Part shown: piece after piece, positions 1 to 64,000 of the stretch
Layout: each line of letters begins with the position of its first letter
Position numbering within the stretch: the stretch's first letter is position 1
Origin: Spirochaetia bacterium
Lineage (GTDB): Bacteria; Spirochaetota; Spirochaetia; UBA9216
Direction: 5' to 3'
Assembly: GCA_965140585.1 (NCBI GenBank)
Contig: OZ223269.1
Location: forward strand, 576,001-640,000
Length of the DNA stretch: 64,000 nt
The notes under the pieces: generated by a model
Databases searched by the model: none
Seen by the model: the letters and a program-made list of their open reading frames with translations, nothing else
Told to the model about the DNA's origin: nothing
Made by a program: the position numbers and the translations under genes

Positions 1-1331
1 CTGCCGCACAGAAAAAACTGGAAACATGCTCACAGAAATACATAGATGAAATCGTGAAAGCTATTGCAAAAACTGTTTTTGACAATGCGGAAGTTCTGGC
101 AAGCATGGCGGTTGATGAAACCTCCATGGGTATTTACGGCGATAAAGTCGAAAAGAACCGCCGAACTGCAAGTATGCTCTGGCACAGTCTCAAGGGGAAA
201 AAGTCTGTAGGGGCTGTGGAAGAAGATGCGGTAAACGGAATCATAAAAATAGCAAAACCAATGGGTGTTGTGGGAGCGGTAACCCCCTGTACCAATCCAA
301 TAACAACACCTATGTGTATTGCAATGTTTGCCGTGAAGGCGCGTAATTCTATAATCATCGCTCCTCATCCGCGTGCACGAAAATGCGCCGCATATACTGC
401 TGAACTTATCAATATGAACCTTAAGACTCTTGGGGCACCCGAAAATCTTATACAGACAATAGAAGATCCTAATGTGCTTAAAAGCAGAGAGCTTATGAGC
501 TCAGTTGATGTTGTTGTAGCCATCGGAGGCTCGGCCACAGTTAAAGCTGCATATTCCTGCGGTAAACCTGCATTCGGTGTCGGCGCAGGAAATGCGCAGT
601 GCATTATTGACAGGGGAGTCTGTATAAGCGAATCGGTTGAGAAAATAATAAATGGAAGAATCTTTGACAACGGAATTATCAGTTCTGCTGAGCAAATGAT
701 TCTCGTTCATAACGATGACTTTGCTGAAACAGTAAAAGAGCTTGAGTCTCAGGGTGCATACTTCGTCAGAAATTCTGATGAAGCTTTAAAACTCAGGAAT
801 CTGATTTTTGATGAAGAAGGAAATGTTTCAAAAGAAGTAGTCGGCCAGCCTGTATCAAAGCTTGCTTATGATGCAGGTATTGAGCTTGAAGATAATGTTC
901 GGCTTATAGTTATTGAAGTTTACGGCGCTGGAGAAGAGGAACTTTTCTGCAGAGAAAAGCTGTTTCCGGTAATTGGCCTTAAAAGATACGAAACCTTTGA
1001 AGAGGCAGTTGCAATCGCGGCTGAGAATATAGAAGCTGAAGGTATGGGGCATTCAGTAGTTATACATTCCGGAAATGATGAACATATCAGATATGCCGGT
1101 GAGAACCTGAACGTAAGCCGGCTTCTTGTGAATCAGGTCGGGGCTACCATGAGTGGCGGAAGCTATCTGAACGGCCTTGTTCCCACAACTATCTTCGGAT
1201 GCGGTACATGGGGGAACAATATTATCTCTGATAATTTTAATTACACACACTTGATGAATATTACACGAATTTCAACAGTGATAGATGGAGTTGTAATGCC
1301 CTCGGAAGAGGAGATCTGGGCTGATGTTTGA
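1..1331 (+). CDS. CoA-acylating aldehyde dehydrogenase family protein (SucD/EutE/AdhE-N-like), 5' partial
   Basis: Frame open from base 3 (AAQKKLETCSQKYIDEIVKAIAK); motifs PMGVVGAVTPCTNP, RNSIIIAPHP, GVGAGN, FDNGIISSAEQ, EKLFPV, GHS, GCGTWGNN. Catalytic Cys position reads Ser. Confidence 0.88.
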   Translation, partial: AAQKKLETCSQKYIDEIVKAIAKTVFDNAEVLASMAVDETSMGIYGDKVEKNRRTASMLWHSLKGKKSVGAVEEDAVNGIIKIAKPMGVVGAVTPCTNPITTPMCIAMFAVKARNSIIIAPHPRARKCAAYTAELINMNLKTLGAPENLIQTIEDPNVLKSRELMSSVDVVVAIGGSATVKAAYSCGKPAFGVGAGNAQCIIDRGVCISESVEKIINGRIFDNGIISSAEQMILVHNDDFAETVKELESQGAYFVRNSDEALKLRNLIFDEEGNVSKEVVGQPVSKLAYDAGIELEDNVRLIVIEVYGAGEEELFCREKLFPVIGLKRYETFEEAVAIAAENIEAEGMGHSVVIHSGNDEHIRYAGENLNVSRLLVNQVGATMSGGSYLNGLVPTTIFGCGTWGNNIISDNFNYTHLMNITRISTVIDGVVMPSEEEIWADV

Positions 1332-2589
1332 GCTTAAATACGGCAGAAAAACTATCTCTGTTGATATACCTGAAAAAAATTATGTGGGAACGCTGATTCC
1401 CAATGAAATTGTACATAACAGAAGCGGCTTTGATGAAATAAATAATGCCCTTGATAATCCGGCAGGAACAGAAAGACTTGAGGAAATAGTTAAGCCTGGT
1501 GAGTCTGTAGTGATTGTTACAAGTGATATTACAAGGCCCTTTCCCGGGAGACTGGTTATACCGGAACTTGTTAAACGGCTTCACAGTGCAGGAGTCCGTG
1601 ACAGTGATATAACCATTGTTTTTGCACTCGGCAGTCACCGCAGTCATACTGAAGATGAAAAGAAATATCTGGCCGGTGAAGAAGTTTATTCAAGCGGAAT
1701 AAATCTGCTTGATTCCGAAATGAACTGCTGCATCAATCTCGGGGTGTGCAGGAACGGAACGCCTGTAGATATATTCAGGCCGGTAGCGGAAGCAGACAGA
1801 CTGATATGCGTGGGGAATATTGAATTTCACTATTTCGCAGGTTATTCCGGCGGGGCCAAAGCTTTGATGCCCGGAGTGTCAAGTCACGCAGCTATACAGG
1901 TCAACCATTCGAATATGACGAATAAAAATGCTGCAGCGGGCAGGCTTGATGATAATCCTGTCAGACAGGATATAGATCAGGTTGGTGAGTTTATCAAAAT
2001 TGATTTTATTCTGAACGTGATTCTTGATAATAAGAAAGAGATCGTTAAAGCAGTTGCAGGTCATTATCTTGAAGCTCACAGAAACGGCTGCAGGTATCTC
2101 GACCGGATGAACGGTGTTGAGCTTGCTTCAAAGGCTGATATTGTAATTGCATCTCCGGGGGGATATCCGAAAGATATAAATCTTTATCAGGCTCAAAAGG
2201 GACTTGACAATGCCAAATATGCTGTGGAAGACGGCGGCATAATTATTCTTGCAGCTTCAGCTGCAGAGGGTTTTGGCGAGAAAACCTTTGAATCATGGAT
2301 GAAGAATAAAAAACCATCAGAAATGCTGGTTGAAATTGAATCCAATTTTGTACTCGGAGGTCACAAGGCTGCCGCTATCTCCATGATATTGCAGAAGGCG
2401 GAAATATTCATGGTCAGTGATCTGGATGATGAAATTGTGAAGTCTATTAACTTCGTCCCTTTTAGTTCGCTGCAGGCTGCACTCGATGAGGCTGTCGGTA
2501 GAATTAGTGAGAAAGCTTCAGTGCTTTTGATGCCCGATGCAGGAGCTACAATACCATTACTGAAGGATGTCAGTGAAGATAAAGGTTAA
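1324..2589 (+). CDS. larA: Nickel-pincer-dependent lactate racemase (LarA) family 2-hydroxyacid racemase/epimerase
   Basis: SDITRP, ALGSHR, FHYFAGYSGGAK, NHS, GGYPKDINLYQAQK motifs; overlaps upstream stop. Confidence 0.88.
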   Translation: MFELKYGRKTISVDIPEKNYVGTLIPNEIVHNRSGFDEINNALDNPAGTERLEEIVKPGESVVIVTSDITRPFPGRLVIPELVKRLHSAGVRDSDITIVFALGSHRSHTEDEKKYLAGEEVYSSGINLLDSEMNCCINLGVCRNGTPVDIFRPVAEADRLICVGNIEFHYFAGYSGGAKALMPGVSSHAAIQVNHSNMTNKNAAAGRLDDNPVRQDIDQVGEFIKIDFILNVILDNKKEIVKAVAGHYLEAHRNGCRYLDRMNGVELASKADIVIASPGGYPKDINLYQAQKGLDNAKYAVEDGGIIILAASAAEGFGEKTFESWMKNKKPSEMLVEIESNFVLGGHKAAAISMILQKAEIFMVSDLDDEIVKSINFVPFSSLQAALDEAVGRISEKASVLLMPDAGATIPLLKDVSEDKG

Positions 2590-2812
2590 GCTTTATTCAT
2601 TTTTTGTATTCCTTTCCGGAAACAGGGAGGGAACTATGGAAATAGAAACAGATGATACTTTTTCTGTTCAGGAACTGCTTATGAAATGTGGTGTAAAAAA
2701 AGATTATACCGCTTTAATCAGAGTAAACGGTTTAAACAGAAATATTAACGATACAGATATTTTATCTGATGGAGACTTCGTGGAAGTTTTTCCGGTTTTT
2801 GGCGGTGGATGA
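2567..2812 (+). CDS. MoaD/ThiS family sulfur-carrier protein
   Basis: 81 aa, VNG...LSDGDFVEVFPVFGGG C-terminus; directly before an AOR gene. Confidence 0.85.
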   Translation: MSVKIKVKLYSFFVFLSGNREGTMEIETDDTFSVQELLMKCGVKKDYTALIRVNGLNRNINDTDILSDGDFVEVFPVFGGG

Positions 2813-4734
2813 TTTTTATGATGGAAGAAAATATGATTTACGGATATACGGGAAAGATACTCAGAGTTAATCTGAGTACTTCAGATATAACTATAGAAAC
2901 CCCAGATCAGACATTTTACAGGATGTATATGGGTGGAAAGGGGATTATTGCTCATTATCTATTAAATGAAGTATCTCCTGAAGCTGATGCCCTGGGTGTT
3001 GAAAATAAATTGATTTTTGCCACAGGTGTTCTAACAGGCATACCGATAGCAGGTACACCGAGGTATACCGTAGGTGCAAAATCTCCACTTACCGGCGGTT
3101 TCGGCCAGTCGGAAGCGGGCGGTTTCTGGGGACCTGAACTTAAAAAGGCCGGATGGGATGCTGTTATTATAGAAGGAAAAGCAGAGAAACCGGTTTATCT
3201 AAGTATTACTGACTCTGATATTCAAATTAATGATGCAGCGGAGCTCTGGGGAAAAGAAACCGGAACTGTTCAGCAGCTGATCCGGAATGAGCTGGGAGAG
3301 CAGAAAACCTCAGTTCTCCAGATTGGTCCTGCAGGTGAAAATCTGGTTAAGTACGCCTGTATTACAAATAATCTTAAACATTATAACGGCCGTAATGGAA
3401 TGGGTGCCGTTATGGGTTCGAAGAATCTCAGGGCAATTGCAGTGAAGGGAAGCGGTGAAATAAAAACCGCAAATCCTGAAAAGATATCTGAATTAAGAAA
3501 AGAATATCTTGCTGTTTACAAGAATGAACCCTTAAGCCGTGGACTGTTTGACTATGGCACATCAGGCGGAATATCCACGCTTAACGCGGCAGGAATGTTT
3601 CCGTCAAGAAATTTTAAATACGGTGAGAATCAACACGCTGAAGAGATAACAGGGCAGAAACTTGCCGAGACTATCATGAGCAAGCGGGAGGGCTGTTTTG
3701 CATGTCCGGTTAGATGTAAGCGTGTGGTAGATGTCAACGAAGAATCACTATCAATTGATCCAGCTTTCGGCGGTCCTGAATATGAAACAATCGCAGGATT
3801 CGGCGCCAACTGCATGATGGCCGAACTCAAACTTATATCGAAGGCCAATGAGCTTTGTAACCGCTTCGGTATGGATACTATCTCAGTTAGTGGAACTATT
3901 GCTTTTGCAATGGAATGTTTTGAAAACGGATTGATTGATACAGAATTTACCAACGGACTTAGGCTCGAATTCGGAAACTCCTATGCAGTATTAACTCTTC
4001 TTGAAAGAATAGCTCTGCGGGCCGATAACTTTTCTTCCCTGCTTGCTGAAGGATCGTTTAGAGCTGCTGAGAAGATAGGTAAGGGAAGTGAAGTGTATCT
4101 GAATACAAGCAGAAAACAGGAGTATGCACTTCACGATGCCCGGACTAAAACCGGCCTTGCATTTGCATATTCAACAGCCGCCAATGCTACAGACCATATG
4201 TATATAGTACATGACACTATGATATCCAATCCTGGAATAGTTCTTGATAAACTCAGCGGGATCGGGATTTACGAACCCATAAGTCCTTCCGAAGTGTCCT
4301 GGAAAAAAGCACGTAATGTAAAAACCGTATCGGAATGGACCAGCTTTCAGAACTGTGCAGGGATGTGCATCCTTGTATTTGCTCCCCGCGGGGTAATAAG
4401 CCTTAACACAGTTGTTGAGCTTTTAAGAGCTGCAACAGGGTGGGAATACACAAGCCTTTACGAAATTATGAAAGCCGGAGAACGTGCTGAGAATATGGGA
4501 CGGGCATTTAACATATTGCACGGTTCTGCTTCAAGTGAAGATAATCTTTCACAGCGGAGTCATGAAGATCTGGCGAATGAACATTCAAATTATTATGCGG
4601 TAGATAAAAAAAATCTGGCCGACGGCATAAAAGATCTTTTTGAGATGAGAGGTTGGGATGAAAAAGGAATTCCATCCAGGGGCAAACTGTATGATTTAAA
4701 CCTCGGCTGGCTGGCAGAAAAGCTTCATGCATGA
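2809..4734 (+). CDS. aor: Aldehyde:ferredoxin oxidoreductase (tungstopterin AOR family)
   Basis: YGYTGKILRVNLS, KSPLTGG, GRNGMGAVMGSKNL, CFACPVRC, GPEYET, GMDTIS, RGWDEKGIP; true start may be ATG 2833. Confidence 0.92.
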   Translation: MIFMMEENMIYGYTGKILRVNLSTSDITIETPDQTFYRMYMGGKGIIAHYLLNEVSPEADALGVENKLIFATGVLTGIPIAGTPRYTVGAKSPLTGGFGQSEAGGFWGPELKKAGWDAVIIEGKAEKPVYLSITDSDIQINDAAELWGKETGTVQQLIRNELGEQKTSVLQIGPAGENLVKYACITNNLKHYNGRNGMGAVMGSKNLRAIAVKGSGEIKTANPEKISELRKEYLAVYKNEPLSRGLFDYGTSGGISTLNAAGMFPSRNFKYGENQHAEEITGQKLAETIMSKREGCFACPVRCKRVVDVNEESLSIDPAFGGPEYETIAGFGANCMMAELKLISKANELCNRFGMDTISVSGTIAFAMECFENGLIDTEFTNGLRLEFGNSYAVLTLLERIALRADNFSSLLAEGSFRAAEKIGKGSEVYLNTSRKQEYALHDARTKTGLAFAYSTAANATDHMYIVHDTMISNPGIVLDKLSGIGIYEPISPSEVSWKKARNVKTVSEWTSFQNCAGMCILVFAPRGVISLNTVVELLRAATGWEYTSLYEIMKAGERAENMGRAFNILHGSASSEDNLSQRSHEDLANEHSNYYAVDKKNLADGIKDLFEMRGWDEKGIPSRGKLYDLNLGWLAEKLHA

Positions 4735-4839
4735 GCAGATGATATAACGACCCTATAAAAGGAGGAGAAAAACGGAACTTAAAAATTAGGAAACAGAAGT
4801 ATTAACTTTTTTTAATAAATTTACTTGGAGGAATACAAG

Positions 4840-5940
4840 ATGAAGAAAAAAAATATTTTATTTGCAGCATTGGTTGCAACAGCATTGATTTTCAGCGGTT
4901 GTGTGAAGGCAAAAGTTGAAACAGCAACAACTGAAGGTGCTGAAACCAAAGCAGCTGGTGAAACTCTGTCAATAACCAACTTTATTACAGCAGAATCAGA
5001 TAATCCGGACAAAATTGTCCTTAGATACGCTTCAACAAGCCGAAATCTTGATGATCACCCTTATATGAGAGGTTTCAAGAAATTCTTTGAGGTTCTTAAA
5101 ACAGAACTCGGAGATAAAGTAGAAATTCAGTACTACCTTGGCGGAACACTTGGTACAAGTACCGATGCTATCCTCGGTGGTCTTCAGAATGAATCTTTTG
5201 AAATGACCGACTGGCCTCTTGGAAGTTTTGCCGAGCTTACAAACGCTTTTCAGCCCTTTGATGTTCCTTACCTTTTCACTTCTATGGATAATGCCATGGA
5301 CCTTCTTGGCGGTGAAGTAGGTGACATAATGACTGAGAAATGTCTTGAAGATACAAACCTCAGACCTCTTTACTATGCTCCTATCGGCATGAGGCAGCTT
5401 ACAAACAGTAAGAATGCCGTTAAGACTCCCGATGACATGAAGGGTCTGAAGATTAGAGTTCAGAACAATCCTCTTCATATTGCCGGAATGAAGGCTCTCG
5501 GCTGTTCACCGACCCCGATTTCTTTTGGCGAGCTGTTTACTTCACTTCAGCAGAAGGTTGTTGATGGTCAGGAAAATCCGCTTTCAACTATCTATGACTA
5601 CAAGTTTGCAGAAGTTCAGAAGTACCTTACTATCACTAACCACCTCTCGGCAGTTGGAACAATGGCTGTAAACGAAGATTACTACCAGAGCCTTCCTTCT
5701 GATGTAAAGGCTGCATTTGACAAGGCTTCAGCTGCAGCAGCTGCTTTTACTCTAAACGAAGTAAAGAACGCAGAGGCAGAATACCTTCTCAAGCTTAAGG
5801 GAATTCTTGAAGTTTATGAACCTTCAGAAGCTGAACTGAAAGTATTTCAGGAAAAGGCAATGACTGCTTGGCCCGAAATGGAAGAGTCAATCGGTGTTGA
5901 ATATTTCGGCAGCATTATTACTGCAGCCGGACTTAAATAG
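4840..5940 (+). CDS. dctP: TRAP transporter substrate-binding lipoprotein DctP
   Basis: Lipobox IFSGC; GMRQLTN, DMKGLKIRV, ELFTSLQQKVVDGQENP; GGAGG RBS before ATG 4840. Confidence 0.92.
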   Translation: MKKKNILFAALVATALIFSGCVKAKVETATTEGAETKAAGETLSITNFITAESDNPDKIVLRYASTSRNLDDHPYMRGFKKFFEVLKTELGDKVEIQYYLGGTLGTSTDAILGGLQNESFEMTDWPLGSFAELTNAFQPFDVPYLFTSMDNAMDLLGGEVGDIMTEKCLEDTNLRPLYYAPIGMRQLTNSKNAVKTPDDMKGLKIRVQNNPLHIAGMKALGCSPTPISFGELFTSLQQKVVDGQENPLSTIYDYKFAEVQKYLTITNHLSAVGTMAVNEDYYQSLPSDVKAAFDKASAAAAAFTLNEVKNAEAEYLLKLKGILEVYEPSEAELKVFQEKAMTAWPEMEESIGVEYFGSIITAAGLK

Positions 5941-5949
5941 ATTATTGAA

Positions 5950-5972
5950 GCCGGCAGGATATTCCTGCCGGC
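5950..5972 (+). other. Intra-operon stem-loop after dctP (mRNA stabiliser or partial terminator)
   Basis: GCCGGCAGG-ATATT-CCTGCCGGC perfect 9-bp stem without a U-tract. Confidence 0.6.
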
Positions 5973-6004
5973 ATATGTTTGAGAATTAAGAACAGGAGAA
6001 TCTT

Positions 6005-6496
6005 GTGAAAAGATTAAAATGGTTTTTAGGGAATATTGAGTATATAGTAGCCGCATCTTTTTCTGCTGTAATGGTAGTTCTGCTGTTCCTTCAGGTTGTT
6101 TCACGATATGTATTCAGAAACTCAATTTCTTTTACTGAAGAAATTGCAATAGTACTTTTTATTTTATCAGTTTACCTGGGTGCCGTAGGGGCAACCAGAA
6201 GAAGACAGCATTTAAAGATAGAAGTAGTTACAAATTTATTAAAACCGAAAGCACAGACTGTTTTGGCTGTAATTGCCAATATAGTTTTTATGATAACAAA
6301 TGTTTTTATTATTTACGGACTGATAGGCGTTGTGGCAAATCTTAAAAGATTCGGAATGACTACTGCAATAACAGAAATCCCGAAGTGGGCGATTTATTCG
6401 GTTCTGCCGATTTCGTTCGCTGCAATTACTATTCGTCTGATTGAGGATACAGTGAAGATTATCCGTGAATCTAAAACAGGGCTGCAGGAGAGTTAA
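6005..6496 (+). CDS. dctQ: TRAP transporter small permease DctQ
   Basis: QVVSRY, FTEE, HLKIE motifs; 4 hydrophobic segments; GTG start after AGGAG. Confidence 0.9.
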   Translation: MKRLKWFLGNIEYIVAASFSAVMVVLLFLQVVSRYVFRNSISFTEEIAIVLFILSVYLGAVGATRRRQHLKIEVVTNLLKPKAQTVLAVIANIVFMITNVFIIYGLIGVVANLKRFGMTTAITEIPKWAIYSVLPISFAAITIRLIEDTVKIIRESKTGLQES

Positions 6497-7777
6497 ATGG
6501 AAACTATGGTACTTGCCGGCCTGGCAGTTCTTTTTCTGGTAATAGGGGTTCCGATAGGAATCTGTTTCGCAATAGGAATGATATCAGTCGCATTTCTTTT
6601 TGATGTGACAAGTTTGAAGTTTATAGCCCAGTCGATGTACTCAGGACTGGATTCGCTTCCGCTGCTTGCCGTTCCCTGCTTTATTCTTGCAGGCGCTATT
6701 ATGGAAAAGGGCGGACTCTCAAGGAGGCTTATTAATGCTGCAAATAAATTCAGCGGCGGAACAACAGGCGGACTGGGGACAGTAGTAATTCTTGCCTGTC
6801 TGTTCTTCGGGGCGATATCAGGGTCAGCACCCGCCACTGTAGCTGCAATTGGAACCATAATGATTCCGCATATGCAGAAAGCCGGATACGATCGGACCTG
6901 GTCCACGGGCCTTGTAGCTGTATCAGGGAGCCTTGGGGTAATCGTTCCGCCAAGTATACCGCTGGTTGTCTACGGCTGCGCGACGAACACATCAATCGGA
7001 GATCTTTTTCTGGCAGGCGTTGTTCCAGCAATTGTGGAAGCCGGTGTATTGATTGTAATAGCTAAAATAGTTTCCTGGAAAAAGGGGTACAAGGGCAGCG
7101 GTGAAAAATCATCGGTGAAAGAAATTCTTTCCGCCTTATGGGAAGCCAAGTGGGCTCTGATAATGCCGGTAATTATTCTTGGAGGAATTTACGGAGGAAT
7201 ATTCACTCCGACTGAAGCGGCGGTAGTTGCCATCGTCTATGGAATTATTATAGGAATGTTTGTTCATAAGGAACTTAAGTGGAAGGATCTGCTTAAAATC
7301 TTTAATGAAAACGCTTCATTTATCGGCGGTATCATGCTGACTTTTGCCCCGGCTGCGGCTTTGGGCGGAGTGCTTGCAATGCTTGGAATACCGGGAATGA
7401 TAAGTGATCTGCTGCTTTCAGTAACGGACAATCTGATTGTAATTCTATTGATAATTAACGTCTTTCTGCTTCTCGCAGGAATGGTTCTTGATACCATGTC
7501 TGCAATAATTGTATTCGCTCCTATTCTACTTGCGGTTCTTCAGCCTCTGGGGATAGATCCTATACATCTTGGAATAATGATGACTGTTAATCTTGAAGTC
7601 GGGTTTGTTACACCTCCTGTTGCGCTGAATCTATTTGTAGCCTCGGGAATGACAGGAATCCCAATGGATAAAATAGTTTCGAAGGCGCTGCCTTTTATTA
7701 TTGGACTTTTAATAACACTTCTTGTTATTACATTTGTGCCCGGGCTTAGCTCCGGCGTTGTAGAACTTTTAAAATAA
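6497..7777 (+). CDS. dctM: TRAP transporter large permease DctM
   Basis: LLAVPCFILAG, FGAISGSAPA, IVPPSIP, GIFTPTEAA, TPPVALNLF. Confidence 0.93.
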   Translation: METMVLAGLAVLFLVIGVPIGICFAIGMISVAFLFDVTSLKFIAQSMYSGLDSLPLLAVPCFILAGAIMEKGGLSRRLINAANKFSGGTTGGLGTVVILACLFFGAISGSAPATVAAIGTIMIPHMQKAGYDRTWSTGLVAVSGSLGVIVPPSIPLVVYGCATNTSIGDLFLAGVVPAIVEAGVLIVIAKIVSWKKGYKGSGEKSSVKEILSALWEAKWALIMPVIILGGIYGGIFTPTEAAVVAIVYGIIIGMFVHKELKWKDLLKIFNENASFIGGIMLTFAPAAALGGVLAMLGIPGMISDLLLSVTDNLIVILLIINVFLLLAGMVLDTMSAIIVFAPILLAVLQPLGIDPIHLGIMMTVNLEVGFVTPPVALNLFVASGMTGIPMDKIVSKALPFIIGLLITLLVITFVPGLSSGVVELLK

Positions 7778-7787
7778 GGATTATTTA

Positions 7788-8441
7788 ATGAGTGAGAAAC
7801 TTATATTAGGAATTTCAGGAAGCCCCCGGAAGGGCGCAAACCTGGATATTATGCTTAAAACAGCACTTGATGAAGCTGAACTTGAAGACGGTATAAGAAC
7901 TGAAACAATTTACCTGCGTGATTATGAAATTAAACCATGCATTTCATGTTTTGCATGCTGTAATGAAAAAGCGGCAGAGAAGGATAAGCCCTGCCTTCCT
8001 ATCACAGACGGAATGGAAGATATCTATCCAAAACTTAAGGAATGTGACGCACTGATTATTGGAAGTCCGGTTTACTTCGGTTCAATGACTGCACAGGTAA
8101 AAGCTTTTATGGATAGAACTGAAGGTCTGCTTAGATATGGGAAAAGTTCATATCAGAATGCATTAAGCAACACGATTGGAGGAGCTATTGCTGTCGGTGG
8201 AAACAGAAACGGCGGTGAGGAATTTACCATTCAGGCTATCCATTACTACTATTTCATACAGAATATGATTGTTGTTGGAACAGGCCCGGAACCCACACCC
8301 GGCTGCTATCTTGGTGCTGCAGGAACTACATACCCGCAGCGGGGCAAGTCAAGGGATGCTGTACTTGAAGATGAGCTTGGAATGAAAAGCGCAAAGATGC
8401 TTGGCCGCAGGGTTGCAAGTGTTTTAAAAATGATGAAATAA
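7788..8441 (+). CDS. Iron-sulfur flavoprotein / multimeric flavodoxin (Isf-like)
   Basis: ISGSPRKG, CISCFAC-x11-C cluster, GSPVYFG, KAFMDR, GGNRNGG. Confidence 0.85.
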   Translation: MSEKLILGISGSPRKGANLDIMLKTALDEAELEDGIRTETIYLRDYEIKPCISCFACCNEKAAEKDKPCLPITDGMEDIYPKLKECDALIIGSPVYFGSMTAQVKAFMDRTEGLLRYGKSSYQNALSNTIGGAIAVGGNRNGGEEFTIQAIHYYYFIQNMIVVGTGPEPTPGCYLGAAGTTYPQRGKSRDAVLEDELGMKSAKMLGRRVASVLKMMK

Positions 8442-8455
8442 AACAGGAAACTAAA

Positions 8456-9613
8456 ATGATCGAACTTAAAATAGATGGAGAAGAAGTAAGGGAACTTACA
8501 AAACAGCTTATCAGAATTAAAAGCGTAAATCCCCCTGGCCATGTAGATGAATGTGCAGAGTTTATCCTCACCTGGTTTTTATCGAACGATATCGAAGCCG
8601 AAATAGTGAAAAGTGAAGGTGTCGCCAATGTAGTTGCCAGATTCGGTAAAAAAGGCGGAAAGAAAATCCTATGGAACGGACACTTTGACGTAGTCCCTGC
8701 AGGATTAAACTGGACTGTGGATCCTTTTGAGGCTGTAGAAAAAGACGGTTTCATTATCGGACGCGGTGCTTCAGATATGAAGAGCGGAGTTGCATCAATG
8801 ATGGCAGCAATGAAGGCTATAAAGGATAACGGTATTGAACTGGATGGTGAGATTGAGTTCTGGGGAATCGGAGACGAAGAAACAGGAAGCAAAAATGGAA
8901 CGAGAATGCTTCTTGAAAAACTTGGTAACCGGTATGACGGTGCTGTTTCTTCTGAGCCGACAGATTTCTATATCGAAAATGCTCAGCGGGGTTTAAGATG
9001 GTTTGAAATCAAGATATCAGGTTCTGCCTGTCATGCCGGCCGGCCTCATGTCGGGAAGAATGCAGTTGAGCATTCCGCAAAAGTAATTGAAGCTGTAAAG
9101 AAAATCAAATTTGATTACTATAATGAAATCTTCGAAGACCAGGTTAAGCAGCCGAGCCTTTCTTTTACCATAATCAGCGGCGGCCGGCAGACTAATATTA
9201 TCCCTGAAGAATGTATTCTTACAATCGACCGCAGAATGCTTCCTGGTGAAACAGAGGAATCAATCACATCCGAGATACAGGCTGCTCTTGATGAGGTTGA
9301 AACTGAAGGCTTTACAACTGAACTGAGTCTTATCAATAAGGGCTGGGATCCGTTTATTACAGAGGCTTCAGATGCAGTGGTTACCACAATAGAAGAGGCA
9401 TTTAAAAATGTAACCGGAACTGACCCTAAATACAGAGGAAAGGGCGGTTGTACAGATGCGTCACATATCTTTCATGCCGGTATACCTGTAGTTATTCTCG
9501 GACCCGGTCCGGCAAATGAATCTCATACTGCAGATGAAAAAGTAGAGATTAAACGTCTTGTCCAGTCTGTTGAGATTTATGCCCGCTCTGCAATAGAGTT
9601 TTTAAAAAAATAA
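8456..9613 (+). CDS. M20 family metallo-amidohydrolase (ArgE/DapE-like)
   Basis: NGHFDVV, GRGASDMK, DEE, EPT, HAG, HTADE metal-binding motifs. Confidence 0.9.
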   Translation: MIELKIDGEEVRELTKQLIRIKSVNPPGHVDECAEFILTWFLSNDIEAEIVKSEGVANVVARFGKKGGKKILWNGHFDVVPAGLNWTVDPFEAVEKDGFIIGRGASDMKSGVASMMAAMKAIKDNGIELDGEIEFWGIGDEETGSKNGTRMLLEKLGNRYDGAVSSEPTDFYIENAQRGLRWFEIKISGSACHAGRPHVGKNAVEHSAKVIEAVKKIKFDYYNEIFEDQVKQPSLSFTIISGGRQTNIIPEECILTIDRRMLPGETEESITSEIQAALDEVETEGFTTELSLINKGWDPFITEASDAVVTTIEEAFKNVTGTDPKYRGKGGCTDASHIFHAGIPVVILGPGPANESHTADEKVEIKRLVQSVEIYARSAIEFLKK

Positions 9614-9634
9614 GATTTTACGGAGAATAATATT

Positions 9635-10459
9635 ATGAAGAAAAAAATGCCCGTAATGCTTACCTTTGATGTCGACGGAGAATCACTCTGGGCTTCCCGT
9701 GAGCTTGATCACCTTCCGGTTACACGCTCTCTGGGAACGTACGGTATTGTTGAGGGGCTTCCGAGAATAATGAAAGTTCTTGAAAGAAACGAAGTCCCGG
9801 CAACATTCTTTGTTCCCGGAATTATTGCTGAAAGGTATCCTGAGCAGATAAAGAAAATAGATACAGCCGGACATGAGATATGCAACCACAGCTACAGCCA
9901 TACATATCCGGACAAACTTCCTTCTGCTGATGCAGAAAAGGAAGAGCTTACAAAGACGAACGCGATACTTGAAAAGCTTACCGGAAAGACGCCTAAAGGA
10001 TATCGCTCTCCTGCGTGGGAGTTCAGTGAGAATACTCTGGATATCCTTCTTGATATAGGATTTGAGTATTCAAGCAACATGATGCATACAGATCGAATAG
10101 GATATCTGCAGGTGTTTGAGCGTAAGACTGATATCGTTGAACTTCCAATTCACTGGGTACTTGATGATGCTGCCTTCTGGCTGTACACAGTAAGGATTCC
10201 CGGAAAAGCGATACAGCCGGTTTCCGCTGTGCAGGAATTCTGGATTGCTGAATTTGATGCGCTTTATGAAGAGTTTATGGAAGAGGAAAATTCAGACATC
10301 TGTTTCATACTTACCTGCCATCCACAGGTGATCGGACGGCCTGCAAGAATGAAAGTTCTGGACAATCTTATTAAACATATAAAAACATTTGAGAATGTTG
10401 AATTTACTACATGCTGGCAGACAGCAGAGAAGTATAAAAAAGAGGGGACTGATGAGTAA
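9635..10459 (+). CDS. CE4 polysaccharide-deacetylase family amidohydrolase (PuuE/HpPgdA-like, cytoplasmic)
   Basis: TFDVD, NHSYSH, GYRSP, ELPxxWxLDD, HPQVIGRP; no signal peptide. Confidence 0.85.
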   Translation: MKKKMPVMLTFDVDGESLWASRELDHLPVTRSLGTYGIVEGLPRIMKVLERNEVPATFFVPGIIAERYPEQIKKIDTAGHEICNHSYSHTYPDKLPSADAEKEELTKTNAILEKLTGKTPKGYRSPAWEFSENTLDILLDIGFEYSSNMMHTDRIGYLQVFERKTDIVELPIHWVLDDAAFWLYTVRIPGKAIQPVSAVQEFWIAEFDALYEEFMEEENSDICFILTCHPQVIGRPARMKVLDNLIKHIKTFENVEFTTCWQTAEKYKKEGTDE

Positions 10460-11207
10460 AAATAATGCTGTTCTGCAGCTTTATCCGACAACCAAGCTGT
10501 ATCTCGCCCTGCTGATAGCTGTGTCTTCAGTAATTATTCCGAGCTACATTTATGCCTATTCCTGCTTTCTGATTGCAGCGGTAATTGCTGCAATGGCAGG
10601 CTGTCTGAGGGATTACCTTAAATTCTCCAGGAAATCTATTCTGATTCTGGTAATCCTGATTCTGGTAATGCAGATGTTCTTTTATCCGGGTGTGGATGAG
10701 GTATGGAGAAAGGGAATTTTCCGAATCACAAATGAAGGAATCCAGTTCGGGTTCAAGATGTCTTCGAGGGTTCTTGCGATAGCATGTTCTTTCGTTCTCT
10801 TTTTTAGAATTACTGAAGTAAAAGACTTTGTGCTTGCACTTGAGCAGAATGGATTTTCACCCACTGCAACCTATGTCATCCTGGCTACTCTGCAGATGAT
10901 TCCTGAAATGAAAAAACAGTCAACGGTTATCATGGATGCCCAGAGGGCAAGAGGTGTTGAAACCGAAGGCAGTCTGATGGTCAGAGTAAAGGCTTTTATT
11001 CCGATGCTTGGACCGCTTGTTCTTTCATCGATAGCCAATACCGAAGAAAGAGCTATCACTCTTGAATCACGGGCTTTTACCGCACCGGTTAAGAAAACTA
11101 GAATTCATAAAATCGAACTTACCAGGGCTGACAAGCCTCTCAAAGTTATCATGCTTATTATTCTTATAGGACTTATCGCAGGGAGGATTGCATTATGGCT
11201 CTTATAG
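10452..11207 (+). CDS. ecfT: ECF transporter transmembrane T component
   Basis: P-x-TKL start, AQRARG and LESRAF Arg motifs; ATG 10452 after GAGGGG. Confidence 0.9.
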   Translation: MSKNNAVLQLYPTTKLYLALLIAVSSVIIPSYIYAYSCFLIAAVIAAMAGCLRDYLKFSRKSILILVILILVMQMFFYPGVDEVWRKGIFRITNEGIQFGFKMSSRVLAIACSFVLFFRITEVKDFVLALEQNGFSPTATYVILATLQMIPEMKKQSTVIMDAQRARGVETEGSLMVRVKAFIPMLGPLVLSSIANTEERAITLESRAFTAPVKKTRIHKIELTRADKPLKVIMLIILIGLIAGRIALWLL

Positions 11208-12055
11208 AAGTTAAAAACCTGTCTTATAAATATCCGACCAGTAAAGGCGATGTTCTCAAGAACCTCAATTTTTCAATTGAAAAAGGCGAGTTCTGCTCAA
11301 TAATTGGATGCAACGGAAGCGGTAAAACAACACTGTGCAGTGCGTTAAGGGGATTTGTACCCAATTTTTACAAGGGTGAGCTGAACGGTCACATCATCCT
11401 GGACGGGCAGGATATGAGTGAGCTGAGCATGGGTGAGCTTGCTATGAAAATCGGCTATGTATTTCAGAATCCATTTATTCAGATCAGCGGTATTAAAAGT
11501 ACAGTTTTTGAAGAAGTAGCATACGGACTTGAGAATCTTGGTGTTGATCCGGAGGAGATTAATACACGTGTAGAAAAGATGTTCGAGTTCCTGCAGATTG
11601 AATATTTAAAAGACAAAGATCCCTTTGCTCTTTCCGGCGGACAAAAGCAGCGTGTAGCGCTTGCTTCCATCCTTGTAATGGAACCTGATGTTCTTGTAAT
11701 TGACGAACCCACCTCACAGCTTGATCCAATCGGAACCGAAGAGGTATTTCAGACTATCAAGCTTATGAAAGAAATGGGTAAAACAATCATACTTGTTGAA
11801 CACAAGATTGAGCTGGTTGCTGAGTACTCTGATCATATTATTCTTCTTGATGATGGCGAGATTGTAATGGACGGACCTGCTAAGGCTGTTCTTTCAAATG
11901 AGAAAGTTCTTGAGCATAATACTGCCATCCCACAGTTTGCACAGCTTTGTCTTGCGCTCAAAAACAGCGGTCTGCCTGTAGATGATATAGCGATCACGGA
12001 AGATGAATGCATAAACGTGATGGAAAAAATACTGACAAAAGAGGCTGTACTGTGA
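11195..12055 (+). CDS. ecfA: ECF transporter ATPase (A1)
   Basis: GCNGSGKT, VFQNP, LSGGQKQR, IDEPTSQLDP, VEH. Confidence 0.92.
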   Translation: MALIEVKNLSYKYPTSKGDVLKNLNFSIEKGEFCSIIGCNGSGKTTLCSALRGFVPNFYKGELNGHIILDGQDMSELSMGELAMKIGYVFQNPFIQISGIKSTVFEEVAYGLENLGVDPEEINTRVEKMFEFLQIEYLKDKDPFALSGGQKQRVALASILVMEPDVLVIDEPTSQLDPIGTEEVFQTIKLMKEMGKTIILVEHKIELVAEYSDHIILLDDGEIVMDGPAKAVLSNEKVLEHNTAIPQFAQLCLALKNSGLPVDDIAITEDECINVMEKILTKEAVL

Positions 12056-12873
12056 GTTTTATTGAACTGAAGAATGTAACTTTTACATATCCAAATGATT
12101 TTACTGCGATTGAGAATATAAATCTTGAAATAGCCAAAGGTGAATTCCTGGCAATAGTCGGTCAGAACGGAGCAGGGAAGACAACTACTGTTAAGCTGAT
12201 GAATGGACTTTTAAAACCGCAGGAAGGAGAAGTCATTATTGACGGATGGAACACTAACGATCATACAGTTGCTAAGCTTTCCTCAAAAGTAGGGTATATC
12301 TTTCAGAATCCGGATGAGCAGATTTTTAACGATTCAATTTACAGTGAAGTTGCATTTGGTCCAAAGTATATGAAACTTCCGATTGAAGAGATTAAGAATC
12401 GAGTACGGACAGCTGTTGATGTTACAAAAATACGCCCGTATTTAAATGAAAATCCATATAACCTGCCTTATTCTACAAGAAAGTTTGTAACAATTGCCGC
12501 AATTATGGCGAATGACCCGGATGTACTCATCCTTGATGAACCGACTGCCGGCCAGGACCTCTATGGTATGGAAGTTCTGGCAGATGTCTTAAAGTTTCTC
12601 AAGGAGCAGGGGAAGACTGTCATAACCATTACACATGATATGGAGTTCGTTGTAAAGAATTTTGAAAGGGTGGTCGTAATGGCCAACAAGAAAATCATTT
12701 CAGATTCCGATCGTAGAACAACCTTCTGGAACCATGATGTTTTAAAGCAGAGTATGCTAAAGCAGCCCTATGTCAGCAGAGTCGCCTATCGAATGGGTCT
12801 GTCCGGTAATGTTCTTGATGTTAATGAAATGATCAGTGCTGTTAAAACTGAAACAGGATTAAAGGAAGCATAA
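12052..12873 (+). CDS. ecfA: ECF transporter ATPase (A2)
   Basis: GQNGAGKT, IFQNPDEQIF, LDEPTAGQD, ITHDMEF; signature degenerate (LPYSTRK); GTG start overlapping upstream TGA. Confidence 0.9.
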   Translation: MSFIELKNVTFTYPNDFTAIENINLEIAKGEFLAIVGQNGAGKTTTVKLMNGLLKPQEGEVIIDGWNTNDHTVAKLSSKVGYIFQNPDEQIFNDSIYSEVAFGPKYMKLPIEEIKNRVRTAVDVTKIRPYLNENPYNLPYSTRKFVTIAAIMANDPDVLILDEPTAGQDLYGMEVLADVLKFLKEQGKTVITITHDMEFVVKNFERVVVMANKKIISDSDRRTTFWNHDVLKQSMLKQPYVSRVAYRMGLSGNVLDVNEMISAVKTETGLKEA

Positions 12874-13820
12874 TGGCAACACCGATAATTTTTGACTGTG
12901 ATCCGGGACATGATGATGCTGTAGCATTATTCATAGCTCTGGCAAATGATGCTATAGAAGTTAAAGGTATAACTACCTGTGCAGGTAATCAGCTTCCTGA
13001 AAAAACTTTTAACAACGCAAGAAAACTTCTGGCGCTTGCTGAAAGGGAAGATATTACCGTATGCCCCGGTGCTGAAAAACCGCTGACAAGGAACCTCCGG
13101 ATAGCTGCTGATATTCACGGTGATTCAGGGCTTGACGGAGCCGAACTTCCTGAACCGACCGTGGCAGAGTTTAAGGGAAAATCCTGGGACTTTACTGCAG
13201 ATATTATACGGAATCATCCGGAACCAATTACTCTGGTTGCAACCGGTCCGCTTACTAATGTCGCTATTTTTCTTCTTGCTTATCCGGAATTAAAAGAAAA
13301 ACTTGAACGGATAATCATTATGGGCGGTGCCTGCTTTGGAGGGAATATCACTCCGGCTGCAGAGTTTAATATTCTTGTAGATCCTGAAGCGGCTGATATT
13401 GTTTTCAAAAGCGGTGTAAAAGTTTCAATGTTCGGACTTGATGTTACAAACCGGGCCAGTATGATGCCTGATGAAATTAAGTCACTCCGGAACCTTGGTA
13501 CAAAATCCGGAGAAATATTCGCCGGTCTACTTGATTTCTTTATCACCAAGGCTACCAGATATTTTCTGGCGGATAAGGACTGGGTAGAAGGTGTACACCT
13601 TCATGATGCCTGCTGCATGGCTTATATTGTCGATCCTTCAATCTTTAGAATGGTTGACTGCCATGTTGAAATAGATACAAACGACGGACCGACTCTGGGC
13701 AGTACAGTTGTTGATTTCAACGGTGTAACAAAAAAGCCTGCAAATGCAGAAGTAGCTTTTAAAATTGACAGAGATAAGTTTATAGGTCTGGTTATAAAAT
13801 CGATAGCCAAATTCAATTAG
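12873..13820 (+). CDS. Inosine/uridine-preferring nucleoside hydrolase (Rih family)
   Basis: DCDPGHDD Ca-binding motif, IHGDSGL, TGPLTN, AEFNILVDPEAA, LHD. Confidence 0.92.
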   Translation: MATPIIFDCDPGHDDAVALFIALANDAIEVKGITTCAGNQLPEKTFNNARKLLALAEREDITVCPGAEKPLTRNLRIAADIHGDSGLDGAELPEPTVAEFKGKSWDFTADIIRNHPEPITLVATGPLTNVAIFLLAYPELKEKLERIIIMGGACFGGNITPAAEFNILVDPEAADIVFKSGVKVSMFGLDVTNRASMMPDEIKSLRNLGTKSGEIFAGLLDFFITKATRYFLADKDWVEGVHLHDACCMAYIVDPSIFRMVDCHVEIDTNDGPTLGSTVVDFNGVTKKPANAEVAFKIDRDKFIGLVIKSIAKFN

Positions 13821-13874
13821 TCATGGTTATAAATGTCCATACGGGGCATTAAATATATAACAAGGAGAAATTAA

Positions 13875-14498
13875 ATGGAAAAGAAAAGAAGTTTCAAGGA
13901 TGACTTCACCCTGGTTTCACTGCTGCTTATTCCAGTATGTGTTGCTATCAACATTGTAGGATTTCAGCTTGCCCAGCTGCTGAGACTCCCTGTGTTTCTT
14001 GATGTAATCGGAACAATACTAGTAGGTATTGTTGCCGGTCCCTGGATTGCTATCATTACCGGTTTTCTGACCAATGCTATCAATGCAATTTTTAATCCTG
14101 TATACCTGCCTTACTCAGTTGTAAACATGGCAATCGGTATCTTCGCTGCTCTGCTTTCTGCCAAAGGCATGATGGGCAAATGGTGGAAGATTGGTATTTC
14201 AGGTGTAATTATCGCTCTTGTAGCTACATGTACTGCCGCTCCCATCACTGTAATACTTTTTGGTGGAATGACAGGACATGCAACTTCAATGATTACTGCT
14301 GGATTCCTCGCTACAGGAACCAAGATCTGGACTGCTGTATTTTCTACCCACTTTATTACTGAAAGCGCAGACAAGATTCTCAGTCTCATTGTTGCTGTTC
14401 TTATTGTTAAAAGAATATCCAGCAGATACCTGTCAAAACTTAAATACGGTGAACAGTATATTAAGGAAGATAAAGTCGCTGAAGCTGCAGATATTTAA
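13875..14498 (+). CDS. ECF transporter substrate-specific S component
   Basis: About 6 hydrophobic helices, AIN...LRLPVFLDVIGT...AGPW signature, ADK near C-terminus; clustered with ecfT/A/A. Confidence 0.85.
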   Translation: MEKKRSFKDDFTLVSLLLIPVCVAINIVGFQLAQLLRLPVFLDVIGTILVGIVAGPWIAIITGFLTNAINAIFNPVYLPYSVVNMAIGIFAALLSAKGMMGKWWKIGISGVIIALVATCTAAPITVILFGGMTGHATSMITAGFLATGTKIWTAVFSTHFITESADKILSLIVAVLIVKRISSRYLSKLKYGEQYIKEDKVAEAADI

Positions 14499-14513
14499 TC
14501 TGCCGGATATTAT

Positions 14514-14548
14514 TAGACTGGTATTCAGCTGTAACTGAATACCGGCTA
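14514..14548 (+). terminator. Stem-loop after the ECF S gene
   Basis: CTGGTATTCAG-CTGTAA-CTGAATACCGG inverted repeat; weak U-tract. Confidence 0.5.
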
Positions 14549-14604
14549 ATAATTTATAACCATTCAAGTCTCTAATCAAGATTTAAATTGTAAATTGGAC
14601 AAAT

Positions 14605-15786
14605 ATGAAACAATTTTCTACACTTCTTAAAACATGGCCGGCTTCAGGTATACGTGAAATGCTTGATATGTACCGGCAATATCCGGATGCCGTTAATATG
14701 TGTAACGGGGATCCGGATCTGCCTACTCCTGAACATATAGTGGAGGCAGCTGTAAAATCACTTCGGGACGGAAATACCCAATATTCCACGGAATCCGGAA
14801 TTGTTGAGCTGCGGGAAGCTGTAGCTGCAAAGTATGTTAATCAGTTCGGTTTCGATTTTACTCCCGAGAATGTCATGGCTACTGCAGGCAGCATCGAAGC
14901 AATGTTTATTATTCTTGCAGGGATTCTTGACAGCGGAGATGAGGTAATAGTTTCAGATCCCAGCTACACCAGCTATGAAGGGCAGGTAAGAATGTTCGGC
15001 GGCCGTGTTGTTCGTGTCAAAGCTCCTGCTGAAAACGGGTTTTTGATGAATCCTGAGGAAATTGCCGAAAAAATAACCGGGAAAACTCGGGCGGTAATAC
15101 TTAATTATCCAAATAATCCATCAGGTACGCTTATCGATAACGAATATTGTGATAGGCTGGCAAACGCACTTGAAGGCCGCGATGTTCTGATTATTTCGGA
15201 TGAAGTATATGAAAAGATAGTCTTCGACGGAAAAACTCATTACAGTCCTATGCAGCATCCGCAATTAAAAGAAAAGGTTTTGATAGCAAACAGTCTTTCT
15301 AAAACCTATGCAATGACCGGTTGGCGGCTTGGATATATTCTTGGAAGCGGTAATTTAGTTTCAGGATTTTATAAAATGCAGCAGGCTCTTATCTCATGTC
15401 TGCCGATATTTGTACAGCATGCCGGTGTTGCCGCACTTAATGGTTCCCAGGATTGTGTTGAGCAGATGCGCAGGGAATACGAGCGCCGGCGAAATATTAT
15501 CTGTAATAAATTCGACTCCATCGAAAATCTTGATTATATTAAGTCCGGAGGCTCACTCGGAATAATGGCTGATATTAGAAAAACAGGAATCAGTTCGAGA
15601 GACTTTTCATTGAAACTGCTTTCGGAAGGCGGTGTCCTGACAGTTCCGGGTACTGCATTCGGTAAGGGAGCAGAAGGCTGGATAAGACTTGCTTTTGCAA
15701 ATTCAGCAGAAACCATGACTGCAGGGGCTGAAAGGTTTTCAGAATATTTTAACAACAATTTGAACTTCAGGGGTAATGATGCATAA
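14605..15786 (+). CDS. PLP-dependent aminotransferase class I/II
   Basis: GDPDL, NYPNNPSG, SDEVYE, NSLSKTYAMTGWRLGY, VPGTAFG, IRL. Confidence 0.92.
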   Translation: MKQFSTLLKTWPASGIREMLDMYRQYPDAVNMCNGDPDLPTPEHIVEAAVKSLRDGNTQYSTESGIVELREAVAAKYVNQFGFDFTPENVMATAGSIEAMFIILAGILDSGDEVIVSDPSYTSYEGQVRMFGGRVVRVKAPAENGFLMNPEEIAEKITGKTRAVILNYPNNPSGTLIDNEYCDRLANALEGRDVLIISDEVYEKIVFDGKTHYSPMQHPQLKEKVLIANSLSKTYAMTGWRLGYILGSGNLVSGFYKMQQALISCLPIFVQHAGVAALNGSQDCVEQMRREYERRRNIICNKFDSIENLDYIKSGGSLGIMADIRKTGISSRDFSLKLLSEGGVLTVPGTAFGKGAEGWIRLAFANSAETMTAGAERFSEYFNNNLNFRGNDA

Positions 15787-16732
15787 CAAACCGGTAGTGG
15801 TATTTACATTTCCCTATGGAAAGGAAAACTTCCTTAAAATAGAGCAGGAAGGTTATGAAGTCGTATATATTAATGAAGAAAAGATGACAGGAGATGAAAT
15901 GCCTGAAAATACTGAAGTTCTTGTATGCTATGATCCATTTGCTAAAGTAGATATAAGTAAACTTGATAAGTTGAAGTTTATTCAATTGGTCAGTAAAGGA
16001 ATCAACCAGGCTCCCCGTGAAAAAATAAAGAATGCAGGTATTATTGTTGCGAATAACGGCAACGCAACATCTATTCCAATTGCTGAATGGATTATCACAA
16101 TGATACTTATGCTGCTTAAGAATTCTTCATTCATATATAAAAATATGAATGATAAAATATGGAATGAAGACCGGAATATATCCGAGCTTGCAGGTAAGAG
16201 AGTAATCATCCTTGGGACAGGCGGAATTGCAATTGAAGCTGCCTCAAGACTGAAAGCTTTCGGAGTTGAAATTACAGGGATTAATAGGAGCGGAAGAGCT
16301 GTTGCCGGTTTTAATCGATGCTGCAGTCTGGATCAGTTTAATAATCTTCTTCCTGAATGTGATATTCTTGTTTCTGCTATTCCTGCGACTTCCGAGACTA
16401 AAAATCTTATTAACAAGAAAACACTGTCGCTATTGAAGAAAGATGCCTGCTTTATAAATATTTCCAGAGGTTCAGTAGTAAATGAGGATGATCTGATTGA
16501 GAAGCTCAACGACGGCTCGCTTAGAGGTGCCTCTCTAGATGTATTTAAACAGGAACCGCTGTCTTCAGACAGTCCATTATGGGATGCTGCTAATATTATA
16601 ATCACACCTCACAATTCTTACCTGTCAGATGCCTATCGAAATAGGGTATTTGAAGTAATATTTAAAAATCTAAAAAAATACAAGTCCGGAAAAACGCTTG
16701 ATTTTGTAGTTGACTTTGAAAAAGGCTACTAG
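15776..16732 (+). CDS. D-isomer-specific 2-hydroxyacid dehydrogenase
   Basis: ILGTGGIA Rossmann motif, NISRG, DVFKQEPL, ITPHNS. Confidence 0.9.
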   Translation: MMHNKPVVVFTFPYGKENFLKIEQEGYEVVYINEEKMTGDEMPENTEVLVCYDPFAKVDISKLDKLKFIQLVSKGINQAPREKIKNAGIIVANNGNATSIPIAEWIITMILMLLKNSSFIYKNMNDKIWNEDRNISELAGKRVIILGTGGIAIEAASRLKAFGVEITGINRSGRAVAGFNRCCSLDQFNNLLPECDILVSAIPATSETKNLINKKTLSLLKKDACFINISRGSVVNEDDLIEKLNDGSLRGASLDVFKQEPLSSDSPLWDAANIIITPHNSYLSDAYRNRVFEVIFKNLKKYKSGKTLDFVVDFEKGY

Positions 16733-16819
16733 GGTCTGATGATCTATTACAAATTTACTCCGATTATTTGATTTTGACCTCCACGTTCTTTAGTCTTTAT
16801 TGAACCAATGGAGGTGTAA

Positions 16820-17224
16820 ATGTCTTTAATTAATTGGAATGATTCATTTAGTGTAGGAATTGCTGAAATTGATGAACAGCATATTAATCTGGTAAAGATG
16901 CTGAACGAACTCACTGATGCAATGAAAGCCGGTAAGGGTAACGATGTTATGAGTCCCATCATTCAGCGATTAATCAAATATACCCAGACACACTTTAAAA
17001 CTGAAGAAAGCCTTTTCAAGTCTTATAATTATCCTGATGCATCTGAACATATCTCGGAACACCGTGATTTTGTAGAGAAAATCAGTGTGTTTAATGAAGA
17101 TTTTAAGAGCGGCAAAAAAACATTATCAATAGATATTCTGAACTTTCTTGCGGGATGGCTTCAGAGTCATATAAAGGGAACCGACAAAAAATATTCAGAG
17201 TTTTTGATATCTCATGGTGCCTGA
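16820..17224 (+). CDS. Bacteriohemerythrin
   Basis: W-x4-SVGIAEIDEQH, HFKTEE, H-x3-H, WLQSHIKGTD di-iron ligands. Confidence 0.93.
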   Translation: MSLINWNDSFSVGIAEIDEQHINLVKMLNELTDAMKAGKGNDVMSPIIQRLIKYTQTHFKTEESLFKSYNYPDASEHISEHRDFVEKISVFNEDFKSGKKTLSIDILNFLAGWLQSHIKGTDKKYSEFLISHGA

Positions 17225-17412
17225 TATATATTATTTAAAATAAAATCAACTAATATTTAGAATTCTAAATAAAAGTAAGCATATTCGCTAATATAACACT
17301 TGTGTAAATCGATGTATATTATTAACTTATATATAATGATATTGAAAATGATATCTGCAATTGTTTATAGATATAAATAAATAATTATATTTTATTAAGT
17401 TTAGGAGATAAT

Positions 17413-18768
17413 ATGAATAACGATTTTACAAGCGGTACGCTCTTTGAGTCACCGGAAAGCGAGGACCCCGAAAAACAGACATCAGACAGAATAATGATGA
17501 TCTCATCACATGGATATGTCGCTGCAGAGCCACCTCTAGGTGCGCCTGATACCGGGGGGCAGGTTGTTTATGTCCTTGAGCTGTCAAAAGTTCTCGGCAG
17601 ACTGGGGTATCATGTTGATATTTTTACCAGGCGCTTTGAAGATCAGCCGGAAATTGATCTAGTTGAAGAACGCGTCCGTGTTGTGCGTATACCATGCGGA
17701 GGGAATAATTTTATCCCTAAAGAATATTTATATGAACATATACCGGAGTTTTCAGATAATCTGCAGAACTGGATAATTAGAAATAAACACCAATACAAAT
17801 TTATTAATAGTCATTACTGGGATGCCGGTCTTGCAGGGGAGATTCTTAGAAAGGAACTTTCTATTCCGCACATTCACACACCGCATTCAGTTGGAATCTG
17901 GAAGAAAAATAATATGGAAAAAGATTTCGATAAAAGTGAAGCTGAATTTGAAAAAATCTATAATTTTGAAGACCGAACCAAATATGAAGAGACAATTTTT
18001 AATGATTGCAGCGGTCTGGTTGCGACTACTCCGATACAGCAGGAAATGCTTATAACTGAATATGAACTTCCGGAGCAGAAAGTCACTATGATACCTCCCG
18101 GATATGATGATAACAAATTTTTCCCTATGGGAGATGCCTCAAAAGCTATAATTAAAGAAAAGATGGGTTTTACCGGAAACAGCATTCTTGCAATTTCAAG
18201 ACTGGCTCATAACAAAGGTCTGGACTTGCTTGTGGACGGTTTCTCAATATTTGCCAAACGTGATCCTGATGCTCACCTTTATCTTGCTGTCGGACATGAA
18301 GAGCGTTCCGACACCGAAGAAGCGATTTACAGCGATTTGATTGAAAGAGCGGAAAAGTACGGAATATCTGACAGAGTCCATTTTACCGGTTTTATTCCGG
18401 ATGATATGATGGCTGACTGTTACCGGGCTGCAGATGTTTTTGTTCTTTCCAGCCGCTATGAACCTTTCGGTATGACAGCTGTTGAGGCGATGGCCTGCGG
18501 TACTCCTACTATAGTCACAGCACATGGAGGATTGTGCAAGGTTATAAAAGACGGAATACATGGTCTGAAGTCTGATCCTTTTGAGCCTGAAGATCTTGCC
18601 ATGGATATGCATACCATACTCAAACATGATGCACTTGCTTACCTGCTTTCTTCGGAAGGCAGCAGGGTAGCGCGAAGTAAATTCAGCTGGACAGAGATAG
18701 TAAATCAGCTGATAGAATTTGTAGAATCAAATGATTTTAAAGAGAGCAGAAGCACTGTACTGAACTGA
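17413..18768 (+). CDS. mfpsA: GT4 glycosyltransferase, mannosylfructose-phosphate synthase / sucrose-phosphate synthase family
   Basis: ISSHGYVAAEPPLGAPDTGGQVVYVLEL, NSHYWDAG, HTPHS, SRYEPFGMTAVEAMACG. Confidence 0.75.
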   Translation: MNNDFTSGTLFESPESEDPEKQTSDRIMMISSHGYVAAEPPLGAPDTGGQVVYVLELSKVLGRLGYHVDIFTRRFEDQPEIDLVEERVRVVRIPCGGNNFIPKEYLYEHIPEFSDNLQNWIIRNKHQYKFINSHYWDAGLAGEILRKELSIPHIHTPHSVGIWKKNNMEKDFDKSEAEFEKIYNFEDRTKYEETIFNDCSGLVATTPIQQEMLITEYELPEQKVTMIPPGYDDNKFFPMGDASKAIIKEKMGFTGNSILAISRLAHNKGLDLLVDGFSIFAKRDPDAHLYLAVGHEERSDTEEAIYSDLIERAEKYGISDRVHFTGFIPDDMMADCYRAADVFVLSSRYEPFGMTAVEAMACGTPTIVTAHGGLCKVIKDGIHGLKSDPFEPEDLAMDMHTILKHDALAYLLSSEGSRVARSKFSWTEIVNQLIEFVESNDFKESRSTVLN

Positions 18769-18782
18769 TAAACTGGGGAAAG

Positions 18783-20855
18783 ATGAAAGCTTTTAATGAT
18801 ACTGATACAAATATTAAACTTATGTCCTTTGATCTGGATGGAACTCTTATCGGAAAACCTGATGCAACGCTTAGATTCAAACTGACTTATGAAAAAATAC
18901 CCGAAGAGAAGCGTCCTCTGCTTTGTTATAATTCCGGAAGGCTTCTAAAAAGTACTCTTGACCTCATCGCGTCGAGTGATCTTCCGACGCCCGATTATTG
19001 TATATGCGGTGTTGGAACTCTTATTTATGATGCGGGTATCGAGACCGTCCTTAAGGAATTTAATAATACTCTCACAAGCGGCTGGGACAGCAAACTTGTT
19101 AAAGAAATCCTATCAACAGAAAGTGATCTCGGCTGTCAACCCGAAAAGTTCCAGGATGCTTTTAAATCATCCTGGTATATTCATGACGCTGGCAGGGAGC
19201 GGATAAATGAAATTAAGCAGATGCTTGAAAAAGCCGGTTTACGGGTAAATCTTGTTTATTCAAGTTCCAGAGACCTTGATGTACTTCCTGAATACGCTAA
19301 TAAGGGGAACGCTCTTAAGTGGCTTATGGAAAGCCTGAATATAAAAGGCGAAGAAGTAATAGTGGGGGGCGACACCGGTAATGACTCCTCGATGTTTTTT
19401 ATCCCTGATGTGAAGGGGATAGTTGTTGAAAACTCACAGCCGGAACTTTTCGCTGCTACGGTTGAACTTGATACTTATATTTCAATAGAAACAATTGCAG
19501 ACGGAATCCTTGATGGCCTGATGCATTACGGTGTGATTGAAGGAATAGAAGATGAAAGCGGATTTGATATAGAGCACAGGAAATATGCACCATCCATTCG
19601 CGGAGTTGTCCGTTCTGAAACATTTAATCAGCTTGATGATAACCAGGTTGATTACATTGAAACTGCTTATTCCAGAGCCGTTGATGCACTAAAAAAAAAT
19701 ATTACTCCGCACGGTTTTTCCGCATGTAGCCTCGAATATAATTCCTTTGAGGCTACTGATGCCAACTATAAAAGTATATGGGCCCGTGACGGAGCTATTA
19801 CAGTCATGAACTCATTGAGCCTTGAAGACGAAGAAATTGAACATGCGCAGCGCCGAACTCTGGATACCCTGCTTGAAAATGTTAAAAATTCCGGTCAGGT
19901 TCCAAGCAATGTACGTATTGATGATTTAACCCCGGACTATTCAGGAGTCGGCGGAATTGCCTCAATTGACAGCGGACTCTGGCTGGTAATTGCTTTTTAC
20001 CATTATATAAGGAAAGCCAGGGATTATACTTATCTTAGAGCATGGAAGGATGTGATATTTAAAATTCTGGACTGGCTCTGGGCTCATGATAGTAATGCCG
20101 ATGACCTTATTGAAGTTCCTGAAGCAGGCGACTGGATGGATCTCTTCGGTCGAAGCTACAATGTTCTGTATGATGAAGTGCTGTGGTTTTATTGTAATCT
20201 CTGTGCAGGCCGAATAGCAGAATTAACCGGCGATTATGAAAAAGCCGGTTACTATCTCAGAAAATCCCAGTCAATAAAACAGACCATCAACAGAAAATTC
20301 TGGCCGAGTATTCACAGCGATACTATAAAAACATTTGCTGACCAGCAGTATTCACTAGGTGATACCCAGTATCTTCTTGCAGAAATCACTCCTTTCGGTT
20401 TCGACTGGAGGTGTGACGTATATGCGAATATACTTGCCGCCCTATTCAATGTAATCTCGATGGAAAAGGCGAGAACAGCCTTCAGTTTTATGTGGGGTGT
20501 CGGAGTAAATGAACCCGCCCCTGTTGCAAACCTGTATCCACCTGTTAACGCAGGAGATCCCGGCTGGCGGCAGTATTATACAGTAAATCTGCTGAACCTT
20601 CCGCATCACTATCATAACGGCGGCGTATGGCCGTTTATCGGTTCATACTGGGTCCAATTCATCAGCAGCCTCGGTATGCGTAATCTCGCTCAAAATGAGC
20701 TTTACAGACTTGCTCAGGTAAACGAAAAGGGTGCCCGCTATGAATGGGAGTTCAATGAATGGGTGCATGGTCAGACCGGTCGGCCTATGGGAAAAGCCTT
20801 TCAGGCATGGTCAGCAGCCGGCTTTATCAGTGCCTATGACAGTCTTCATCATTAA
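18783..20855 (+). CDS. Fusion: HAD-IIB sucrose/mannosylfructose-phosphate phosphatase + GH100-like (alpha/alpha)6 glycoside hydrolase
   Basis: N-terminal FDLDGTL, NSGR, DVLP-xx-ANKGNAL, GDTGND; C-terminal WARDG, IDSGLW, VPEAGDWMD, YHNGGVWPF, QAWSAA. Confidence 0.82.
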   Translation: MKAFNDTDTNIKLMSFDLDGTLIGKPDATLRFKLTYEKIPEEKRPLLCYNSGRLLKSTLDLIASSDLPTPDYCICGVGTLIYDAGIETVLKEFNNTLTSGWDSKLVKEILSTESDLGCQPEKFQDAFKSSWYIHDAGRERINEIKQMLEKAGLRVNLVYSSSRDLDVLPEYANKGNALKWLMESLNIKGEEVIVGGDTGNDSSMFFIPDVKGIVVENSQPELFAATVELDTYISIETIADGILDGLMHYGVIEGIEDESGFDIEHRKYAPSIRGVVRSETFNQLDDNQVDYIETAYSRAVDALKKNITPHGFSACSLEYNSFEATDANYKSIWARDGAITVMNSLSLEDEEIEHAQRRTLDTLLENVKNSGQVPSNVRIDDLTPDYSGVGGIASIDSGLWLVIAFYHYIRKARDYTYLRAWKDVIFKILDWLWAHDSNADDLIEVPEAGDWMDLFGRSYNVLYDEVLWFYCNLCAGRIAELTGDYEKAGYYLRKSQSIKQTINRKFWPSIHSDTIKTFADQQYSLGDTQYLLAEITPFGFDWRCDVYANILAALFNVISMEKARTAFSFMWGVGVNEPAPVANLYPPVNAGDPGWRQYYTVNLLNLPHHYHNGGVWPFIGSYWVQFISSLGMRNLAQNELYRLAQVNEKGARYEWEFNEWVHGQTGRPMGKAFQAWSAAGFISAYDSLHH

Positions 20856-20961
20856 ACTGCATAAAAATGGCGTAAAAAAAGTCCCTCTGTATCCAGCGGG
20901 ACGATCTGCTTTTCATTTTGATCTATATTGCTTACTGAAATAAAAATTTCAGAGGTGATAT

Positions 20962-22404
20962 ATGAAAAAGTATAATGTTCAAATTATTATGATTGTACTG
21001 TCTTTATCGTTCATGCTTTTTCCTGCATGCGATGACAGTATCGATACAGCAGGATTGACTGATGAAACCGCAGATGCAACTGCGCCTGAAATGTTTTCGC
21101 TGGTAAGTCTTTCCACAACTGATAGTTCAATATCTTTTACATGGACAGATCCGGAGGCAGATGATTTTAATTACATTATGTATAATGTTTCCAGTGACAC
21201 TGATACATTCAGCGGAACAATAAGTGCCGGAGAAGAAAGTCTTGTTATCAGTGATCTTGCCGGCTATTACTACATTTACACCATCACTTTCAATACGGTA
21301 GATACTGAAGGCTATAAATCTGCTGATTATACTCTTTATATTTCACCATCACTTGACGGGGAAACAGATGAATACAGCATTATAACTACTGCAGATGAAC
21401 TGCTGAATATAAGCATCAATCCCGATGGTGCATATCTGCTTGCAAAAGATATTAATCTTGATAATGTAGAATGGACCCCCATTTGCTACAGCTCTGACCC
21501 TACTGCACTTGTTTTTTCAGGTTCTTTCAGCGGAAACGGGCATACTATATCAAATTTAAAAATTGATAAGGACATAGATGAACATTATAAGGGTCTTTTC
21601 TCCTATTCAACTGGTCATATATACAGATTAAATCTAACTGATGTAAATTTGAATGTGGGTTGCGGAAGCGGTTGTCTGACAGGCTGGAATATGGGCGTTA
21701 TTACAGATTGCAAAGTCTCAGGAAGTGTCGAAGGTCATATTGATATAGGTGGCTTAACAGGATATAACGAAGGTCTAATCATTCGCTGCAGTTCTGATAC
21801 AGCTGTAATCTCAAAAGCGCAGTGTGGAGGAGGTCTCGTCGGTAATAACCCCGGCAAGATTTATCGCAGCTTTTCAACCGGAAATGTCGAAGGATTGACA
21901 CAGATCGGAGGACTTGTAGGGCTATGTGATTCAGATATAAGTGAGATAACAGCCTGTTACGCAACCGGAAATGTTTCAGGAGACACTGATACCGGCGGAC
22001 TTGCTGGACTTGTATCAGCTGGAACAGTGACCGACAGCTATGCAATGGGAGCGGTTGAAGGAATTACCAATACAGGAGGTCTCATCGGTACTAATGTTTC
22101 AATAGTTCTATCCAACTGTTATTCAACAGGCTTTGTTTCAGGTTCTGCTTTTATTGGTGGGCTGGTAGGGCAAAACACCGGCATTGTGACAGCCTGTTTT
22201 TATGACGCTCAAACCTCTGGTTATATTGACGCAGGGGGTTCGGGTAACAGTTGGACTGATATCGGAATGTCAATGATTACTATTTTAATGCAAGATGAAA
22301 CTAACTTTATTGCCGAGGGCTGGGATTTTACTGAAAAATGGGCTAGCAATTCAGATATCAATAGTGGATATCCATACCTTATCCAGCTTTTAGATTCTTA
22401 TTAA
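20962..22404 (+). CDS. Surface lipoprotein with FN3-like segment and GLUG-motif repeats
   Basis: Lipobox FPAC; WTDP FN3-like segment; FSGNGHTISNL; repeated GGLVG/GGLTG motifs; INSGYPYL C-terminus. Confidence 0.8.
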   Translation: MKKYNVQIIMIVLSLSFMLFPACDDSIDTAGLTDETADATAPEMFSLVSLSTTDSSISFTWTDPEADDFNYIMYNVSSDTDTFSGTISAGEESLVISDLAGYYYIYTITFNTVDTEGYKSADYTLYISPSLDGETDEYSIITTADELLNISINPDGAYLLAKDINLDNVEWTPICYSSDPTALVFSGSFSGNGHTISNLKIDKDIDEHYKGLFSYSTGHIYRLNLTDVNLNVGCGSGCLTGWNMGVITDCKVSGSVEGHIDIGGLTGYNEGLIIRCSSDTAVISKAQCGGGLVGNNPGKIYRSFSTGNVEGLTQIGGLVGLCDSDISEITACYATGNVSGDTDTGGLAGLVSAGTVTDSYAMGAVEGITNTGGLIGTNVSIVLSNCYSTGFVSGSAFIGGLVGQNTGIVTACFYDAQTSGYIDAGGSGNSWTDIGMSMITILMQDETNFIAEGWDFTEKWASNSDINSGYPYLIQLLDSY

Positions 22405-22411
22405 GAAAAGA

Positions 22412-22440
22412 AGCCCTGTGAGCTGTTATATCACAGGGCT
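22412..22440. terminator. Stem-loop between convergent genes
   Basis: AGCCCTGTGA...TCACAGGGCT inverted repeat preceded by an A-rich run. Confidence 0.65.
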
Positions 22441-22497
22441 GAATTATTTGAAAAATATGAATTAAGAAACAACCTGCAATTGGACATTATGCAAATA

Positions 22498-23598
22498 CTA
22501 TCTATCTACCCGTGCGTTTCCACCGCCTGCAAGTTTTTCTACTTCTTTAAGCGATGCCATAGAGGTATCTCCGGGGGTTGTCATTGCAAGTGCACCATGT
22601 GCGGCTCCGTAGTTCACGCACTTCTCAGGATCAAATCCCTGGAGGAAACCGTAGACAAGTCCGGATGCAAATGAGTCTCCGCCGCCGACCCTGTCATATA
22701 TTTCAAGTGCCGGTCTCTCAATTGAATAGTAAAACTCATCATCAGTATATAGAACCGCACTCCAGTCGTTCACCGTGGCGGATTTTACATCCCTGAGAGT
22801 TGTGGCTATAGCACAGAAATTGGGATATTCGGATGCGACTGTTCTCATCATGTCCTTGTAGTTCTCAATATCAAGGCCCTTAAATCCTTTCTCTGCGCTT
22901 TTAAGTTCAAAGCCGAGTGCTGCTGAAAAGTCTTCTTCATTTCCTATCATTACATCAACATATTTTGCAATTTCACGGTTAATTTCCTGAGCCTTCTGCT
23001 GCCCTCCGTTTGCTTTCCACAGGGACGGACGGTAGTTGAGGTCATAACTTACTACAGTCCCGGCAGCCTTTGCGGCCTTCATTGCTTCTATTGTGAGCTC
23101 AGCAGCATCCTCGGAAAGGGCGGCATAGATTCCTCCGGTATGAAACCATCTTACGCCTTCTTTATTAAAAAGCGCACTCCAGTCTATGTCGCCGGCCTTA
23201 ATCGAAGAGGCCGCGGTATGAGCTCTGTCTGACACTCCCAACGCACCACGAACACCGAAACCCTTTTCCACAAAGTTAAGTCCCTGACGGTAGTTTATTC
23301 CCATACCGTCGTAGGGGAAGGTCTTCGAATATGAATAATCAACGCCGCCCTGACAGATAAGGTCTTCAAGCAGAAGTCCCAGATCGTTATCAGGTATACC
23401 TGTTACCACTGTAGTTCTAAGTTTGAAGCATTTATGAAGTCCACGGATTACATTGTATTCGCCTCCGCCTTCCCATACTCTGAATTCCCGGGTGTTTCGA
23501 ATTCTTCCATCACCGGGATCAAATCTAAGCATTATTTCACCGAGAGCTGCTGCGTCCCAGCGGCATTCAGAGGCTGGTTTTATATTCAGTTTGTTCAT
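22498..23598 (-). CDS. kdgK: PfkB family sugar kinase, 2-dehydro-3-deoxygluconokinase
   Basis: LGEIMLRFDPG, GGGEYNV, YDLNYRPSLW, GNEED, DRVGGGDSF, GAAHGAL; ATG 23598 after AGGAG. Confidence 0.85.
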   Translation of the reverse strand: MNKLNIKPASECRWDAAALGEIMLRFDPGDGRIRNTREFRVWEGGGEYNVIRGLHKCFKLRTTVVTGIPDNDLGLLLEDLICQGGVDYSYSKTFPYDGMGINYRQGLNFVEKGFGVRGALGVSDRAHTAASSIKAGDIDWSALFNKEGVRWFHTGGIYAALSEDAAELTIEAMKAAKAAGTVVSYDLNYRPSLWKANGGQQKAQEINREIAKYVDVMIGNEEDFSAALGFELKSAEKGFKGLDIENYKDMMRTVASEYPNFCAIATTLRDVKSATVNDWSAVLYTDDEFYYSIERPALEIYDRVGGGDSFASGLVYGFLQGFDPEKCVNYGAAHGALAMTTPGDTSMASLKEVEKLAGGGNARVDR

Positions 23599-23641
23599 AA
23601 AAACTCCTGTGTAATTATTTTTCTTCTGGTTTATTAAAATC

Positions 23642-23670
23642 AGTATAAAATCGGAGGCTTTAGCTGTCAA
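23642..23670 (-). promoter_or_regulatory. sigma70-type promoter for kdgK
   Basis: Minus strand TTGACA-17 bp-TATACT. Confidence 0.7.
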
Positions 23671-23715
23671 TTAGACTTGTTTTTAAAAGGTTCATAATGT
23701 AAACTAAAGTTTCAT

Positions 23716-24480
23716 ATGGCGGAACAAAGAAATGAATCATCAGTACAGTCAATTTCACGCGCCTTCGATATTCTGGAGGCTCTTTCTCTTGAAAGAAAAG
23801 GTCTTCGGCTTACTGAGCTATCTGAGCAACTCGAACTTCATAAATCAACCGTATACCGGATACTGAAATCACTTATCGATCGCGGGTATGTCGAGAAGTC
23901 CGATAAATATTACAGGCTTGGACTGGGCTTTATAATGCTTTCAAGTCATCTGCTAAACAGCATCGAACTCAAGACCGAGGCTGAACCATATTTACGGCAG
24001 CTGTCAGATCTAACCGGCCAGACAGTTTTTCTGGCTGTACGTGAAGAAACCGAAGTGGTTTACATAGATAAGGTTGAGCAGTTTAACAGTCTCAGGCGTT
24101 ATTCGATAATAGGAAAGCGTATTCCAATTTACTGTACATCACTTGGCAGATCACTTCTTTTTGATGAAGATGAAGAAAGCCTTGATAACCTGCTTAACAT
24201 TATAGAAATAAAAAAAGTTACACGAAAAACAGAAACCGATCCGATTCGTCTGCAGCATAAAATCAGACGCATGAAAAAACGCGGATGGTCCGAGGATATT
24301 GAGGAGCATCAGAGCGGCGTTCGCTGTGTGGGGGCACCTGTCTATGACTACCGTAATAAAATAATAGCCGCAATCAGTACGGCCTGGAATGTCAGTAAAA
24401 CAGAGGCTGACCCCGATTTCATCGGCAGGGCGGTAAAGCAGACTGCCGAAGAAATATCAAGGCGCCTTGGGAAGATCTGA
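23716..24480 (+). CDS. IclR family transcriptional regulator (KdgR-like, divergent from kdgK)
   Basis: VQSISRAFDILE, LHKSTVYR HTH, CTSLGR, GVRCVGAPV. Confidence 0.9.
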   Translation: MAEQRNESSVQSISRAFDILEALSLERKGLRLTELSEQLELHKSTVYRILKSLIDRGYVEKSDKYYRLGLGFIMLSSHLLNSIELKTEAEPYLRQLSDLTGQTVFLAVREETEVVYIDKVEQFNSLRRYSIIGKRIPIYCTSLGRSLLFDEDEESLDNLLNIIEIKKVTRKTETDPIRLQHKIRRMKKRGWSEDIEEHQSGVRCVGAPVYDYRNKIIAAISTAWNVSKTEADPDFIGRAVKQTAEEISRRLGKI

Positions 24481-24503
24481 TACAAGGAACACAAGAAAAT
24501 TTT

Positions 24504-25511
24504 ATGATAATTTATAATGAAAAAGCAAAAATAAGCTATATTAAATATGGAATTGAAATTCCCTCTCTCGACAGCAGAATGAGCCGTACCATAGAGAGTC
24601 TTCAGGCTGAACCTCGTTTTGAATCAATGCGTGAACAATGGCTGATTGAAGAAATTCCGGAAGGAATTGGAAAAGAAGACCTTCTCCGCGTACATAGTGC
24701 AGACTATGTGGAAGGACTGTATGACATCAGGCTCGAACAGCGTCTTATGGAAGCTTATGAGCTTCTTGATTCTGAAGGAAATTACAACCGGTATAATCCT
24801 GCCAATGCTCAAAAACCGCTAAGCGTAATGCGTGACGATATTCTAAAGGTGATCTCAGGTTCATACTTAGCGGTAAATACCGCAGTTTCAAAAGGTTTCT
24901 GTTATTTTTTAGGCGGAGGCATGCATCATGGTCACCCCGATTTCGGACATGGTTTCTGCCCTGTAAATGATGTAGCTGCGGCGGCTGCAAAGGCCCGCTT
25001 TGAAGGCCTGGCTGATGTAATATGGATTATTGATACAGATGCTCACAGGGGTGACGGCACTGCAGATATTTTTTCGAGCACTCCTGAAGTAAAGACTATG
25101 AGTATTCATATGGCAAATGGATGGCCCCTGGACGGAAAAAAATACCTGGGTAACGGGCAATTAAACCCTGCCTGGATTCCCGGCGATGTTGATATTCCAA
25201 TAGAGAAGCGTAAGGAGGACCATTATATTCCACGGCTTCTGGAAGGTCTTGAATCGCTTGAGAAATCCGGCCTTCCGGATCTTGCAATTGTTGTGGCAGG
25301 TGTGGATCCCTTCGAAAAGGATGAGCTGCCTTCATCAGCACTGCTGGCGCTTACAAAAGAGCAGCTCTTATACCGTGACCGGGCTGTGTATCAGTTTCTT
25401 GAGAAACGTAATATCAAATCAGCCTGGCTTGCTGCCGGAGGTTATGGTAGCTCCTCATGGGAGATTCACTCCGGATTTCTTAAATGGGTTTTAGAGCAAA
25501 GACTTTCTTAA
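24504..25511 (+). CDS. Zn-dependent histone-deacetylase family hydrolase
   Basis: GGGMHH, GFCPVND, DTDAHRGDG, AGVDP, GGY. Confidence 0.9.
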   Translation: MIIYNEKAKISYIKYGIEIPSLDSRMSRTIESLQAEPRFESMREQWLIEEIPEGIGKEDLLRVHSADYVEGLYDIRLEQRLMEAYELLDSEGNYNRYNPANAQKPLSVMRDDILKVISGSYLAVNTAVSKGFCYFLGGGMHHGHPDFGHGFCPVNDVAAAAAKARFEGLADVIWIIDTDAHRGDGTADIFSSTPEVKTMSIHMANGWPLDGKKYLGNGQLNPAWIPGDVDIPIEKRKEDHYIPRLLEGLESLEKSGLPDLAIVVAGVDPFEKDELPSSALLALTKEQLLYRDRAVYQFLEKRNIKSAWLAAGGYGSSSWEIHSGFLKWVLEQRLS

Positions 25512-25524
25512 ATAATCAGTGCAA

Positions 25525-25932
25525 TTAATCCTGCTTTGACGTGTCTTTCTCAAGTTCGGCTATTCTGCTGTTCACATTTTCAATGTACTGCTTCATGTCT
25601 TCTGCCTGACGTTTTAACATTTTAAGCTCATCAGCTTCGCCGATGGTGTAGGGCTGCGGCAGTACAGCTCCGTATGCCCGATAGTCGTTCTGTTCGAATC
25701 TAAAGCCGCGTGCTCCACGCCCGCCTCTGCCTCTTCCGCAGTTCCATCCTTTTGCCGTTCTTCCATAACCGCGACCTATTCCTTCGCCGCGGCCATTTCC
25801 GAATCCTGCACCTCTTCTGCCGCCAAATGAATCGCTCATATATCCGGGTGCTTCATTTCCTGCACAGAAACCCATTCCTCTTCCTGTCATTGGACCACTT
25901 CCTTCAGGTCCTCTACGATCGCCTCTTGGCAT
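25525..25932 (-). CDS. DUF5320-like Gly/Arg-rich protein with C-terminal coiled coil
   Basis: MPRGDRRGPEGSGPMTGRGMGFCAG start (ATG 25932 after GGAGG); ELKMLKRQAEDM...RIAELE tail. Confidence 0.8.
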   Translation of the reverse strand: MPRGDRRGPEGSGPMTGRGMGFCAGNEAPGYMSDSFGGRRGAGFGNGRGEGIGRGYGRTAKGWNCGRGRGGRGARGFRFEQNDYRAYGAVLPQPYTIGEADELKMLKRQAEDMKQYIENVNSRIAELEKDTSKQD

Positions 25933-25999
25933 ATTATACCTCCGTATAAATTTTGATATTTTGAAATTGATAACCATTATCATTAAGAATATAAAAAAA

Positions 26000-26470
26000 C
26001 TATTTTTTACATTCAGGACAGGTTCCATAAAACCTGATAATATGGCTGTCAATATCGAATCCGTATCTGGACTGAAGTCCATCTTCAGCCTTGCCTACAT
26101 ACAGTTTTTCATCCTCATTAAAGTCGGTGTAATCGACTATTTTTCCGCATTTTCTGCATATGAGGTGATGGTGATGAGGTTTACTGCTGAACTCTTCTGT
26201 CAATTCAAATTTTGCCCTTCCATCGCCGAAGTCAAATTTGTTCACGATACCGTTCTGCTGAAGAAGCTCAAGACTGCGGTAAACTGTTGTCAGTCCGACA
26301 GAAGGATTTTCTTCACGTGCCGTAAAATAGATTTCTTCCGCGCTCAAATGCGAATCAGTATCTGAAAGTATTTCAAGAATCAATTCTCTTGCTGCAGTAA
26401 CTCTGAATCCCCTGCATTCAAGCTGCTGGCCCCATCTGCGGCCTCTGCCGTGTCCATGTCTCATCATCAT
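26000..26470 (-). CDS. Fur family transcriptional regulator
   Basis: HLSAEEIY, GLTTVYRSL, HHHHLICRKCG, YGTCPEC. Confidence 0.92.
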   Translation of the reverse strand: MMMRHGHGRGRRWGQQLECRGFRVTAARELILEILSDTDSHLSAEEIYFTAREENPSVGLTTVYRSLELLQQNGIVNKFDFGDGRAKFELTEEFSSKPHHHHLICRKCGKIVDYTDFNEDEKLYVGKAEDGLQSRYGFDIDSHIIRFYGTCPECKK

Positions 26471-26475
26471 TTCCT

Positions 26476-26504
26476 TTAATGAAAATGAAAATCATTTTCA
26501 TTAA
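26476..26504. promoter_or_regulatory. Fur box at the start of the Fur-family gene (autoregulatory site)
   Basis: Perfect 13-3-13 palindrome TTAATGAAAATGA-AAA-TCATTTTCATTAA; inner 19-mer matches E. coli GATAATGATAATCATTATC at 16/19. Confidence 0.8.
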
Positions 26505-26537
26505 TAAGTTAACATTATTATTCAATATGGTCAAGAT

Positions 26538-26572
26538 AAAAAAGGGCTGCAGAAAAATATTTACTGCAGCCC
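26538..26572 (-). terminator. Rho-independent terminator of hydA
   Basis: GGGCTGCAG...CTGCAGCCC stem followed by T6 on the minus strand. Confidence 0.7.
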
Positions 26573-26625
26573 AAAAAAGGAGCCTTTAGCAATACAGCGG
26601 TTATGCTGTCAATTCCCTATGTAAT

Positions 26626-28005
26626 TTATCTGGTTTCTCGTCTGAGTAATTTGCCCCATCCTTTTTCTCCGGTAAAAGAACCTTCTTTTACCTGAACCTT
26701 ACCCCTGACTGTAACAAGTTCGGGAGCTCCGTCACGTTCCATTCCTTCAAAACCGTTGTAATCAACATTCATGCTCTGAGTTTTAACACTGAAAACTCCC
26801 TTTGCATCAGGATTATAAACAACAATATCTGCATCAGAGCCCGGTCTAAGAGTTCCTTTCCTTGGATATAAACCGAAAAACTTTGCTGCATTTGTAGAAC
26901 CAACTTCGACAAAACGTTCAAGAGACATATTTCCTCTTGAAACACCGTAGGTATAGAGAAGGTTGATTCGATCTTCAATTGCAGGTATTCCGTTTGGAAT
27001 TTTTGTAAAATCCTTTTCACCCATAATCTTCTGAGTTGTATAATCAAAGGGGGCGTGGTCGGTGGCTACAGTATCCACGAGCCCGGTATTAAGTCCGTTC
27101 CAAAGTGCGGCCTGATCCGATTTTCCTCGAAGCGGAGGACTCATAATATATTTTGAACCTTCAAAGCCGGGACGTTCAGGATAGCTTCGGTCCAAAATCA
27201 GGTGAGGAATTACTGCTTCAACTCCAAGTTTTACTCCGCGATGCCGTGCTTTCATTGCTTCTTTAAGCGCTTTTTCATTGGATAGGTGAACAACATATCC
27301 TTCAGCTCCTGTCAGCTCAAGGAAGGTTGCAAAATGATTTACTCCTGAGGCTTCAACATAGTCGGGGCGGCTGGGTTCATGATATTCAGGTCCTGTTTTA
27401 CCTTCTGCAAGCAGTCTTGCCTGCATCTGCGCTACAACCTCTGCATTCTCTGTATGTGCAGTGGTAATAATTCCATGCTTTGCTGCATATGTGAGCAGTT
27501 TGAAAAGTTCATCATCATAAACGCCAAAGAAATCCTTGTAGGCAAGAAATATTTTGAATGATGTAGTTCCGTCTGCAATGATCTTGTCAAGCTGAGCATC
27601 CGTTTTACCATCTTCCCATTTGGGAACAGCCATGTGAAATGTGTAATCACAGTAGGCATTATCTGCTGCCTTCTGTTTCCATTCCTCATAACCATCTACA
27701 AGATCCATAGTTCTGTTTGGACAGCACATTTCTATGAAGGAGGTTGTTCCTCCCATCAGAGCTGCTTTTGAACCTGTTGTATGAGTATCCTTGGCAAATG
27801 TGCCCATGAAGGGGAGGTGTATGTGTACATGCGGATCTATAAAACCCGGGAACACGTATTTCCCTTCTGCATCGAATACTTCAGTCCCGGGTGCAGTTTC
27901 CAAATCTTTACCTATTCTGGTTACGGTATCATTTTCGCAGTATATGTCAGCCTTTCTTCTTCCATCGTGTTCTATTATTGTTCCATTCTTTATTAAAAGT
28001 CCCAT
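26626..28005 (-). CDS. hydA: Dihydropyrimidinase (D-hydantoinase)
   Basis: PGFIDPHVH, GGTT, SFKIFLAYK, HTEN, YVVHLS, MSPPLR, TDHAPF, IPNG, GSDADIV. Confidence 0.93.
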   Translation of the reverse strand: MGLLIKNGTIIEHDGRRKADIYCENDTVTRIGKDLETAPGTEVFDAEGKYVFPGFIDPHVHIHLPFMGTFAKDTHTTGSKAALMGGTTSFIEMCCPNRTMDLVDGYEEWKQKAADNAYCDYTFHMAVPKWEDGKTDAQLDKIIADGTTSFKIFLAYKDFFGVYDDELFKLLTYAAKHGIITTAHTENAEVVAQMQARLLAEGKTGPEYHEPSRPDYVEASGVNHFATFLELTGAEGYVVHLSNEKALKEAMKARHRGVKLGVEAVIPHLILDRSYPERPGFEGSKYIMSPPLRGKSDQAALWNGLNTGLVDTVATDHAPFDYTTQKIMGEKDFTKIPNGIPAIEDRINLLYTYGVSRGNMSLERFVEVGSTNAAKFFGLYPRKGTLRPGSDADIVVYNPDAKGVFSVKTQSMNVDYNGFEGMERDGAPELVTVRGKVQVKEGSFTGEKGWGKLLRRETR

Positions 28006-28136
28006 AATCTCTCCTTACATTCAATCAATAGTTATACACTACTAAAAAAGTAAGCTATAACTAATATTATAATAATACTAAGGTATATATCAGTCAAATG
28101 AAATGTGGCTGATTGTGAAATATTCTGTTATGATTA

Positions 28137-28850
28137 GTGATTATGAATGTATTACGTGCAATATGGATGGCGTTTGCTGCTTTTAATTTATTTATACAGC
28201 TGATGTATTTCTTTCGGGATTCGAGTCTTATTCTTTTTAATGTAAAGAAGATCTCGACGCCTGTATTATTATTCGGTGGATTTCTAATCGTTATTGCTGA
28301 ATACGGCAGTTTTCAGGTAATCCCCTGCATAATATTTCTTGCTATGGGCCTTGGTGAGATAGGTATAGAAGGTTCGAGCGTGGTTGAGACGCATGAGGGT
28401 GAAAGTGCAGGCGCAGGTGGTTCGGTAATTGTTATGATTGCAGCAATTCTGTTCCTGCTTGTTAATATTTTTATCGGCATGGTATTACTGGTGCAGAACG
28501 GCTGGTCAAGGTTTGCTGTATCAATTGGATTTTCTATACTTTTAATCGGAATGATGCTTGTTATAAGTATCAGGATTTTTAAACCGGGCGGTGAACTGAG
28601 AAATCAAATGCTAATATATTCTGCAGGTCTTGTGATTCTTTTATCGGGGGTTCTTTCTGATGCAGTCGGAGGCTTATCAAATCTGGGCCGGGCAGGGCTT
28701 ATTCTGAGTATTTCCGATTCACTTGTTCTTATCCGGATGGGTGCAGAATTTGATAAGAAAAGCAGGGCAGGTTTCAGCATACTGCTTTCATTTCTGATTA
28801 TCATACTGTTTTTATACTATTTATACATGTGGACTTTGATTAATTATTAG
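28137..28850 (+). CDS. Multi-pass membrane protein, possibly YhhN/TMEM86-like
   Basis: About 8 hydrophobic segments; GLILSISDSL and LYY resemble YhhN C-terminal motifs; start GTG 28137 or ATG 28143. Confidence 0.5.
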   Translation: MIMNVLRAIWMAFAAFNLFIQLMYFFRDSSLILFNVKKISTPVLLFGGFLIVIAEYGSFQVIPCIIFLAMGLGEIGIEGSSVVETHEGESAGAGGSVIVMIAAILFLLVNIFIGMVLLVQNGWSRFAVSIGFSILLIGMMLVISIRIFKPGGELRNQMLIYSAGLVILLSGVLSDAVGGLSNLGRAGLILSISDSLVLIRMGAEFDKKSRAGFSILLSFLIIILFLYYLYMWTLINY

Positions 28851-28870
28851 ATGTATAAATTTAAAAGAAC

Positions 28871-28900
28871 CGGCTGTACAGGTTTAACAAAGTACAGCCG
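28871..28900. terminator. Bidirectional terminator between convergent genes
   Basis: CGGCTGTAC...GTACAGCCG stem with flanking A/T runs. Confidence 0.65.
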
Positions 28901-28907
28901 TTTTCCA

Positions 28908-29057
28908 TTATTTTTTTTCAGCACAGGATTCAGAAAATGAGCATCCGCCGCATCCAGGACATGAAGCACCTTTCTTTTTGTCTTTTATTATCTTGAATAC
29001 TGCTGAAAAAATAACTGCCGCAAGTATAAGAGCCACGATAATATTAGTTACATTCAA
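28908..29057 (-). CDS. FeoB-associated Cys-rich small membrane protein (49 aa, absent from ORF track)
   Basis: TTG start right after feoB stop, preceded by AGGAAGGA; MNVTNIIVALILAAVIFSAVFKIIKDKKKGASCPGCGGCSFSESCAEKK. Confidence 0.85.
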   Translation of the reverse strand: MNVTNIIVALILAAVIFSAVFKIIKDKKKGASCPGCGGCSFSESCAEKK

Positions 29058-29058
29058 T

Positions 29059-31062
29059 TTATGCCGTCCTTCCTGCAAAGTTATATGTGTCTCCAGGTTT
29101 TTTGAACATCATGTACAACACTGTTCCAACTATCACAGCTACAGCAAGCAGTCCTCCTAAAAAGCCGGCTCCTAAAGCCCCTGTCGTAATCAAGGTACCA
29201 ATCTGGTACACAAGGAATGCGAGTACATAGCCTGTACCGAGCTGAAATCCTATAGCTCCGAACAGCCATTTTTTTGATTCCAGCTCAGAGTTCATTGATC
29301 CTATGGCCGCAAAACATGGGGGAGTAAACAGGTTGAAGATCAGGTAGGATAGGGCTCCGACAGCACCTATGCCGAAAATCCCGATTACATCAGGGCCGCC
29401 TGCTACGAGAGCGAGCTCTTCAACGTCAATAAAGTTGGTAATGGCAAAAGTCACCGCAAGAGTACCAACAACATTTTCCTTGGCAATGAATCCGGTTATT
29501 GCAGCAGCTGCAAACTGCCATATGCCGAAACCCAGAGGAATAAACAGAATGGCAAGGGGAGATGCAATGTAAGCGAGAATACTCGTATCGGCTGCATTCT
29601 CTCCGACAACCTGAAACTGCCAGTTGAATGTCTGAAGCAGTTGAACTATAGCATTACAGACAAGAATTACGGTTCCTGCTTTTATGATGAAAGATTTTGC
29701 TCGATTGAGCATTGAGAGCGCCGCACGCTTAATATTGGGCAGTCTGTATTCAGGAAGTTCCATTATAAAGTAGGATCTTGAATTATCCCCGGTTATTTTC
29801 CTGATAACCAGACCGCTTAGTATAATAACCCCGATTGCAAGGAAATACATTGAAGCGCCTACCCAGGCGTTATCACCGAAAAAGACACCCGCAAATAATG
29901 CAATTATAGGGAGTTTTGCTCCGCATGGCATGAAAGGAGCGAGCATTGCTGTTGTACGCCTTTGTCTTTCATTTTTAATCGTCCTTGTGGCCATTATTCC
30001 AGGAATAGCACATCCGGTGCTGACAATCATCGGAATAATGGATTTTCCGGAGAGCCCGATTTTCTTGAAAAACCGATCCATGATAACTGCAACTCTTGCC
30101 ATGTACCCGCAGTCTTCAAGCAGGGCAAGCATGAAAAACAGTACCATTATGAGCGGAAGAAATCCGACAACTGCACCTACACCGCCTATTATCCCGTCAA
30201 GCAGCAGTGAAGAGAGCACCGGATTTACGTTTTCTCCGATTGCACCTTCTGCGAGTTCGTAAAAAGCATCTATCCAGCCTACAAACAAATCAGCGAGCCA
30301 TGGTCCTACCCAGGATTGAGAAACAGAGAATACAAACCAGATAACTGCTGCGAAAATAGGAATGCCAAGCCATTTGTGGGCAATTATTCTGTCTGCCTTA
30401 TCCTGGACAGTCTGTTTGCTCGAATTGATTTTTCTTCGTTCGACTTGTGCAGTTATTTCATTTACAGCAATGTAACGGTTTTTATCAACCTTTTCAAAAT
30501 CCGCTGCTGTAGCTGCACTTTTAGAACCTTTTATCGCCAAAGATGCTTGCTTATAATTGTTACTGAAAATAAGTTCAATAGAATTAATAAGTTCAGGCAG
30601 TCCATTTCCGGAATTTTTTGTCGCTACAGTTTCTACTACAGGACATTTTATTAGTTCACTCAGCATTTGAGTGTCAATAATTATTCCTTTCTGACGGTTT
30701 AAGTCACTTTTGTTAAGGGCTATAACAACAGGAATACCCAATTCAATAAGCTGTGTTGTAAAAAATAAACTTCGGTTTAGATTTGTTGCATCCACAATAT
30801 TTATGATTGCATCAGGACTCTCATTATTAATAAAGTCCTTTGTTATGCTTTCTTCATTCGTGTAGGGAGACATTGAATAAGCTCCGGGTAAATCTACGAC
30901 AGTAAGTGCTTTGTCACGCGAAGCTAATGACGATTTAATAATACCTTCTTTCTTCTCTACTGTTACTCCGGGCCAGTTACCTACATGTTCAATTTTTCCG
31001 GTTATGGCATTGAACAGTGTAGTTTTACCACTGTTAGGATTACCGGTAAGGGCGATCTTCAT
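29059..31062 (-). CDS. feoB: Ferrous iron transporter FeoB
   Basis: GNPNSGKT, GNWPGVTVE, DLPGAYS, NKSD, LEDCGYMAR, PFMPCGAKLP, MELPEY, AKENVV. Confidence 0.96.
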   Translation of the reverse strand: MKIALTGNPNSGKTTLFNAITGKIEHVGNWPGVTVEKKEGIIKSSLASRDKALTVVDLPGAYSMSPYTNEESITKDFINNESPDAIINIVDATNLNRSLFFTTQLIELGIPVVIALNKSDLNRQKGIIIDTQMLSELIKCPVVETVATKNSGNGLPELINSIELIFSNNYKQASLAIKGSKSAATAADFEKVDKNRYIAVNEITAQVERRKINSSKQTVQDKADRIIAHKWLGIPIFAAVIWFVFSVSQSWVGPWLADLFVGWIDAFYELAEGAIGENVNPVLSSLLLDGIIGGVGAVVGFLPLIMVLFFMLALLEDCGYMARVAVIMDRFFKKIGLSGKSIIPMIVSTGCAIPGIMATRTIKNERQRRTTAMLAPFMPCGAKLPIIALFAGVFFGDNAWVGASMYFLAIGVIILSGLVIRKITGDNSRSYFIMELPEYRLPNIKRAALSMLNRAKSFIIKAGTVILVCNAIVQLLQTFNWQFQVVGENAADTSILAYIASPLAILFIPLGFGIWQFAAAAITGFIAKENVVGTLAVTFAITNFIDVEELALVAGGPDVIGIFGIGAVGALSYLIFNLFTPPCFAAIGSMNSELESKKWLFGAIGFQLGTGYVLAFLVYQIGTLITTGALGAGFLGGLLAVAVIVGTVLYMMFKKPGDTYNFAGRTA

Positions 31063-31086
31063 TTTTTTTCCTCCAGGAATATATTT

Positions 31087-31344
31087 TTATGCCGGAAACT
31101 CAATAAGTTCCGGCTTTGATGTGCTGAGTTCTTCAATAGAGATGACCTTGGCAAGTTCATCATCGATGCTGTATCTGGCATTTTTAACATTTATTACGAG
31201 GTTGGATGCCAGTTTTGAAATTATTGTTATTTTCTCATCTGGATAACATCCCAGACTGAATAGAAATTCAGATAATTCATCCTGCTGAGTTTCAACAGAT
31301 ATGATTTTGTAAACAACACCTGTATTCCCTTTTGATAAAGTCAC
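31087..31344 (-). CDS. feoA: Ferrous iron transport protein FeoA
   Basis: FLFSLGCYPDEKITII...VKNARYSID; GTG 31344 after GGAGG; upstream of feoB. Confidence 0.88.
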   Translation of the reverse strand: MTLSKGNTGVVYKIISVETQQDELSEFLFSLGCYPDEKITIISKLASNLVINVKNARYSIDDELAKVISIEELSTSKPELIEFPA

Positions 31345-31415
31345 GATATAAACCTCCGGAATTATTAATGCTCTATATATCTTTAACAAACCAAATGAAA
31401 GTTGTCAATAAATAA

Positions 31416-31437
31416 AAAGTTAGGAAAGCCTAATTTT
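31416..31437. promoter_or_regulatory. DtxR/MntR-type palindrome upstream of feoA
   Basis: AAAAGTTAGG-AAAG-CCTAATTTT (TTAGG-N4-CCTAA core) next to a minus-strand TTGACA at 31403-31408. Confidence 0.55.
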
Positions 31438-31524
31438 AATATAAATTTTCATAAATATTTAGAATCTTTATATATATTAAGATAAGTCTATATATGTAAA
31501 GAATATATTTATGAATCTCTATAC

Positions 31525-31562
31525 AAAAAAAACCGGATTCGGTATTAAAAACAGAATCCGGT
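31525..31562 (-). terminator. Rho-independent terminator of znuA
   Basis: ACCGGATTC...GAATCCGGT stem followed by a T-run on the minus strand. Confidence 0.7.
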
Positions 31563-31585
31563 ACTGGAGCATTATTTTTTATTAC

Positions 31586-32494
31586 TTAGAAGGCTTTCTT
31601 TACTTCATCAGCAATAGAATAAAGATTGCTGATATAATCTTCGCTAAGCGGATTAAGAGTGATAACTACGCCGCCAATTGCGTCAGCGATAGTCTTTGCG
31701 CTCTTCATCGCAAACTCCGGTTGCACAAAAAGAATTTTGACTCCATCAGCTTTTGCTTCCTCAATAATTTCAGTTAATTGTGCTGCTGAAGGTTCCTTCC
31801 CCCCGGTTTCAATAGCTTCCTGATGCAATCCGAATTCATCACAAAAATATCCAAAAGCGGGATGATAAACAAAAATTGTTTCTCCACTAAAGGGTTTTAA
31901 CACTTCTGATAGATCATCACTAACTTTCTGCAGCTCTTCTGTAAAGCTGTTGTAATTATCATCATAGAATGAAGAATTTTCAGGATCTATATCCTTAAGT
32001 GCATCCCTCATAATTTCCGACTGATGAATAACTAGTGAAGGGGAGAGCCAGATATGCGGATCTTCAGTTTCACCTTCTTCATGGTCAGCGTCATGTTCTT
32101 CATGATGCTCTTCACCTTCATCTTCGTGGGAATGAGCCTCAAGATGTCTTTTTTGAATTCCCTGTGATGTATCAACTATTCGGAGCTTTTTGCTGTCCCT
32201 GACCGCAGGCAGAAAGGCAGCTTCAAATGGAACGCCGATAGTAAAAAGTAAATCGGATTTTCCAAGTTTAATTACCTGATCAGGTGTGGGTTCATATGTT
32301 GCCGGACTTTTACCAGGACCTACAAGGTAATTTACCTCAACTCTATCTCCGCCTATTTTTTCAACAAAGAATTTTTGAGGAATAAGGCTTGTAAACACCG
32401 ATATTTTTGTGTTCTCAGTGCTTTCTTGAGAACCTGATGCAAAAACGACTGCTGCTGTTAATACCAGCAATAAGATTACTAGTGCTCTTTTCAT
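31586..32494 (-). CDS. znuA: Zn/Mn ABC transporter substrate-binding protein (ZnuA/AdcA-like)
   Basis: Signal peptide, YEPTP, His/Glu-rich loop, DPHIWLSP, YHPAFGYF, GKEPS. Confidence 0.88.
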   Translation of the reverse strand: MKRALVILLLVLTAAVVFASGSQESTENTKISVFTSLIPQKFFVEKIGGDRVEVNYLVGPGKSPATYEPTPDQVIKLGKSDLLFTIGVPFEAAFLPAVRDSKKLRIVDTSQGIQKRHLEAHSHEDEGEEHHEEHDADHEEGETEDPHIWLSPSLVIHQSEIMRDALKDIDPENSSFYDDNYNSFTEELQKVSDDLSEVLKPFSGETIFVYHPAFGYFCDEFGLHQEAIETGGKEPSAAQLTEIIEEAKADGVKILFVQPEFAMKSAKTIADAIGGVVITLNPLSEDYISNLYSIADEVKKAF

Positions 32495-32505
32495 ATTTTA
32501 CTCCT

Positions 32506-32529
32506 GTAAATGCGAAACATTTGCAATTA
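32506..32529. promoter_or_regulatory. Putative Zur-type operator, copy 1 (before znuA)
   Basis: GTAAATGCGAAACATTTGCAATTA; TGCRAA-N3-TTTGCA palindrome repeated three times in this locus. Confidence 0.7.
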
Positions 32530-32560
32530 TATTACGGAGAAAAATATTAATAGTCAAGAC

Positions 32561-32583
32561 TAAATGCGAATTATTTGCAATTA
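32561..32583. promoter_or_regulatory. Putative Zur-type operator, copy 2 (overlaps regulator stop codon)
   Basis: TAAATGCGAATTATTTGCAATTA. Confidence 0.6.
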
Positions 32584-32984
32584 GAACAGATTCCGGAAAA
32601 CTGTATCGATGCGTCTTCTATTGTATGTTCATGGTAGAGAGTTTTAACTGAGTCAAGAACATTCTGGGGAATTTCCGTAAGGCAGATTATCTGTCCGCAA
32701 ATTCTGCATGCAAGATGCGGATGAACAGGATTATGTATACAGGACCGTTCATACAGACGTTCCTCGCTTTCGGTTAAAATTTCACGAATAATGTCATTTT
32801 CTTTAAAAAGGCTTACAATTCGATACAGAGTAGCCAGATCCATAGTCTCCTTGAGTTGGCTGTGAAGACCGGCAACCGTGAAAGGTGATTTTAAATCTAT
32901 TATCAGTTGAAGAACTGAAATTCTCTGATTAGTCTTTTTAATATTATTATCTGTTAAAACCTTAACAGGATCGCAGGATTCCAT
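32571..32984 (-). CDS. Fur family regulator, probably Zur
   Basis: TNQRISVL, MDLATLYR, HPHLACRICG, SGICSNC; embedded among zinc-uptake genes. Confidence 0.85.
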   Translation of the reverse strand: MESCDPVKVLTDNNIKKTNQRISVLQLIIDLKSPFTVAGLHSQLKETMDLATLYRIVSLFKENDIIREILTESEERLYERSCIHNPVHPHLACRICGQIICLTEIPQNVLDSVKTLYHEHTIEDASIQFSGICSNCK

Positions 32985-32987
32985 AGA

Positions 32988-33740
32988 TTAGTCTCCGTTA
33001 TAGAATGGATATACATACGGACTGTCGGCTGCACCTGTTTCGGTTATTTGATCGACATAAATTACCGGATAAATATCAGTGCCGGAAGTCAGAGTGAGAT
33101 TTTTAAGTCCCAATGTACCGTTTATATCATACCATTTATTTTCGTCAAATGTAAAATCACACTGATGTAAAATGCATACAAAACCAACAATGGAAGCATC
33201 AGCGGCGCAGCAGTACATATTTAGACGGGCAATGATAAAAAGCGGTTCTTCAAGCATATCAGGACGCATTGTGAAACCTTTTATATTAATTTTCTTACCT
33301 TCATACAATGCAGGATTGTCGTAGATATCATAAATGTATCTGACATAGTTTAAATCATCCATACTTATAACAGAATTATCTGCTAAATGTTGTCTGCCTT
33401 CTGCAGAGGCAGAATTATTTTTTACTGAAAATGTACGTAGTGAAGATATCCGCTCCTGAAAATTCTCATAAGAGATAAAATAGAAGGCTGTACTGATTAT
33501 AAGCATAAGAATCCTGCTGACGGAAGAACCTGATACCCGATAAAAGCCGGAGATGTTTTTAAGTGAAATTAAAAAGAATGCAAAAATTATTACTGCCGAT
33601 ATAAAAATAAACTTTTGGTAAATCGGTCTGACCAGAATCCCGTCTTTTCCTGTTATCAGAAGCATAAGCAGAGAGAAGCAAAGAAAAAGCAGAAGAAGAG
33701 ATTGAGATAATCCGGAAATTATATTTCTGATTCTGTTCAT
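32988..33740 (-). CDS. TIGR03943/YcgQ-like membrane protein
   Basis: N-terminal TM helices; YEGKKINIKGF, ARLNMYCCAADA, PYVYP. Confidence 0.82.
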   Translation of the reverse strand: MNRIRNIISGLSQSLLLLFLCFSLLMLLITGKDGILVRPIYQKFIFISAVIIFAFFLISLKNISGFYRVSGSSVSRILMLIISTAFYFISYENFQERISSLRTFSVKNNSASAEGRQHLADNSVISMDDLNYVRYIYDIYDNPALYEGKKINIKGFTMRPDMLEEPLFIIARLNMYCCAADASIVGFVCILHQCDFTFDENKWYDINGTLGLKNLTLTSGTDIYPVIYVDQITETGAADSPYVYPFYNGD

Positions 33741-34669
33741 AAACCTGCCCGCCTGATTATAATTTCTGAAAACACAGAGTAAGAGAGTACAAGCAGGGCA
33801 GTGATTACAATGAGCTTGAATATAAATCTTTTTTTGAATGTTACCGAAAGCATCAATGTTGTTTTGATGTCAAACATTGCTCCAAAAATTAGAAAAGTCA
33901 GCACTGAAGAACTTGAAAACAGATCAGAAAATGACCTGGCAATAAAGGCGTCAGTATAGCTGCATACCGATAGTACATAGGGAAGTCCCAGCATAAAAAA
34001 ATTGGAAAGGGGAAAATTATCATTAAAAAACAGGAGCAGACTGTCTTTCATATTCAGCCTGAGCACTGAGGTTATAAGAATTCCAAAGATGAAATAACCT
34101 CCGGTACTGAAAAAATCCGACACAGTATGTGCAAGTGCATCTGAAATCTTTTCTTTAAATGGTTTTGCATTTGAATTACTGTTACACCCGTAGCTGTTGC
34201 AGCGGCAGCTGCTTTCATGTCCCATCTCGGTGTAACCGGGTAGAAGCATTTCTGATTCCTGATAGGAAGTTTTGAGATAAAATCCGACAATTACAGGAAT
34301 TATTATTCCTCCGAGAGTCCTGAAGAGCGGAATCCAGAGATTATCGTAAAAAGCGTACGCGGTTCCGGTAATTGCAATTATATTGATCAGCGGTGATGCC
34401 AGCATCAGCGTCAAAGCCAGATATACTGGTACTCCTTTTTTGATTAACCGTGAAATTACCGGTACTATTCCGCATTCGCAAACCGGAATAAAAAGACCGA
34501 TGAATGCTGCCGCAAAAATAGATACAGTGCTGTTTCGGGGCAGAAACCTGCTGAAAAAATCATCAGGTACAAATGCTTCAATGAATCCTGAAACTATCAC
34601 TCCTATTAAAAGGAAAAACAGGCCTTCAAGAAAAATGCTGACGGCCGCAGTTGCATATGCCTGGATCAT
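33737..34669 (-). CDS. Permease, YcgR/ArsP-like (DUF318)
   Basis: FLEG, PVCECGIVP, ASP-x-IN, SVCSYTDAFIA, FG-x-MFDIK. Confidence 0.85.
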   Translation of the reverse strand: MIQAYATAAVSIFLEGLFFLLIGVIVSGFIEAFVPDDFFSRFLPRNSTVSIFAAAFIGLFIPVCECGIVPVISRLIKKGVPVYLALTLMLASPLINIIAITGTAYAFYDNLWIPLFRTLGGIIIPVIVGFYLKTSYQESEMLLPGYTEMGHESSCRCNSYGCNSNSNAKPFKEKISDALAHTVSDFFSTGGYFIFGILITSVLRLNMKDSLLLFFNDNFPLSNFFMLGLPYVLSVCSYTDAFIARSFSDLFSSSSVLTFLIFGAMFDIKTTLMLSVTFKKRFIFKLIVITALLVLSYSVFSEIIIRRAGL

Positions 34670-34694
34670 AAATACCTCTTGAACTAAAAATAGA

Positions 34695-34718
34695 GTAAAT
34701 GCGAAACATTTGCAACTA
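34695..34718. promoter_or_regulatory. Putative Zur-type operator, copy 3 (head of permease operon)
   Basis: GTAAATGCGAAACATTTGCAACTA, 23/24 identical to copy 1. Confidence 0.7.
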
Positions 34719-34782
34719 ACTTTAGTGTAAAATATTGATTGAAAAAAAACTCTGTGCTAAGTTGAGAAATAAGGAGATTTAA

Positions 34783-35289
34783 ATGTCATTTAAACTTATT
34801 AAACCTGAAGAACTGCAGGTAAATCCGTTTAACGATATTGGAAACAGGTGGATGCTTCTTGCTGCAGGAGATGAATCATCCTTTAATTTTATGACCGTCA
34901 GCTGGGGAATGCTTGGTGTTATCTGGTCTAAACCCGCAGTTCAGGCCTATGTAAGAGACAGCCGCTTTACGAAGGAATTAATGGACAAACATGATTCTTT
35001 TTCTCTTTCTGTCCTTAAACCGGGTTATGAAAAAGCTCTTCAGATTGCTGGCTCAAAATCAGGGCGGGATATTGATAAGGTTAAAGAAACCGGATTAACG
35101 CCCGTTTTTCAGGGTGAGGTTCCGATGTTCGAGGAAGCTGAATACACTATTATCAGCAAAAAAGTTTATACGGATTTCATGCCGGCTGGAAATTTTATAG
35201 ATAAGAATATTATTGAAAAGGCTTATCCCGGCGGAGACTTTCATACGCTTTATATCGGACATATAACAGAGGTATATCTATATCAGTAG
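34783..35289 (+). CDS. Flavin reductase-like (flavoredoxin) family protein
   Basis: NFMTVSWG, VRDSRFT, GSKSGRDIDK, HTLYIG. Confidence 0.85.
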   Translation: MSFKLIKPEELQVNPFNDIGNRWMLLAAGDESSFNFMTVSWGMLGVIWSKPAVQAYVRDSRFTKELMDKHDSFSLSVLKPGYEKALQIAGSKSGRDIDKVKETGLTPVFQGEVPMFEEAEYTIISKKVYTDFMPAGNFIDKNIIEKAYPGGDFHTLYIGHITEVYLYQ

Positions 35290-35296
35290 GAGAGAA

Positions 35297-35321
35297 GGGC
35301 TGACAGTGAGGCAGTCAGCCC
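35297..35321. terminator. Stem-loop between convergent genes
   Basis: GGGCTGAC...GTCAGCCC inverted repeat. Confidence 0.55.
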
Positions 35322-35333
35322 AGCCTTAATGAA

Positions 35334-35618
35334 TCAGATTTTTACAGCCTCATTTACTTCGGTAAAATCTGATTCTATCAATGTTTTTAATTCGGCCAGG
35401 GCCTGTTCTTCATCAGGTCCGTCGGCTGTTATTTTAATTTCATCATCCTGAGAGACGTTAAGTAATATTATCTTGATTATTGTTTTTGCATTTGCAGATT
35501 TTTCACCCTTGTAAACGGTAATTGCAGATTCAAACAGCTTGGCAGTTCTTACAAAAACATCAGCAGGTCTAGAGTGAAGGCCTGTATCATTTTTCACAGT
35601 AATAAGCAGTTCTTTCAT
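35334..35618 (-). CDS. ptsH: HPr phosphocarrier protein
   Basis: GLHSRPA (His15), ANAKT (Ser46 position is Thr), ADGPDEEQA. Confidence 0.9.
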   Translation of the reverse strand: MKELLITVKNDTGLHSRPADVFVRTAKLFESAITVYKGEKSANAKTIIKIILLNVSQDDEIKITADGPDEEQALAELKTLIESDFTEVNEAVKI

Positions 35619-35784
35619 TGTACATTCTCCTTGCGTTTCTTTTTACGGCGAAAAATTATCATGATAATACCGTATGAAATAATTATAATATTTATAATCA
35701 GCTGATGGGCCAGGTAGAAATCAAGTATTGCGGTTCCCCACTCACCAAGCAGCGATTTGGACATTTCAAGAAACATAAACTATC

Positions 35785-36552
35785 CTATACACAGATTATT
35801 TTTACTTTTTCTGATTCTATATTCTTTTTAATTTTGTCACTCAATTTACTGTCGGTAATAACCAGGTCCAGTTTCGACAGATCGCATAGATAATTGAAAC
35901 AGACATTCCCGAATTTGGTTGAATCGGCAATGAATATTATTTCCTTTGCAATGTCCATCATACGGCTGATAAGCGGATTCATGGAGGAGTCGAAGTAGGT
36001 AAGGCCGTATTCCGGATCTATCCCGTCAGATGTCAAAAACAGTTTATCTGCATACTGAACCCCGCAGAGAAGATCACTGTTGATATTCCTGATGCTGGAA
36101 TACTGTTTTTCAACTTCACCTCCCAGAAGAAACAGGCTGATATTTTCAAGTTTGGAAAGCTCAAGCGACAGGGTAAGAGAATTGGTAATTACCCTGAAGT
36201 TGAAATCAAGTCCGCCGAAAATTCTGCCGGCAAGATTTGTAATAACTCCCGGTGCTATAAGTATTGTTTCATGCTCGTTAATAAGAGTTGAACAGTATTC
36301 GGCTATCTGTACCTTTTCATTAATGGCTGTTGCAAGCATATCCTCACGGCTGGGCCCGGCATAATCTTTAATGAAGTATATTTCACCGCCGATTGCCTGC
36401 ATTACCTGCCCTGAGTTCTCCAGTATTTTTATGTCACGTCTAATAGTTGCTGTGGAAACTTTGAATTTACGGGCTAGATTTTCAAGAGTAGTATTATCCT
36501 CAATTCTGAGTATCTCTATTATGCCTTTAAGTCTTTCCCTTTTGTTCTTCAT
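35785..36552 (-). CDS. DeoR/GlpR family transcriptional regulator
   Basis: FKVSTATIRRD HTH, ITNSL, LLGG, ADSTKFG, ITDS. Confidence 0.92.
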   Translation of the reverse strand: MKNKRERLKGIIEILRIEDNTTLENLARKFKVSTATIRRDIKILENSGQVMQAIGGEIYFIKDYAGPSREDMLATAINEKVQIAEYCSTLINEHETILIAPGVITNLAGRIFGGLDFNFRVITNSLTLSLELSKLENISLFLLGGEVEKQYSSIRNINSDLLCGVQYADKLFLTSDGIDPEYGLTYFDSSMNPLISRMMDIAKEIIFIADSTKFGNVCFNYLCDLSKLDLVITDSKLSDKIKKNIESEKVKIICV

Positions 36553-36559
36553 CCGCTCC

Positions 36560-36895
36560 CTACAGAAGATGGAATAAACCTACGGTTTTTTTCGTACCGC
36601 AGTTTTCATTGAATTTCTCAGCAGCAGCCTCCGCCTTATCGACAAACACTTCAATGCCTGCAGATTCCAGAGTCTTGACTGCATCATCGCTAATTGAAAG
36701 CGGCATGACAAAACCGGTCCCCACAACCACCAGTTCAGGTTTAAAAGCAATTACCGCTTCAAGGTCACAGCTTTCAATACGGTTCCGGTTTTTTATCCAC
36801 CATTTAGTGTCCATATGATCCGGATAAACTATGGTGTCAGATCTGGAAACCTTGCCCTTAAACAGAAGCTTACCCATTGATATAGATTCAATCAT
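36560..36895 (-). CDS. Mth938-like domain protein
   Basis: IESISMG, D-x-IVYPD, PELVVVGTG, AAEKFN, GLFHL. Confidence 0.75.
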   Translation of the reverse strand: MIESISMGKLLFKGKVSRSDTIVYPDHMDTKWWIKNRNRIESCDLEAVIAFKPELVVVGTGFVMPLSISDDAVKTLESAGIEVFVDKAEAAAEKFNENCGTKKTVGLFHLL

Positions 36896-36897
36896 TG

Positions 36898-37179
36898 TCA
36901 GTCCTTGATATACGATATAATTTTTTCAATGTCGGCATCAATACCGATTCCTGTTAAAAAAGACAGGGTCTGAATGACAGGTATATCACCGACATCCCCG
37001 ACCGGTGTAGTTGTAACAATAAGGTCAACGCCGTCAAGTTTTGACGGTACTTCTGAAGCCTTGCACTGTACGAAAGTAGGGTTAATACCCTTCTGTCCAA
37101 GTAATTCTTCAATTTTTCTAAGCACTACTGTAGAGGTTGCAACTGCAGTTCCGCAGGATACAAGTATCTTTTTAGCCAT
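36898..37179 (-). CDS. gatB: PTS galactitol-family EIIB
   Basis: ILVSCGTAVATST, FLTGIG. Confidence 0.88.
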   Translation of the reverse strand: MAKKILVSCGTAVATSTVVLRKIEELLGQKGINPTFVQCKASEVPSKLDGVDLIVTTTPVGDVGDIPVIQTLSFLTGIGIDADIEKIISYIKD

Positions 37180-37194
37180 TCCTTTCCTCCTGGT

Positions 37195-38919
37195 TTAGCT
37201 GATTAGAGATTTTAAAAAAAACTTAATCTCATCCTCGCTTGTCATTAATAATACCTTATCTGCCGCATTTTTGCAGTCAGAATATTTCAAACTTCTAATA
37301 ATTGATATTGCTTCGGGAATCATTGAAGCAGTCATACTTAATTCATCAATACCAAGCCCAATAAGCAGAGGAATTGCAAGAGCATTCCCTCCAAGTTCTC
37401 CGCAGACTCCAGCCCATTTCCCATTTTTATGTGCGGCTTCGGCAGTCTGGTTGATGGCTCGGAAAACTGCAGGACTGAACATTCGGTAATAGGATGACAC
37501 ATCCTCATTTATACGGTCCGCACACAGAAGATACTGGGTTAAGTCATTTGTTCCGAGGCTTATAAAATCACCCTCCCTGGTAAGGAGGTCAGACAGCAGA
37601 ACTGCAGCAGGGGTTTCAACCATAGTTCCGATTTCAACTGATTCAGAAAATTTGATTCCGGACTCAGACAGCTCTGATCTGATTTCTGTAATTAGTTTTT
37701 TAGCTTCAATAAGTTCCGAAAGATCGGCGACCATCGGAAACATAATTTTAATATTTCCAAATACCGATGCTCTTAATATTGCTCTCAGCTGAGTTCTAAA
37801 TATTTCACGGTATTTTAAACTGACCCGGATTCCCCGCAAGCCGAGAAATGGATTTTCCTCCTCAGGCAGTTCAAAACACTTCACTTCCTTGTCTCCGCCG
37901 ATATCGAGAGTTCGTACTATCAGCATTCCACCGTCAAGTTTCTCTGCAGCTGATTTATAAAAATTAAACTGTTTCTCTTCATCCGGTAGTACCGTGGTAT
38001 CAAGAAAGAAAAACTCCGTTCGAAGAAGTCCCACACTTTTTGCCCCGAAGGTCAGTGCATTATCCAAATCTTCTATAGAGCCTATATTAGCGGATAGTAT
38101 TATTTCCCTACCATCCTCGGTAACCGGCTTAAGATTTTTCATTAAGCCGATCTTGGCGGTATGCTCTCTCTGTTTTATAAGCTTATTATTAAAGCTGTTT
38201 CTTTCTTCTGCAGAAGGTGAGGTGAAAATAACGGCTTTTTCAGGATCTGTTGTATCAAGGAAAGCTTCTTCGCCATGCTGAATCTTTGAGCAAATTCCTG
38301 AAACTCCGACCGCTGCAGGTATGCCCAGACTCTTGGACAGAATTGCAACATGTGATGTTACTCCGCCTTTTTCGGTTATAATACCGGCTGTATTGGCCCT
38401 GTTCATCTTTGCGGTATCCGAAGGCATCAAATCTTCAGCAATAACTATTGATTCAGGTGGAACTTCTGCAAGGCTGCTTTCAGGCAGACCAAGCAGATTC
38501 CTGAGAATCCTTGTATAAACATCATTGAGATCCGCGAGTCTTTGCCGGTTGTAGTCATCCTCATCCATGCAGCTGAAAGCCTCAGAATATCCTTCAAATA
38601 TCATTTTCAATGCGGCTTCTGCACAAATATGTTCGTCAGTTATTATTTCTGCTATTTCAGACTTAAACTCGTCATCTTCAATCATTGTCATCTGGGCTCT
38701 GAAGATATGTCCGTAATCTTCACCCAGCTCATCTGAGAATGAATCCTTAATCCGGGCAAGTTCACTGAATGCCTGATTAAAGGAGCTGTTTAGACGATTA
38801 ATTTCTATATCGGTATCTTTTACTGTACATGTCTCGAACTCAAGGTTCTGCTGCCTGTACACAAAGGCTCTGCCTGTGCAGAGCCCGCCGGATGCACTTC
38901 TTCCTGTAAATAGATTCAT
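37195..38919 (-). CDS. ptsI: PTS enzyme I (PEP-protein phosphotransferase)
   Basis: GGVTSHVAI, GLLRTEF, RTLDIGGDK, EENPFLGLRG, MVETPAA, GTNDLTQY, CGELG. Confidence 0.95.
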   Translation of the reverse strand: MNLFTGRSASGGLCTGRAFVYRQQNLEFETCTVKDTDIEINRLNSSFNQAFSELARIKDSFSDELGEDYGHIFRAQMTMIEDDEFKSEIAEIITDEHICAEAALKMIFEGYSEAFSCMDEDDYNRQRLADLNDVYTRILRNLLGLPESSLAEVPPESIVIAEDLMPSDTAKMNRANTAGIITEKGGVTSHVAILSKSLGIPAAVGVSGICSKIQHGEEAFLDTTDPEKAVIFTSPSAEERNSFNNKLIKQREHTAKIGLMKNLKPVTEDGREIILSANIGSIEDLDNALTFGAKSVGLLRTEFFFLDTTVLPDEEKQFNFYKSAAEKLDGGMLIVRTLDIGGDKEVKCFELPEEENPFLGLRGIRVSLKYREIFRTQLRAILRASVFGNIKIMFPMVADLSELIEAKKLITEIRSELSESGIKFSESVEIGTMVETPAAVLLSDLLTREGDFISLGTNDLTQYLLCADRINEDVSSYYRMFSPAVFRAINQTAEAAHKNGKWAGVCGELGGNALAIPLLIGLGIDELSMTASMIPEAISIIRSLKYSDCKNAADKVLLMTSEDEIKFFLKSLIS

Positions 38920-39402
38920 TTATTCAGCCTTTAAGTTCTTTCCGACGTTGGTTTTTAATATTTCGTAGATTTCAGTTTCATCAGAAGAATCAACAAGGGC
39001 CTGGAGAACATCATTGTCCTGATATGTTGTGATAAGGGTTTCAAGCAAGTCGCCTATCTTCTTCTTCTCTTTCAGTGCAAACATCGAAATAAGTCTGACA
39101 GGTATTTTTTCCTCAGGTGCTCCCATAACAGAAAATTCAACTTCATTGTTAAGTCTGGCAAAACAGATAACAGACTGATTTACATGATCTGCATCAGTAT
39201 GAGGTATCGCTATCTTGAGTATTTCCATCGGAAGGCCTGAAGGATAATTGGCTTCCCTGTCCTGGATTGCCTGTATATATGATTCTTTTACATATCCCTT
39301 GTCATACAGATGTCTGGCCATTATGTCCAGTGCGGCTTCTTTGGAGGGGACTTCAATATTCCCTAGGATGCAGTCTTCTTTTAATATATCTTCAATTTTC
39401 AT
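38920..39402 (-). CDS. gatA: PTS galactitol-family EIIA
   Basis: REANYPSGL, IAIPHTD phospho-His motif. Confidence 0.88.
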   Translation of the reverse strand: MKIEDILKEDCILGNIEVPSKEAALDIMARHLYDKGYVKESYIQAIQDREANYPSGLPMEILKIAIPHTDADHVNQSVICFARLNNEVEFSVMGAPEEKIPVRLISMFALKEKKKIGDLLETLITTYQDNDVLQALVDSSDETEIYEILKTNVGKNLKAE

Positions 39403-39422
39403 GTTTACCCCTCAGTTGGAAA

Positions 39423-39440
39423 CCCGCCCCGAAGGGCGGG
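39423..39440 (-). other. cUUCGg tetraloop hairpin between gatC and gatA
   Basis: Minus strand CCCGCCC-TTCG-GGGCGGG. Confidence 0.6.
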
Positions 39441-39449
39441 AGATTATTT

Positions 39450-40847
39450 TTATTCTGTTTTTTCTGCGTCGTATCCTGCAATTTTATGCATGGCTTCAGG
39501 TTTCTTTTTAAGGATTACCCAGAGCACTACAATTACAGCTACTATAATTATATTTCCGACCCAGAAATACTTTGAAGCAGCAAGAAAAAGTGCTGAAATC
39601 CAGTTTCCGCCGTCACATATTGATGTAATAAGATTTGCACCTTCAGGAAGGGTAAAATCTGCAGCGATTGCAGCGGCTGTTGTACCTTCAGCAAGATAAT
39701 TCATTATATATATGGAAGGAATCATAAAAATTGTAGAAACCACAACAGATCTGAATACGTTAGCCTTAACAATAGGAATTACCATTGCAACAAGAAAGGG
39801 GATAACTGCAAGGTCGCCGAAAGGAATAACCTTGTTTCCGGGAAGTATTATTGCAAGAATGAGAGTAATAGGAACCATCAGAAGACCGGTAGCAATAGCA
39901 GTAGGATGGCCTACTATGATTGCAGAATCGAGTCCGATGTAAATTTCCCTGTCTCCGGCTTTTTTCTGAAGAAAATCTCTGGCTGCATCAGATAGCGGTA
40001 TAAGACCTTCCATCAGAAGTGAAACCATTCGAGGCATAAGAACCATAACGGCACCGAGAGATATAGCGGTTGAAAGCATTTTTCCAAGCCAGTCAGTCCA
40101 GGGGCCGACACCAAGGTAGGCCACTGCTGAGAGAATAAGACCAATCATAACACCCATTATGAGAGGTTCACCCATAAGTCCGAATTTCTTTTTAACAGTG
40201 TCAGGATCACCCTTTATGTCCTTGATACCGGGGATGACATCAATAATTTTATTTATGATAATTGCGAATGGCACAGGTGCAGCTGAAAATGCGTGGGGAA
40301 TAGATATTCCCGGAAGCCCCATAGTCTGCTGAATAGCAGGCGCGGTCCAGTCTGCAAAAAACAGCAGAGCGGCTGCTACAATAAGAGCTGAGATAAGTCC
40401 GTACCAGATGTTGCCGGTTGCCCACTGTACAAGTCCGCCGACGAAAGCAAAATGCCAGAAGTTCCAGATATCAATGTTGATTGTTTTTGTTACCCTGGTA
40501 AAAAGGAGCAGAAGGTTCAAAAGTATACCCGCAGGAATTATAAGGGTAGAAATTTTTGAACCGAATGCGATAGACGCACAGGCAGGCCAGCCGACATCAA
40601 TAATATCAAGCTGCAGCCCGAAACGCTCTACCATTGACTGGGAAACAGGTCCGATATTGCTGGACAGTAACCCGATAATGAGATTAAGACCAATAAAACC
40701 AACACCGAACATTAGTGATGATCTTATTGCTTTCCCTGGTTTCGCCCCGAATATAATTGAAATTATAAACAGGATGATCGGGAGGAGGACAGATGCTCCG
40801 AGGCCGAGAAAAAAATCGACCACTGATTGTAATGCACCAAGTTCCAT
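39450..40847 (-). CDS. gatC: PTS galactitol-family EIIC
   Basis: DVGWP, NIDIWNFWH, GISIPH, LMEGLIPLS, IGLDSA, LPGN...PFGDL; ATG 40847 after AGGAG. Confidence 0.92.
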   Translation of the reverse strand: MELGALQSVVDFFLGLGASVLLPIILFIISIIFGAKPGKAIRSSLMFGVGFIGLNLIIGLLSSNIGPVSQSMVERFGLQLDIIDVGWPACASIAFGSKISTLIIPAGILLNLLLLFTRVTKTINIDIWNFWHFAFVGGLVQWATGNIWYGLISALIVAAALLFFADWTAPAIQQTMGLPGISIPHAFSAAPVPFAIIINKIIDVIPGIKDIKGDPDTVKKKFGLMGEPLIMGVMIGLILSAVAYLGVGPWTDWLGKMLSTAISLGAVMVLMPRMVSLLMEGLIPLSDAARDFLQKKAGDREIYIGLDSAIIVGHPTAIATGLLMVPITLILAIILPGNKVIPFGDLAVIPFLVAMVIPIVKANVFRSVVVSTIFMIPSIYIMNYLAEGTTAAAIAADFTLPEGANLITSICDGGNWISALFLAASKYFWVGNIIIVAVIVVLWVILKKKPEAMHKIAGYDAEKTE

Positions 40848-40979
40848 ATTTTCTCCTTTTCTAATCAAAATTTAATTCAGGATAAACCCGAAAAATTGAT
40901 CTGTCAAAGAAAAATGCAAATATAAAACTTTAAAATGCAAAATTATTGCAAAAAACAGACTTAGAAGTAATAAAACCCG

Positions 40980-42170
40980 CTATACAGGAAGTTCCCTGAC
41001 TATTTTATCAATATTCCAGCCTTCATTTACTGCTTTTTCATAAATCTTGGCCCTTGGTTTATCATTGGTCATAATTACCCCGGCTGCAGCAGATTCTTTA
41101 AAAAACCATCGCTGTTGAACTGAGGTTCCAATGAAGGATTCAAATTGCAAGTTGCCAGCGGCAGAATAATTCTGACTGAAGAAGAAACTTCCGAATAATT
41201 CACATTTCAGCCTGAAAGTTTTACTTCCTATTGATTCTTTTTTACCGCACATATTGTTCCCCGCAGTTATTCCCATGTATTCTGCAGAATGCCATAGCCC
41301 GGCAGGGTTCTGTAATCCGTACTGTGCACAATCTCCGGCTGCAAATATTCCAGGAACACTGGTTTCACAGTGTTCATTAACAACAATGCCTTTGTCGGTT
41401 TTTAATCTGGCATTTTTTGCAAGCAGCGTCCGGGCTTCAATTCCGCAGGATGTGACAAGTAAATCTGAGTGGAGCCGCTTTTCTCCAATACTGATTTCAT
41501 ACCCCGGTTTAGCGCTCCAGGAAATATTATAAGCATCTGTAGACAGGTAGAGGTTAACTCCTTTCCCTGTAAGAAGATTTTCAATTTCACGGCTGTAATC
41601 TGCAGGGAAATATTTCTTTAACAGATGGTTGTTCCGGCAGATAAGGTTAACTTCTTTTTCTTTCAGAATGCACTGCTCCGCTATTTCTGCACTCTGAACA
41701 CCTCCTCCGATAATCGTGACTGATTCGGCATCGTTGAGTTTATTCATGAAGTTTATTGTCTCTGTCTTTGTTCTGATATAATACGAGGGTACTCCGCTCG
41801 ATTTTATAAAATCAGGAATTAGTGGATCTGCTCCTGTGGCAAGCAGAAGGCTGCCGTAGCTGATGATTTTATCACCGTTGAGAATCACTTTTTTATCCGG
41901 AATCAGAATGGAATCGACAGAAACTCCTGAGATATATTCTATTCGGTTTTCGGCATACCATTCCTCCGGATGAAGCAGGAAGTCTGTTTCACTGAATCCC
42001 TCCGCGATATGTTTATCAATATTTGTGCGTTTGTAAGGATGACCAGCTTCAGATGAAATCATCAGGATATCAGCATCACTATTTAAAGTTCTGATTGTTT
42101 CTGCTGCTCTGGTGCCTGCTATCCCGGAGCCGATTATTATATGATCGTATATGGTTCTCAAATTCAACAT
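40980..42170 (-). CDS. NAD(P)/FAD-dependent oxidoreductase (rubredoxin reductase/NirB-N-like)
   Basis: IIGSGIAG, LLLATG, IIGGG-x3-E, GIFAAGDCA. Confidence 0.85.
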   Translation of the reverse strand: MLNLRTIYDHIIIGSGIAGTRAAETIRTLNSDADILMISSEAGHPYKRTNIDKHIAEGFSETDFLLHPEEWYAENRIEYISGVSVDSILIPDKKVILNGDKIISYGSLLLATGADPLIPDFIKSSGVPSYYIRTKTETINFMNKLNDAESVTIIGGGVQSAEIAEQCILKEKEVNLICRNNHLLKKYFPADYSREIENLLTGKGVNLYLSTDAYNISWSAKPGYEISIGEKRLHSDLLVTSCGIEARTLLAKNARLKTDKGIVVNEHCETSVPGIFAAGDCAQYGLQNPAGLWHSAEYMGITAGNNMCGKKESIGSKTFRLKCELFGSFFFSQNYSAAGNLQFESFIGTSVQQRWFFKESAAAGVIMTNDKPRAKIYEKAVNEGWNIDKIVRELPV

Positions 42171-42227
42171 ATGCTTAATATAAGATCTGAAATATTCTTT
42201 ATCAAGAAAACTATGAACAGAAAAAAA

Positions 42228-43568
42228 TTATAGGTTAATCTGTATAATACAGTTAAAGCCGGCGCCCTCCGGAAAATCAATACTGCCGTTAAGCTGTCTT
42301 GTAACAATGGAATCAAGAAGTCTTAACCCTAATGTAATGCCGCCGGCCTCAGACGGGGGAGTGCTAAGTCCGGGACCGTTATCTGAATAGCTTATAAGTA
42401 CTGCAGTTTCAGAGGTTTTATTTAACGAAAATCGGATTTCAGGGTTTTCAACATTGGAAAAAGCATGTTTTATAGAGTTTGTTACAAGCTCTACAATTAT
42501 TAGTCCAAGCTGAATTGATTCATCTATTTTCATATTTATTTCATCTATATCGGTTTTACAGGTAATCCGCTTGTCTTTCGGATTATAACCCGATACAAGT
42601 TTTTCAAATAACTCTCCGCAGTAATGCTTCAAATTTACTTCGGAAAGGTTGTCTGAACGATAAAGCATTGTATGAACCATAGACATGGCAGATATACGGC
42701 TTTCCGTTTCTTTTAGAACTTCCTGAATATCCGGGTTATCTTCCAGCCTCTGCGCCTGTAGAGCGAGCATTGAGTGAATTATCTGCATGTTGTTTTTGGT
42801 CCGGTGATGAAGCTCTCTCAAAAGTGTCTCTTTGTCATCAAGAGCTTTAGTTATGATTAAATATGATGAAGATATTCTGGTATACATTGTATTTAGTATG
42901 GCAGTAATATCATCAAGTTCATCATTTCCGGCTTTTATATTTTTATCCCGTTTTAAAATAAGTTTTTCCCCGGGCGGGTTGTCCAGCTCAATATTACCGA
43001 TAAATGATGTAATATAGCGGAGATGTCTGAATACCTGTCTGTCGATAATTAGAAAAATAAAGGCACCAAGTAAAAGCGATCTGATAAGATTCAGTCCAAG
43101 ACTTGTGAGAAATCTCTGTACCCGTATTGACTGAATTGGTTCAAGTGAAGCATACAGCTTCATAATCCCGAGTTCTCGCTCTTCACCCATAAAAACATAG
43201 GTCAGTTTCCACTCCCTTTCAAGGTAATCAGACCTGGGCATGATTCCTGAATAGTAGCGGATAAATGTTTCATCTCCGATTATTTCAGAGATCTCCAGAA
43301 AATTAAATTCCGGAATACTCGTTATTCCATCCAGCATCAGTGAGACCTGCTGGTTATCCAGATAGAAAAGACTGTAGTTTATAGTTGGGAGAAAACTGTT
43401 CTCAACGATGGTAAACAGATTTTTAATTCTTTTTAAATCTCTTCTGTAATCAAGATTGACCTGTATTGCTGTAAAAATGACTGAAAACAGCAGACTGCAG
43501 AAAATAATGATGAGTGTAGTTTTGCCGGTTAAACCGCTGAGTATGTAATTTCTGTTTACTTTTTTCAA
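42228..43568 (-). CDS. Membrane sensor histidine kinase (HisKA_2 type)
   Basis: Two TM segments, HAMP-like DELDD, RELHHRTKNNMQ, ELVTNSIKHAF, DNGPG, LGL. Confidence 0.9.
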   Translation of the reverse strand: MKKVNRNYILSGLTGKTTLIIIFCSLLFSVIFTAIQVNLDYRRDLKRIKNLFTIVENSFLPTINYSLFYLDNQQVSLMLDGITSIPEFNFLEISEIIGDETFIRYYSGIMPRSDYLEREWKLTYVFMGEERELGIMKLYASLEPIQSIRVQRFLTSLGLNLIRSLLLGAFIFLIIDRQVFRHLRYITSFIGNIELDNPPGEKLILKRDKNIKAGNDELDDITAILNTMYTRISSSYLIITKALDDKETLLRELHHRTKNNMQIIHSMLALQAQRLEDNPDIQEVLKETESRISAMSMVHTMLYRSDNLSEVNLKHYCGELFEKLVSGYNPKDKRITCKTDIDEINMKIDESIQLGLIIVELVTNSIKHAFSNVENPEIRFSLNKTSETAVLISYSDNGPGLSTPPSEAGGITLGLRLLDSIVTRQLNGSIDFPEGAGFNCIIQINL

Positions 43569-44710
43569 TTTTTATATGGCTCCCCGGTGATGTTCAGCAG
43601 TTTAAAATAATTACTTAGTGAGAAATCGTAATGAGGTTTCTCCGGATTAAAAATTTTGGAGAAAGTTTTAAAATCGATTGCAGCATAATCAGTATATAAA
43701 CGGTTTATATCGTTATAATTTTTAAAATCGGCACCTATTATTTCCGGGATGATTATAGTGCCGGTGTCTGAGGAGAAATCAATTCCATTAAGATAATCAT
43801 AAATATAGACAAGAATTTCCGCCCAATAGAGCATACTGCTTCCAAATGTGCATGAGATGTTTCCGTAACGTATGTGTTTCAGGCCCTCAGATGATAAGTC
43901 ACAGCCTCCTGTAAGCAGTTTACGGTTATGTAACGTCTGATATGTATAGATTGCATCCGAAGCTCCTATTGCAAGCTGGTCACTTGCAGCCCATACGACA
44001 TTAACATCCTGGTATCTCTGCAGAAGGGTATAGGTTTTTTCCCGTCCGTCATTTCTGCTCCAGAAAGTAGGCGCTGTCTGATAAAGCTGGGCACTGGGAG
44101 ATTCTGATACTGCCTGAAGAAGCCCCATCTCTCTTAATTCTGAACCATACCAGCCTTTATCTCCGTTAAGACCAATTATCTTTACTGAGCCATCCTCTGC
44201 TGTTAGACCTTGCATAAGAGAGTTTTTGATAAGATATTTTGTAAGCAGATATGCTTTCTTCTGCTCATCCTGATAAAAATAACCTATCCAGTGTTTATAT
44301 TTTCTTCGCGGAATGGAACCGATTCCTGCCAGCTCATCCGGAGGAAGCGGCCCCTGAATAAGTACAGGAATTTCAAGTGCTTCCGCTGTATCCAGAAGTA
44401 TTTGACTTTGGCCGAATGTAGAGCCTATTACGGCAGCATCAACATGGGGTTCAGCTGATAAGGCATTAACTCCTTCGTTTAATATAGCAAAACGATCATC
44501 GACATTAAATTCATATTTGAGTATTTGAACACCCAGATCTTCTGCTGCTGTTTCCAGAATTCTGTAGACCTGAGGCCAGTACGTATTATTTTCAGATGTT
44601 GAAGTCAGAAAGGCTATTCGCAGAGTTACTGATGGTTCTGCGGCAGTCATTAATAAGGGTACCGAAAATATAAATAAACTAATAATAAAACGCCGGATAT
44701 TTTTAATCAC
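43565..44710 (-). CDS. Periplasmic binding protein (type I, sugar-binding fold)
   Basis: Signal peptide; YWPQV...AAEDLG, WIG, R-x2-G, WAASDQLAIGA, GGCD; overlaps the kinase start. Confidence 0.78.
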   Translation of the reverse strand: MIKNIRRFIISLFIFSVPLLMTAAEPSVTLRIAFLTSTSENNTYWPQVYRILETAAEDLGVQILKYEFNVDDRFAILNEGVNALSAEPHVDAAVIGSTFGQSQILLDTAEALEIPVLIQGPLPPDELAGIGSIPRRKYKHWIGYFYQDEQKKAYLLTKYLIKNSLMQGLTAEDGSVKIIGLNGDKGWYGSELREMGLLQAVSESPSAQLYQTAPTFWSRNDGREKTYTLLQRYQDVNVVWAASDQLAIGASDAIYTYQTLHNRKLLTGGCDLSSEGLKHIRYGNISCTFGSSMLYWAEILVYIYDYLNGIDFSSDTGTIIIPEIIGADFKNYNDINRLYTDYAAIDFKTFSKIFNPEKPHYDFSLSNYFKLLNITGEPYKN

Positions 44711-44873
44711 AACTGATAAAAGTTTAGTGTAAAAATATGATAAAATTCAAATAAAAATTTGAAAAAAATTATTAAAACCATGGATGTGAAATTTGTGTCT
44801 TTTGTACAGTTTTATAAACTAAATAATTCAAGTTTCATTGACCTGTATATAAGTTTTGTTTTAGGTTCAATGT

Positions 44874-45521
44874 ATGAAGTTTAAAGCAGTAATTTTTGAT
44901 CTTGACGGAACATTGCTCAATACGCTCGGGGACATTTCAGATTCAGTTAATTTTGCTCTGGAAAAAAACGGATTATCCCCATATTCCGAGGAAGAATACA
45001 GAAAAATGGTCGGTCACGGCTTAAAGTCACTGGTCAGAGAAGCCCTGGGGTCTGATAATACAGATTTACAGGATAGAGTATATAAACAGCTTATGGTTTA
45101 TTATCGGGAGAATTGTATTAACAGGACTTCAATCTATGATGGAATACCAGAGCTTCTTGATATCCTGACCGATCGCGGTGTATCTATGTCAATTTTATCA
45201 AATAAAGAAGATGAGCTTGTTCAGAAAATCACAGCAAAACTCTTATCCGGGTGGAAATTTGAATATATTCAAGGCACAAAGACTGATATAGCCAGAAAGC
45301 CTGATCCTCAGGCTGCCCTGATTGCCGTGAACCGAATGAATTCCACTATCGAGAATACTCTCTTTATAGGCGACAGTGAGGTAGATATCCAGACTGCAAA
45401 AAATGCCGGTTTAAAATCGGCCGCCGTATGCTGGGGCTTCCGGGATACCAAGCAGCTTAAGCAGTCTTTTCCGGATATTATAGCCCACAGCCCTCATCAT
45501 CTTGCCCGGTTAATATTGTAG
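44874..45521 (+). CDS. HAD family phosphatase (phosphoglycolate phosphatase-like)
   Basis: FDLDGTL, SNK, RKPDP, IGDSEVD, WGFR. Confidence 0.9.
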   Translation: MKFKAVIFDLDGTLLNTLGDISDSVNFALEKNGLSPYSEEEYRKMVGHGLKSLVREALGSDNTDLQDRVYKQLMVYYRENCINRTSIYDGIPELLDILTDRGVSMSILSNKEDELVQKITAKLLSGWKFEYIQGTKTDIARKPDPQAALIAVNRMNSTIENTLFIGDSEVDIQTAKNAGLKSAAVCWGFRDTKQLKQSFPDIIAHSPHHLARLIL

Positions 45522-45593
45522 ATTAAAAAATTGCATCTGATAATTTAAAAAACTATACTTTAAGTCAGTAACGCTTAATCAGTGGAAAACTTA

Positions 45594-47318
45594 ATGTATG
45601 AAAGAATTGTCAAAAGTATAAAACTATTTTACAAATATAAAAATTTCCCGATCATAGTATTGCTCAGTATTTTGGGAGTCTTCATAACAATATAATTCAT
45701 ATTGCTTGAAAAACAGTCTATTGAGGTTGAAAGTAATGCACAGCTTGAAGGTCTTACTGACAGTATTCACAATCAGATTTTAAATAATTTTGACTACTAT
45801 TATGCGATGCTGGAATTGATAGTAAAGTTCTCATTGCAAGATATGGAGTCAACCCCTGGAATCTATGCTCATATTTCCCAACAGCTCCTTGATGTTGTAA
45901 ATCAGCATCCGCAGTTCGATCAACTGAGATACATTGATTCAGAGACAAATGAGCGTATAAGAATTAATCGTGATTCAGGCGATGTATATATTGTCCCGCC
46001 GGAGCAATTACAGAATAAAGGTGATCGTTATTATTTTGCAGAAGCAGTTGCTCAGCCGTTGTGGTCTCTTTATGTGTCTCCAATTGATCTGAATATTGAA
46101 AATGGTAAAATTGAGGAACCATGGATGCCTACAATCTGATTTGCAATTCCTGTTCCTGATCCTGAAACAGGTGAAGCGTCCATTTTTATACTCAACATTG
46201 ACCTTTCCGATCTGTTAAACAGCCTTGATTCAATTTCTGAAGAAAACCGGACGCTTCTTATAAATAAACATGGTTATTATCTTAGGGGAGTAGAGATCTT
46301 CAAACTCTGGGGATTTATGTTTAATAATAATGAAAACCTCAAGACTGATATGCCGGTTTTATGGCGGGAGATTGAAATGCATGATAGCGGTATTCTAACA
46401 CTGCAAAATCAGGTCAATTCCTACCGTCATCTAAAACTGTATAATGAGACAATTGAAAAAAGAATTGATACCGAATATTTAAATGATAAAGTGGAAATGA
46501 TCCTGATCATACAGTCCAGGATCAACTATTTTCACGGGCATTATCTTGATGAATTGCTTATATTGGTTCTAGGTATATCTTTTCAGCTGATTATCTGGAT
46601 TTGGGCTGTAATAGGTGTTGCGCATGAAATAAACACCTCTTTTGGGGCTTCTGTTACTGCCGTGACTGCTGCTTCAGAATATTTAAATCAGTTTTCTAAA
46701 CAGATAAACTCAGGGTATATCAGAAAAGAAAATCTCGACCAATTTATTGAACGTTCTGGTCTCGCATTAAATCTTATAGAAAAAAGTCTTGATAAGCTGT
46801 CAGCAATTGTTATGAAGTTTAAACAGATTCCTTCAGGATTTGAAGACGAACAGATATTGAAAGTAAAATTTCCGGATTTCATATATGACATAATAAAGGC
46901 TATGGAACCGGAGTACCGGGATAAAAAAATCGATATTTCAATATCCTGTGTGAAAAAATTTGAAATCCTGACATATCCGAATGCTCTCTCCAAAGTGGTT
47001 GTTCAGATAATTAACAATTCTGTCAGGCATGGTTTTGAACACAGGGAATCCGGGAATATAAATATAAAAATTGGTATTACAGGCAGACTTGTTACATTCG
47101 TGTTCATGGATAATGGAAAAGGTATATCGAGAGATAACTTAGAAAAAAATTTTGAACCTTTTTACTCTGATGGAAGGAGGATGACAGGCTCCAGTCTTGG
47201 ATTGAATATTATTAACACTATTATTGTTGCATTATTCAGGGGAAAACTTAAAATTAAAAGCAGGGAAGGTCAGTACACCACGATTATCTTTAATTTTCCT
47301 GTTGATTCGAGAAATTAA
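45594..47318 (+). pseudogene. Cache-domain sensor histidine kinase pseudogene
   Basis: One frame from ATG 45594 with in-frame TAA (45693) and TGA (46137, PTI*FAIPV where Arg is expected); YVSPIDLNIE Cache motif, GVAHEINT H-box, NNSVRHGF, DNGKGI, degenerate G2. Confidence 0.8.
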
Positions 47319-47339
47319 ATAGTTTTATAGAGGTTTAGT

Positions 47340-49579
47340 ATGGCAGAGAGTGATAATTACATAAAAATTTTAGATGATTCACCCGATTAAATCGAAACAT
47401 CAGCTTTAAATCTTCCATCAAACGAGTGGAATATTCTTATCGTGGATGATGAAAAAATAATACATTCAGTAACTTAACTTGCAATAGAGTATGAAACAAT
47501 ATTCGGCTCTCCTATTAAACTATACCATACTTACAGTCGTAACCAGGCTCTTGAAATTTTAAAATCCGGGATGGAATTTGCTGTCGCCTTTATAGATATT
47601 GTAATGGAGACAGAAGATGCAGGACTTCTGCTTATAAAAGATATCAGGGAAATGGGATTCAAAGCGGTCCGCTTAATAATAAGAACAGGGCAGCCTGGCT
47701 ATGCACCCGAACGGGATGTCATTATTAATTATGATATAAACGATTATAAGACTAAAGCGGATCTTACAAAACTGAAGCTTCTTACGGTTCTGGTAACTGC
47801 GATACGCTCTTACCGCCAGCTTTTATCGGTAATGAATGCAAGGAAGGGGCTTGAACTTATTGTCAGCGCGTCAGTCGATCTCTTCAGGATGACTAATATT
47901 GAGATGTTTGCAAACGGAATACTCACACAGATTACCAGCCTGCTTGGGCAGCAGACCAGCGGGTTTGTCGCGACTCTTTCTCCTGAAGAAGTAGAAGAAG
48001 ATATAAGAAATTTCAGAATTCTCTGTGCTTCCGGAAATTATAAAAATCTGCTTAAAAAGTCTATGAATGAAATTGATAATTCGCTGATTGAAAATATGTT
48101 TTACCGGACACGCACAGAGGACATTGTATCAGATGATCTTGGAAATATTTCATGAATATACGTACTTCTTATGGTGAAGATGCTTTTGTGTTCATATCAA
48201 GCGGATTTGAATTAACAGATGATAATGTGTCATTACTTAAGGTGTTTGCCACAAATATTTTTGCCTGTTTCAATAACATCAATCTGATCCGCAGACTTGA
48301 TGATTATGCATTTAGAGATATTACTACTGGACTTCCCAACATTAATGCAATCCGAAATAAAATTGATGAGCATATTCAGAAATTACAGCCAAATGTTTCA
48401 CTATGTCTTGTTCATATACAGGGGCTGGGAAAACTCTATAGCATGTTTAACCAGGAGAAATTCAATGAAGTATTTATGGGAGCATATAAATACCTGGAGC
48501 AGCATTTTAAACATGCAACCATGATCGGCAGGATGAGTCTCAGTGATTTTGCAGTGGTTTCTGAAAAGGAGGAAGGATACAGTGAGCAGAAGGCTCTCCC
48601 GAACATTATTACTTATAGTCAGGATAATGAACAATCCATAACTCTGACTACTACCAACGCTATCATAAAGCCTAAAAAAAGCGAAAAACTTTCTGCTGAT
48701 GAAATAATACAGCGTGCTTCTGTTACTCTTATTCATGCAAAAGAAGTTTCAAGAGGTCAAACGGTTGAATATACCGAGGAACTAACCGAATCAGTCTCTG
48801 AATCAATCCATCTTCAATACCAGCTGAGGCAATCGTTCAGTCAGGATTTACCTTTTATCAAGGTTTTCCTGCAGCCAAAATTTAATGCCTCTACAGATGA
48901 AATTATTGGTGCAGAGGCTCTTTCCAGATGGTCTGTAGATACTATGAGCATTTCTCCTAATGTTTTTATTCCGGTAATTGAACAAAGCGGTTTTTCAGAT
49001 AAGCTGATAGATTTAATTATACGGGAAATAGGAATCTGGAATCGAAACAGAGTAAAAGATAAACTTCCTCTTCTTCCGGTCTCGGTAAATTTGAGTATGA
49101 ATGATTTAAAAATACCCGGTTACGCCGAAAGGCTAATTGAAAAGACAGAAAAATATGATGTAAAACCGGAGATGCTGGAGTTTGAGATAACTGAAGGTGT
49201 TCTTATGAGCAATAAGGATCAGACTATAAAAGAATTGCGTAATATAAAAGAGAGCGGTTTTCGAATTGCAATCGATGATTTCGGAACGGGCTTTTCTTCA
49301 CTGAGTTATCTTGAATATCTGCCTATTGATATCCTGAAAATTGATAAGACTTTTGTTGATCGAATTGATTCAAAACATGCGAAACACAGCATTGCATTTA
49401 TGATAATTAATCTTGCAGAGAGCTTGAACCTTGAGGTTATAGCCGAAGGTGTAGAAACATTTGAGCAGGTGCAGATACTTCAGTTTATGGGCTGTGAAAT
49501 ATTTCAGGGATATTATTTTGGTAAACCAGTAAATATATATGATTTTTGCAGGACTTATTCCCAAGAGCCAGACAGTTAA
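47340..49579 (+). pseudogene. REC + DUF3369 + degenerate GGDEF + EAL protein, disrupted
   Basis: From ATG 47340: TAA at 47388 and 47475, WNILIVDDE, DIVME, RTGQPGYAPE; 1-nt frameshift at about 48152; EAL motifs intact (AEAL, EITE, DDFGTGFSSL, KID, EGVE, QGY). Confidence 0.8.
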
Positions 49580-49635
49580 AAGTAAGAGCTTAAATCTACT
49601 TTATTAATCGTTTTATTCAATGTATTCTCTATTTT

Positions 49636-50706
49636 ATGAGCAGGCTTATTGTTTTCACCGGCGGAGGTACCGCCGGACATGTTTATCCCGGCTTGGCTGT
49701 AATTGAAAAGCTTCGCGAGCAGGATCCCGAAGTTGAAGTTTTGTGGATAGGGTCCTCAGGAGGGATGGAAAAAGCTCTGGTTGAAGAAGCCGGTGTCCAG
49801 TTTATAGGAGTACCATCAGGAAAGCTCCGCAGATATTTCTCGTTAAAAAATATCAGCGATCTTTTCAGAATAACTGCAGGTTTTATTAAATCTGTCAGTC
49901 TCCTGAAGAAACTTAAACCCGTTCTGATATTTTCAAAAGGCGGTTTTGTAAGTGTTCCTCCGGTTATTGCCGGAAGTTTTCTCAAAATACCGGTTATTTC
50001 ACATGAATCTGATGTCACACCAGGGCTTGCAACAAAGATAAACAGCAGGTTTTCTGAGAAAATACTTACAGCGTACCCTGTCACTGAAAAATATCTGGCA
50101 GGTTTAAATACTGAAACCGCAGGAAACCCCGTACGAAGCGCCATAAGAAAGGCAGACGCCAAAAAAGGCCGGAGCTGGGCTGCAGCAGGGGAGAGGCCTG
50201 TTATACTAATCCTCGGAGGCAGCCAGGGAGCCTTGCAGATAAATCTTCTGATACAGGAAATTGCAGGGAAGCTTGCAGAAAAATATACAGTAGTTCATCA
50301 GATGGGAAGTCTGACTTTCAAAGCCTCTGAACTGGAAAACTATATAACAAAGGAATTTATAAAAGAAGAACTTCCTGATATAATAGCAGCGGCAGATCTG
50401 GTAATCAGCAGGGCGGGGGCTTCTGCTCTTTGGGAATTTTCAGCGCTTGCAAAACCGATGATTCTTATTCCGCTTGGAACAGCCGGAAGCCGCGGTGATC
50501 AGATTCTTAATGCTGAGATCTTCAGCGAGGCCGGAGCCGCAGAGGTCCTGTCGGGTGAAATACAGGCCGGGGAACTTCTGAAACTTATTGAAAATATCAT
50601 GAGTGATGATTCAAGGCGCAAGATTATGTCTGAAAAATCTGGAGCAATGTCAGCGGGAGACCCTGCTGTGTTAATAGCGAAAAAAATATTAGAAAGGATT
50701 GAATAA
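49636..50706 (+). CDS. murG: MurG N-acetylglucosaminyltransferase
   Basis: TGGGTAGHVYP, GKLRRY, KGGFVS, HESD, GNPVR, GGSQGA, SRAGA, DQ-x2-NA. Confidence 0.96.
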   Translation: MSRLIVFTGGGTAGHVYPGLAVIEKLREQDPEVEVLWIGSSGGMEKALVEEAGVQFIGVPSGKLRRYFSLKNISDLFRITAGFIKSVSLLKKLKPVLIFSKGGFVSVPPVIAGSFLKIPVISHESDVTPGLATKINSRFSEKILTAYPVTEKYLAGLNTETAGNPVRSAIRKADAKKGRSWAAAGERPVILILGGSQGALQINLLIQEIAGKLAEKYTVVHQMGSLTFKASELENYITKEFIKEELPDIIAAADLVISRAGASALWEFSALAKPMILIPLGTAGSRGDQILNAEIFSEAGAAEVLSGEIQAGELLKLIENIMSDDSRRKIMSEKSGAMSAGDPAVLIAKKILERIE

Positions 50707-51206
50707 TGGATATTGGAAGTTTTCACGTATTACCTATAGATATCTTTTTTACAATAGTCATTCTGTTTATGACTATCAAGGCCATAGTCCGGGGATTTGT
50801 TACCGAGTTTATGAGTCTTGCTGCAGTCGGTCTGGGAATAATTCTAGGTGCGCTGCTTTCCGGTCCTCTTGGAGAGTTTATCAGTCAGAAATTCGGACAT
50901 ACAAACTGGAATCAGGTAATAGCATTCTTGCTGATTTTTCTGGTGACTTATATTCTCACAAAGATTTTTGAAAACGGACTTAATGCACTTGTTAACAAAA
51001 TCAATCTGGATAAACTTGATAAATCACTCGGCCTTTTTTTTGGTCTTGCAGAAGGCTTTGCCCTTGTAGTGATTATGCTTTTTATTATCAATATTCAGCC
51101 GCTTTTCAATGTTGAGAAAGTTAAGGCTGAAAGCTGGTATTACAACAGTTTTCAGCAGTTTATTGATGATGGAAGTTCCGCCATCGAGGAGACAATAAAA
51201 GCTTAG
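50706..51206 (+). CDS. cvpA: CvpA (colicin V production) family membrane protein
   Basis: RGFVTEF, LDKSLG-x2-FG; 4 TM segments; synteny with murG. Confidence 0.85.
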   Translation: MDIGSFHVLPIDIFFTIVILFMTIKAIVRGFVTEFMSLAAVGLGIILGALLSGPLGEFISQKFGHTNWNQVIAFLLIFLVTYILTKIFENGLNALVNKINLDKLDKSLGLFFGLAEGFALVVIMLFIINIQPLFNVEKVKAESWYYNSFQQFIDDGSSAIEETIKA

Positions 51207-51212
51207 CTGTTT

Positions 51213-52397
51213 ATGTTTGAAAATATTATCGGCCAGCAAAGAATAGTAGAAAATCTCTCAAGGGCAGTAACGACTGCTTCACTTCCCGGTGCCATCCTTT
51301 TCAGCGGTGACGATTACTCCGGTAAACTTTCCACAGCGCTTGAATTAGGAAGAGTCCTTACCTGTGAACGTGATGCTTCGTGGAGTTGCAGCTGTCACAG
51401 TTGTGAAAGCCACCGGCTCCTCATCCATCCATACACGCAGATACTCGGCAGCAGATACTTCTCTGATGAAATTTCCGCTTGCGGAGATATCCTCAAACAG
51501 AATCAGAATACCTTTGCCAGGTATATGTTTATTCGTTCAGTAAGAAAACTTACCAGGCGTTTTGATCCTGTACTGTGGGAAGGAAATGAAAGTAAATTCA
51601 AACAGGTTTCATCAAATGCCTCTTCATGCGAAGAGATGCTTCGGGAGATCCCTGTTGAGGGCACAATAGATAATACAGAAGCCCTTTCAAAAAAAATTGA
51701 TAAAATTATAAGCGAGGCAGGTAAAATTGCAGACTCCTTTGCTTCGGACAACATTCCGATCGATATGATCCGTAGAATCAACAGCTGGGCCAGAACCTCA
51801 TCTGATTCAAGGAAAGTTGTAATTATTGAAAATGCCGATGCTATGGGTGAAGCATCAAGAAACTCGCTTCTGAAACTTCTTGAAGAACCGCCGTCCGACT
51901 GTTTTTTTATCCTTACAACAGTCAGAAAAGGTGCCATCATCCCGACTATTCTATCGAGAGTAAGAGTTTACGATTTCATACCAAGGAATGAAGAATCCTC
52001 AGTTGAGGTTATACAGCGTATATTCAGGGAGGAAAATCCGGAATATAAATCAATACGTGAATATTTTATCGGACGCAAGGCTGATATGGGCCTTATCAGG
52101 ACTGCCGCTGCTGAATTTGGAAGCCTGATTAGTTCTGAACCCGGATATCAGGAATTTAACAGTTCTAACAGTCTAAAAGAGGTATTCAAGCAGAGAAGAC
52201 TCTTCAACCTGTTCATGGAAGAGCTCTCAATGCTTACAGGGACTCTTCTCAGGCAGGGACGAATTACTGCAGTCCGGGCAGCTTCTGTGAACCGGATTAT
52301 TAAAGAATCCACCGGCAGACGTGATTCCTTCAATCAGTCTACACAGCTTGTTCTTGAAGCTATGTTTTATGATTTGAAAGAACTTACCGCGGTTTGA
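51213..52397 (+). CDS. holB: DNA polymerase III delta-prime-like clamp-loader subunit
   Basis: FENIIGQ, SGK, C-x7-CxCxxC Zn motif, KVVIIENAD, NSLLKLLEEPP, PTILSR. Confidence 0.8.
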   Translation: MFENIIGQQRIVENLSRAVTTASLPGAILFSGDDYSGKLSTALELGRVLTCERDASWSCSCHSCESHRLLIHPYTQILGSRYFSDEISACGDILKQNQNTFARYMFIRSVRKLTRRFDPVLWEGNESKFKQVSSNASSCEEMLREIPVEGTIDNTEALSKKIDKIISEAGKIADSFASDNIPIDMIRRINSWARTSSDSRKVVIIENADAMGEASRNSLLKLLEEPPSDCFFILTTVRKGAIIPTILSRVRVYDFIPRNEESSVEVIQRIFREENPEYKSIREYFIGRKADMGLIRTAAAEFGSLISSEPGYQEFNSSNSLKEVFKQRRLFNLFMEELSMLTGTLLRQGRITAVRAASVNRIIKESTGRRDSFNQSTQLVLEAMFYDLKELTAV

Positions 52398-52409
52398 CGG
52401 AGTGATTAA

Positions 52410-53573
52410 ATGAGGAAATTTCTGTCGCGCGCTCTAAGTATGTTTGAGAAACTCGATAAAAAGCAGATTGAAAAGCTTGTAAAAGAGCTTGCTGCCGAAA
52501 ACGAAATACTCGAAAGCGCCATGCAGTCTATGACGGCCGGAGTGATTGTTGTTAACAAGGAAGGAATAATATCTTTCGCAAACAGGGCTTCCCGAAGAAT
52601 AATACCGCTTTCACGCGGTGAACTCATTGATAATCACTACAATGATGTGATTCTTGACCCGGAAATTAAAAAACTCGTATCAGAAAGTGAGGCTAAGCAG
52701 GAAACTGTACATGATCGAGAGTTTGCCTTTGATGCTGCAGGCGGTGCAAGGATTATCACCTGCAGCATTCTCCCTCTTTTATTACGAAGAGAAATTTCGG
52801 GGAATCTTATATACCTTAAGGATATTACTCAAAGAAAAGTCAATGAAGCCCGTTTAAGGCGTGCTGAAAGTCTGGCCTCACTGACAACCTTTACCGCTGG
52901 TGTAGCCCATGAAATTAAAAACCCGCTTGGCGCAATAGGAATTCATATCCAGCTTATGCAGAAAGCCCTTGCCAGGGATTCAGTTCCGGACCCTGAGTTT
53001 TTCAACCGCAACCTCAATGTTTTAAGTGAAGAAGTTGAGAGGCTTAACAGTATAGTTGTAGATTTCCTGTTTGCTGTTCGGCCTATGGATGTAAATCTCA
53101 AGGATGAATGCCTTAATGAAATACTCACAGATATTTTAAATTTTGTAAAACCTGAGCTTGATGAATCCAACATTGAAATTGAAACAGATTTTGAAGAGGA
53201 TATACCTCTGCTGCAGATAGATGAAAAACTTATTAAGCAGGCAGTTCTTAATATCGTTAAGAACGCAAAAAACGCCATGGAGGGCGGAGGTCATCTGAAT
53301 CTTTCAATAGCTCGAGAAGAAGATTCGGTTGTTCTCAGAGTAAAAGATGATGGTGAAGGCATTCCGGAAGAAAATCTGAATAAAATATTTGAACCCTATT
53401 TTACCACCAAGGATTTTGGTTCAGGATTGGGACTTACTCTTGTTTATAAGATAATAAAGGAACATGACGGAGAGATACAGCTTAAATCAAAGGTTGGAGA
53501 GGGAACTGTTTTTATTCTCAGGTTTCCGGTTCCACAGAAGGAACGCCACTTAATTAGCTGGGATGGAGCTTGA
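52410..53573 (+). CDS. PAS-domain cytoplasmic sensor histidine kinase (Hk2/NtrB-like)
   Basis: AGVAHEIKNPL, NIVKNA, DDGEGI, FEPYFTTK, GSGLGL. Confidence 0.92.
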   Translation: MRKFLSRALSMFEKLDKKQIEKLVKELAAENEILESAMQSMTAGVIVVNKEGIISFANRASRRIIPLSRGELIDNHYNDVILDPEIKKLVSESEAKQETVHDREFAFDAAGGARIITCSILPLLLRREISGNLIYLKDITQRKVNEARLRRAESLASLTTFTAGVAHEIKNPLGAIGIHIQLMQKALARDSVPDPEFFNRNLNVLSEEVERLNSIVVDFLFAVRPMDVNLKDECLNEILTDILNFVKPELDESNIEIETDFEEDIPLLQIDEKLIKQAVLNIVKNAKNAMEGGGHLNLSIAREEDSVVLRVKDDGEGIPEENLNKIFEPYFTTKDFGSGLGLTLVYKIIKEHDGEIQLKSKVGEGTVFILRFPVPQKERHLISWDGA

Positions 53574-53574
53574 T

Positions 53575-54933
53575 ATGGGATTTAATTTACTGATTGCCGA
53601 TGATGAAAAGAATATTAGAGAAGGCCTTGCCATGTCTCTTGAGATGGACGGCTACAATGTCTTCCTCGCTGCTGACGGTCAGGAAGCTCTGAATCTTCTT
53701 AATTCAAAGGATATTGATTTAATAATAACCGACCTGAGAATGCCGGTTGTAAGCGGTCAGGAACTTCTTAAAAAGACAATATCCTCATATCCGGGACTTC
53801 CCGTAATTGTTCTCACAGGCCACGGTACTATTGAAACTGCTGTGACTGCAATGCGTGACGGAGCCTACGACTTCCTCACCAAACCGGTTAACCTCAACCG
53901 CCTGACACTGCTGGTTAAACGTGCACTTGAAGGGCGTGAGCTTGTGCTCGAACACCGTGCTCTTAAAGAGGAAGTTGACAGGCTGAAATCCAAACAGAAA
54001 TATTCACGGATTATCGGTAAAAGCAGCGCAATGATGCGTGTGATGGAGGTTGTTGAGCAGGTTGCATCAACCCGTGCTTCAGTACTGATTACCGGCGAAA
54101 GCGGAGTAGGAAAGGAGCTTATTGCCGATGCAATCCACCAGCTTTCAGACCGTAAGGAAAAACCATTTATTAAGGTTCACTGCGCAGCTCTTTCTGAAAG
54201 CCTTCTTGAAAGTGAGCTTTTCGGTCATGAAAAGGGCGCCTTTACAGGTGCTGTCTCCAGAAAACGAGGACGTTTTGAACTTTCGCATCTGGGTTCCATT
54301 TTTCTCGATGAAATAGGTGAAATTAATCAGTCAACCCAGATTAAAATACTGCGTGTACTTCAGGAAAAAACTTTCGAACGTGTCGGCGGTGAAGAAACCG
54401 TTGAAATCGATACAAGAATCATCTCTGCTACCAACCGTGATCTGAAGTCTGAAATTGAGAAAGGAAATTTCCGTGAGGACCTGTTTTATAGGCTGAATGT
54501 TGTAAATATTCATGTCCCGCCGCTTAGGGAACGGAAAGAAGATATTTCCCTGATGGCTTCGGCCTTCCTCAGGGAATTTGCAGATGAAAACGGCCGTCAA
54601 ATAGATGGTTTTGAAAACAAGGCCAGAGTTGCCATTCATAATTACAGCTGGCCTGGAAATGTAAGGGAATTGCGGAATGCTGTAGAAAGCGCTGTTGTAA
54701 TGTGCAAAGGTGATGTTATAACTGTTGATGATCTTCCGCCTTCAATACTGGAAACGGCAGAAGAAAACTGCATACGAATATGTACCGGGACCTCACTTTC
54801 TGCAGCTGAAAAGCAGATCATTTTAGAGACTCTTAATATGGAACAGGGAAATAAAACTAAAACTGCTGAAATCCTGGGAATCGGGCGGAAAACCCTCCAC
54901 CGCAAGCTGCAGGATTACGATATAGACATTTGA
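53575..54933 (+). CDS. Sigma54-dependent response regulator (Rrp2/NtrC-like)
   Basis: ADDE, DLRMP, GESGVGKE, GAFTGA, FLDEIGE, WPGNVREL, Fis-type HTH. Confidence 0.94.
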   Translation: MGFNLLIADDEKNIREGLAMSLEMDGYNVFLAADGQEALNLLNSKDIDLIITDLRMPVVSGQELLKKTISSYPGLPVIVLTGHGTIETAVTAMRDGAYDFLTKPVNLNRLTLLVKRALEGRELVLEHRALKEEVDRLKSKQKYSRIIGKSSAMMRVMEVVEQVASTRASVLITGESGVGKELIADAIHQLSDRKEKPFIKVHCAALSESLLESELFGHEKGAFTGAVSRKRGRFELSHLGSIFLDEIGEINQSTQIKILRVLQEKTFERVGGEETVEIDTRIISATNRDLKSEIEKGNFREDLFYRLNVVNIHVPPLRERKEDISLMASAFLREFADENGRQIDGFENKARVAIHNYSWPGNVRELRNAVESAVVMCKGDVITVDDLPPSILETAEENCIRICTGTSLSAAEKQIILETLNMEQGNKTKTAEILGIGRKTLHRKLQDYDIDI

Positions 54934-54936
54934 GTT

Positions 54937-55767
54937 CTAAGTCTCGTAATAAAAAGAGCCGGTAAACAGATATTCTGCCGAGCTGGTTATGAAAACCTCG
55001 TTTGTCGGCTGCATCCATTGAAAGAACATTTCGCTCTGTTTGTGATGAATAGCGGTATCCCTGTCAGAAAAACCGTTTAGTACAGAAGCTACAGCAGCTA
55101 TAGCACATGATGAGAGGAAATCGTCATTTCGGCTTTTTCTGATAAACACTTCCAAATCATCACGGCTGTTCACAGTAGCAAAAATAACCTGGGTATCTTC
55201 GGAAAGTTTCTCAGGAATTATTAAATCATCAGCAATTTCTTTCAGCCTTGGAAAGGATCTGTTTTCAGTGTAGATGACAACGCCGGGTTTACCCAGCTGT
55301 ATAATTGTAGAGGGGATCTTTTTACCGCCGGAGGTGAGGCTGACAAGATAGTCCTCCTCCGGACGTTCAATAAGTGGAAGACCGTCTGAATTTAAGGGAT
55401 ATCCAAGGCTTATTCTGAAAAATGTACTGTCAATTACTCCTACTTTATGAAGCCTTCCGTTTATCTCAACTGAAAAATCATTTTTTCCGGAAAATCCTGA
55501 ATCAAAGATATATCTGGCAAGACACATAAGTGCGTCATTTACAACATCCGCAAATTCTCCGGAAGGAGTAAGAAAGCTGGCTTTTACCTTATCAATACCT
55601 TCACTGGTCATTGCAATAAGACCGTTACTTCCTATTCCGTAATCCCTTCGGCATATCTTTCGTGACATTTCTCTGAGTTCGTGGTCTGGAGGAAAAAGTT
55701 CACCCGTAAAGTTTATCAGTATCAGGTCATTACCTGCTGTTTGAAGTTTATAAAAATTCAAATCCAT
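54937..55767 (-). CDS. Diaminopimelate epimerase (DapF)-fold protein lacking both catalytic motifs
   Basis: FYKLQTAGND, CRRDYGIGSNG, LGKP, AEYLFTG align with DapF; CGNG and CGTG motifs absent. Confidence 0.7.
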   Translation of the reverse strand: MDLNFYKLQTAGNDLILINFTGELFPPDHELREMSRKICRRDYGIGSNGLIAMTSEGIDKVKASFLTPSGEFADVVNDALMCLARYIFDSGFSGKNDFSVEINGRLHKVGVIDSTFFRISLGYPLNSDGLPLIERPEEDYLVSLTSGGKKIPSTIIQLGKPGVVIYTENRSFPRLKEIADDLIIPEKLSEDTQVIFATVNSRDDLEVFIRKSRNDDFLSSCAIAAVASVLNGFSDRDTAIHHKQSEMFFQWMQPTNEVFITSSAEYLFTGSFYYET

Positions 55768-55906
55768 TGAAAAATCATAGAGGAGTCATGGTCAAAGATC
55801 AAGCTGAAAAAATAATTATTAAGCGAATGCTGAGTATCATTTAGAGTGTTGACAATAAGGAGCGTGTGACTAATAATTAGGCTGATTTTTAAAATAAGGA
55901 AATACT

Positions 55907-56440
55907 ATGAGTAGAGAATTTATTCTTGATGATGCTATAAGAAAGGTTCCGGATTTTCCCCATGAAGGAATACTGTTTTATGATATCACCAGTATTCTTA
56001 CCAATCCTGAGGCGTTCAGGCATTGTGTAGAAAGTATGGTGACCCTGTATAAAAATAAGAAAATTGATGCTGTTGCAGCCGCCGAAGCCAGAGGTTTTTT
56101 ATTTGCTGCGCCATTCTGTGAGAAGCTTGGTATTCCTTTGATTCTAATAAGAAAAAAAGGAAAGCTTCCCGGAGAGACTCTGACCAAAACTTACGCTCTG
56201 GAATACGGTGAAGACTCTATACAAATTCATAAATCAGATGTTGTCCCTGGAAGTAATGTTCTGCTTGTCGATGACCTGATTGCAACCGGCGGTACACTAA
56301 AAGCCGCCGCAGAACTGCTTGAAGAAGCCGGAGCAAAGGTTAATGAAGCATTCGGAGTTGTAGGGCTGCCGTTTCTCAATTATGAAAAGGTTCTTGAGGG
56401 AATAAATATAACAACCTTAATAAATTACCATAGCGAATAG
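55907..56440 (+). CDS. apt: Adenine phosphoribosyltransferase
   Basis: PDFPHEGILFYDI, EARGF, RKKGKLP, LEYG, VDDLIATGGT. Confidence 0.96.
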   Translation: MSREFILDDAIRKVPDFPHEGILFYDITSILTNPEAFRHCVESMVTLYKNKKIDAVAAAEARGFLFAAPFCEKLGIPLILIRKKGKLPGETLTKTYALEYGEDSIQIHKSDVVPGSNVLLVDDLIATGGTLKAAAELLEEAGAKVNEAFGVVGLPFLNYEKVLEGINITTLINYHSE

Positions 56441-56442
56441 TA

Positions 56443-56471
56443 TTGACACTAACTATCAATTTTAGTAGATT
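56443..56471 (+). promoter_or_regulatory. sigma70 promoter of the tRNA locus
   Basis: TTGACA-17 bp-TAGATT ending 15 bp before tRNA-Gln. Confidence 0.65.
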
Positions 56472-56485
56472 ATGGCAACATAAAT

Positions 56486-56556
56486 TGCCCGATTGTGTAA
56501 TGGTAGCACGACGGATTCTGGTTCCGTTTGTGAGGGTTCGAGTCCTTCTCGGGCAG
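56486..56556 (+). tRNA. tRNA-Gln (CTG)
   Basis: Acceptor TGCCCGA/TCGGGCA, anticodon arm ACGGA-TTCTGGT-TCCGT, GGTTCGAGTCC T-arm; no encoded CCA. Confidence 0.95.
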
Positions 56557-56559
56557 TCT

Positions 56560-56764
56560 AACAAAAGCTGCTATGCAGTTTTTGTTTTGAAGTTTACATG
56601 GTAAACTTCATGGGGTGAGCATGGTAGCTCATTTCTGCAGTTTATTTTTTAAACTGCACCAATTTCCTTTGTTTTTCAGCTTTTGCTTAAAGTTTGTTTA
56701 ACAAACTTCCGGATAATTTATGGATGTTTCCGTAGGAAACTCCAAAAAAATCCTAAGGATTTTT
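56560..56764 (+). other. Tandem array of 7-8 short hairpins filling the tRNA-Gln/tRNA-Glu spacer
   Basis: 8-12 bp stems, mostly 3-nt loops, G-U pairs compatible with the + strand only; see findings. Confidence 0.65.
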
Positions 56765-56765
56765 C

Positions 56766-56837
56766 GGTCCCTTCGTCTATCGGCTAGGACAGGAGATTCT
56801 CATTCTTCAAAGAGGGGTTCGATTCCCCTAGGGACTA
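56766..56837 (+). tRNA. tRNA-Glu (CTC)
   Basis: Acceptor GGTCCCT/AGGGACT, anticodon loop TTCTCAT, GGTTCGATTCC T-arm; no encoded CCA. Confidence 0.95.
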
Positions 56838-56840
56838 AAA

Positions 56841-56867
56841 ACCGGCTTTGTTTGCCGGTATTTTTTT
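56841..56867 (+). terminator. Terminator after tRNA-Glu
   Basis: ACCGGC-TTTGTTT-GCCGGT followed by A-T7. Confidence 0.7.
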
Positions 56868-56874
56868 AAAGAGT

Positions 56875-56913
56875 AATGTATAAATATACATAAATTATGT
56901 ATATTTATAAATC
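56875..56913 (+). promoter_or_regulatory. Tandem ARG boxes (ArgR operator) upstream of carA
   Basis: AATGTATAAATATACATA-AAT-TATGTATATTTATAAATC: two 18-bp ARG-like boxes 3 bp apart. Confidence 0.65.
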
Positions 56914-56919
56914 AGGATT

Positions 56920-58041
56920 ATGACTATGAACAGAAACGGATATCTTGTATTAGAAGACGGAACAGCTTTTCCCGGCAGGTGCTTCGGTGCTGAACCCGGA
57001 CAGCTTGCAGAGGGTGAAGTTGTTTTTAACACCGGAATGAGCGGATATCATGAGATATTTACCGATCCATCATATACAGGTCAAATTGTAATGATGACAT
57101 ATCCGCATATCGGAAATTACGGTATTGATGAAGAATGGTCCGAAAGCGGACCTGAGGGTAAAGAGCGAAACCCGGTAAAGATTCGCGGCTTTGTAGTCAG
57201 ATCTGTATACCTCGGGTCGGTTCCCGGAAGTCGCGGCAGCATCGATGATTATTTCAAATCGAATAATATATCGGCTATCAGCGATGTTGATACAAGAGCC
57301 CTGACACTAAAGCTACGTGAAGGCGGAAGCCTAAAAGGCTGTATTATAAAAACCGATGGTACTGATGATAAGGCAGCCATTGAAAAGGCAGTTGCAGGAC
57401 TCAAGGCTATGCCTGATATGCAGGGGCAGAACCTGATAGGCGATGTCGGTACAAGTGAACGGCTTACAATAAACGCCGGGCAGAAAGTGAAGTTTGCTGT
57501 AGTTGACTGCGGAATCAAATCCAATATCATCACGGAGCTTACTTCACGCGGGGTCACCGTTGAGCTTTTTCCTTCAACCGCGAGTGCAGAGGAAATCCTT
57601 TCAGCTAAAACCGACGCTGTACTTTTCTCGAACGGTCCCGGCGACCCCGCAGTTCTAAAAGACCAGATTAAGCTGGTTCAGGACCTTTTCGATAAACTTC
57701 CGGTCTGCGGAATCTGTCTGGGGCATCAGCTAATATCTCTTGCTCTCGGTGCAGAAACCTACAAGATGAAGTTCGGTCATCACGGTATAAACAATCCTGT
57801 ACGTGACGAACTTACAGGACGGGTTTTTGTAACGAGTCAGAACCACGGATTTGCTGTAAAACAGGAATCGCTTCCTGAAGGTACCGACATCTGGTTCATG
57901 AATGCAAATGATAAAACAGTAGAGGGAATTATCAATCAGAAAAGAAATATTGCCTGCGTACAGTTTCATCCCGAAGCTGCACCTGGTCCTGAGGATACTT
58001 CCTGGATCTTTGATAAATACGTAGAGATGGCAAAGGCTTAA
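56920..58041 (+). CDS. carA: Carbamoyl-phosphate synthase small subunit
   Basis: [42 protein letters not shown]. Confidence 0.97.
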
Positions 58042-58052
58042 AGGAGTTTCAG

Positions 58053-61000
58053 ATGCCGGCTAGAAAAGATATTAAAACCATACTTATTATTGGATCCGGT
58101 CCTATTGTAATAGGGCAGGCCTGTGAGTTTGACTATTCGGGTACTCAGGCAGTAAAAGCTCTGAAGGAAGAAGGTTACAAGGTCGTCCTTGCGAATCCCA
58201 ACCCTGCAACAGTAATGACAACTCCTGGAATTGCTGATGTTGTCTACATGGAGCCGCTTGAACCGGTTTACATGGAAGAGATAATCAAAAAGGAAAAACC
58301 CGATGCTCTACTGCCTACGATGGGCGGTCAGACAGCGCTGAACCTTACCCTTGAACTTGAAAAGCTCGGAATACTTAAAAAATATAATGTTGAACTGATA
58401 GGTGCCGGTGTCCGGGCGATTGAACTTGCCGAGGACAGGCAGCTTTTCAAAGAAACGGTTAACGCTATCGGCCTTGATACACCAAAATCAGCAACGGTAA
58501 AAAACATAGCAGACGGTAAGAAGTTTGCAGAGGAAACAGGCTTTCCGCTTATCCTTCGGCCCAGTTTTACTCTCGGCGGACGCGGAGGTGCAATTGCCGA
58601 GAAGAAGGACGATTTTGAAAGTCTTCTGGAAAAAGCACTGCGTGAAAGCCCTGTTCATCAGGTACTTATTGAAGAATCACTGATAGGCTGGAAGGAATTC
58701 GAGCTCGAGGTAATGCGCGACAAAGCAGATAATGCTGTTATTATTTGTTCGATTGAAAATATCGACCCCATGGGCGTTCATACCGGCGACAGTATCACTG
58801 TAGCACCTATTCAGACACTCTCAGACCGTGAGTACCAGAAGATGCGAACTGCATCAATTGAAACACTCAGAGCTATCGGAGTTGACTGCGGAGGTTCAAA
58901 CGTACAGTTTGCAGTAAACCCCGAAACAGGTAGAATGATAATCATTGAAATGAATCCGCGTGTTTCCCGCTCTTCGGCTCTTGCAAGTAAAGCAACGGGC
59001 TTTCCTATTGCACGCTGTTCAGCAAAATTGGCAGTCGGTTACACTATGGATGAAATTATTAACGAAATAACCGGAAAAACCGTATCCTGTTTTGAACCGA
59101 CGCTGGACTATTGTGCAGTAAAGGTTCCAAGATTTGAAATGGAAAAATTTCCTACCGGTTACAAGAGCCTGGGAACACAGATGAAATCTGTCGGCGAATC
59201 ACTTGCGCTAGGACGTACCTTCATGGAAACCCTGAACAAGGCTCTCCGCTCAGCTGAAATGGGTTACGACGGTCTGCGGATGCTTGATATGGGCTACAAC
59301 GGACTTGATGAGATGCTTGAAAAGCAGCATCCGCTCAGAATTTTCGCAATATACACGGTACTCTGCAGGGAAGGCGCGCGTGCTATTCCGAAGATTGAAA
59401 AGACAACCGGTTTTGACCGCTGGTTTCTTTACCAAATGCTTGAGCAGATCGAACTTGAAGAAAAAATCGGTAAAGAAGGTGTTAATACTGACAACCTTCT
59501 TGAAGCTAAACGCTATGGTATATCTGACAGGCGTATCGCAAAAATATCAGGAAATACCGAGGAAGAGATTTCTGTAATGCGTTCTGAAAACGGTATAAAT
59601 GCCGTTTACCATTTCGTAGATACATGTGCCGGAGAGTTTTCTGCAAATACACCGTATTTCTACTCAACCTATGGTGAGGTCGATGAAGGAGAACCCCTTG
59701 ATGAGGATTCAGTTATAATTCTTGGAAGCGGTCCGAACCGAATCGGACAGGGCCTCGAATTTGATACCTCATGTACTCTGGCCTCGCTTGCATATCAGAA
59801 TCAGGGAACAAAAACCATACTTGTAAACTCTAATCCTGAGACCGTTTCTACTGACTTCAATGTTTCCGACAGGCTCTATATTGAACCTCTGAATTTTGAA
59901 TACGTTCATGAGATAATGAAAAAGGAAAAGACAAAAAAGGTCGTAGTTCAGCTTGGCGGTCAGATTCCTCTCAATATTGCCCTGGAGCTTGAAGCCTCAG
60001 GCGCAGAGATTGTAGGAACCTCAGTCGACAGTATCTATGATGTTGAAGACCGCGGGCTTTTCTCCAATCTTATGAAGAAACTAAACCTTACTCAGCCAAA
60101 TAACAGAATGGCTGCCAATGCGGACGAGGTTCTTAAATATTCGGAAGAGATCGGTTTTCCGGTACTCCTTAGGCCATCCTTCGTACTGGGCGGACGCAGC
60201 ATGTTTGTTGCCTACAAACGTGAGGAACTTGCCGAGTTTCTTTTGAAAGGTATTGAAATGTCAAAGGAACGTCCGGTTCTTGTAGACCAGTTTCTTGAAG
60301 ATGCCTTTGAGTACGATGTTGACGCAATTTCTGACGGAAAGAATGTTTACATAGCAGGTATAATGCAGCATATAGAAGCAGCCGGAGTTCATTCGGGTGA
60401 TTCAGCCTGTGTCTTTCCTCCGTTTAAAACAGAGAAAAAAGCAGAGGAAGAGATGGTTCAGTCTGCATACAAAATCGGCCGGGAACTCGGCGTTAAAGGC
60501 TTTCTTAATATCCAGTTTGCTTTAAAAGACGGAGTCCTTTACATACTGGAAGTTAACCCCAGAGCCTCCCGTACAATTCCTTTTCTTTCCAAGGCTTCAG
60601 GTGTTGATCTTATCGATACTGCTGTCAAGGTATGGAAGGGCATAGATCTTGAAAAACAGGGACTTACTGTAAACGGAACCGGAATCGGTCAGTGCCGGAC
60701 CGGCTGGGCTGTTAAGGAAGCTGTATTCTCATTTGACCGCTTTGCAGACCTCGATCCGCTTCTCGGCCCCGAAATGAAAAGTACCGGTGAGGTTATCGGC
60801 ACCGGCGAGACCTTCGGAGAGGCATTTGCAAAGGCTCAGGCTGCCGCTTCCGTCTACCTTCCCAAGCCTTCAGACGGAAAGGTTTTCGTATCCGTTCATG
60901 ATCGTGATAAGGAAACAATGCTTCCGATTGTTAAGCAGCTTGATGAACTTGGTTTTGAGTTTGCAGCAACCAGGGGAACAGCTGAATTCCTTTTTTCAAA

Positions 61001-61253
61001 CGGTATATTCCCTGAGGTTGTCCTTAAAGTCCATGACGGAAGGCCAAATGTTGTAGATCATATGCGGGCCGGACGGATAAGTCTTCTGGTAAATACACCG
61101 CTCGGACGCTTCTCGCAGAAGGGCGACCATGAAATCAGAATTGAAGCAGTCAGAAGTAAAATCCCGTACACTACTACTACTTCAGCGGCGCAGGCTGCAG
61201 CTGTAGGTATAAAATACCTGCTTGAAGAGAAAGCGGAAGTACGCGCATTATAA
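58053..61253 (+). CDS. carB: Carbamoyl-phosphate synthase large subunit
   Basis: [45 protein letters not shown]-terminal MGS domain. Confidence 0.97.
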
Positions 61254-61260
61254 AGATAAT

Positions 61261-62094
61261 ATGAGTGAAGAAGGTGTAAACAAAGAAGAAAAAATTCAGA
61301 TAGGGGAAATATCCAGTCTGATCGGTACACCTTCTTCAACTCTTAGATTCTATGAAACTCATGGAATCATCTCGCCGGAAAAGAATATTGAAAATAATTA
61401 CAGGATATTTACACCTGCTCAATCCTGCAATATTCTGATGTCAAGAATGTACCGGAGTTATGACCTCAAACTTGAAGAAATCAGCGGTATGGTTACTTCG
61501 AATACACATGACAGAAATTTGGAAATTCTTAAAACTCAGTCAGAAACCCTGGAAAAAGAAATATCAAAACTTAAAGCAGTTCAAAACGAGCTTGATTCAT
61601 ATATAGAATTATGTGAACTGGCAGCTTCGCTTCAGGGCAGGACAATGATAATTGATAATCCGGGATATTATTTCATCGGTAATATTGCCGAGGGTAAATT
61701 GAAAATAAATCCAGGAATAAAAACTATAGTAAAACAATGGATGGAGCATCTTCCGTTCATCAAATATTCCGTTCGGATAGATTACTCCCTAAAAGCTCTG
61801 CAGGAGGGAGATATTGGAAACTGGGGGTTTTCTGTATCGGAAGAAATCGCCGATAAGTATTGTCTCAATGTTTCTGCTCCTGTTCAATATTACAAACCTC
61901 AGAAAAGTCTGATGACCGCCGTTAAACGGTCATCTGCCAGTTTTTTTACTCAAACTGAAATTGAACACATGCTGTCAGTGCTCAGGGAATCTGATTCCGC
62001 AATTACAAATGAGCTTTTCGGGCATTTTCTGGGTATAAAGCATAGCGGAAAAGTGCCTGCATATCTTTACGTTATATATTTACCGATAAAATAA
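61261..62094 (+). CDS. MerR family transcriptional regulator with C-terminal effector domain
   Basis: IGEIS...TLRFYE-x2-GII-x-P...NNYR; coiled coil; ATG 61261. Confidence 0.88.
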   Translation: MSEEGVNKEEKIQIGEISSLIGTPSSTLRFYETHGIISPEKNIENNYRIFTPAQSCNILMSRMYRSYDLKLEEISGMVTSNTHDRNLEILKTQSETLEKEISKLKAVQNELDSYIELCELAASLQGRTMIIDNPGYYFIGNIAEGKLKINPGIKTIVKQWMEHLPFIKYSVRIDYSLKALQEGDIGNWGFSVSEEIADKYCLNVSAPVQYYKPQKSLMTAVKRSSASFFTQTEIEHMLSVLRESDSAITNELFGHFLGIKHSGKVPAYLYVIYLPIK

Positions 62095-62104
62095 TAATTA
62101 TTTC

Positions 62105-62135
62105 TTGACCTTCAAGTAGCTTGAAGCTTTACAAT
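62105..62135 (+). promoter_or_regulatory. MerR-type promoter/operator
   Basis: TTGACC-19 bp-TACAAT with dyad CTTCAAG-TAG-CTTGAAG (62110-62126) in the spacer. Confidence 0.85.
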
Positions 62136-62164
62136 ACTCATAAATTCAAATACAGGAGAATTTC

Positions 62165-64000
62165 ATGAGAAAAGCTATCAAAAAGGCAGGTATTCTGTTC
62201 TTTATTGCTGCTCTTGTAATTACAGGTTTAGTGTCCTGTGTGAGCAGCTCTAAAGAAAAGTTTACTCCAGGAACTTATGTTACCGAGGCAGACGGACATA
62301 ATGGAAAAGTTAAGGTCGAAGTTGTTTTCAGTGAATAAGAGATAATCTCTGTAAAAATTCTTGAAAACTCAGAGACTGAGGGTGTTGCAGACAAGGCTGT
62401 AAAGATGATGCCCGAAACAATTGTAAAACGGCAGACTGTCAAGGTTGATACCGTATCAGGAGCCACTGTTGCAAGTCAGGCAATAATTGATGCTGTAGCT
62501 GCAGCGGTCGTTATGGCAGGGGGCGACCCTGAAAAAATGGCTGATATGACAGGCCGGGCAAAATCAGTATCCACTGAAACCCGTGACTGCGATATCGTTG
62601 TTATCGGTGCAGGCGGAGCAGGTCTTACTGCGACTCTGGCGGCCGTTGAAGCAGGATATAATGTAGTGCTTCTTGAAAAGCTTTCATACACCGGAGGCGG
62701 TTTTAATTATGCTGAAGGTACTTTTGGTATGAACAGCCCGCTGCAGAAAGAAGCCGGAATAGAGATGACAGTTGAAAAGATTTTTAAGCAGTCTGAAGAA
62801 TTTCATCATTGGCTTGCTAATGCAAAGCTTCTCAAAGCTTTCTATGAAAATGCCGGTGATTCTATAGCATGGCTTATGGATCATGGTGTCAAGTTCAGAG
62901 GTGTCATTACAGCCAATCCGCCGGACGGTTACCCTGCATGGCATCTGTTCGACGGAGGTCAGGCCGGCCGGCTTGCAGTAAACAATATTACTGAAAGAAT
63001 CGAAAACAGCAGCAATGGTGAAATTCTTTATGAAACTCCGGGAAGAGAACTGCTTATTAAGGATGGAGAAGTTTGCGGAGTTGTAGCTGAAAAAGGTGAC
63101 GGTACAAGGTTTGAAATAAATGCCGGCGCAGTAATTCTTGCTTCAGGCGGTTTTTCAAGTAATGAAGAAATGAAAGAGAAGTATCTCAGGTTTCCCGGTT
63201 ATCTGAATATCGGAGCAGGCGGACGTGAAGGTGACGGCATAAAAATGCTTGAACAGGTAGATGCACAGCTTGTCGGAATGACTGCTGTACTCGGAGCCGG
63301 TCTTGTAATGCCGATACCTATCAGTCAGCAGATGGGACCTGATACAAAATATCCCGGAATTCTCGGTGTTATATACAATGAAGGTCTTATGACGCTTTCA
63401 CAGCAGGGTGAAAGATACATGAATGAAAGACTGCCTATTGAATTCCGTTCAAACGCTACCGAGCAGATCGGCGGTACTGCATATGTAATCTTTGATCAGA
63501 AAACCCTTGATGAGTTCAAAACTAAGGGCCAGAGATTCGGATTCGGTTTCCCGGGACAGCTTCCTGGACTTCAGGAAGGTCTCGATAAGGCACTGGCTGA
63601 AAATAACGACTGGATGTTCAAGGCTGAAACACTTGAAGACCTTTCTGCTAAGACTGGTATGAATCTTGAAAACCTCAAAAAAAGTGTTGCAAATATGAAC
63701 AAATACACTGCCGAAGGTGTAGATCCGGAATTCTATCTTGAAGAAAGAGCTCTTTATTCAGTTGAGAAGGCTCCCTACTATGCTGTCAGGGTAATTCTTG
63801 GAATGTATGCAACTGTCGGCGGAGCAAGAGTAACTGAAAACCTTGAAGTTATTAACAAATCAGGTGAAAAGGTTCCGGGGCTCTATGCTATCGGACTTGA
63901 TGCCGGCGGACTCTACGGTGATACATACGATATGAGAATTGCAAACGGTGCAGCCAGTGGTTTTTCAGTGACAAGTGCAAGGCTTGCAGTAAGAGAAATT
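62165..64000 (+). pseudogene. Lipoprotein FMN_bind + FAD-dependent reductase (flavocytochrome/fumarate-reductase superfamily) with in-frame TAA; 3' partial, not in ORF track
   Basis: AGGAG RBS, lipobox LVSC, GHNG, DTVSGAT, VIGAGGAG, LLEK, ASGGF, GDG, APYYA, VPGLYAIG; single TAA at 62336-62338. Confidence 0.75.

Follow-up and report, generated by a model that had tools for sequence, protein, structure and literature searches.

A predicted sigma-54-dependent 18-gene catabolic operon with a conserved CE4–Isf core in a Spirochaetia bacterium

Introduction

Reductive pyrimidine catabolism proceeds through dihydropyrimidine dehydrogenase, dihydropyrimidinase, beta-ureidopropionase, beta-alanine aminotransferase and malonate-semialdehyde dehydrogenase. 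In the aerobic ectoine route (Doe/Eut), TRAP-mediated uptake is combined with a hydrolase, a deacetylase, a class-III transaminase and an aldehyde dehydrogenase, leading to aspartate. Three reports describe two further systems, namely the QrtT/QueT ECF transporters, which together with the nucleoside hydrolase QueK serve queuosine salvage (PMC11130926), and the Mar2/LarAH6 family, which racemizes malate with a side activity on tartrate and whose Mar2 assignment was guided by a malic-enzyme context (PMC7583248, PMC11770544).

Here, we analyzed a 64,000-nt stretch of a Spirochaetia bacterium genome (the window), in which a gene cluster shares features with each of these systems; a description of such a cluster was not found in our literature search. 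Judged from its sequence, the region probably forms a single sigma-54-dependent catabolic operon of 18 genes, running from a class-III aminotransferase (AT3) to a D-2-hydroxyacid dehydrogenase (HADH). The other abbreviations used are AT1 (class-I aminotransferase), Mar (malate racemase), Isf (iron-sulfur flavoprotein) and Rih (nucleoside hydrolase).

Results

Extent and transcriptional control of the operon

All 17 open reading frames at window positions 1–16732 lie on the plus strand, and their Pfam and NCBIfam matches agree with the gene families named in an initial annotation of this DNA (Table 1). That annotation had described 17 co-oriented, mostly overlapping or abutting genes. Strand and junction distances bear out the packing, but the extent was drawn too small, as the unit begins 1.4 kb upstream of the window and the first gene (ALDH) is truncated by the window edge, its start lying 40 nt upstream. 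A GabT-like aminotransferase and sigma-54 control, both missing from the earlier gene list, are present in the upstream DNA. The 17 junctions among the 18 genes, AT3 counted, comprise 8 overlaps, 5 gaps of 0–21 nt and 4 gaps of 54–106 nt, and the last group coincides with module borders. For the ECF T component, the ATG at 10452 is a likelier start than that of the longest ORF. Terminator-like sites showed no enrichment (16 observed vs. 14.0 ± 4.0 expected). The full gene set is kept in the same order, with 85–100% protein identity, in a genome of the same genus (G001), so the arrangement is not due to chance. A sucrose-phosphate synthase/phosphatase-like pair neighbors the operon, and with this pair and its Oceanispirochaeta relatives the host appears marine and osmoadapted.

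Table 1. Features of the predicted operon and its upstream region. Positions refer to the window, or to L005, the coordinate frame for the DNA upstream of it.
Feature	Position	Strand	Evidence
PAS/sigma-54 activator, divergent	L005 12648-14318	-	Sigma54_activat, PAS and HTH domains
Sigma-54 -24/-12 promoter element	L005 14542-14557		Upstream of AT3
AT3, GabT-like class-III aminotransferase	L005 14592-15941 (1408 to 59 nt upstream of window base 1)		First operon gene
ALDH, CoA-acylating aldehyde dehydrogenase, SucD type	1-1331	+	3' 1331 nt; full gene 456 aa; Pfam Aldedh
Mar, nickel-pincer-type malate racemase (LarAH6/Mar2 family)	1324-2589	+	NF052593 544.3 bits, cut-off 500
MoaD/ThiS-like small protein	2567-2812	+	PF02597 26.3 bits, cut-off 22.5; C-terminus ...VFPVFGGG
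AOR, aldehyde:ferredoxin oxidoreductase (tungsto/molybdopterin)	2809-4734	+	AFOR_N 257.7, AFOR_C 347.8 bits
DctP, TRAP solute-binding lipoprotein	4825-5940	+	PF03480 233.8 bits
Hairpin, G+C-rich	5950-5972	+	Directly 3' of dctP; 10 pairs, 8 G-C; weak T tail
DctQ, TRAP small permease	6005-6496	+	PF04290 107.1 bits
DctM, TRAP large permease	6497-7777	+	PF06808 373.8 bits
Isf-like iron-sulfur flavoprotein	7788-8441	+	FMN_red fold; PF03358 102.9 bits; invariant C51/C54/C57/C69
M20 metallohydrolase, ArgE/DapE deacylase subfamily	8456-9613	+	TIGR01910 288.9 bits, cut-off 217.6
CE4 metal-dependent amidohydrolase, cytoplasmic, HP0310/PuuE structural subgroup	9635-10459	+	PF01522 88.8 bits
ECF T component	10389-11207	+	PF02361 75.3 bits; longest ORF, 71 nt overlap with CE4
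ECF ATPase A	11195-12055	+	ABC_tran 104.1 bits; TIGR04520 246.8 bits, under cut-off 315
ECF ATPase A'	12007-12873	+	ABC_tran 97 bits; TIGR04521 232.4 bits, under cut-off 330
Rih, RihA-like ribonucleoside hydrolase	12873-13820	+	PF01156 330.3 bits
ECF S component	13875-14498	+	PF12822 27.7 bits, cut-off 30.7
AT1, class-I AspAT-like aminotransferase	14605-15786	+	PF00155 215.1 bits
HADH, D-isomer-specific 2-hydroxyacid dehydrogenase	15776-16732	+	PF02826 175.5 bits

The element TGGCA(C/T)-N5-(T/A/G)TGCA was found about 50 nt 5' of AT3 in all four spirochaete loci examined; L038 and L028, both distant, carry it 5' of CE4. The genome contains rpoN, and the divergently encoded PAS-domain activator would turn on the whole operon.

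A constant core with exchangeable modules

Comparison with relatives revealed that AT3, ALDH, Isf, M20, CE4 and a HADH are common to G001, L017 (an Oceanispirochaeta MAG) and L018/L008 (a related genus). L017 is without the six genes from Mar to DctM, and in L018/L008 the series AT3-ALDH-Mar-MoaD-AOR-TRAP-Isf-M20-CE4 is followed directly by a HADH-like gene, without ECF, Rih, S component and AT1. The operon is built from exchangeable modules around a constant core, rather than being the single fixed 17-gene pathway of the initial annotation; the Mar-to-TRAP and ECF-to-AT1 blocks come and go. The proposed link of nucleoside hydrolase and ECF uptake to the amidohydrolases is supported, since ECF-Rih abuts CE4 in four loci. 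In the window, G001 and L017, ECF-Rih-S lies directly 3' of CE4; in L026, which carries a protein labelled Treponema sp., a diverged ECF-Rih (29–41% identity) follows CE4 in another order and precedes a PfkB sugar kinase, which fits catabolism. ECF and Rih beside CE4, M20 and AT3 occurred only in spirochaete lineages and may share descent there, so this recurrence is not independent.

The CE4-Isf core is conserved far outside the family of the host, and the pair occurs in many other anaerobes. The CE4 clade has 100/100 support and includes contigs with human-gut, peat-like and fermenter metagenome labels. Among metagenomic loci 6 kb or longer whose CE4 shows at least 45% identity (n = 17, of which about 10–11 are distinct, the rest being near-duplicates), Isf stood beside CE4 in 15, compared with 0 of 24 outgroup loci; M20 was present in 12 of the 17, AT1 in seven and Rih/ECF-S in one. 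The importers at this core vary, including TRAP (49–62% identity), AGCS, LIV-type or polar-amino-acid ABC, SSF and ECF systems. Most CE4-Isf loci have amino-acid-type carriers and, downstream, genes for a VorB-like oxidoreductase, a butyrate kinase and PduL; this context suggests an aliphatic alpha-amino acid as the product at those loci and counts against the scheme proposed below.

Modules that are gained and lost independently between genera, each making sense alone, and the wider gaps at their borders would also suit a set of separate small units co-transcribed from a shared promoter, a reading that we consider rather improbable. GabT and SucD would then serve GABA use, Mar, AOR and TRAP the use of D-malate or aldehydes, Isf-M20-CE4 an amide module, ECF and Rih nucleoside salvage (queuosine-type or ribose scavenging), and the last pair the conversion of an amino acid to a hydroxy acid. 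Queuosine salvage is known to be organized around a dedicated ECF transporter paired with a nucleoside hydrolase of the IU family (PMC11130926). With tgt and without a queC match above cut-off, the genome has to rely on salvage of a queuosine precursor. However, a QPTR/YhhQ-type queuosine-precursor carrier is encoded elsewhere in the genome, and the sugar kinase of L026 is in keeping with catabolism. Moreover, one conserved sigma-54 promoter/activator heads the set in 4/4 spirochaete loci; inside the operon a single sigma-54-like match occurs (window 8402), and this one lacks conservation. The modules are inserted between core genes rather than appended, and in gut-metagenome loci without Mar and AOR the TRAP homolog (49–62% identity) still lies between CE4 and Isf.

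Predicted functions of the encoded proteins

The structural model of Isf matches PnpB/WrbA at Z of about 20 and a flavone reductase (7d38) at Z 17.4. It thus resembles FMN reductases, including one solved flavone reductase, which we take to be an ene-reductase with a heterocycle substrate. In CE4, none of the motif residues, D12/D14/H85/H89 included, varies among 31 sequences, and its model (pLDDT 90) gave TM 0.87–0.89 to 3rxz and 3qbu and 0.83 to PuuE; as modelled, CE4 has the complete metal-binding motif set and the PuuE allantoinase/HP0310 fold. M20 scored only 33 bits against the carbamoylase model TIGR01879 (cut-off 204), so it is an ArgE/DapE deacylase rather than a carbamoylase-type enzyme, which counts against the scheme proposed below. 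Signal peptides were found in none of CE4, M20 and Rih.

The acylating ALDH and LarA racemase of the initial annotation could both be refined. The best solved relative of ALDH is 8cei, an acetylating succinate-semialdehyde dehydrogenase (E 2.5e-140, 471 bits; next match 296 bits), which makes it SucD type. The closest solved relative of AT3 is GabT 4ffc (E 2.5e-103). Neither protein reached the cut-off of any NCBIfam equivalog, so the candidate amino acids are GABA, beta-alanine and hydroxy- or amino-substituted C4 compounds; since the nearest relative of ALDH acts on succinate semialdehyde, GABA (C4) fits better than beta-alanine (C3). The racemase, above cut-off for the malate racemase family, aligns over residues 3–417 with Mar2 (6d6z, E 8.6e-118). 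LarB, LarC and LarE were searched for in this genome and three relatives and not found, which we count against the scheme proposed below. ALDH and Mar are found together again in other spirochaetes, where a Mar paralog is accompanied by an acylating ALDH, a SucCD-like ligase and malic enzyme. The NCBIfam matches of AT1 were all below cut-off (best GntC, 320/415, and archaeal AspAT, 320/550), and HADH is related to 3hg7 (E 3.4e-44) and to phenylpyruvate reductase 8hpg (E 1.6e-37). The chain suggested earlier, from aminotransferase through 2-oxoacid and D-2-hydroxyacid dehydrogenase to racemase, is plausible; given malate as the substrate of the racemase, aspartate/oxaloacetate is indicated.

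As for uptake, DctP has a lipoprotein-type N-terminus with a lipobox-like end (...FSGC), and its nearest solved relatives are 4p47 and proteins that bind pantoate, erythronate, KDG and isethionate. Rih carries the N-terminal DxDxxxDD motif as FDCDPGHDD and is closest to RihA (NF007761, 381.7 bits, cut-off 433; PDB 4wr2, E 1.6e-90). The S component scored 113.2 bits against NF045596 (CD3073 family; cut-off 180), and its Atlas neighbors are ECF S components (score 0.96).

The initial annotation proposed that the substrate is a tRNA nucleoside carrying an amino-acid or acyl modification (t6A, acp3U or ac4C). An importer and a nucleoside hydrolase do adjoin two amide hydrolases and two aminotransferases, and conceivably the acp3U base, once reduced and opened, could yield beta-alanine and diaminobutyrate, with all enzymes used. 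We regard this reading as very improbable, because the same core elsewhere has carboxylate- or amino-acid-type carriers (TRAP, AGCS, LIV/polar ABC, SSF), which fit poorly, nucleosides of this kind are in short supply for an energy pathway of 18 genes that includes AOR, and Rih is nearest to an ordinary pyrimidine hydrolase.

Proposed pathway and its substrate

For the breakdown of what seems to be a nitrogen-rich compound, we propose a general scheme of uptake, Isf reduction, hydrolysis by CE4 and M20, and transamination leading to succinyl-CoA/succinate and malate, to which we give a probability of about 0.45. The ECF transporter would import a ribonucleoside, from which the RihA-like hydrolase would free ribose and an aglycone; alternatively, the TRAP transporter would import the free carboxylate form. 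Isf, whose co-location with CE4 and M20 is conserved, may then carry out an ene-type reduction of the compound (a heterocycle or enamide), CE4 may open or deacylate the reduced compound, and M20 may remove the leftover N-acyl or carbamoyl group, freeing amino acids. In the omega-amino branch, AT3, given its strong GabT homology, would yield a semialdehyde, which the SucD-type enzyme would convert to an acyl-CoA (succinyl-CoA or a malonyl analog) or AOR to the acid, with reduction of ferredoxin. In the alpha-amino branch, AspAT-like AT1 would form a 2-oxo acid (oxaloacetate), HADH would reduce it to D-malate, and the racemase would give L-malate.

The class of substrate we tentatively prefer, at well below even odds, is a pyrimidine-type ring (uridine/uracil- or orotidine/orotate-like). 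If so, the core would fill the dihydropyrimidine dehydrogenase, dihydropyrimidinase and ureidopropionase/ureidosuccinase roles with unrelated proteins. Elsewhere, the genome already has genes for two canonical dihydropyrimidinase equivalogs, two carbamoylase-type M20s and four DHO_dh-family members, which would make an additional uracil pathway redundant in part. Orotate accounts for AT1, HADH, Mar and TRAP but not for AT3, ALDH and AOR, and uracil does the converse; full coverage would come only with a mixed substrate range.

The deacylase type of M20 and the full deacetylase motif set of CE4 are also consistent with an operon that degrades ectoine/hydroxyectoine or some other C4 diamino or omega-amino acid in N-acetylated form (N-acetyl-2,4-diaminobutyrate, N-acetyl-GABA), a reading that we think unlikely. 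CE4 and M20 would cut ring or acetamide bonds, the GabT-like enzyme with SucD or AOR would convert the omega-amino function to a carboxyl group or a CoA ester, AspAT, HADH and Mar would take aspartate to malate, and TRAP would import, leaving ECF-Rih as an unrelated passenger. C4 chemistry is indicated by Mar, by the SucD relative and by the small-acid TRAP relatives, the host looks marine and osmoadapted, and in L025/L026 a polar-amino-acid ABC transporter, two M20s, AT3, AT1 and CE4 are grouped compactly without Isf. AT3 scored 247.7 bits against the diaminobutyrate transaminase family (cut-off 402), but reached 474 bits for GABA transaminase. Such catabolism further leaves no task for Isf, the most constant partner of CE4, or for ECF-Rih, which lies within the operon in three genomes; M24 (DoeA-type) and AstE/AspA-type proteins are absent from the cluster, and ectoine is no obvious nutrient in the human-gut, peat-like and fermenter settings of the CE4 clade.

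Discussion

As in the QrtT/QueT-QueK systems, an ECF importer and an IU-family nucleoside hydrolase are encoded together, and the S component touches PF12822, under which QrtT is filed. In contrast, this S component falls below the PF12822 cut-off and has the uncharacterised CD3073 family as its nearest match, the hydrolase most resembles RihA, and the unit lies inside a predicted sigma-54 catabolic operon, with a sugar kinase following it in L026. The racemase shares full-length similarity and an above-cut-off equivalog score with Mar2/LarAH6, whereas its neighbors are AOR, TRAP and aminotransferases rather than malic enzyme, and its genome yielded no LarB/C/E. The first two genes are closest to GabT and SucD, for which conversion of 4-aminobutyrate to succinyl-CoA is expected, but here both stay under all NCBIfam equivalog cut-offs and head an 18-gene operon.

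With the Doe/Eut route the locus shares a hydrolase and deacetylase, a class-III transaminase, an aldehyde dehydrogenase and TRAP or polar-amino-acid ABC import. It differs in having no M24 hydrolase or AstE/AspA-type deacetylase, in the CoA-acylating, SucD-type ALDH, and in the additional Isf, AOR, malate racemase and ECF-nucleoside-hydrolase unit. Compared with reductive pyrimidine catabolism, the three ring enzymes, whose activities here are predicted, are non-homologous: an Isf-like FMN_red protein replaces the PreT/PreA-type dihydropyrimidine dehydrogenase, CE4 the amidohydrolase-superfamily dihydropyrimidinase, and an ArgE/DapE-type M20 the carbamoylase type. The proposed order of steps is nevertheless alike, with base release, flavin/Fe-S ring reduction, a ring-opening amidohydrolase, N-acyl/carbamoyl removal by a metallohydrolase, and finally the steps of a class-III transaminase and a CoA-acylating aldehyde dehydrogenase.

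Operon organization and predicted sigma-54 control

All 17 ORFs named in the initial annotation were found on the + strand of the window (G000:C6:576001-640000) and matched named families in Pfam and NCBIfam. They had been described as a single cluster; the results confirmed that they are co-oriented and tightly packed, but the unit proved to be larger. The aldehyde dehydrogenase (ALDH) gene is cut by the window edge, its true start lying 40 nt before the window, and it is preceded across a 19-nt gap by a gene for a class-III aminotransferase, AT3 (Aminotran_3, E 5.4e-115), which a 273-nt intergenic region separates from a divergently encoded activator. The 18 co-oriented genes thus defined have 17 junctions, comprising eight overlaps, five gaps of 0-21 nt and four gaps of 54-106 nt, and terminator-like sites occurred at chance level (16 seen vs 14.0 +/- 4.0 expected). 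At the 3' end, an 87-nt gap is followed by a bacteriohemerythrin gene and a sucrose-phosphate-synthase/phosphatase-like pair, which were not counted in the unit; the hemerythrin gene also adjoins the operon in the same-genus genome G001. Judging from sequence, the genes of this downstream stretch look like a sucrose osmolyte module. On the upstream side, two genes preceding an RND efflux set have unusual domain architectures (see the table).

The activator contains the domains Sigma54_activat (226.5 bits), AAA_lid_14, HTH_50 and PAS_9, and the host genome encodes rpoN (DNA-binding domain, 191.5 bits). A -24/-12 promoter element for sigma-54, with GG and GC correctly spaced, was predicted approximately 50 nt upstream of the AT3 start, and this predicted element is kept at the same position in all four spirochaete loci compared, namely those of the host genome, G001, an Oceanispirochaeta MAG (L017) and a related genus (L018). 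A predicted sigma-54 element was also found upstream of the gene for the CE4-type hydrolase in two distant metagenomic loci, L038 and L028, and in L038 it is adjoined by a sigma-54 activator gene. Another sigma-54-like match, inside the gene for the Isf-like Fe-S flavoprotein (Isf), was rejected as an internal promoter: neither L017 nor L018 has it at the corresponding position, and chance alone would give 3.8 matches of this kind in the window. The genes form one conserved unit under predicted sigma-54 control, and the whole is a real, conserved and modular catabolic operon.

Coordinates of the operon core and of other features in the host genome and related loci
Feature	Location	Strand	Description
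Operon genes in the window	window 1-16732	+	17 ORFs
LarA homologue of the operon (Mar)	window 1324-2589	+	
Isf	window 7788-8441	+	Fe-S flavoprotein
Sigma-54-like match	window 8402-8417		inside Isf gene; rejected
M20	window 8456-9613	+	
CE4	window 9635-10459	+	
CE4 of related genus	L008 490-1296 (genome G010)		93% identical to window CE4
Downstream genes	window 16820-20855		bacteriohemerythrin; GT4 glycosyltransferase with sucrose-synthase-type N-terminus; sucrose-6F-phosphate phosphohydrolase/invertase-GDE-like fusion
Dihydropyrimidinase	window 26626-28005	-	stand-alone canonical dihydropyrimidinase/D-hydantoinase equivalog (515.7 vs 393 bits); set between one 237-aa ORF and some small ORFs, all without annotation; an IclR-type regulator and a KDG-kinase-like gene lie within a few kb, FeoB on the opposite side
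Dihydropyrimidinase, second copy	G000:C6:755217-756590		near a DHO_dh gene and a carbamoylase-type M20
LarA homologues elsewhere in G000	C7:659966-661195; C1:135082-136344; C9:240964-242241		
tgt and QPTR/YhhQ-type carrier	G000:C6:1189195-1190283; C6:198936-199421		
Upstream gene 1	L005 4088-5935	-	architectures of the two genes: HMGL-like domain fused to dCache sensor domain; HTH_3 regulator with B12-binding domain
Upstream gene 2	L005 6048-6971	-	
P-loop protein	L038 14466-15143; L028 14354-15037; L033 18271-18972		225-233 aa; between Isf and VorB-like genes
Operon with paralogous Mar	L014 17-12674		ALDH, Zn-ADH, acylating ALDH, SucCD-like ligase, acetoin-type E1/E2, Mar, malic enzyme, SDR

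Conservation and modularity in spirochaetes

In G001, every operon gene is present in the same order with 85-100% identity. In L017, the activator is followed by AT3-ALDH-Isf-M20-CE4-EcfT-A-A'-Rih-S-AT1-HADH, where Rih is the nucleoside hydrolase, S the ECF S component, AT1 a class-I aspartate aminotransferase-like enzyme and HADH a D-2-hydroxyacid dehydrogenase; Mar, MoaD, AOR and DctPQM are missing. In L018 (the same locus as L008), the activator is followed by AT3-ALDH-Mar-MoaD-AOR-DctPQM-Isf-M20-CE4 and, 58 nt after CE4, by a HADH-like gene and the contig end, with no ECF, Rih, S or AT1 genes in between. These differences reveal that the operon is modular: AT3, ALDH, Isf, M20, CE4 and a HADH form its constant part, to which Mar-MoaD-AOR-TRAP and ECF-Rih-S-AT1 are added as options, both of them present in the window. 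The link between nucleoside hydrolase/ECF uptake and amidohydrolases that the annotation had proposed is partly supported: in spirochaetes, the CE4-Isf core has beside it an inserted nucleoside hydrolase together with a dedicated importer, but the modules are optional and L018 does without ECF and Rih. Among 401 sampled Spirochaetota genomes, CE4 was found solely in the host genome, so the distribution of the cluster is patchy, and a contig scan with M20 as the query returned three loci only. The CE4 proteins of the window and of the related genus share higher identity (93%) than the neighboring genes do (60-86%), a sign either that CE4 is constrained to an unusual degree or that this single gene was exchanged recently.

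The CE4 family and its pairing with Isf

Homologues of CE4 numbered 1152 at E <= 1e-20, none of them informatively named, and a metagenome scan with CE4 returned at least 80 loci. In the phylogenetic tree, the 28 sequences sharing 45% identity or more formed a clade with 100/100 support, apart from seven outgroup rows, and its subclades track gene context. Neighboring genes were then counted in loci 6 kb or longer, i.e., 17 clade loci, which correspond to about 10-11 distinct loci since several are near-duplicates, and 24 outgroup loci. An Isf homologue (36-68% identity) lies beside CE4 in 15 of the 17 clade loci and an M20 in 12 of 17, followed by an AT1 homologue (7/17), TRAP genes (49-62% identity; 3/17), AT3 (2/17) and Rih with ECF-S (1/17); each of these was found in 0 of 24 outgroup loci.

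Five contexts were recognized. The first combines a sigma-54 activator with CE4-AT1-Na:alanine-family carrier-Isf-P-loop protein-VorB-like 2-oxoacid:ferredoxin oxidoreductase-butyrate kinase-PduL-CPG2-like M20, and one such locus adds an alanine-dehydrogenase-like gene, as judged from its N-terminal sequence only. The second, on contigs labelled human-gut metagenome, is oxidoreductase-CE4-DctPQM-Isf-M20, and the third is M20-CE4-Isf-sodium:solute symporter. The fourth consists of a LysR or IclR regulator and CE4-AT1-(LIV-type ABC or alanine-family carrier)-Isf, and the fifth is PucR-M20-polar-amino-acid ABC-M20-AT3-AT1-CE4, continued in locus L026 by EcfS-T-A-A'-Rih-PfkB kinase. As the CE4 of L026 is labelled Treponema sp., all Rih-containing loci are spirochaetal, and they may share descent. 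Overall, a CE4-Isf(-M20) core is combined with interchangeable importers. The P-loop protein of the first context is conserved in three loci; it carries a GxxGxGKT-type motif and has no Pfam match.

In the literature searched, which comprised main texts and few subscription journals, no account of the cluster or of the CE4-Isf pairing was found.

Identities of the catabolic enzymes

The nearest solved relative of ALDH, by a wide margin, is a CoA-acylating succinate-semialdehyde dehydrogenase (8cei, E 2.5e-140; next match, 296 bits), and AT3 is closest to GabT (4ffc, E 2.5e-103); both fell below every NCBIfam equivalog cut-off. AOR, by sequence, has both AFOR domains at full length (AFOR_N 1-198/199, AFOR_C 2-385/385), and the small ORF encodes a MoaD/ThiS-like protein with a GGG C-terminus. 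M20 was assigned to the ArgE/DapE-family deacylases by NCBIfam (289 vs cut-off 218 bits), and a carbamoylase-type enzyme was ruled out by TIGR01879 (33 vs 204 bits).

Residues D12, D14, H85, H89, R124, D177/D178 and H229 of CE4 show no variation across 31 sequences, and we take them to correspond to the named CE4 metal-triad and catalytic motifs. The CE4 model (pLDDT 90) showed the fold of 3rxz/3qbu and matched the subgroup of HP0310, the M. smegmatis protein and PuuE with TM 0.83-0.89. Isf has the FMN_red fold (PF03358), with C51, C54, C57 and C69 invariant in eight sequences. Its model (pLDDT 72; Cys loop below 50) matched PnpB/WrbA (Z of about 20) and, with Z 17.4, a flavone reductase of solved structure; no solved archetypal Isf was among the structural matches listed. 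The predicted CE4-Isf complex scored 0.00 (alignments A1 and A2) and was weighed neither for nor against the pairing. Taken one by one, the enzymes all fit known families as ordinary members.

The LarA homologue exceeded the cut-off of the curated malate racemase family LarAH6 (544.3 vs 500 bits) and is similar over its full length to Mar2 (6d6z, E 8.6e-118, residues 3-417). LarAH6 enzymes are reported to racemize malate, with minor activity on tartrate (PMC7583248, PMC11770544). LarA homologues number four in the host genome G000, three in G001, four in G010 and five in G007 (genomes 96-99% complete). LarC was found in 0 of 1 genome with PF01969 and 0 of 4 with TIGR00299, and in the four genomes neither LarE (best 36 vs 150 bits) nor LarB (best 40 vs 175 bits) was found; of 14 control genomes, 5-6 gave scores above the cut-off in the same LarB/C/E searches. 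This result bears on the function of Mar, not on its homology, and raises the question of how the LarA-type racemases of these spirochaetes are supplied with the nickel-pincer cofactor without LarB, LarC and LarE. Separately, a paralogous Mar (47-54% identity) occurs in a different operon of other spirochaetes (loci L014, L010 and L011), whose gene content suggests a separate route ending in D-/L-malate.

Importers and nucleoside hydrolase

Two importers are encoded. DctP, DctQ and DctM lie side by side, with DctP and DctM also above NCBIfam subfamily cut-offs; DctP is a lipoprotein by its N-terminus, and its nearest solved relatives, 4p47 and binders of pantoate, erythronate, KDG and isethionate, are not decisive. 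The ECF T component and two ATPase domains were clear by Pfam, and an S component is predicted in the same locus. It fell below PF12822 (27.7 vs 30.7) and below the NCBIfam cut-off of the uncharacterized CD3073 family, for which the literature searched held no publication; its Atlas neighbors are ECF S components, which assigns it at class level only. Rih carries the DxDxxxDD motif and is closest to RihA (4wr2, E 1.6e-90); no QueK-specific model matched it, the best NCBIfam models being RihA/RihC/UriH.

Such a module could act on its own account, and the operon would then be a mosaic of separately acting modules sharing one promoter. For ECF-Rih, a role in queuosine-type salvage is possible, given that the genome has tgt and a QPTR carrier while queC was not above the cut-off in G000; from these genes, the host probably salvages a queuosine precursor. 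As an account of the whole operon, we consider the mosaic unlikely.

Proposed pathway and comparison with known systems

We propose a general scheme of uptake, reduction, hydrolysis and two branches, to which we assign a probability of about 0.45. The compound would enter as a ribonucleoside through ECF and then Rih, or as a free carboxylate through TRAP. Isf would reduce it, CE4 would open or deacylate it, and M20 would take off the remaining acyl group. An omega-amino acid product would be converted by the GabT-like AT3 to a semialdehyde, and further to a CoA ester by the SucD-type ALDH or to an acid by AOR. From an alpha-amino acid product, AT1 would yield a 2-oxo acid, which the D-specific dehydrogenase would reduce to a D-hydroxy acid for racemization by Mar, as exemplified by aspartate, oxaloacetate, D-malate and L-malate.

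As substrate, we tentatively prefer a pyrimidine-type ring. It would account for finding the RihA-like Rih, the reductase and the PuuE-fold ring hydrolase in one operon; uracil-like forms would enter the omega branch, and orotate-like forms, which also suit a carboxylate importer, the aspartate/malate branch. Substantial counter-evidence keeps the general scheme at its estimate and the pyrimidine-type substrate at a lower one: M20, which is not of the carbamoylase type; canonical dihydropyrimidinases, carbamoylase-type M20s and DHO_dh genes, which sit elsewhere in the genome; ALDH, which resembles a C4 enzyme in sequence; and the non-spirochaete contexts, which point to an aliphatic alpha-amino acid product. 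Catabolism of ectoine or of an N-acetyl-diaminobutyrate type would employ CE4, M20, AT3, ALDH/AOR, AT1, HADH, Mar and TRAP well, but it leaves Isf and ECF-Rih without a role, and we judge it rather improbable. Degradation of modified tRNA nucleosides, suggested by the initial annotation, drew support from no result and is very unlikely. Pantothenate, allantoin, dipicolinate, nicotinate riboside, hydroxamate siderophores, N-acetylated polyamines and peptidoglycan fragments were set aside for want of any supporting result; each covers some of the genes, and none covers the CE4-Isf pair plus Rih.

Beyond the operon itself, it is conceivable, though doubtful, that Isf, the HP0310/PuuE-type CE4 and M20 constitute a 'reduce, open, deacylate' route, previously unrecognized, by which compounds of N-heterocyclic or enamide type are degraded and which would be a non-homologous replacement of dihydropyrimidine dehydrogenase, dihydropyrimidinase and ureidopropionase, widespread in anaerobes including those of human-gut-labelled contigs, and in spirochaetes served by a new ECF importer specific for nucleosides. 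Should the core pair act in this way, new functions would be gained for two large and poorly annotated families, the cytoplasmic CE4 'polysaccharide deacetylases' and the Isf-like flavoproteins, and nitrogen-rich compounds with rings or amide bonds would have a further anaerobic route in sediments, digesters and the gut. The core module, which is widespread, is directly testable, and even without a substrate, the activator, the two binding proteins and the three core enzymes provide a concrete test set.

Compared with known systems, the cluster proteins included no PreT/PreA-type dihydropyrimidine dehydrogenase, amidohydrolase-superfamily dihydropyrimidinase or carbamoylase-type hydrolase (Pfam and NCBIfam), and no M24 ectoine hydrolase or AstE/AspA-type deacetylase (Pfam); an EctB/DoeD-type transaminase was not supported, AT3 scoring 247.7 bits against the TIGR00709 cut-off of 401.6. 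As these defining enzymes are absent from it, the cluster lies outside the canonical reductive pyrimidine and Doe/Eut ectoine pathways, although it could work like either of them. For orotate degradation and the ureidosuccinase of Clostridium oroticum, the literature searched named no genes. The ECF-plus-hydrolase unit has an architecture like that of queuosine salvage, an ECF importer with a nucleoside hydrolase (PMC11130926), and may or may not belong to that system. New are the gene combination, its predicted control by sigma-54 and, most of all, the pairing of CE4 with Isf, which is conserved.

Follow-up and report, generated by a model that had tools for sequence, protein, structure and literature searches.

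The window, i.e., the 64,000-nt stretch of spirochaete DNA that was analysed here, contains a two-gene tRNA unit between apt (55907-56440) and carA (56920-58041), both named from their visible translations and from gene order. The two tRNA genes, tRNA-Gln (anticodon CTG; 56485-56558, + strand) and tRNA-Glu (anticodon CTC; 56766-56837, + strand), were called by ARAGORN, matched the Rfam tRNA model with 57.7 and 50.4 bits, respectively, and both lack an encoded CCA. Given these ARAGORN boundaries, the spacer between them spans 56559-56765 (207 nt), and its G+C content is 33% as compared with 42% for the genome. Scanning the + strand identified a single site of each regulatory type, with neither type called inside the spacer: a putative sigma-70 promoter 5′ of tRNA-Gln (TTGACA-17-TAGATT, 10/12 consensus matches; 56443-56471), and, downstream of tRNA-Glu, an intrinsic-terminator-like hairpin (ACCGGC...GCCGGT) followed by a T-run (56841-56869, stem 56841-56859). 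The order apt, tRNA-Gln, tRNA-Glu, carA is widespread across the class, and in the family loci that we compared, both the TTGACA...TAGATTA layout 5′ of tRNA-Gln and the terminator after tRNA-Glu are kept. One promoter and one terminator, both conserved and neither inside the spacer, make a layout that fits one transcript, so that tRNA-Gln, spacer, and tRNA-Glu would form a co-transcribed unit, as an earlier sequence-only description (the first-pass annotation) had proposed. The spacer is single-copy in the genome of the window (hereafter G000; its sister genome, from a second species of the same genus, is G001), since blastn found no second copy there. Among contigs of four sequencing runs, one reproduces the spacer and another has a shorter, G001-like form; neither is independent.

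Fold of the spacer and its rank in the genome

The + strand of 56559-56765 folds into eight local hairpins with a minimum free energy (MFE) of -70.9 kcal/mol (z -7.76), and none of 200 dinucleotide shuffles was equally stable. From 5′ to 3′ on the + strand, hairpin A (56560-56586; AACAAAAGCTGC-TAT-GCAGTTTTTGTT; MFE and inverted repeats) has 12 pairs including one G.U, an outer stem of A-run against T-run with TTTT after it, and a G+C core of 4-5 bp (GCTGC/GCAG) that is followed by TTTTTGTTTT. Next to it, hairpin B (56588-56610; TGAAGTTTAC-ATG-GTAAACTTCA; inverted repeats) is a perfect 10-bp stem of what we call the TD type, after the central hairpin of the TD-2 repeat discussed below. Hairpin 3 (56612-56635; GGGGTGAGC-ATGGTA-GCTCATTTC; MFE on both strands) includes three G.U pairs and pairs in this form on the + strand only, and hairpin 4 (56636-56658; TGCAGTTTA-TTTTT-TAAACTGCA; MFE and inverted repeats) precedes a U-rich, largely single-stranded linker (56659-56689; MFE) with a 3-bp stem, AGC-TTTT-GCT, at 56678-56687. 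The 3′ part contains hairpin 6 (56690-56708; AAGTTTGT-TTA-ACAAACTT), which like hairpin 4 carries an AGTTT/AAACT core; hairpin C (56721-56744; TGGA(T)GTTTCC-GTA-GGAAACTCCA), a TD-type hairpin with a bulged pyrimidine; and hairpin D (56746-56764; AAAAATCC-TAA-GGATTTTT), which ends 1 nt short of tRNA-Glu, all three from inverted repeats.

This inventory agrees with the first-pass annotation, whose eight inverted repeats are all present in the sequence, the inverted-repeat list, and the MFE structure, and whose five 3-nt loops (TAT, ATG, TTA, GTA, and TAA), four stems sharing a GTTT/AAAC core, and two occurrences of CATGGTA at a loop are plain from the letters. Palindromes pair on either strand, and the - strand of the spacer also folds stably (-66.1 kcal/mol, z -7.50). 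The - strand MFE structure lacks the pairs at the positions of + strand G.U pairs (one in hairpin A and three in GGGGTGAGC/GCTCATTTC), and the earlier remark that G-U pairing works on the + strand only was therefore correct.

Within its own genome, the spacer is a strong outlier though not unique. Across the genome, perfect hairpins (stem ≥8, loop 3-7) average 0.28 per kb, and the spacer has four in 210 nt, a density that is the genome maximum and is shared with two other segments of this length. In an MFE ranking of 3,366 non-overlapping 207-nt windows, all on contig C1 and drawn from 23,433 genome windows, 62 reached -70.9 kcal/mol; with G+C regressed out, the spacer is 5.5 SD below the expected energy, while the extreme of that sample is -7.2 SD. 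The genome has six motif hairpins (motif defined below), two of which are in the spacer, and its 983 perfect hairpins show no dominant stem word. A high-copy repeat in G000 was ruled out by these two counts together with the missing second copy.

Gln-Glu spacers and covariation in relatives

In ten loci outside the clade (L017-L019 and L021-L027), the Gln-Glu spacer is 1-9 nt long, and this group includes G002, a genome of the same family. In genera g1, g4, and g5, nine genomes have the two tRNA genes on the same contig, and every one of them has an expanded spacer of 101-232 nt with a hairpin array, more stable than its shuffles (z -3.5 to -11); these nine genomes are related and mostly metagenome-assembled. 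The difference between 1-9 nt outside the clade and 101-232 nt within these three genera means that the growth of the spacer is lineage-specific. In G003, the two tRNAs are unlinked, and tRNA-Glu has a promoter-like site of its own. A metagenome scan for the tRNA-Glu 3′ end plus terminator returned 13 contigs, ten of them with both tRNAs, whose spacers were 1-46 nt long and in no case expanded.

The expanded spacers share an anatomy. At the 5′ end, an A-run/stem/T-run hairpin adjoins tRNA-Gln (the hairpin A type; six of nine spacers) and is followed by a GRAGTTTNN-NNN-NNAAACTYC hairpin (B); the 3′ part consists of variable hairpins, a copy with a bulged pyrimidine (C), and a last A/T-rich hairpin 1 nt before tRNA-Glu. 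Comparing G000 with G001, the 5′ half has been rebuilt, with whole hairpins differing between two species of one genus: hairpin 4 is missing from G001, and the outer stem of hairpin 3 is the outer stem of the first hairpin there. The last 100 nt are identical at 95 positions, the linker (56659-56689) is near-identical, and hairpins 6 and D are identical, with A-run/T-run hairpins similar to D also in G007, G008, G006, and G004. For reference, four-fold degenerate sites of apt and carA are identical at 182 of 248 positions between these two genomes. A search for the linker motif ACCTTAGATTTAA with up to two mismatches gave 139 matches against 179 for the control, i.e., noise, so that only exact or near-exact copies are notable.

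Conservation of individual hairpins reaches much further. When G000 is compared with genus g4, four-fold sites agree at only 55-59 of about 182 positions (~30%, i.e., saturated), and hairpin C is identical in 22 of 24 bases between G000 and G006. Orthologues from six genomes keep hairpin C paired in 59 of 60 cells, with three of ten pairs changed on both sides, and hairpin B in 54 of 54 cells, with compensatory change in four of nine pairs. Covariation in both hairpins lies above nearly all shuffles and all slid controls, where the shuffle controls overstate significance because there are only six orthologues per hairpin and these are related. Read on the tRNA-sense strand, the non-Watson-Crick pairs among these orthologues comprise five G.U and no A.C, and hairpins A and 3 of the window contain four more G.U; such G.U pairs without A.C fit pairing in the sense RNA. 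The structured spacer that had been suggested from the letters is thus real by its fold, and the compensatory changes in orthologous Gln-Glu spacers agree with it. We lean, with confidence only a little better than even and as part of the joint explanation given below, towards selection having maintained the pairing of hairpins B and C and of both end hairpins in the tRNA-sense RNA.

The GRAGTTT...AAACTYC hairpin and the TD-2 repeat

The pattern GRAGTTT-N7-AAACTYC occurs at 26 sites in 11 genomes of the family as compared with none for the reversed control. Both inner pairs are complementary in 27 of 31 distinct sites, using six different inner dinucleotides, and two of the four exceptions sit inside long ORFs. 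Among 151 sampled genomes from the class, the motif was confined to family members and one genome of another family, with the reversed control in nine genomes. Its sites lie in rRNA-operon spacers (~30 nt downstream of tRNA-Ala/tRNA-Ile), between cistrons, and in tRNA spacers. The intercistronic copies are parts of an interspersed repeat of ~100-120 nt with three hairpins, and this repeat is TD-2 of Rfam (RF03162; 54-56 bits, cut-off 48.7), whose consensus middle stem, GAGUUU...AAACUC, is the same hairpin motif as in B and C.

The 2007 paper that introduced TD-1 and TD-2 (Weinberg et al., PMC1950547) knew both motifs from Treponema denticola alone; it describes them as overlapping in part in reverse-complement orientation, with TD-1 mostly upstream of genes, and neither had a known function. 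In Rfam, TD-2 shares clan CL00124 with TD-1, and a search of one literature collection for the names TD-1 and TD-2 returned nothing beyond that 2007 paper.

Infernal searches at E ≤ 0.001 found 31, 24, 16, 5, 4, 4, and 1 TD-2 matches in G007, G009, G006, G004, G010, G008, and G000, respectively, making 7 of 11 family genomes positive, and none in 14 control genomes; canonical copies outside Gln-Glu spacers score 49-67 bits. By blastn, repeat matches number at least 49 in G007, at least 31 in G009, and at least 21 in G006, with two in G000 and none in G001. Canonical copies in G000 number one by Rfam and four by nhmmer, and G001 has none; with so few or no copies there, ongoing insertion cannot explain the conservation in these two genomes.

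The repeat behaves as a unit that comes and goes. At two orthologous loci, some genomes have a three-hairpin array where others have a bare stop-codon/Shine-Dalgarno junction, and G007 has tandem repeat arrays as well as GCAGTTTAAACTGC-type cores inside the enlarged middle hairpins of its repeat copies. In G006, AGGAG(G/A) flanks both sides of a 115-nt insert with a canonical copy, and four orthologues are without the insert; this possible duplication was not clear at the second polymorphic locus, no terminal inverted repeats were recognised in the repeat copies, and the tRNA spacer showed nothing comparable. A small GxxExxY-like gene is split by a pair of hairpins in G001 and G006, one hairpin arm being coding sequence and the other its inverted copy.

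Several other identities for the repeat and its hairpin were considered and set aside. A small ORF in the repeat has 25 codons in one copy but stops after five codons in L060 (by eye), and the stems covary while the loops vary. CsrA binding through the GGA in TD-2 consensus loops was dropped, as GGA is not conserved in the terminal hairpins of the spacers. As for a cross-phylum element, the exact hairpin-C pattern is present on 16 contigs of a species collection, two of them titled as spirochaete, and we regard these as curiosities. They include a tRNA-Gly/tRNA-Thr spacer of a contig titled Clostridia and, on one titled Acidimicrobiia, a site 44 nt from tRNA-Val; in the order of the Clostridia genome, 3 of 43 genomes have the pattern and 10 have the reversed control, i.e., no enrichment.

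The spacer of the window is not a canonical TD-2 copy. Its best TD-2 alignment (56675-56740, - strand) scores 15.5 bits (E 6.8 in 226 nt) against a gathering score of 48.7, and an Rfam search of 2.5 kb gave no TD match to the region at E ≤ 10. The central TD-2 hairpin is recognisable in B and C, and the spacer as a whole is far below threshold. Relatives are closer to the model: the Gln-Glu spacers of G004 and G007 contain full-length, sub-threshold TD-2 matches adjoining tRNA-Gln (30.2 and 24.9 bits, respectively), on the strand opposite to the tRNAs, which corresponds to the gene-sense (TD-1-like) orientation of the mRNA leaders. In addition, an nhmmer profile of ten repeat copies aligns to spacer positions 5-51, covering hairpins A and B in the order and spacing of the repeat, with E 0.017 among the nine spacers and a non-significant E of 0.61 window-wide. 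Because of that window-wide value, descent from the repeat rests on the hairpin motif, the module order, and the sub-threshold matches of relatives. Our reading is that TD-type modules, including four like the middle hairpin, make up the spacer, which may have diverged past recognition by the model in G000. The earlier statement that no family with this layout is known has to be revised accordingly, given that TD-2 (RF03162) has the GTTT/AAAC hairpin that recurs here as its central stem and that the spacers of relatives match TD-2 over its full length, if below threshold.

Two further candidates for the origin of the spacer were rejected. Degenerate tRNA genes are not indicated, as ARAGORN finds only the flanking tRNAs and no tRNA-model match lies inside 56559-56765 at E ≤ 10. 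A RAYT/REP system was likewise rejected: the Y1 transposase domain (PF01797) has no match in G000, G001, G006, or G007 and matches only in G002, G004 (with stops), and G005. The tens to hundreds of near-identical palindromic units of REP-like families were not seen in G000 by blastn or by motif and hairpin counts.

Proposed origin, rival readings, and known systems

Our preferred explanation, which we hold slightly more firmly than its negation, is that the spacer is transcribed together with its tRNAs, consists of hairpin modules of the TD type, and has in part been maintained by selection. Within a single clade of an uncultured family of Spirochaetia, it would have lengthened from only a few bases to 100-230 nt through the acquisition of short, palindromic TD-type modules (GRAGUUU...AAACUYC), which were probably gained, lost, and reshuffled at the DNA level. 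The hairpins may fold locally during transcription, which would leave little untranslated single strand for Rho loading, and RNase Z acting after tRNA-Gln and RNase P before tRNA-Glu would release a 207-nt RNA whose two ends each lie no more than 1 nt from a stem. Searches of the genome, which is 98.5% complete, detected RNase Y, RNase Z, RNase III, PNPase, and Rho but no RNase E/G, RNase J, or RNB-family enzyme (RNase II/R). Because of its stem-adjacent ends and this RNase set, the released RNA should resist exonucleases, and it might be long-lived or decay mainly by cuts in the two single-stranded linkers, 56659-56689 and 56709-56720. Borrelia has the same minimal RNase set, and its PNPase is blocked by 3′ stems, as described in PMC10319736. 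Co-transcription, release, and persistence of the spacer RNA are predictions, as is any benefit to the cell.

It is also conceivable, though in our judgement unlikely, that the excised spacer is a dedicated trans-acting RNA, either a sponge for a factor that recognises TD hairpins or an RNA that acts by pairing, like the leuZ 3′ external spacer. Both spacer ends being sequestered in stems would suit such a molecule, as would the occurrence of the same hairpin in mRNA leaders, rRNA spacers, and tRNA spacers, and the conservation of B and C in sequence as well as pairing at saturated divergence points to a sequence-specific reader. A spacer whose 5′ half is reshuffled within one genus and whose length ranges from 101 to 232 nt is, however, unlike a defined molecule, and our analysis identified no candidate binding protein or RNA target. 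Precedent cuts both ways: 3′ETS-leuZ of E. coli is a sponge derived from a tRNA spacer, and the same review states that no stable internal tRNA spacer has been reported in bacteria (PMC8166272). We more strongly doubt that hairpin A, or the array as a whole, works as an attenuator or a leaky terminator through which the tRNA-Glu/tRNA-Gln ratio is set. Its G+C core and the T-run after it do have the look of one, analogous A-run/stem/T-run hairpins follow tRNA-Gln in G004, G007, and G009, and a single hairpin occupies the 45-46 nt Gln-Glu spacers of three unrelated metagenome contigs, followed by a T-run in L074 and L078. The terminator scan, however, called no site inside the spacer, the first hairpins of G006 and G001 have no T-run after them, and strong termination there would silence tRNA-Glu, which in this locus has no promoter-like site of its own; attenuation would moreover account for one hairpin and not for eight.

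That the palindromes act as DNA, e.g., as sites for a dimeric protein, as cruciform or recombination sites, or as neutral footprints of a mutational process or mobile element, seems to us quite improbable as well. In favour of a DNA-level role, the outer stem GAAGTTT/AAACTTC, which is conserved, is perfectly palindromic, whole arrays come and go together and also stand in tandem, the hairpin pair in the GxxExxY-like gene has one arm that is an inverted copy, and loop sequences have no fixed orientation in mRNA contexts. Yet the inner pairs covary (27/31), which a spaced operator does not need, G.U pairs occur only on the tRNA-sense strand, the genomes G000, G001, G006, and G007 have no Y1/RAYT transposase, and conservation at saturated divergence argues against neutrality.

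We regard the locus as a lineage-specific oddity made from a known hairpin type and not as an entirely novel class of RNA. The core hairpin of TD-1 and TD-2, two motifs that have stayed orphans since 2007, is now placed in tRNA spacers, rRNA spacers, and intercistronic leaders. It appears to be under selection on the sense-strand RNA across saturated divergence while whole elements come and go at orthologous loci, and this combination narrows the question to what reads the GRAGUUU...AAACUYC stem. The locus is also a natural case in which an internal tRNA spacer is both long and highly structured, and it lies in a genome that yielded no RNase E/G, J, or R when searched; in such a setting, RNA stability should be dominated by stems. 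As a long shot, TD-type hairpins could be the recognition module of a spirochaete RNA-binding or processing factor, and the spacer a domesticated array of four modules that titrates it; tRNA processing would then release an exonuclease-resistant spacer RNA, and transcription of the tRNA operon, hence growth rate, would be coupled to the fate of mRNAs and rRNA precursors that carry TD-1/TD-2. If nothing reads the stem, the locus would be a safe harbour for a small selfish repeat, and ordinary.

Among known systems, REP/BIME, ERIC, Correia, and BOX elements are short palindromic units that form mosaics in transcribed intergenic regions and vary in presence or absence between relatives, and REP/BIME-type palindromes are thought to act as exonuclease barriers in RNA. 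The modules at this locus resemble REP/BIME and other MITEs in being short, clustered, palindromic, and present or absent between relatives, while they differ in their low copy number in G000, AT-rich units, 3-nt loops, and the lack of a RAYT or Y1 transposase in the most copy-rich genomes. A general description of REP-type and other small interspersed palindromes is given in PMC3184786.

The spacer can likewise be set beside RNAs that are freed from tRNA transcripts. The E. coli tyrT operon gives rise to rtT RNA, which has an entry in Rfam, and our Rfam search gave no rtT match to the spacer. Like rtT and 3′ETS-leuZ, the spacer is a non-tRNA segment that, judging from the layout, would be co-transcribed with tRNAs and freed by tRNA processing. 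For those RNAs, the known or presumed mode of action is pairing through single-stranded regions, or they are enterobacterial RNAs derived from repeats, and the spacer has no likeness to them in sequence or structure.

The nearest relative is TD-2. Its central hairpin, GAGUUU-(variable top)-AAACUC, is present here in B and, with a bulge, in C, whereas its flanking hairpins with AUGGAU/ACGGAU loops (or the complements in TD-1 orientation) are absent from the spacer, whose loops are TAT, ATG, ATGGTA, T5, TTA, GTA, and TAA, with ATGGTA alone loosely like those of TD-2. TD-2 has one middle hairpin, lies in an mRNA leader or stands free, and is multi-copy in genomes of the family, whereas the spacer strings together four middle hairpins of the TD type, is flanked by a tRNA gene on each side, and is single-copy in G000. 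Common to both are their multi-hairpin build and their restriction to spirochaetes.

Hairpin arrays at orthologous loci and hairpin inserts in a small gene

Comparison of orthologous loci revealed two places at which a hairpin array of ~95-120 nt is present in some genomes and absent from others, the first at L053 in the family genome G006 versus L114-L117 and L119, and the second at L051 in another family genome (G007) versus L106-L110. At both polymorphic loci, the array follows a stop codon and precedes the ribosome-binding site of the next gene. The L053 insert has AGGAG(G/A) on either side, which is the arrangement that a target duplication would give.

Separately, a small gene, which we take from its visible motif to be GxxExxY-like, is broken at the identical place by a hairpin pair in two genera (L064:1430-1560 in G001, the sister of G000, the Spirochaetia genome containing the window, and L052:1500-1800 in G006). 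The first inserted hairpin has coding sequence as its left arm and repeats that sequence in inverted form as its right arm, with the reading frame shifted across the insert. The G006 copy of the gene carries another hairpin insert further on.

Stable-RNA spacers and the carA upstream region

Back-to-back hairpin chains also make up other stable-RNA spacers of G000, namely two within a Ser-Ser-Arg-Ser-Ser tRNA cluster (C7:482275-482387 and C7:482463-482556) and a stretch following the 16S rRNA end (C4:193268-193550). In the rRNA spacer, one AGAGUUUG-UUUA-CAAGCUUU stem has sense-strand G.U pairs. Among metagenome contigs, L074 and L078 have a Gln-Glu spacer of 46 nt holding one terminator-like hairpin and a T-run, and L077 has a 45-nt spacer holding one hairpin without a T-run.

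The window has a palindromic AT-rich stretch (56876-56912; ATGTATAAATATACAT and a partner) after the tRNA-Glu terminator and ahead of carA, which starts at 56920; the stretch matches itself on the reverse strand. It recurs at the same position in family loci, and two further genomes of the class contain similar stretches. The stretch is a candidate carAB operator.

Similar hairpins in contigs titled as other groups

In a contig titled Clostridia, a tRNA-Gly/tRNA-Thr spacer (L093, reverse strand, 7113-7188) contains TGGATGTTTAC-GAA-GTAAACTCCA and a second hairpin, and an intercistronic GAAGTTTGC-TTC-GCAAACTTC occurs in the same genome (L101:1001-1021). A contig titled Acidimicrobiia carries hairpin C, the TD-type hairpin with a bulged pyrimidine from the Gln-Glu spacer, in its G007 form (L099:1220-1243), 44 nt from tRNA-Val. 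Because the order of the Clostridia genome showed no hairpin enrichment, these occurrences may reflect coincidence, transfer, or convergence.

Composite and TD-type repeats elsewhere in G000

A further low-copy composite in G000 consists of a hairpin, the exact linker ACCTTAGATTTAA, and a long variable hairpin (n=4; C1:29094, C1:164067, C7:99818, and C9:212274), with near variants at C9:25709 and C9:27439. Three of the four exact copies have an A5-CTGCAG-T5 core in the first hairpin, C1:164067 has a different hairpin there, and C9:212274 is without the long variable one. The linker includes TAGATT, also found in the second hexamer of the tRNA promoter.

Outside the window, canonical or near-canonical three-hairpin TD-type repeats were located at C2:266378-266486, C7:502026-502125, C1:841155-841240, and C6:268615-268713. 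In the two copies inspected (C6 and C2), a start codon lies directly downstream with an SD-like AGGAG next to that codon, and a second AGGAGG stands on the far side of the C6 copy. The C6 copy scores 54.1 bits, above the Rfam TD-2 cut-off.
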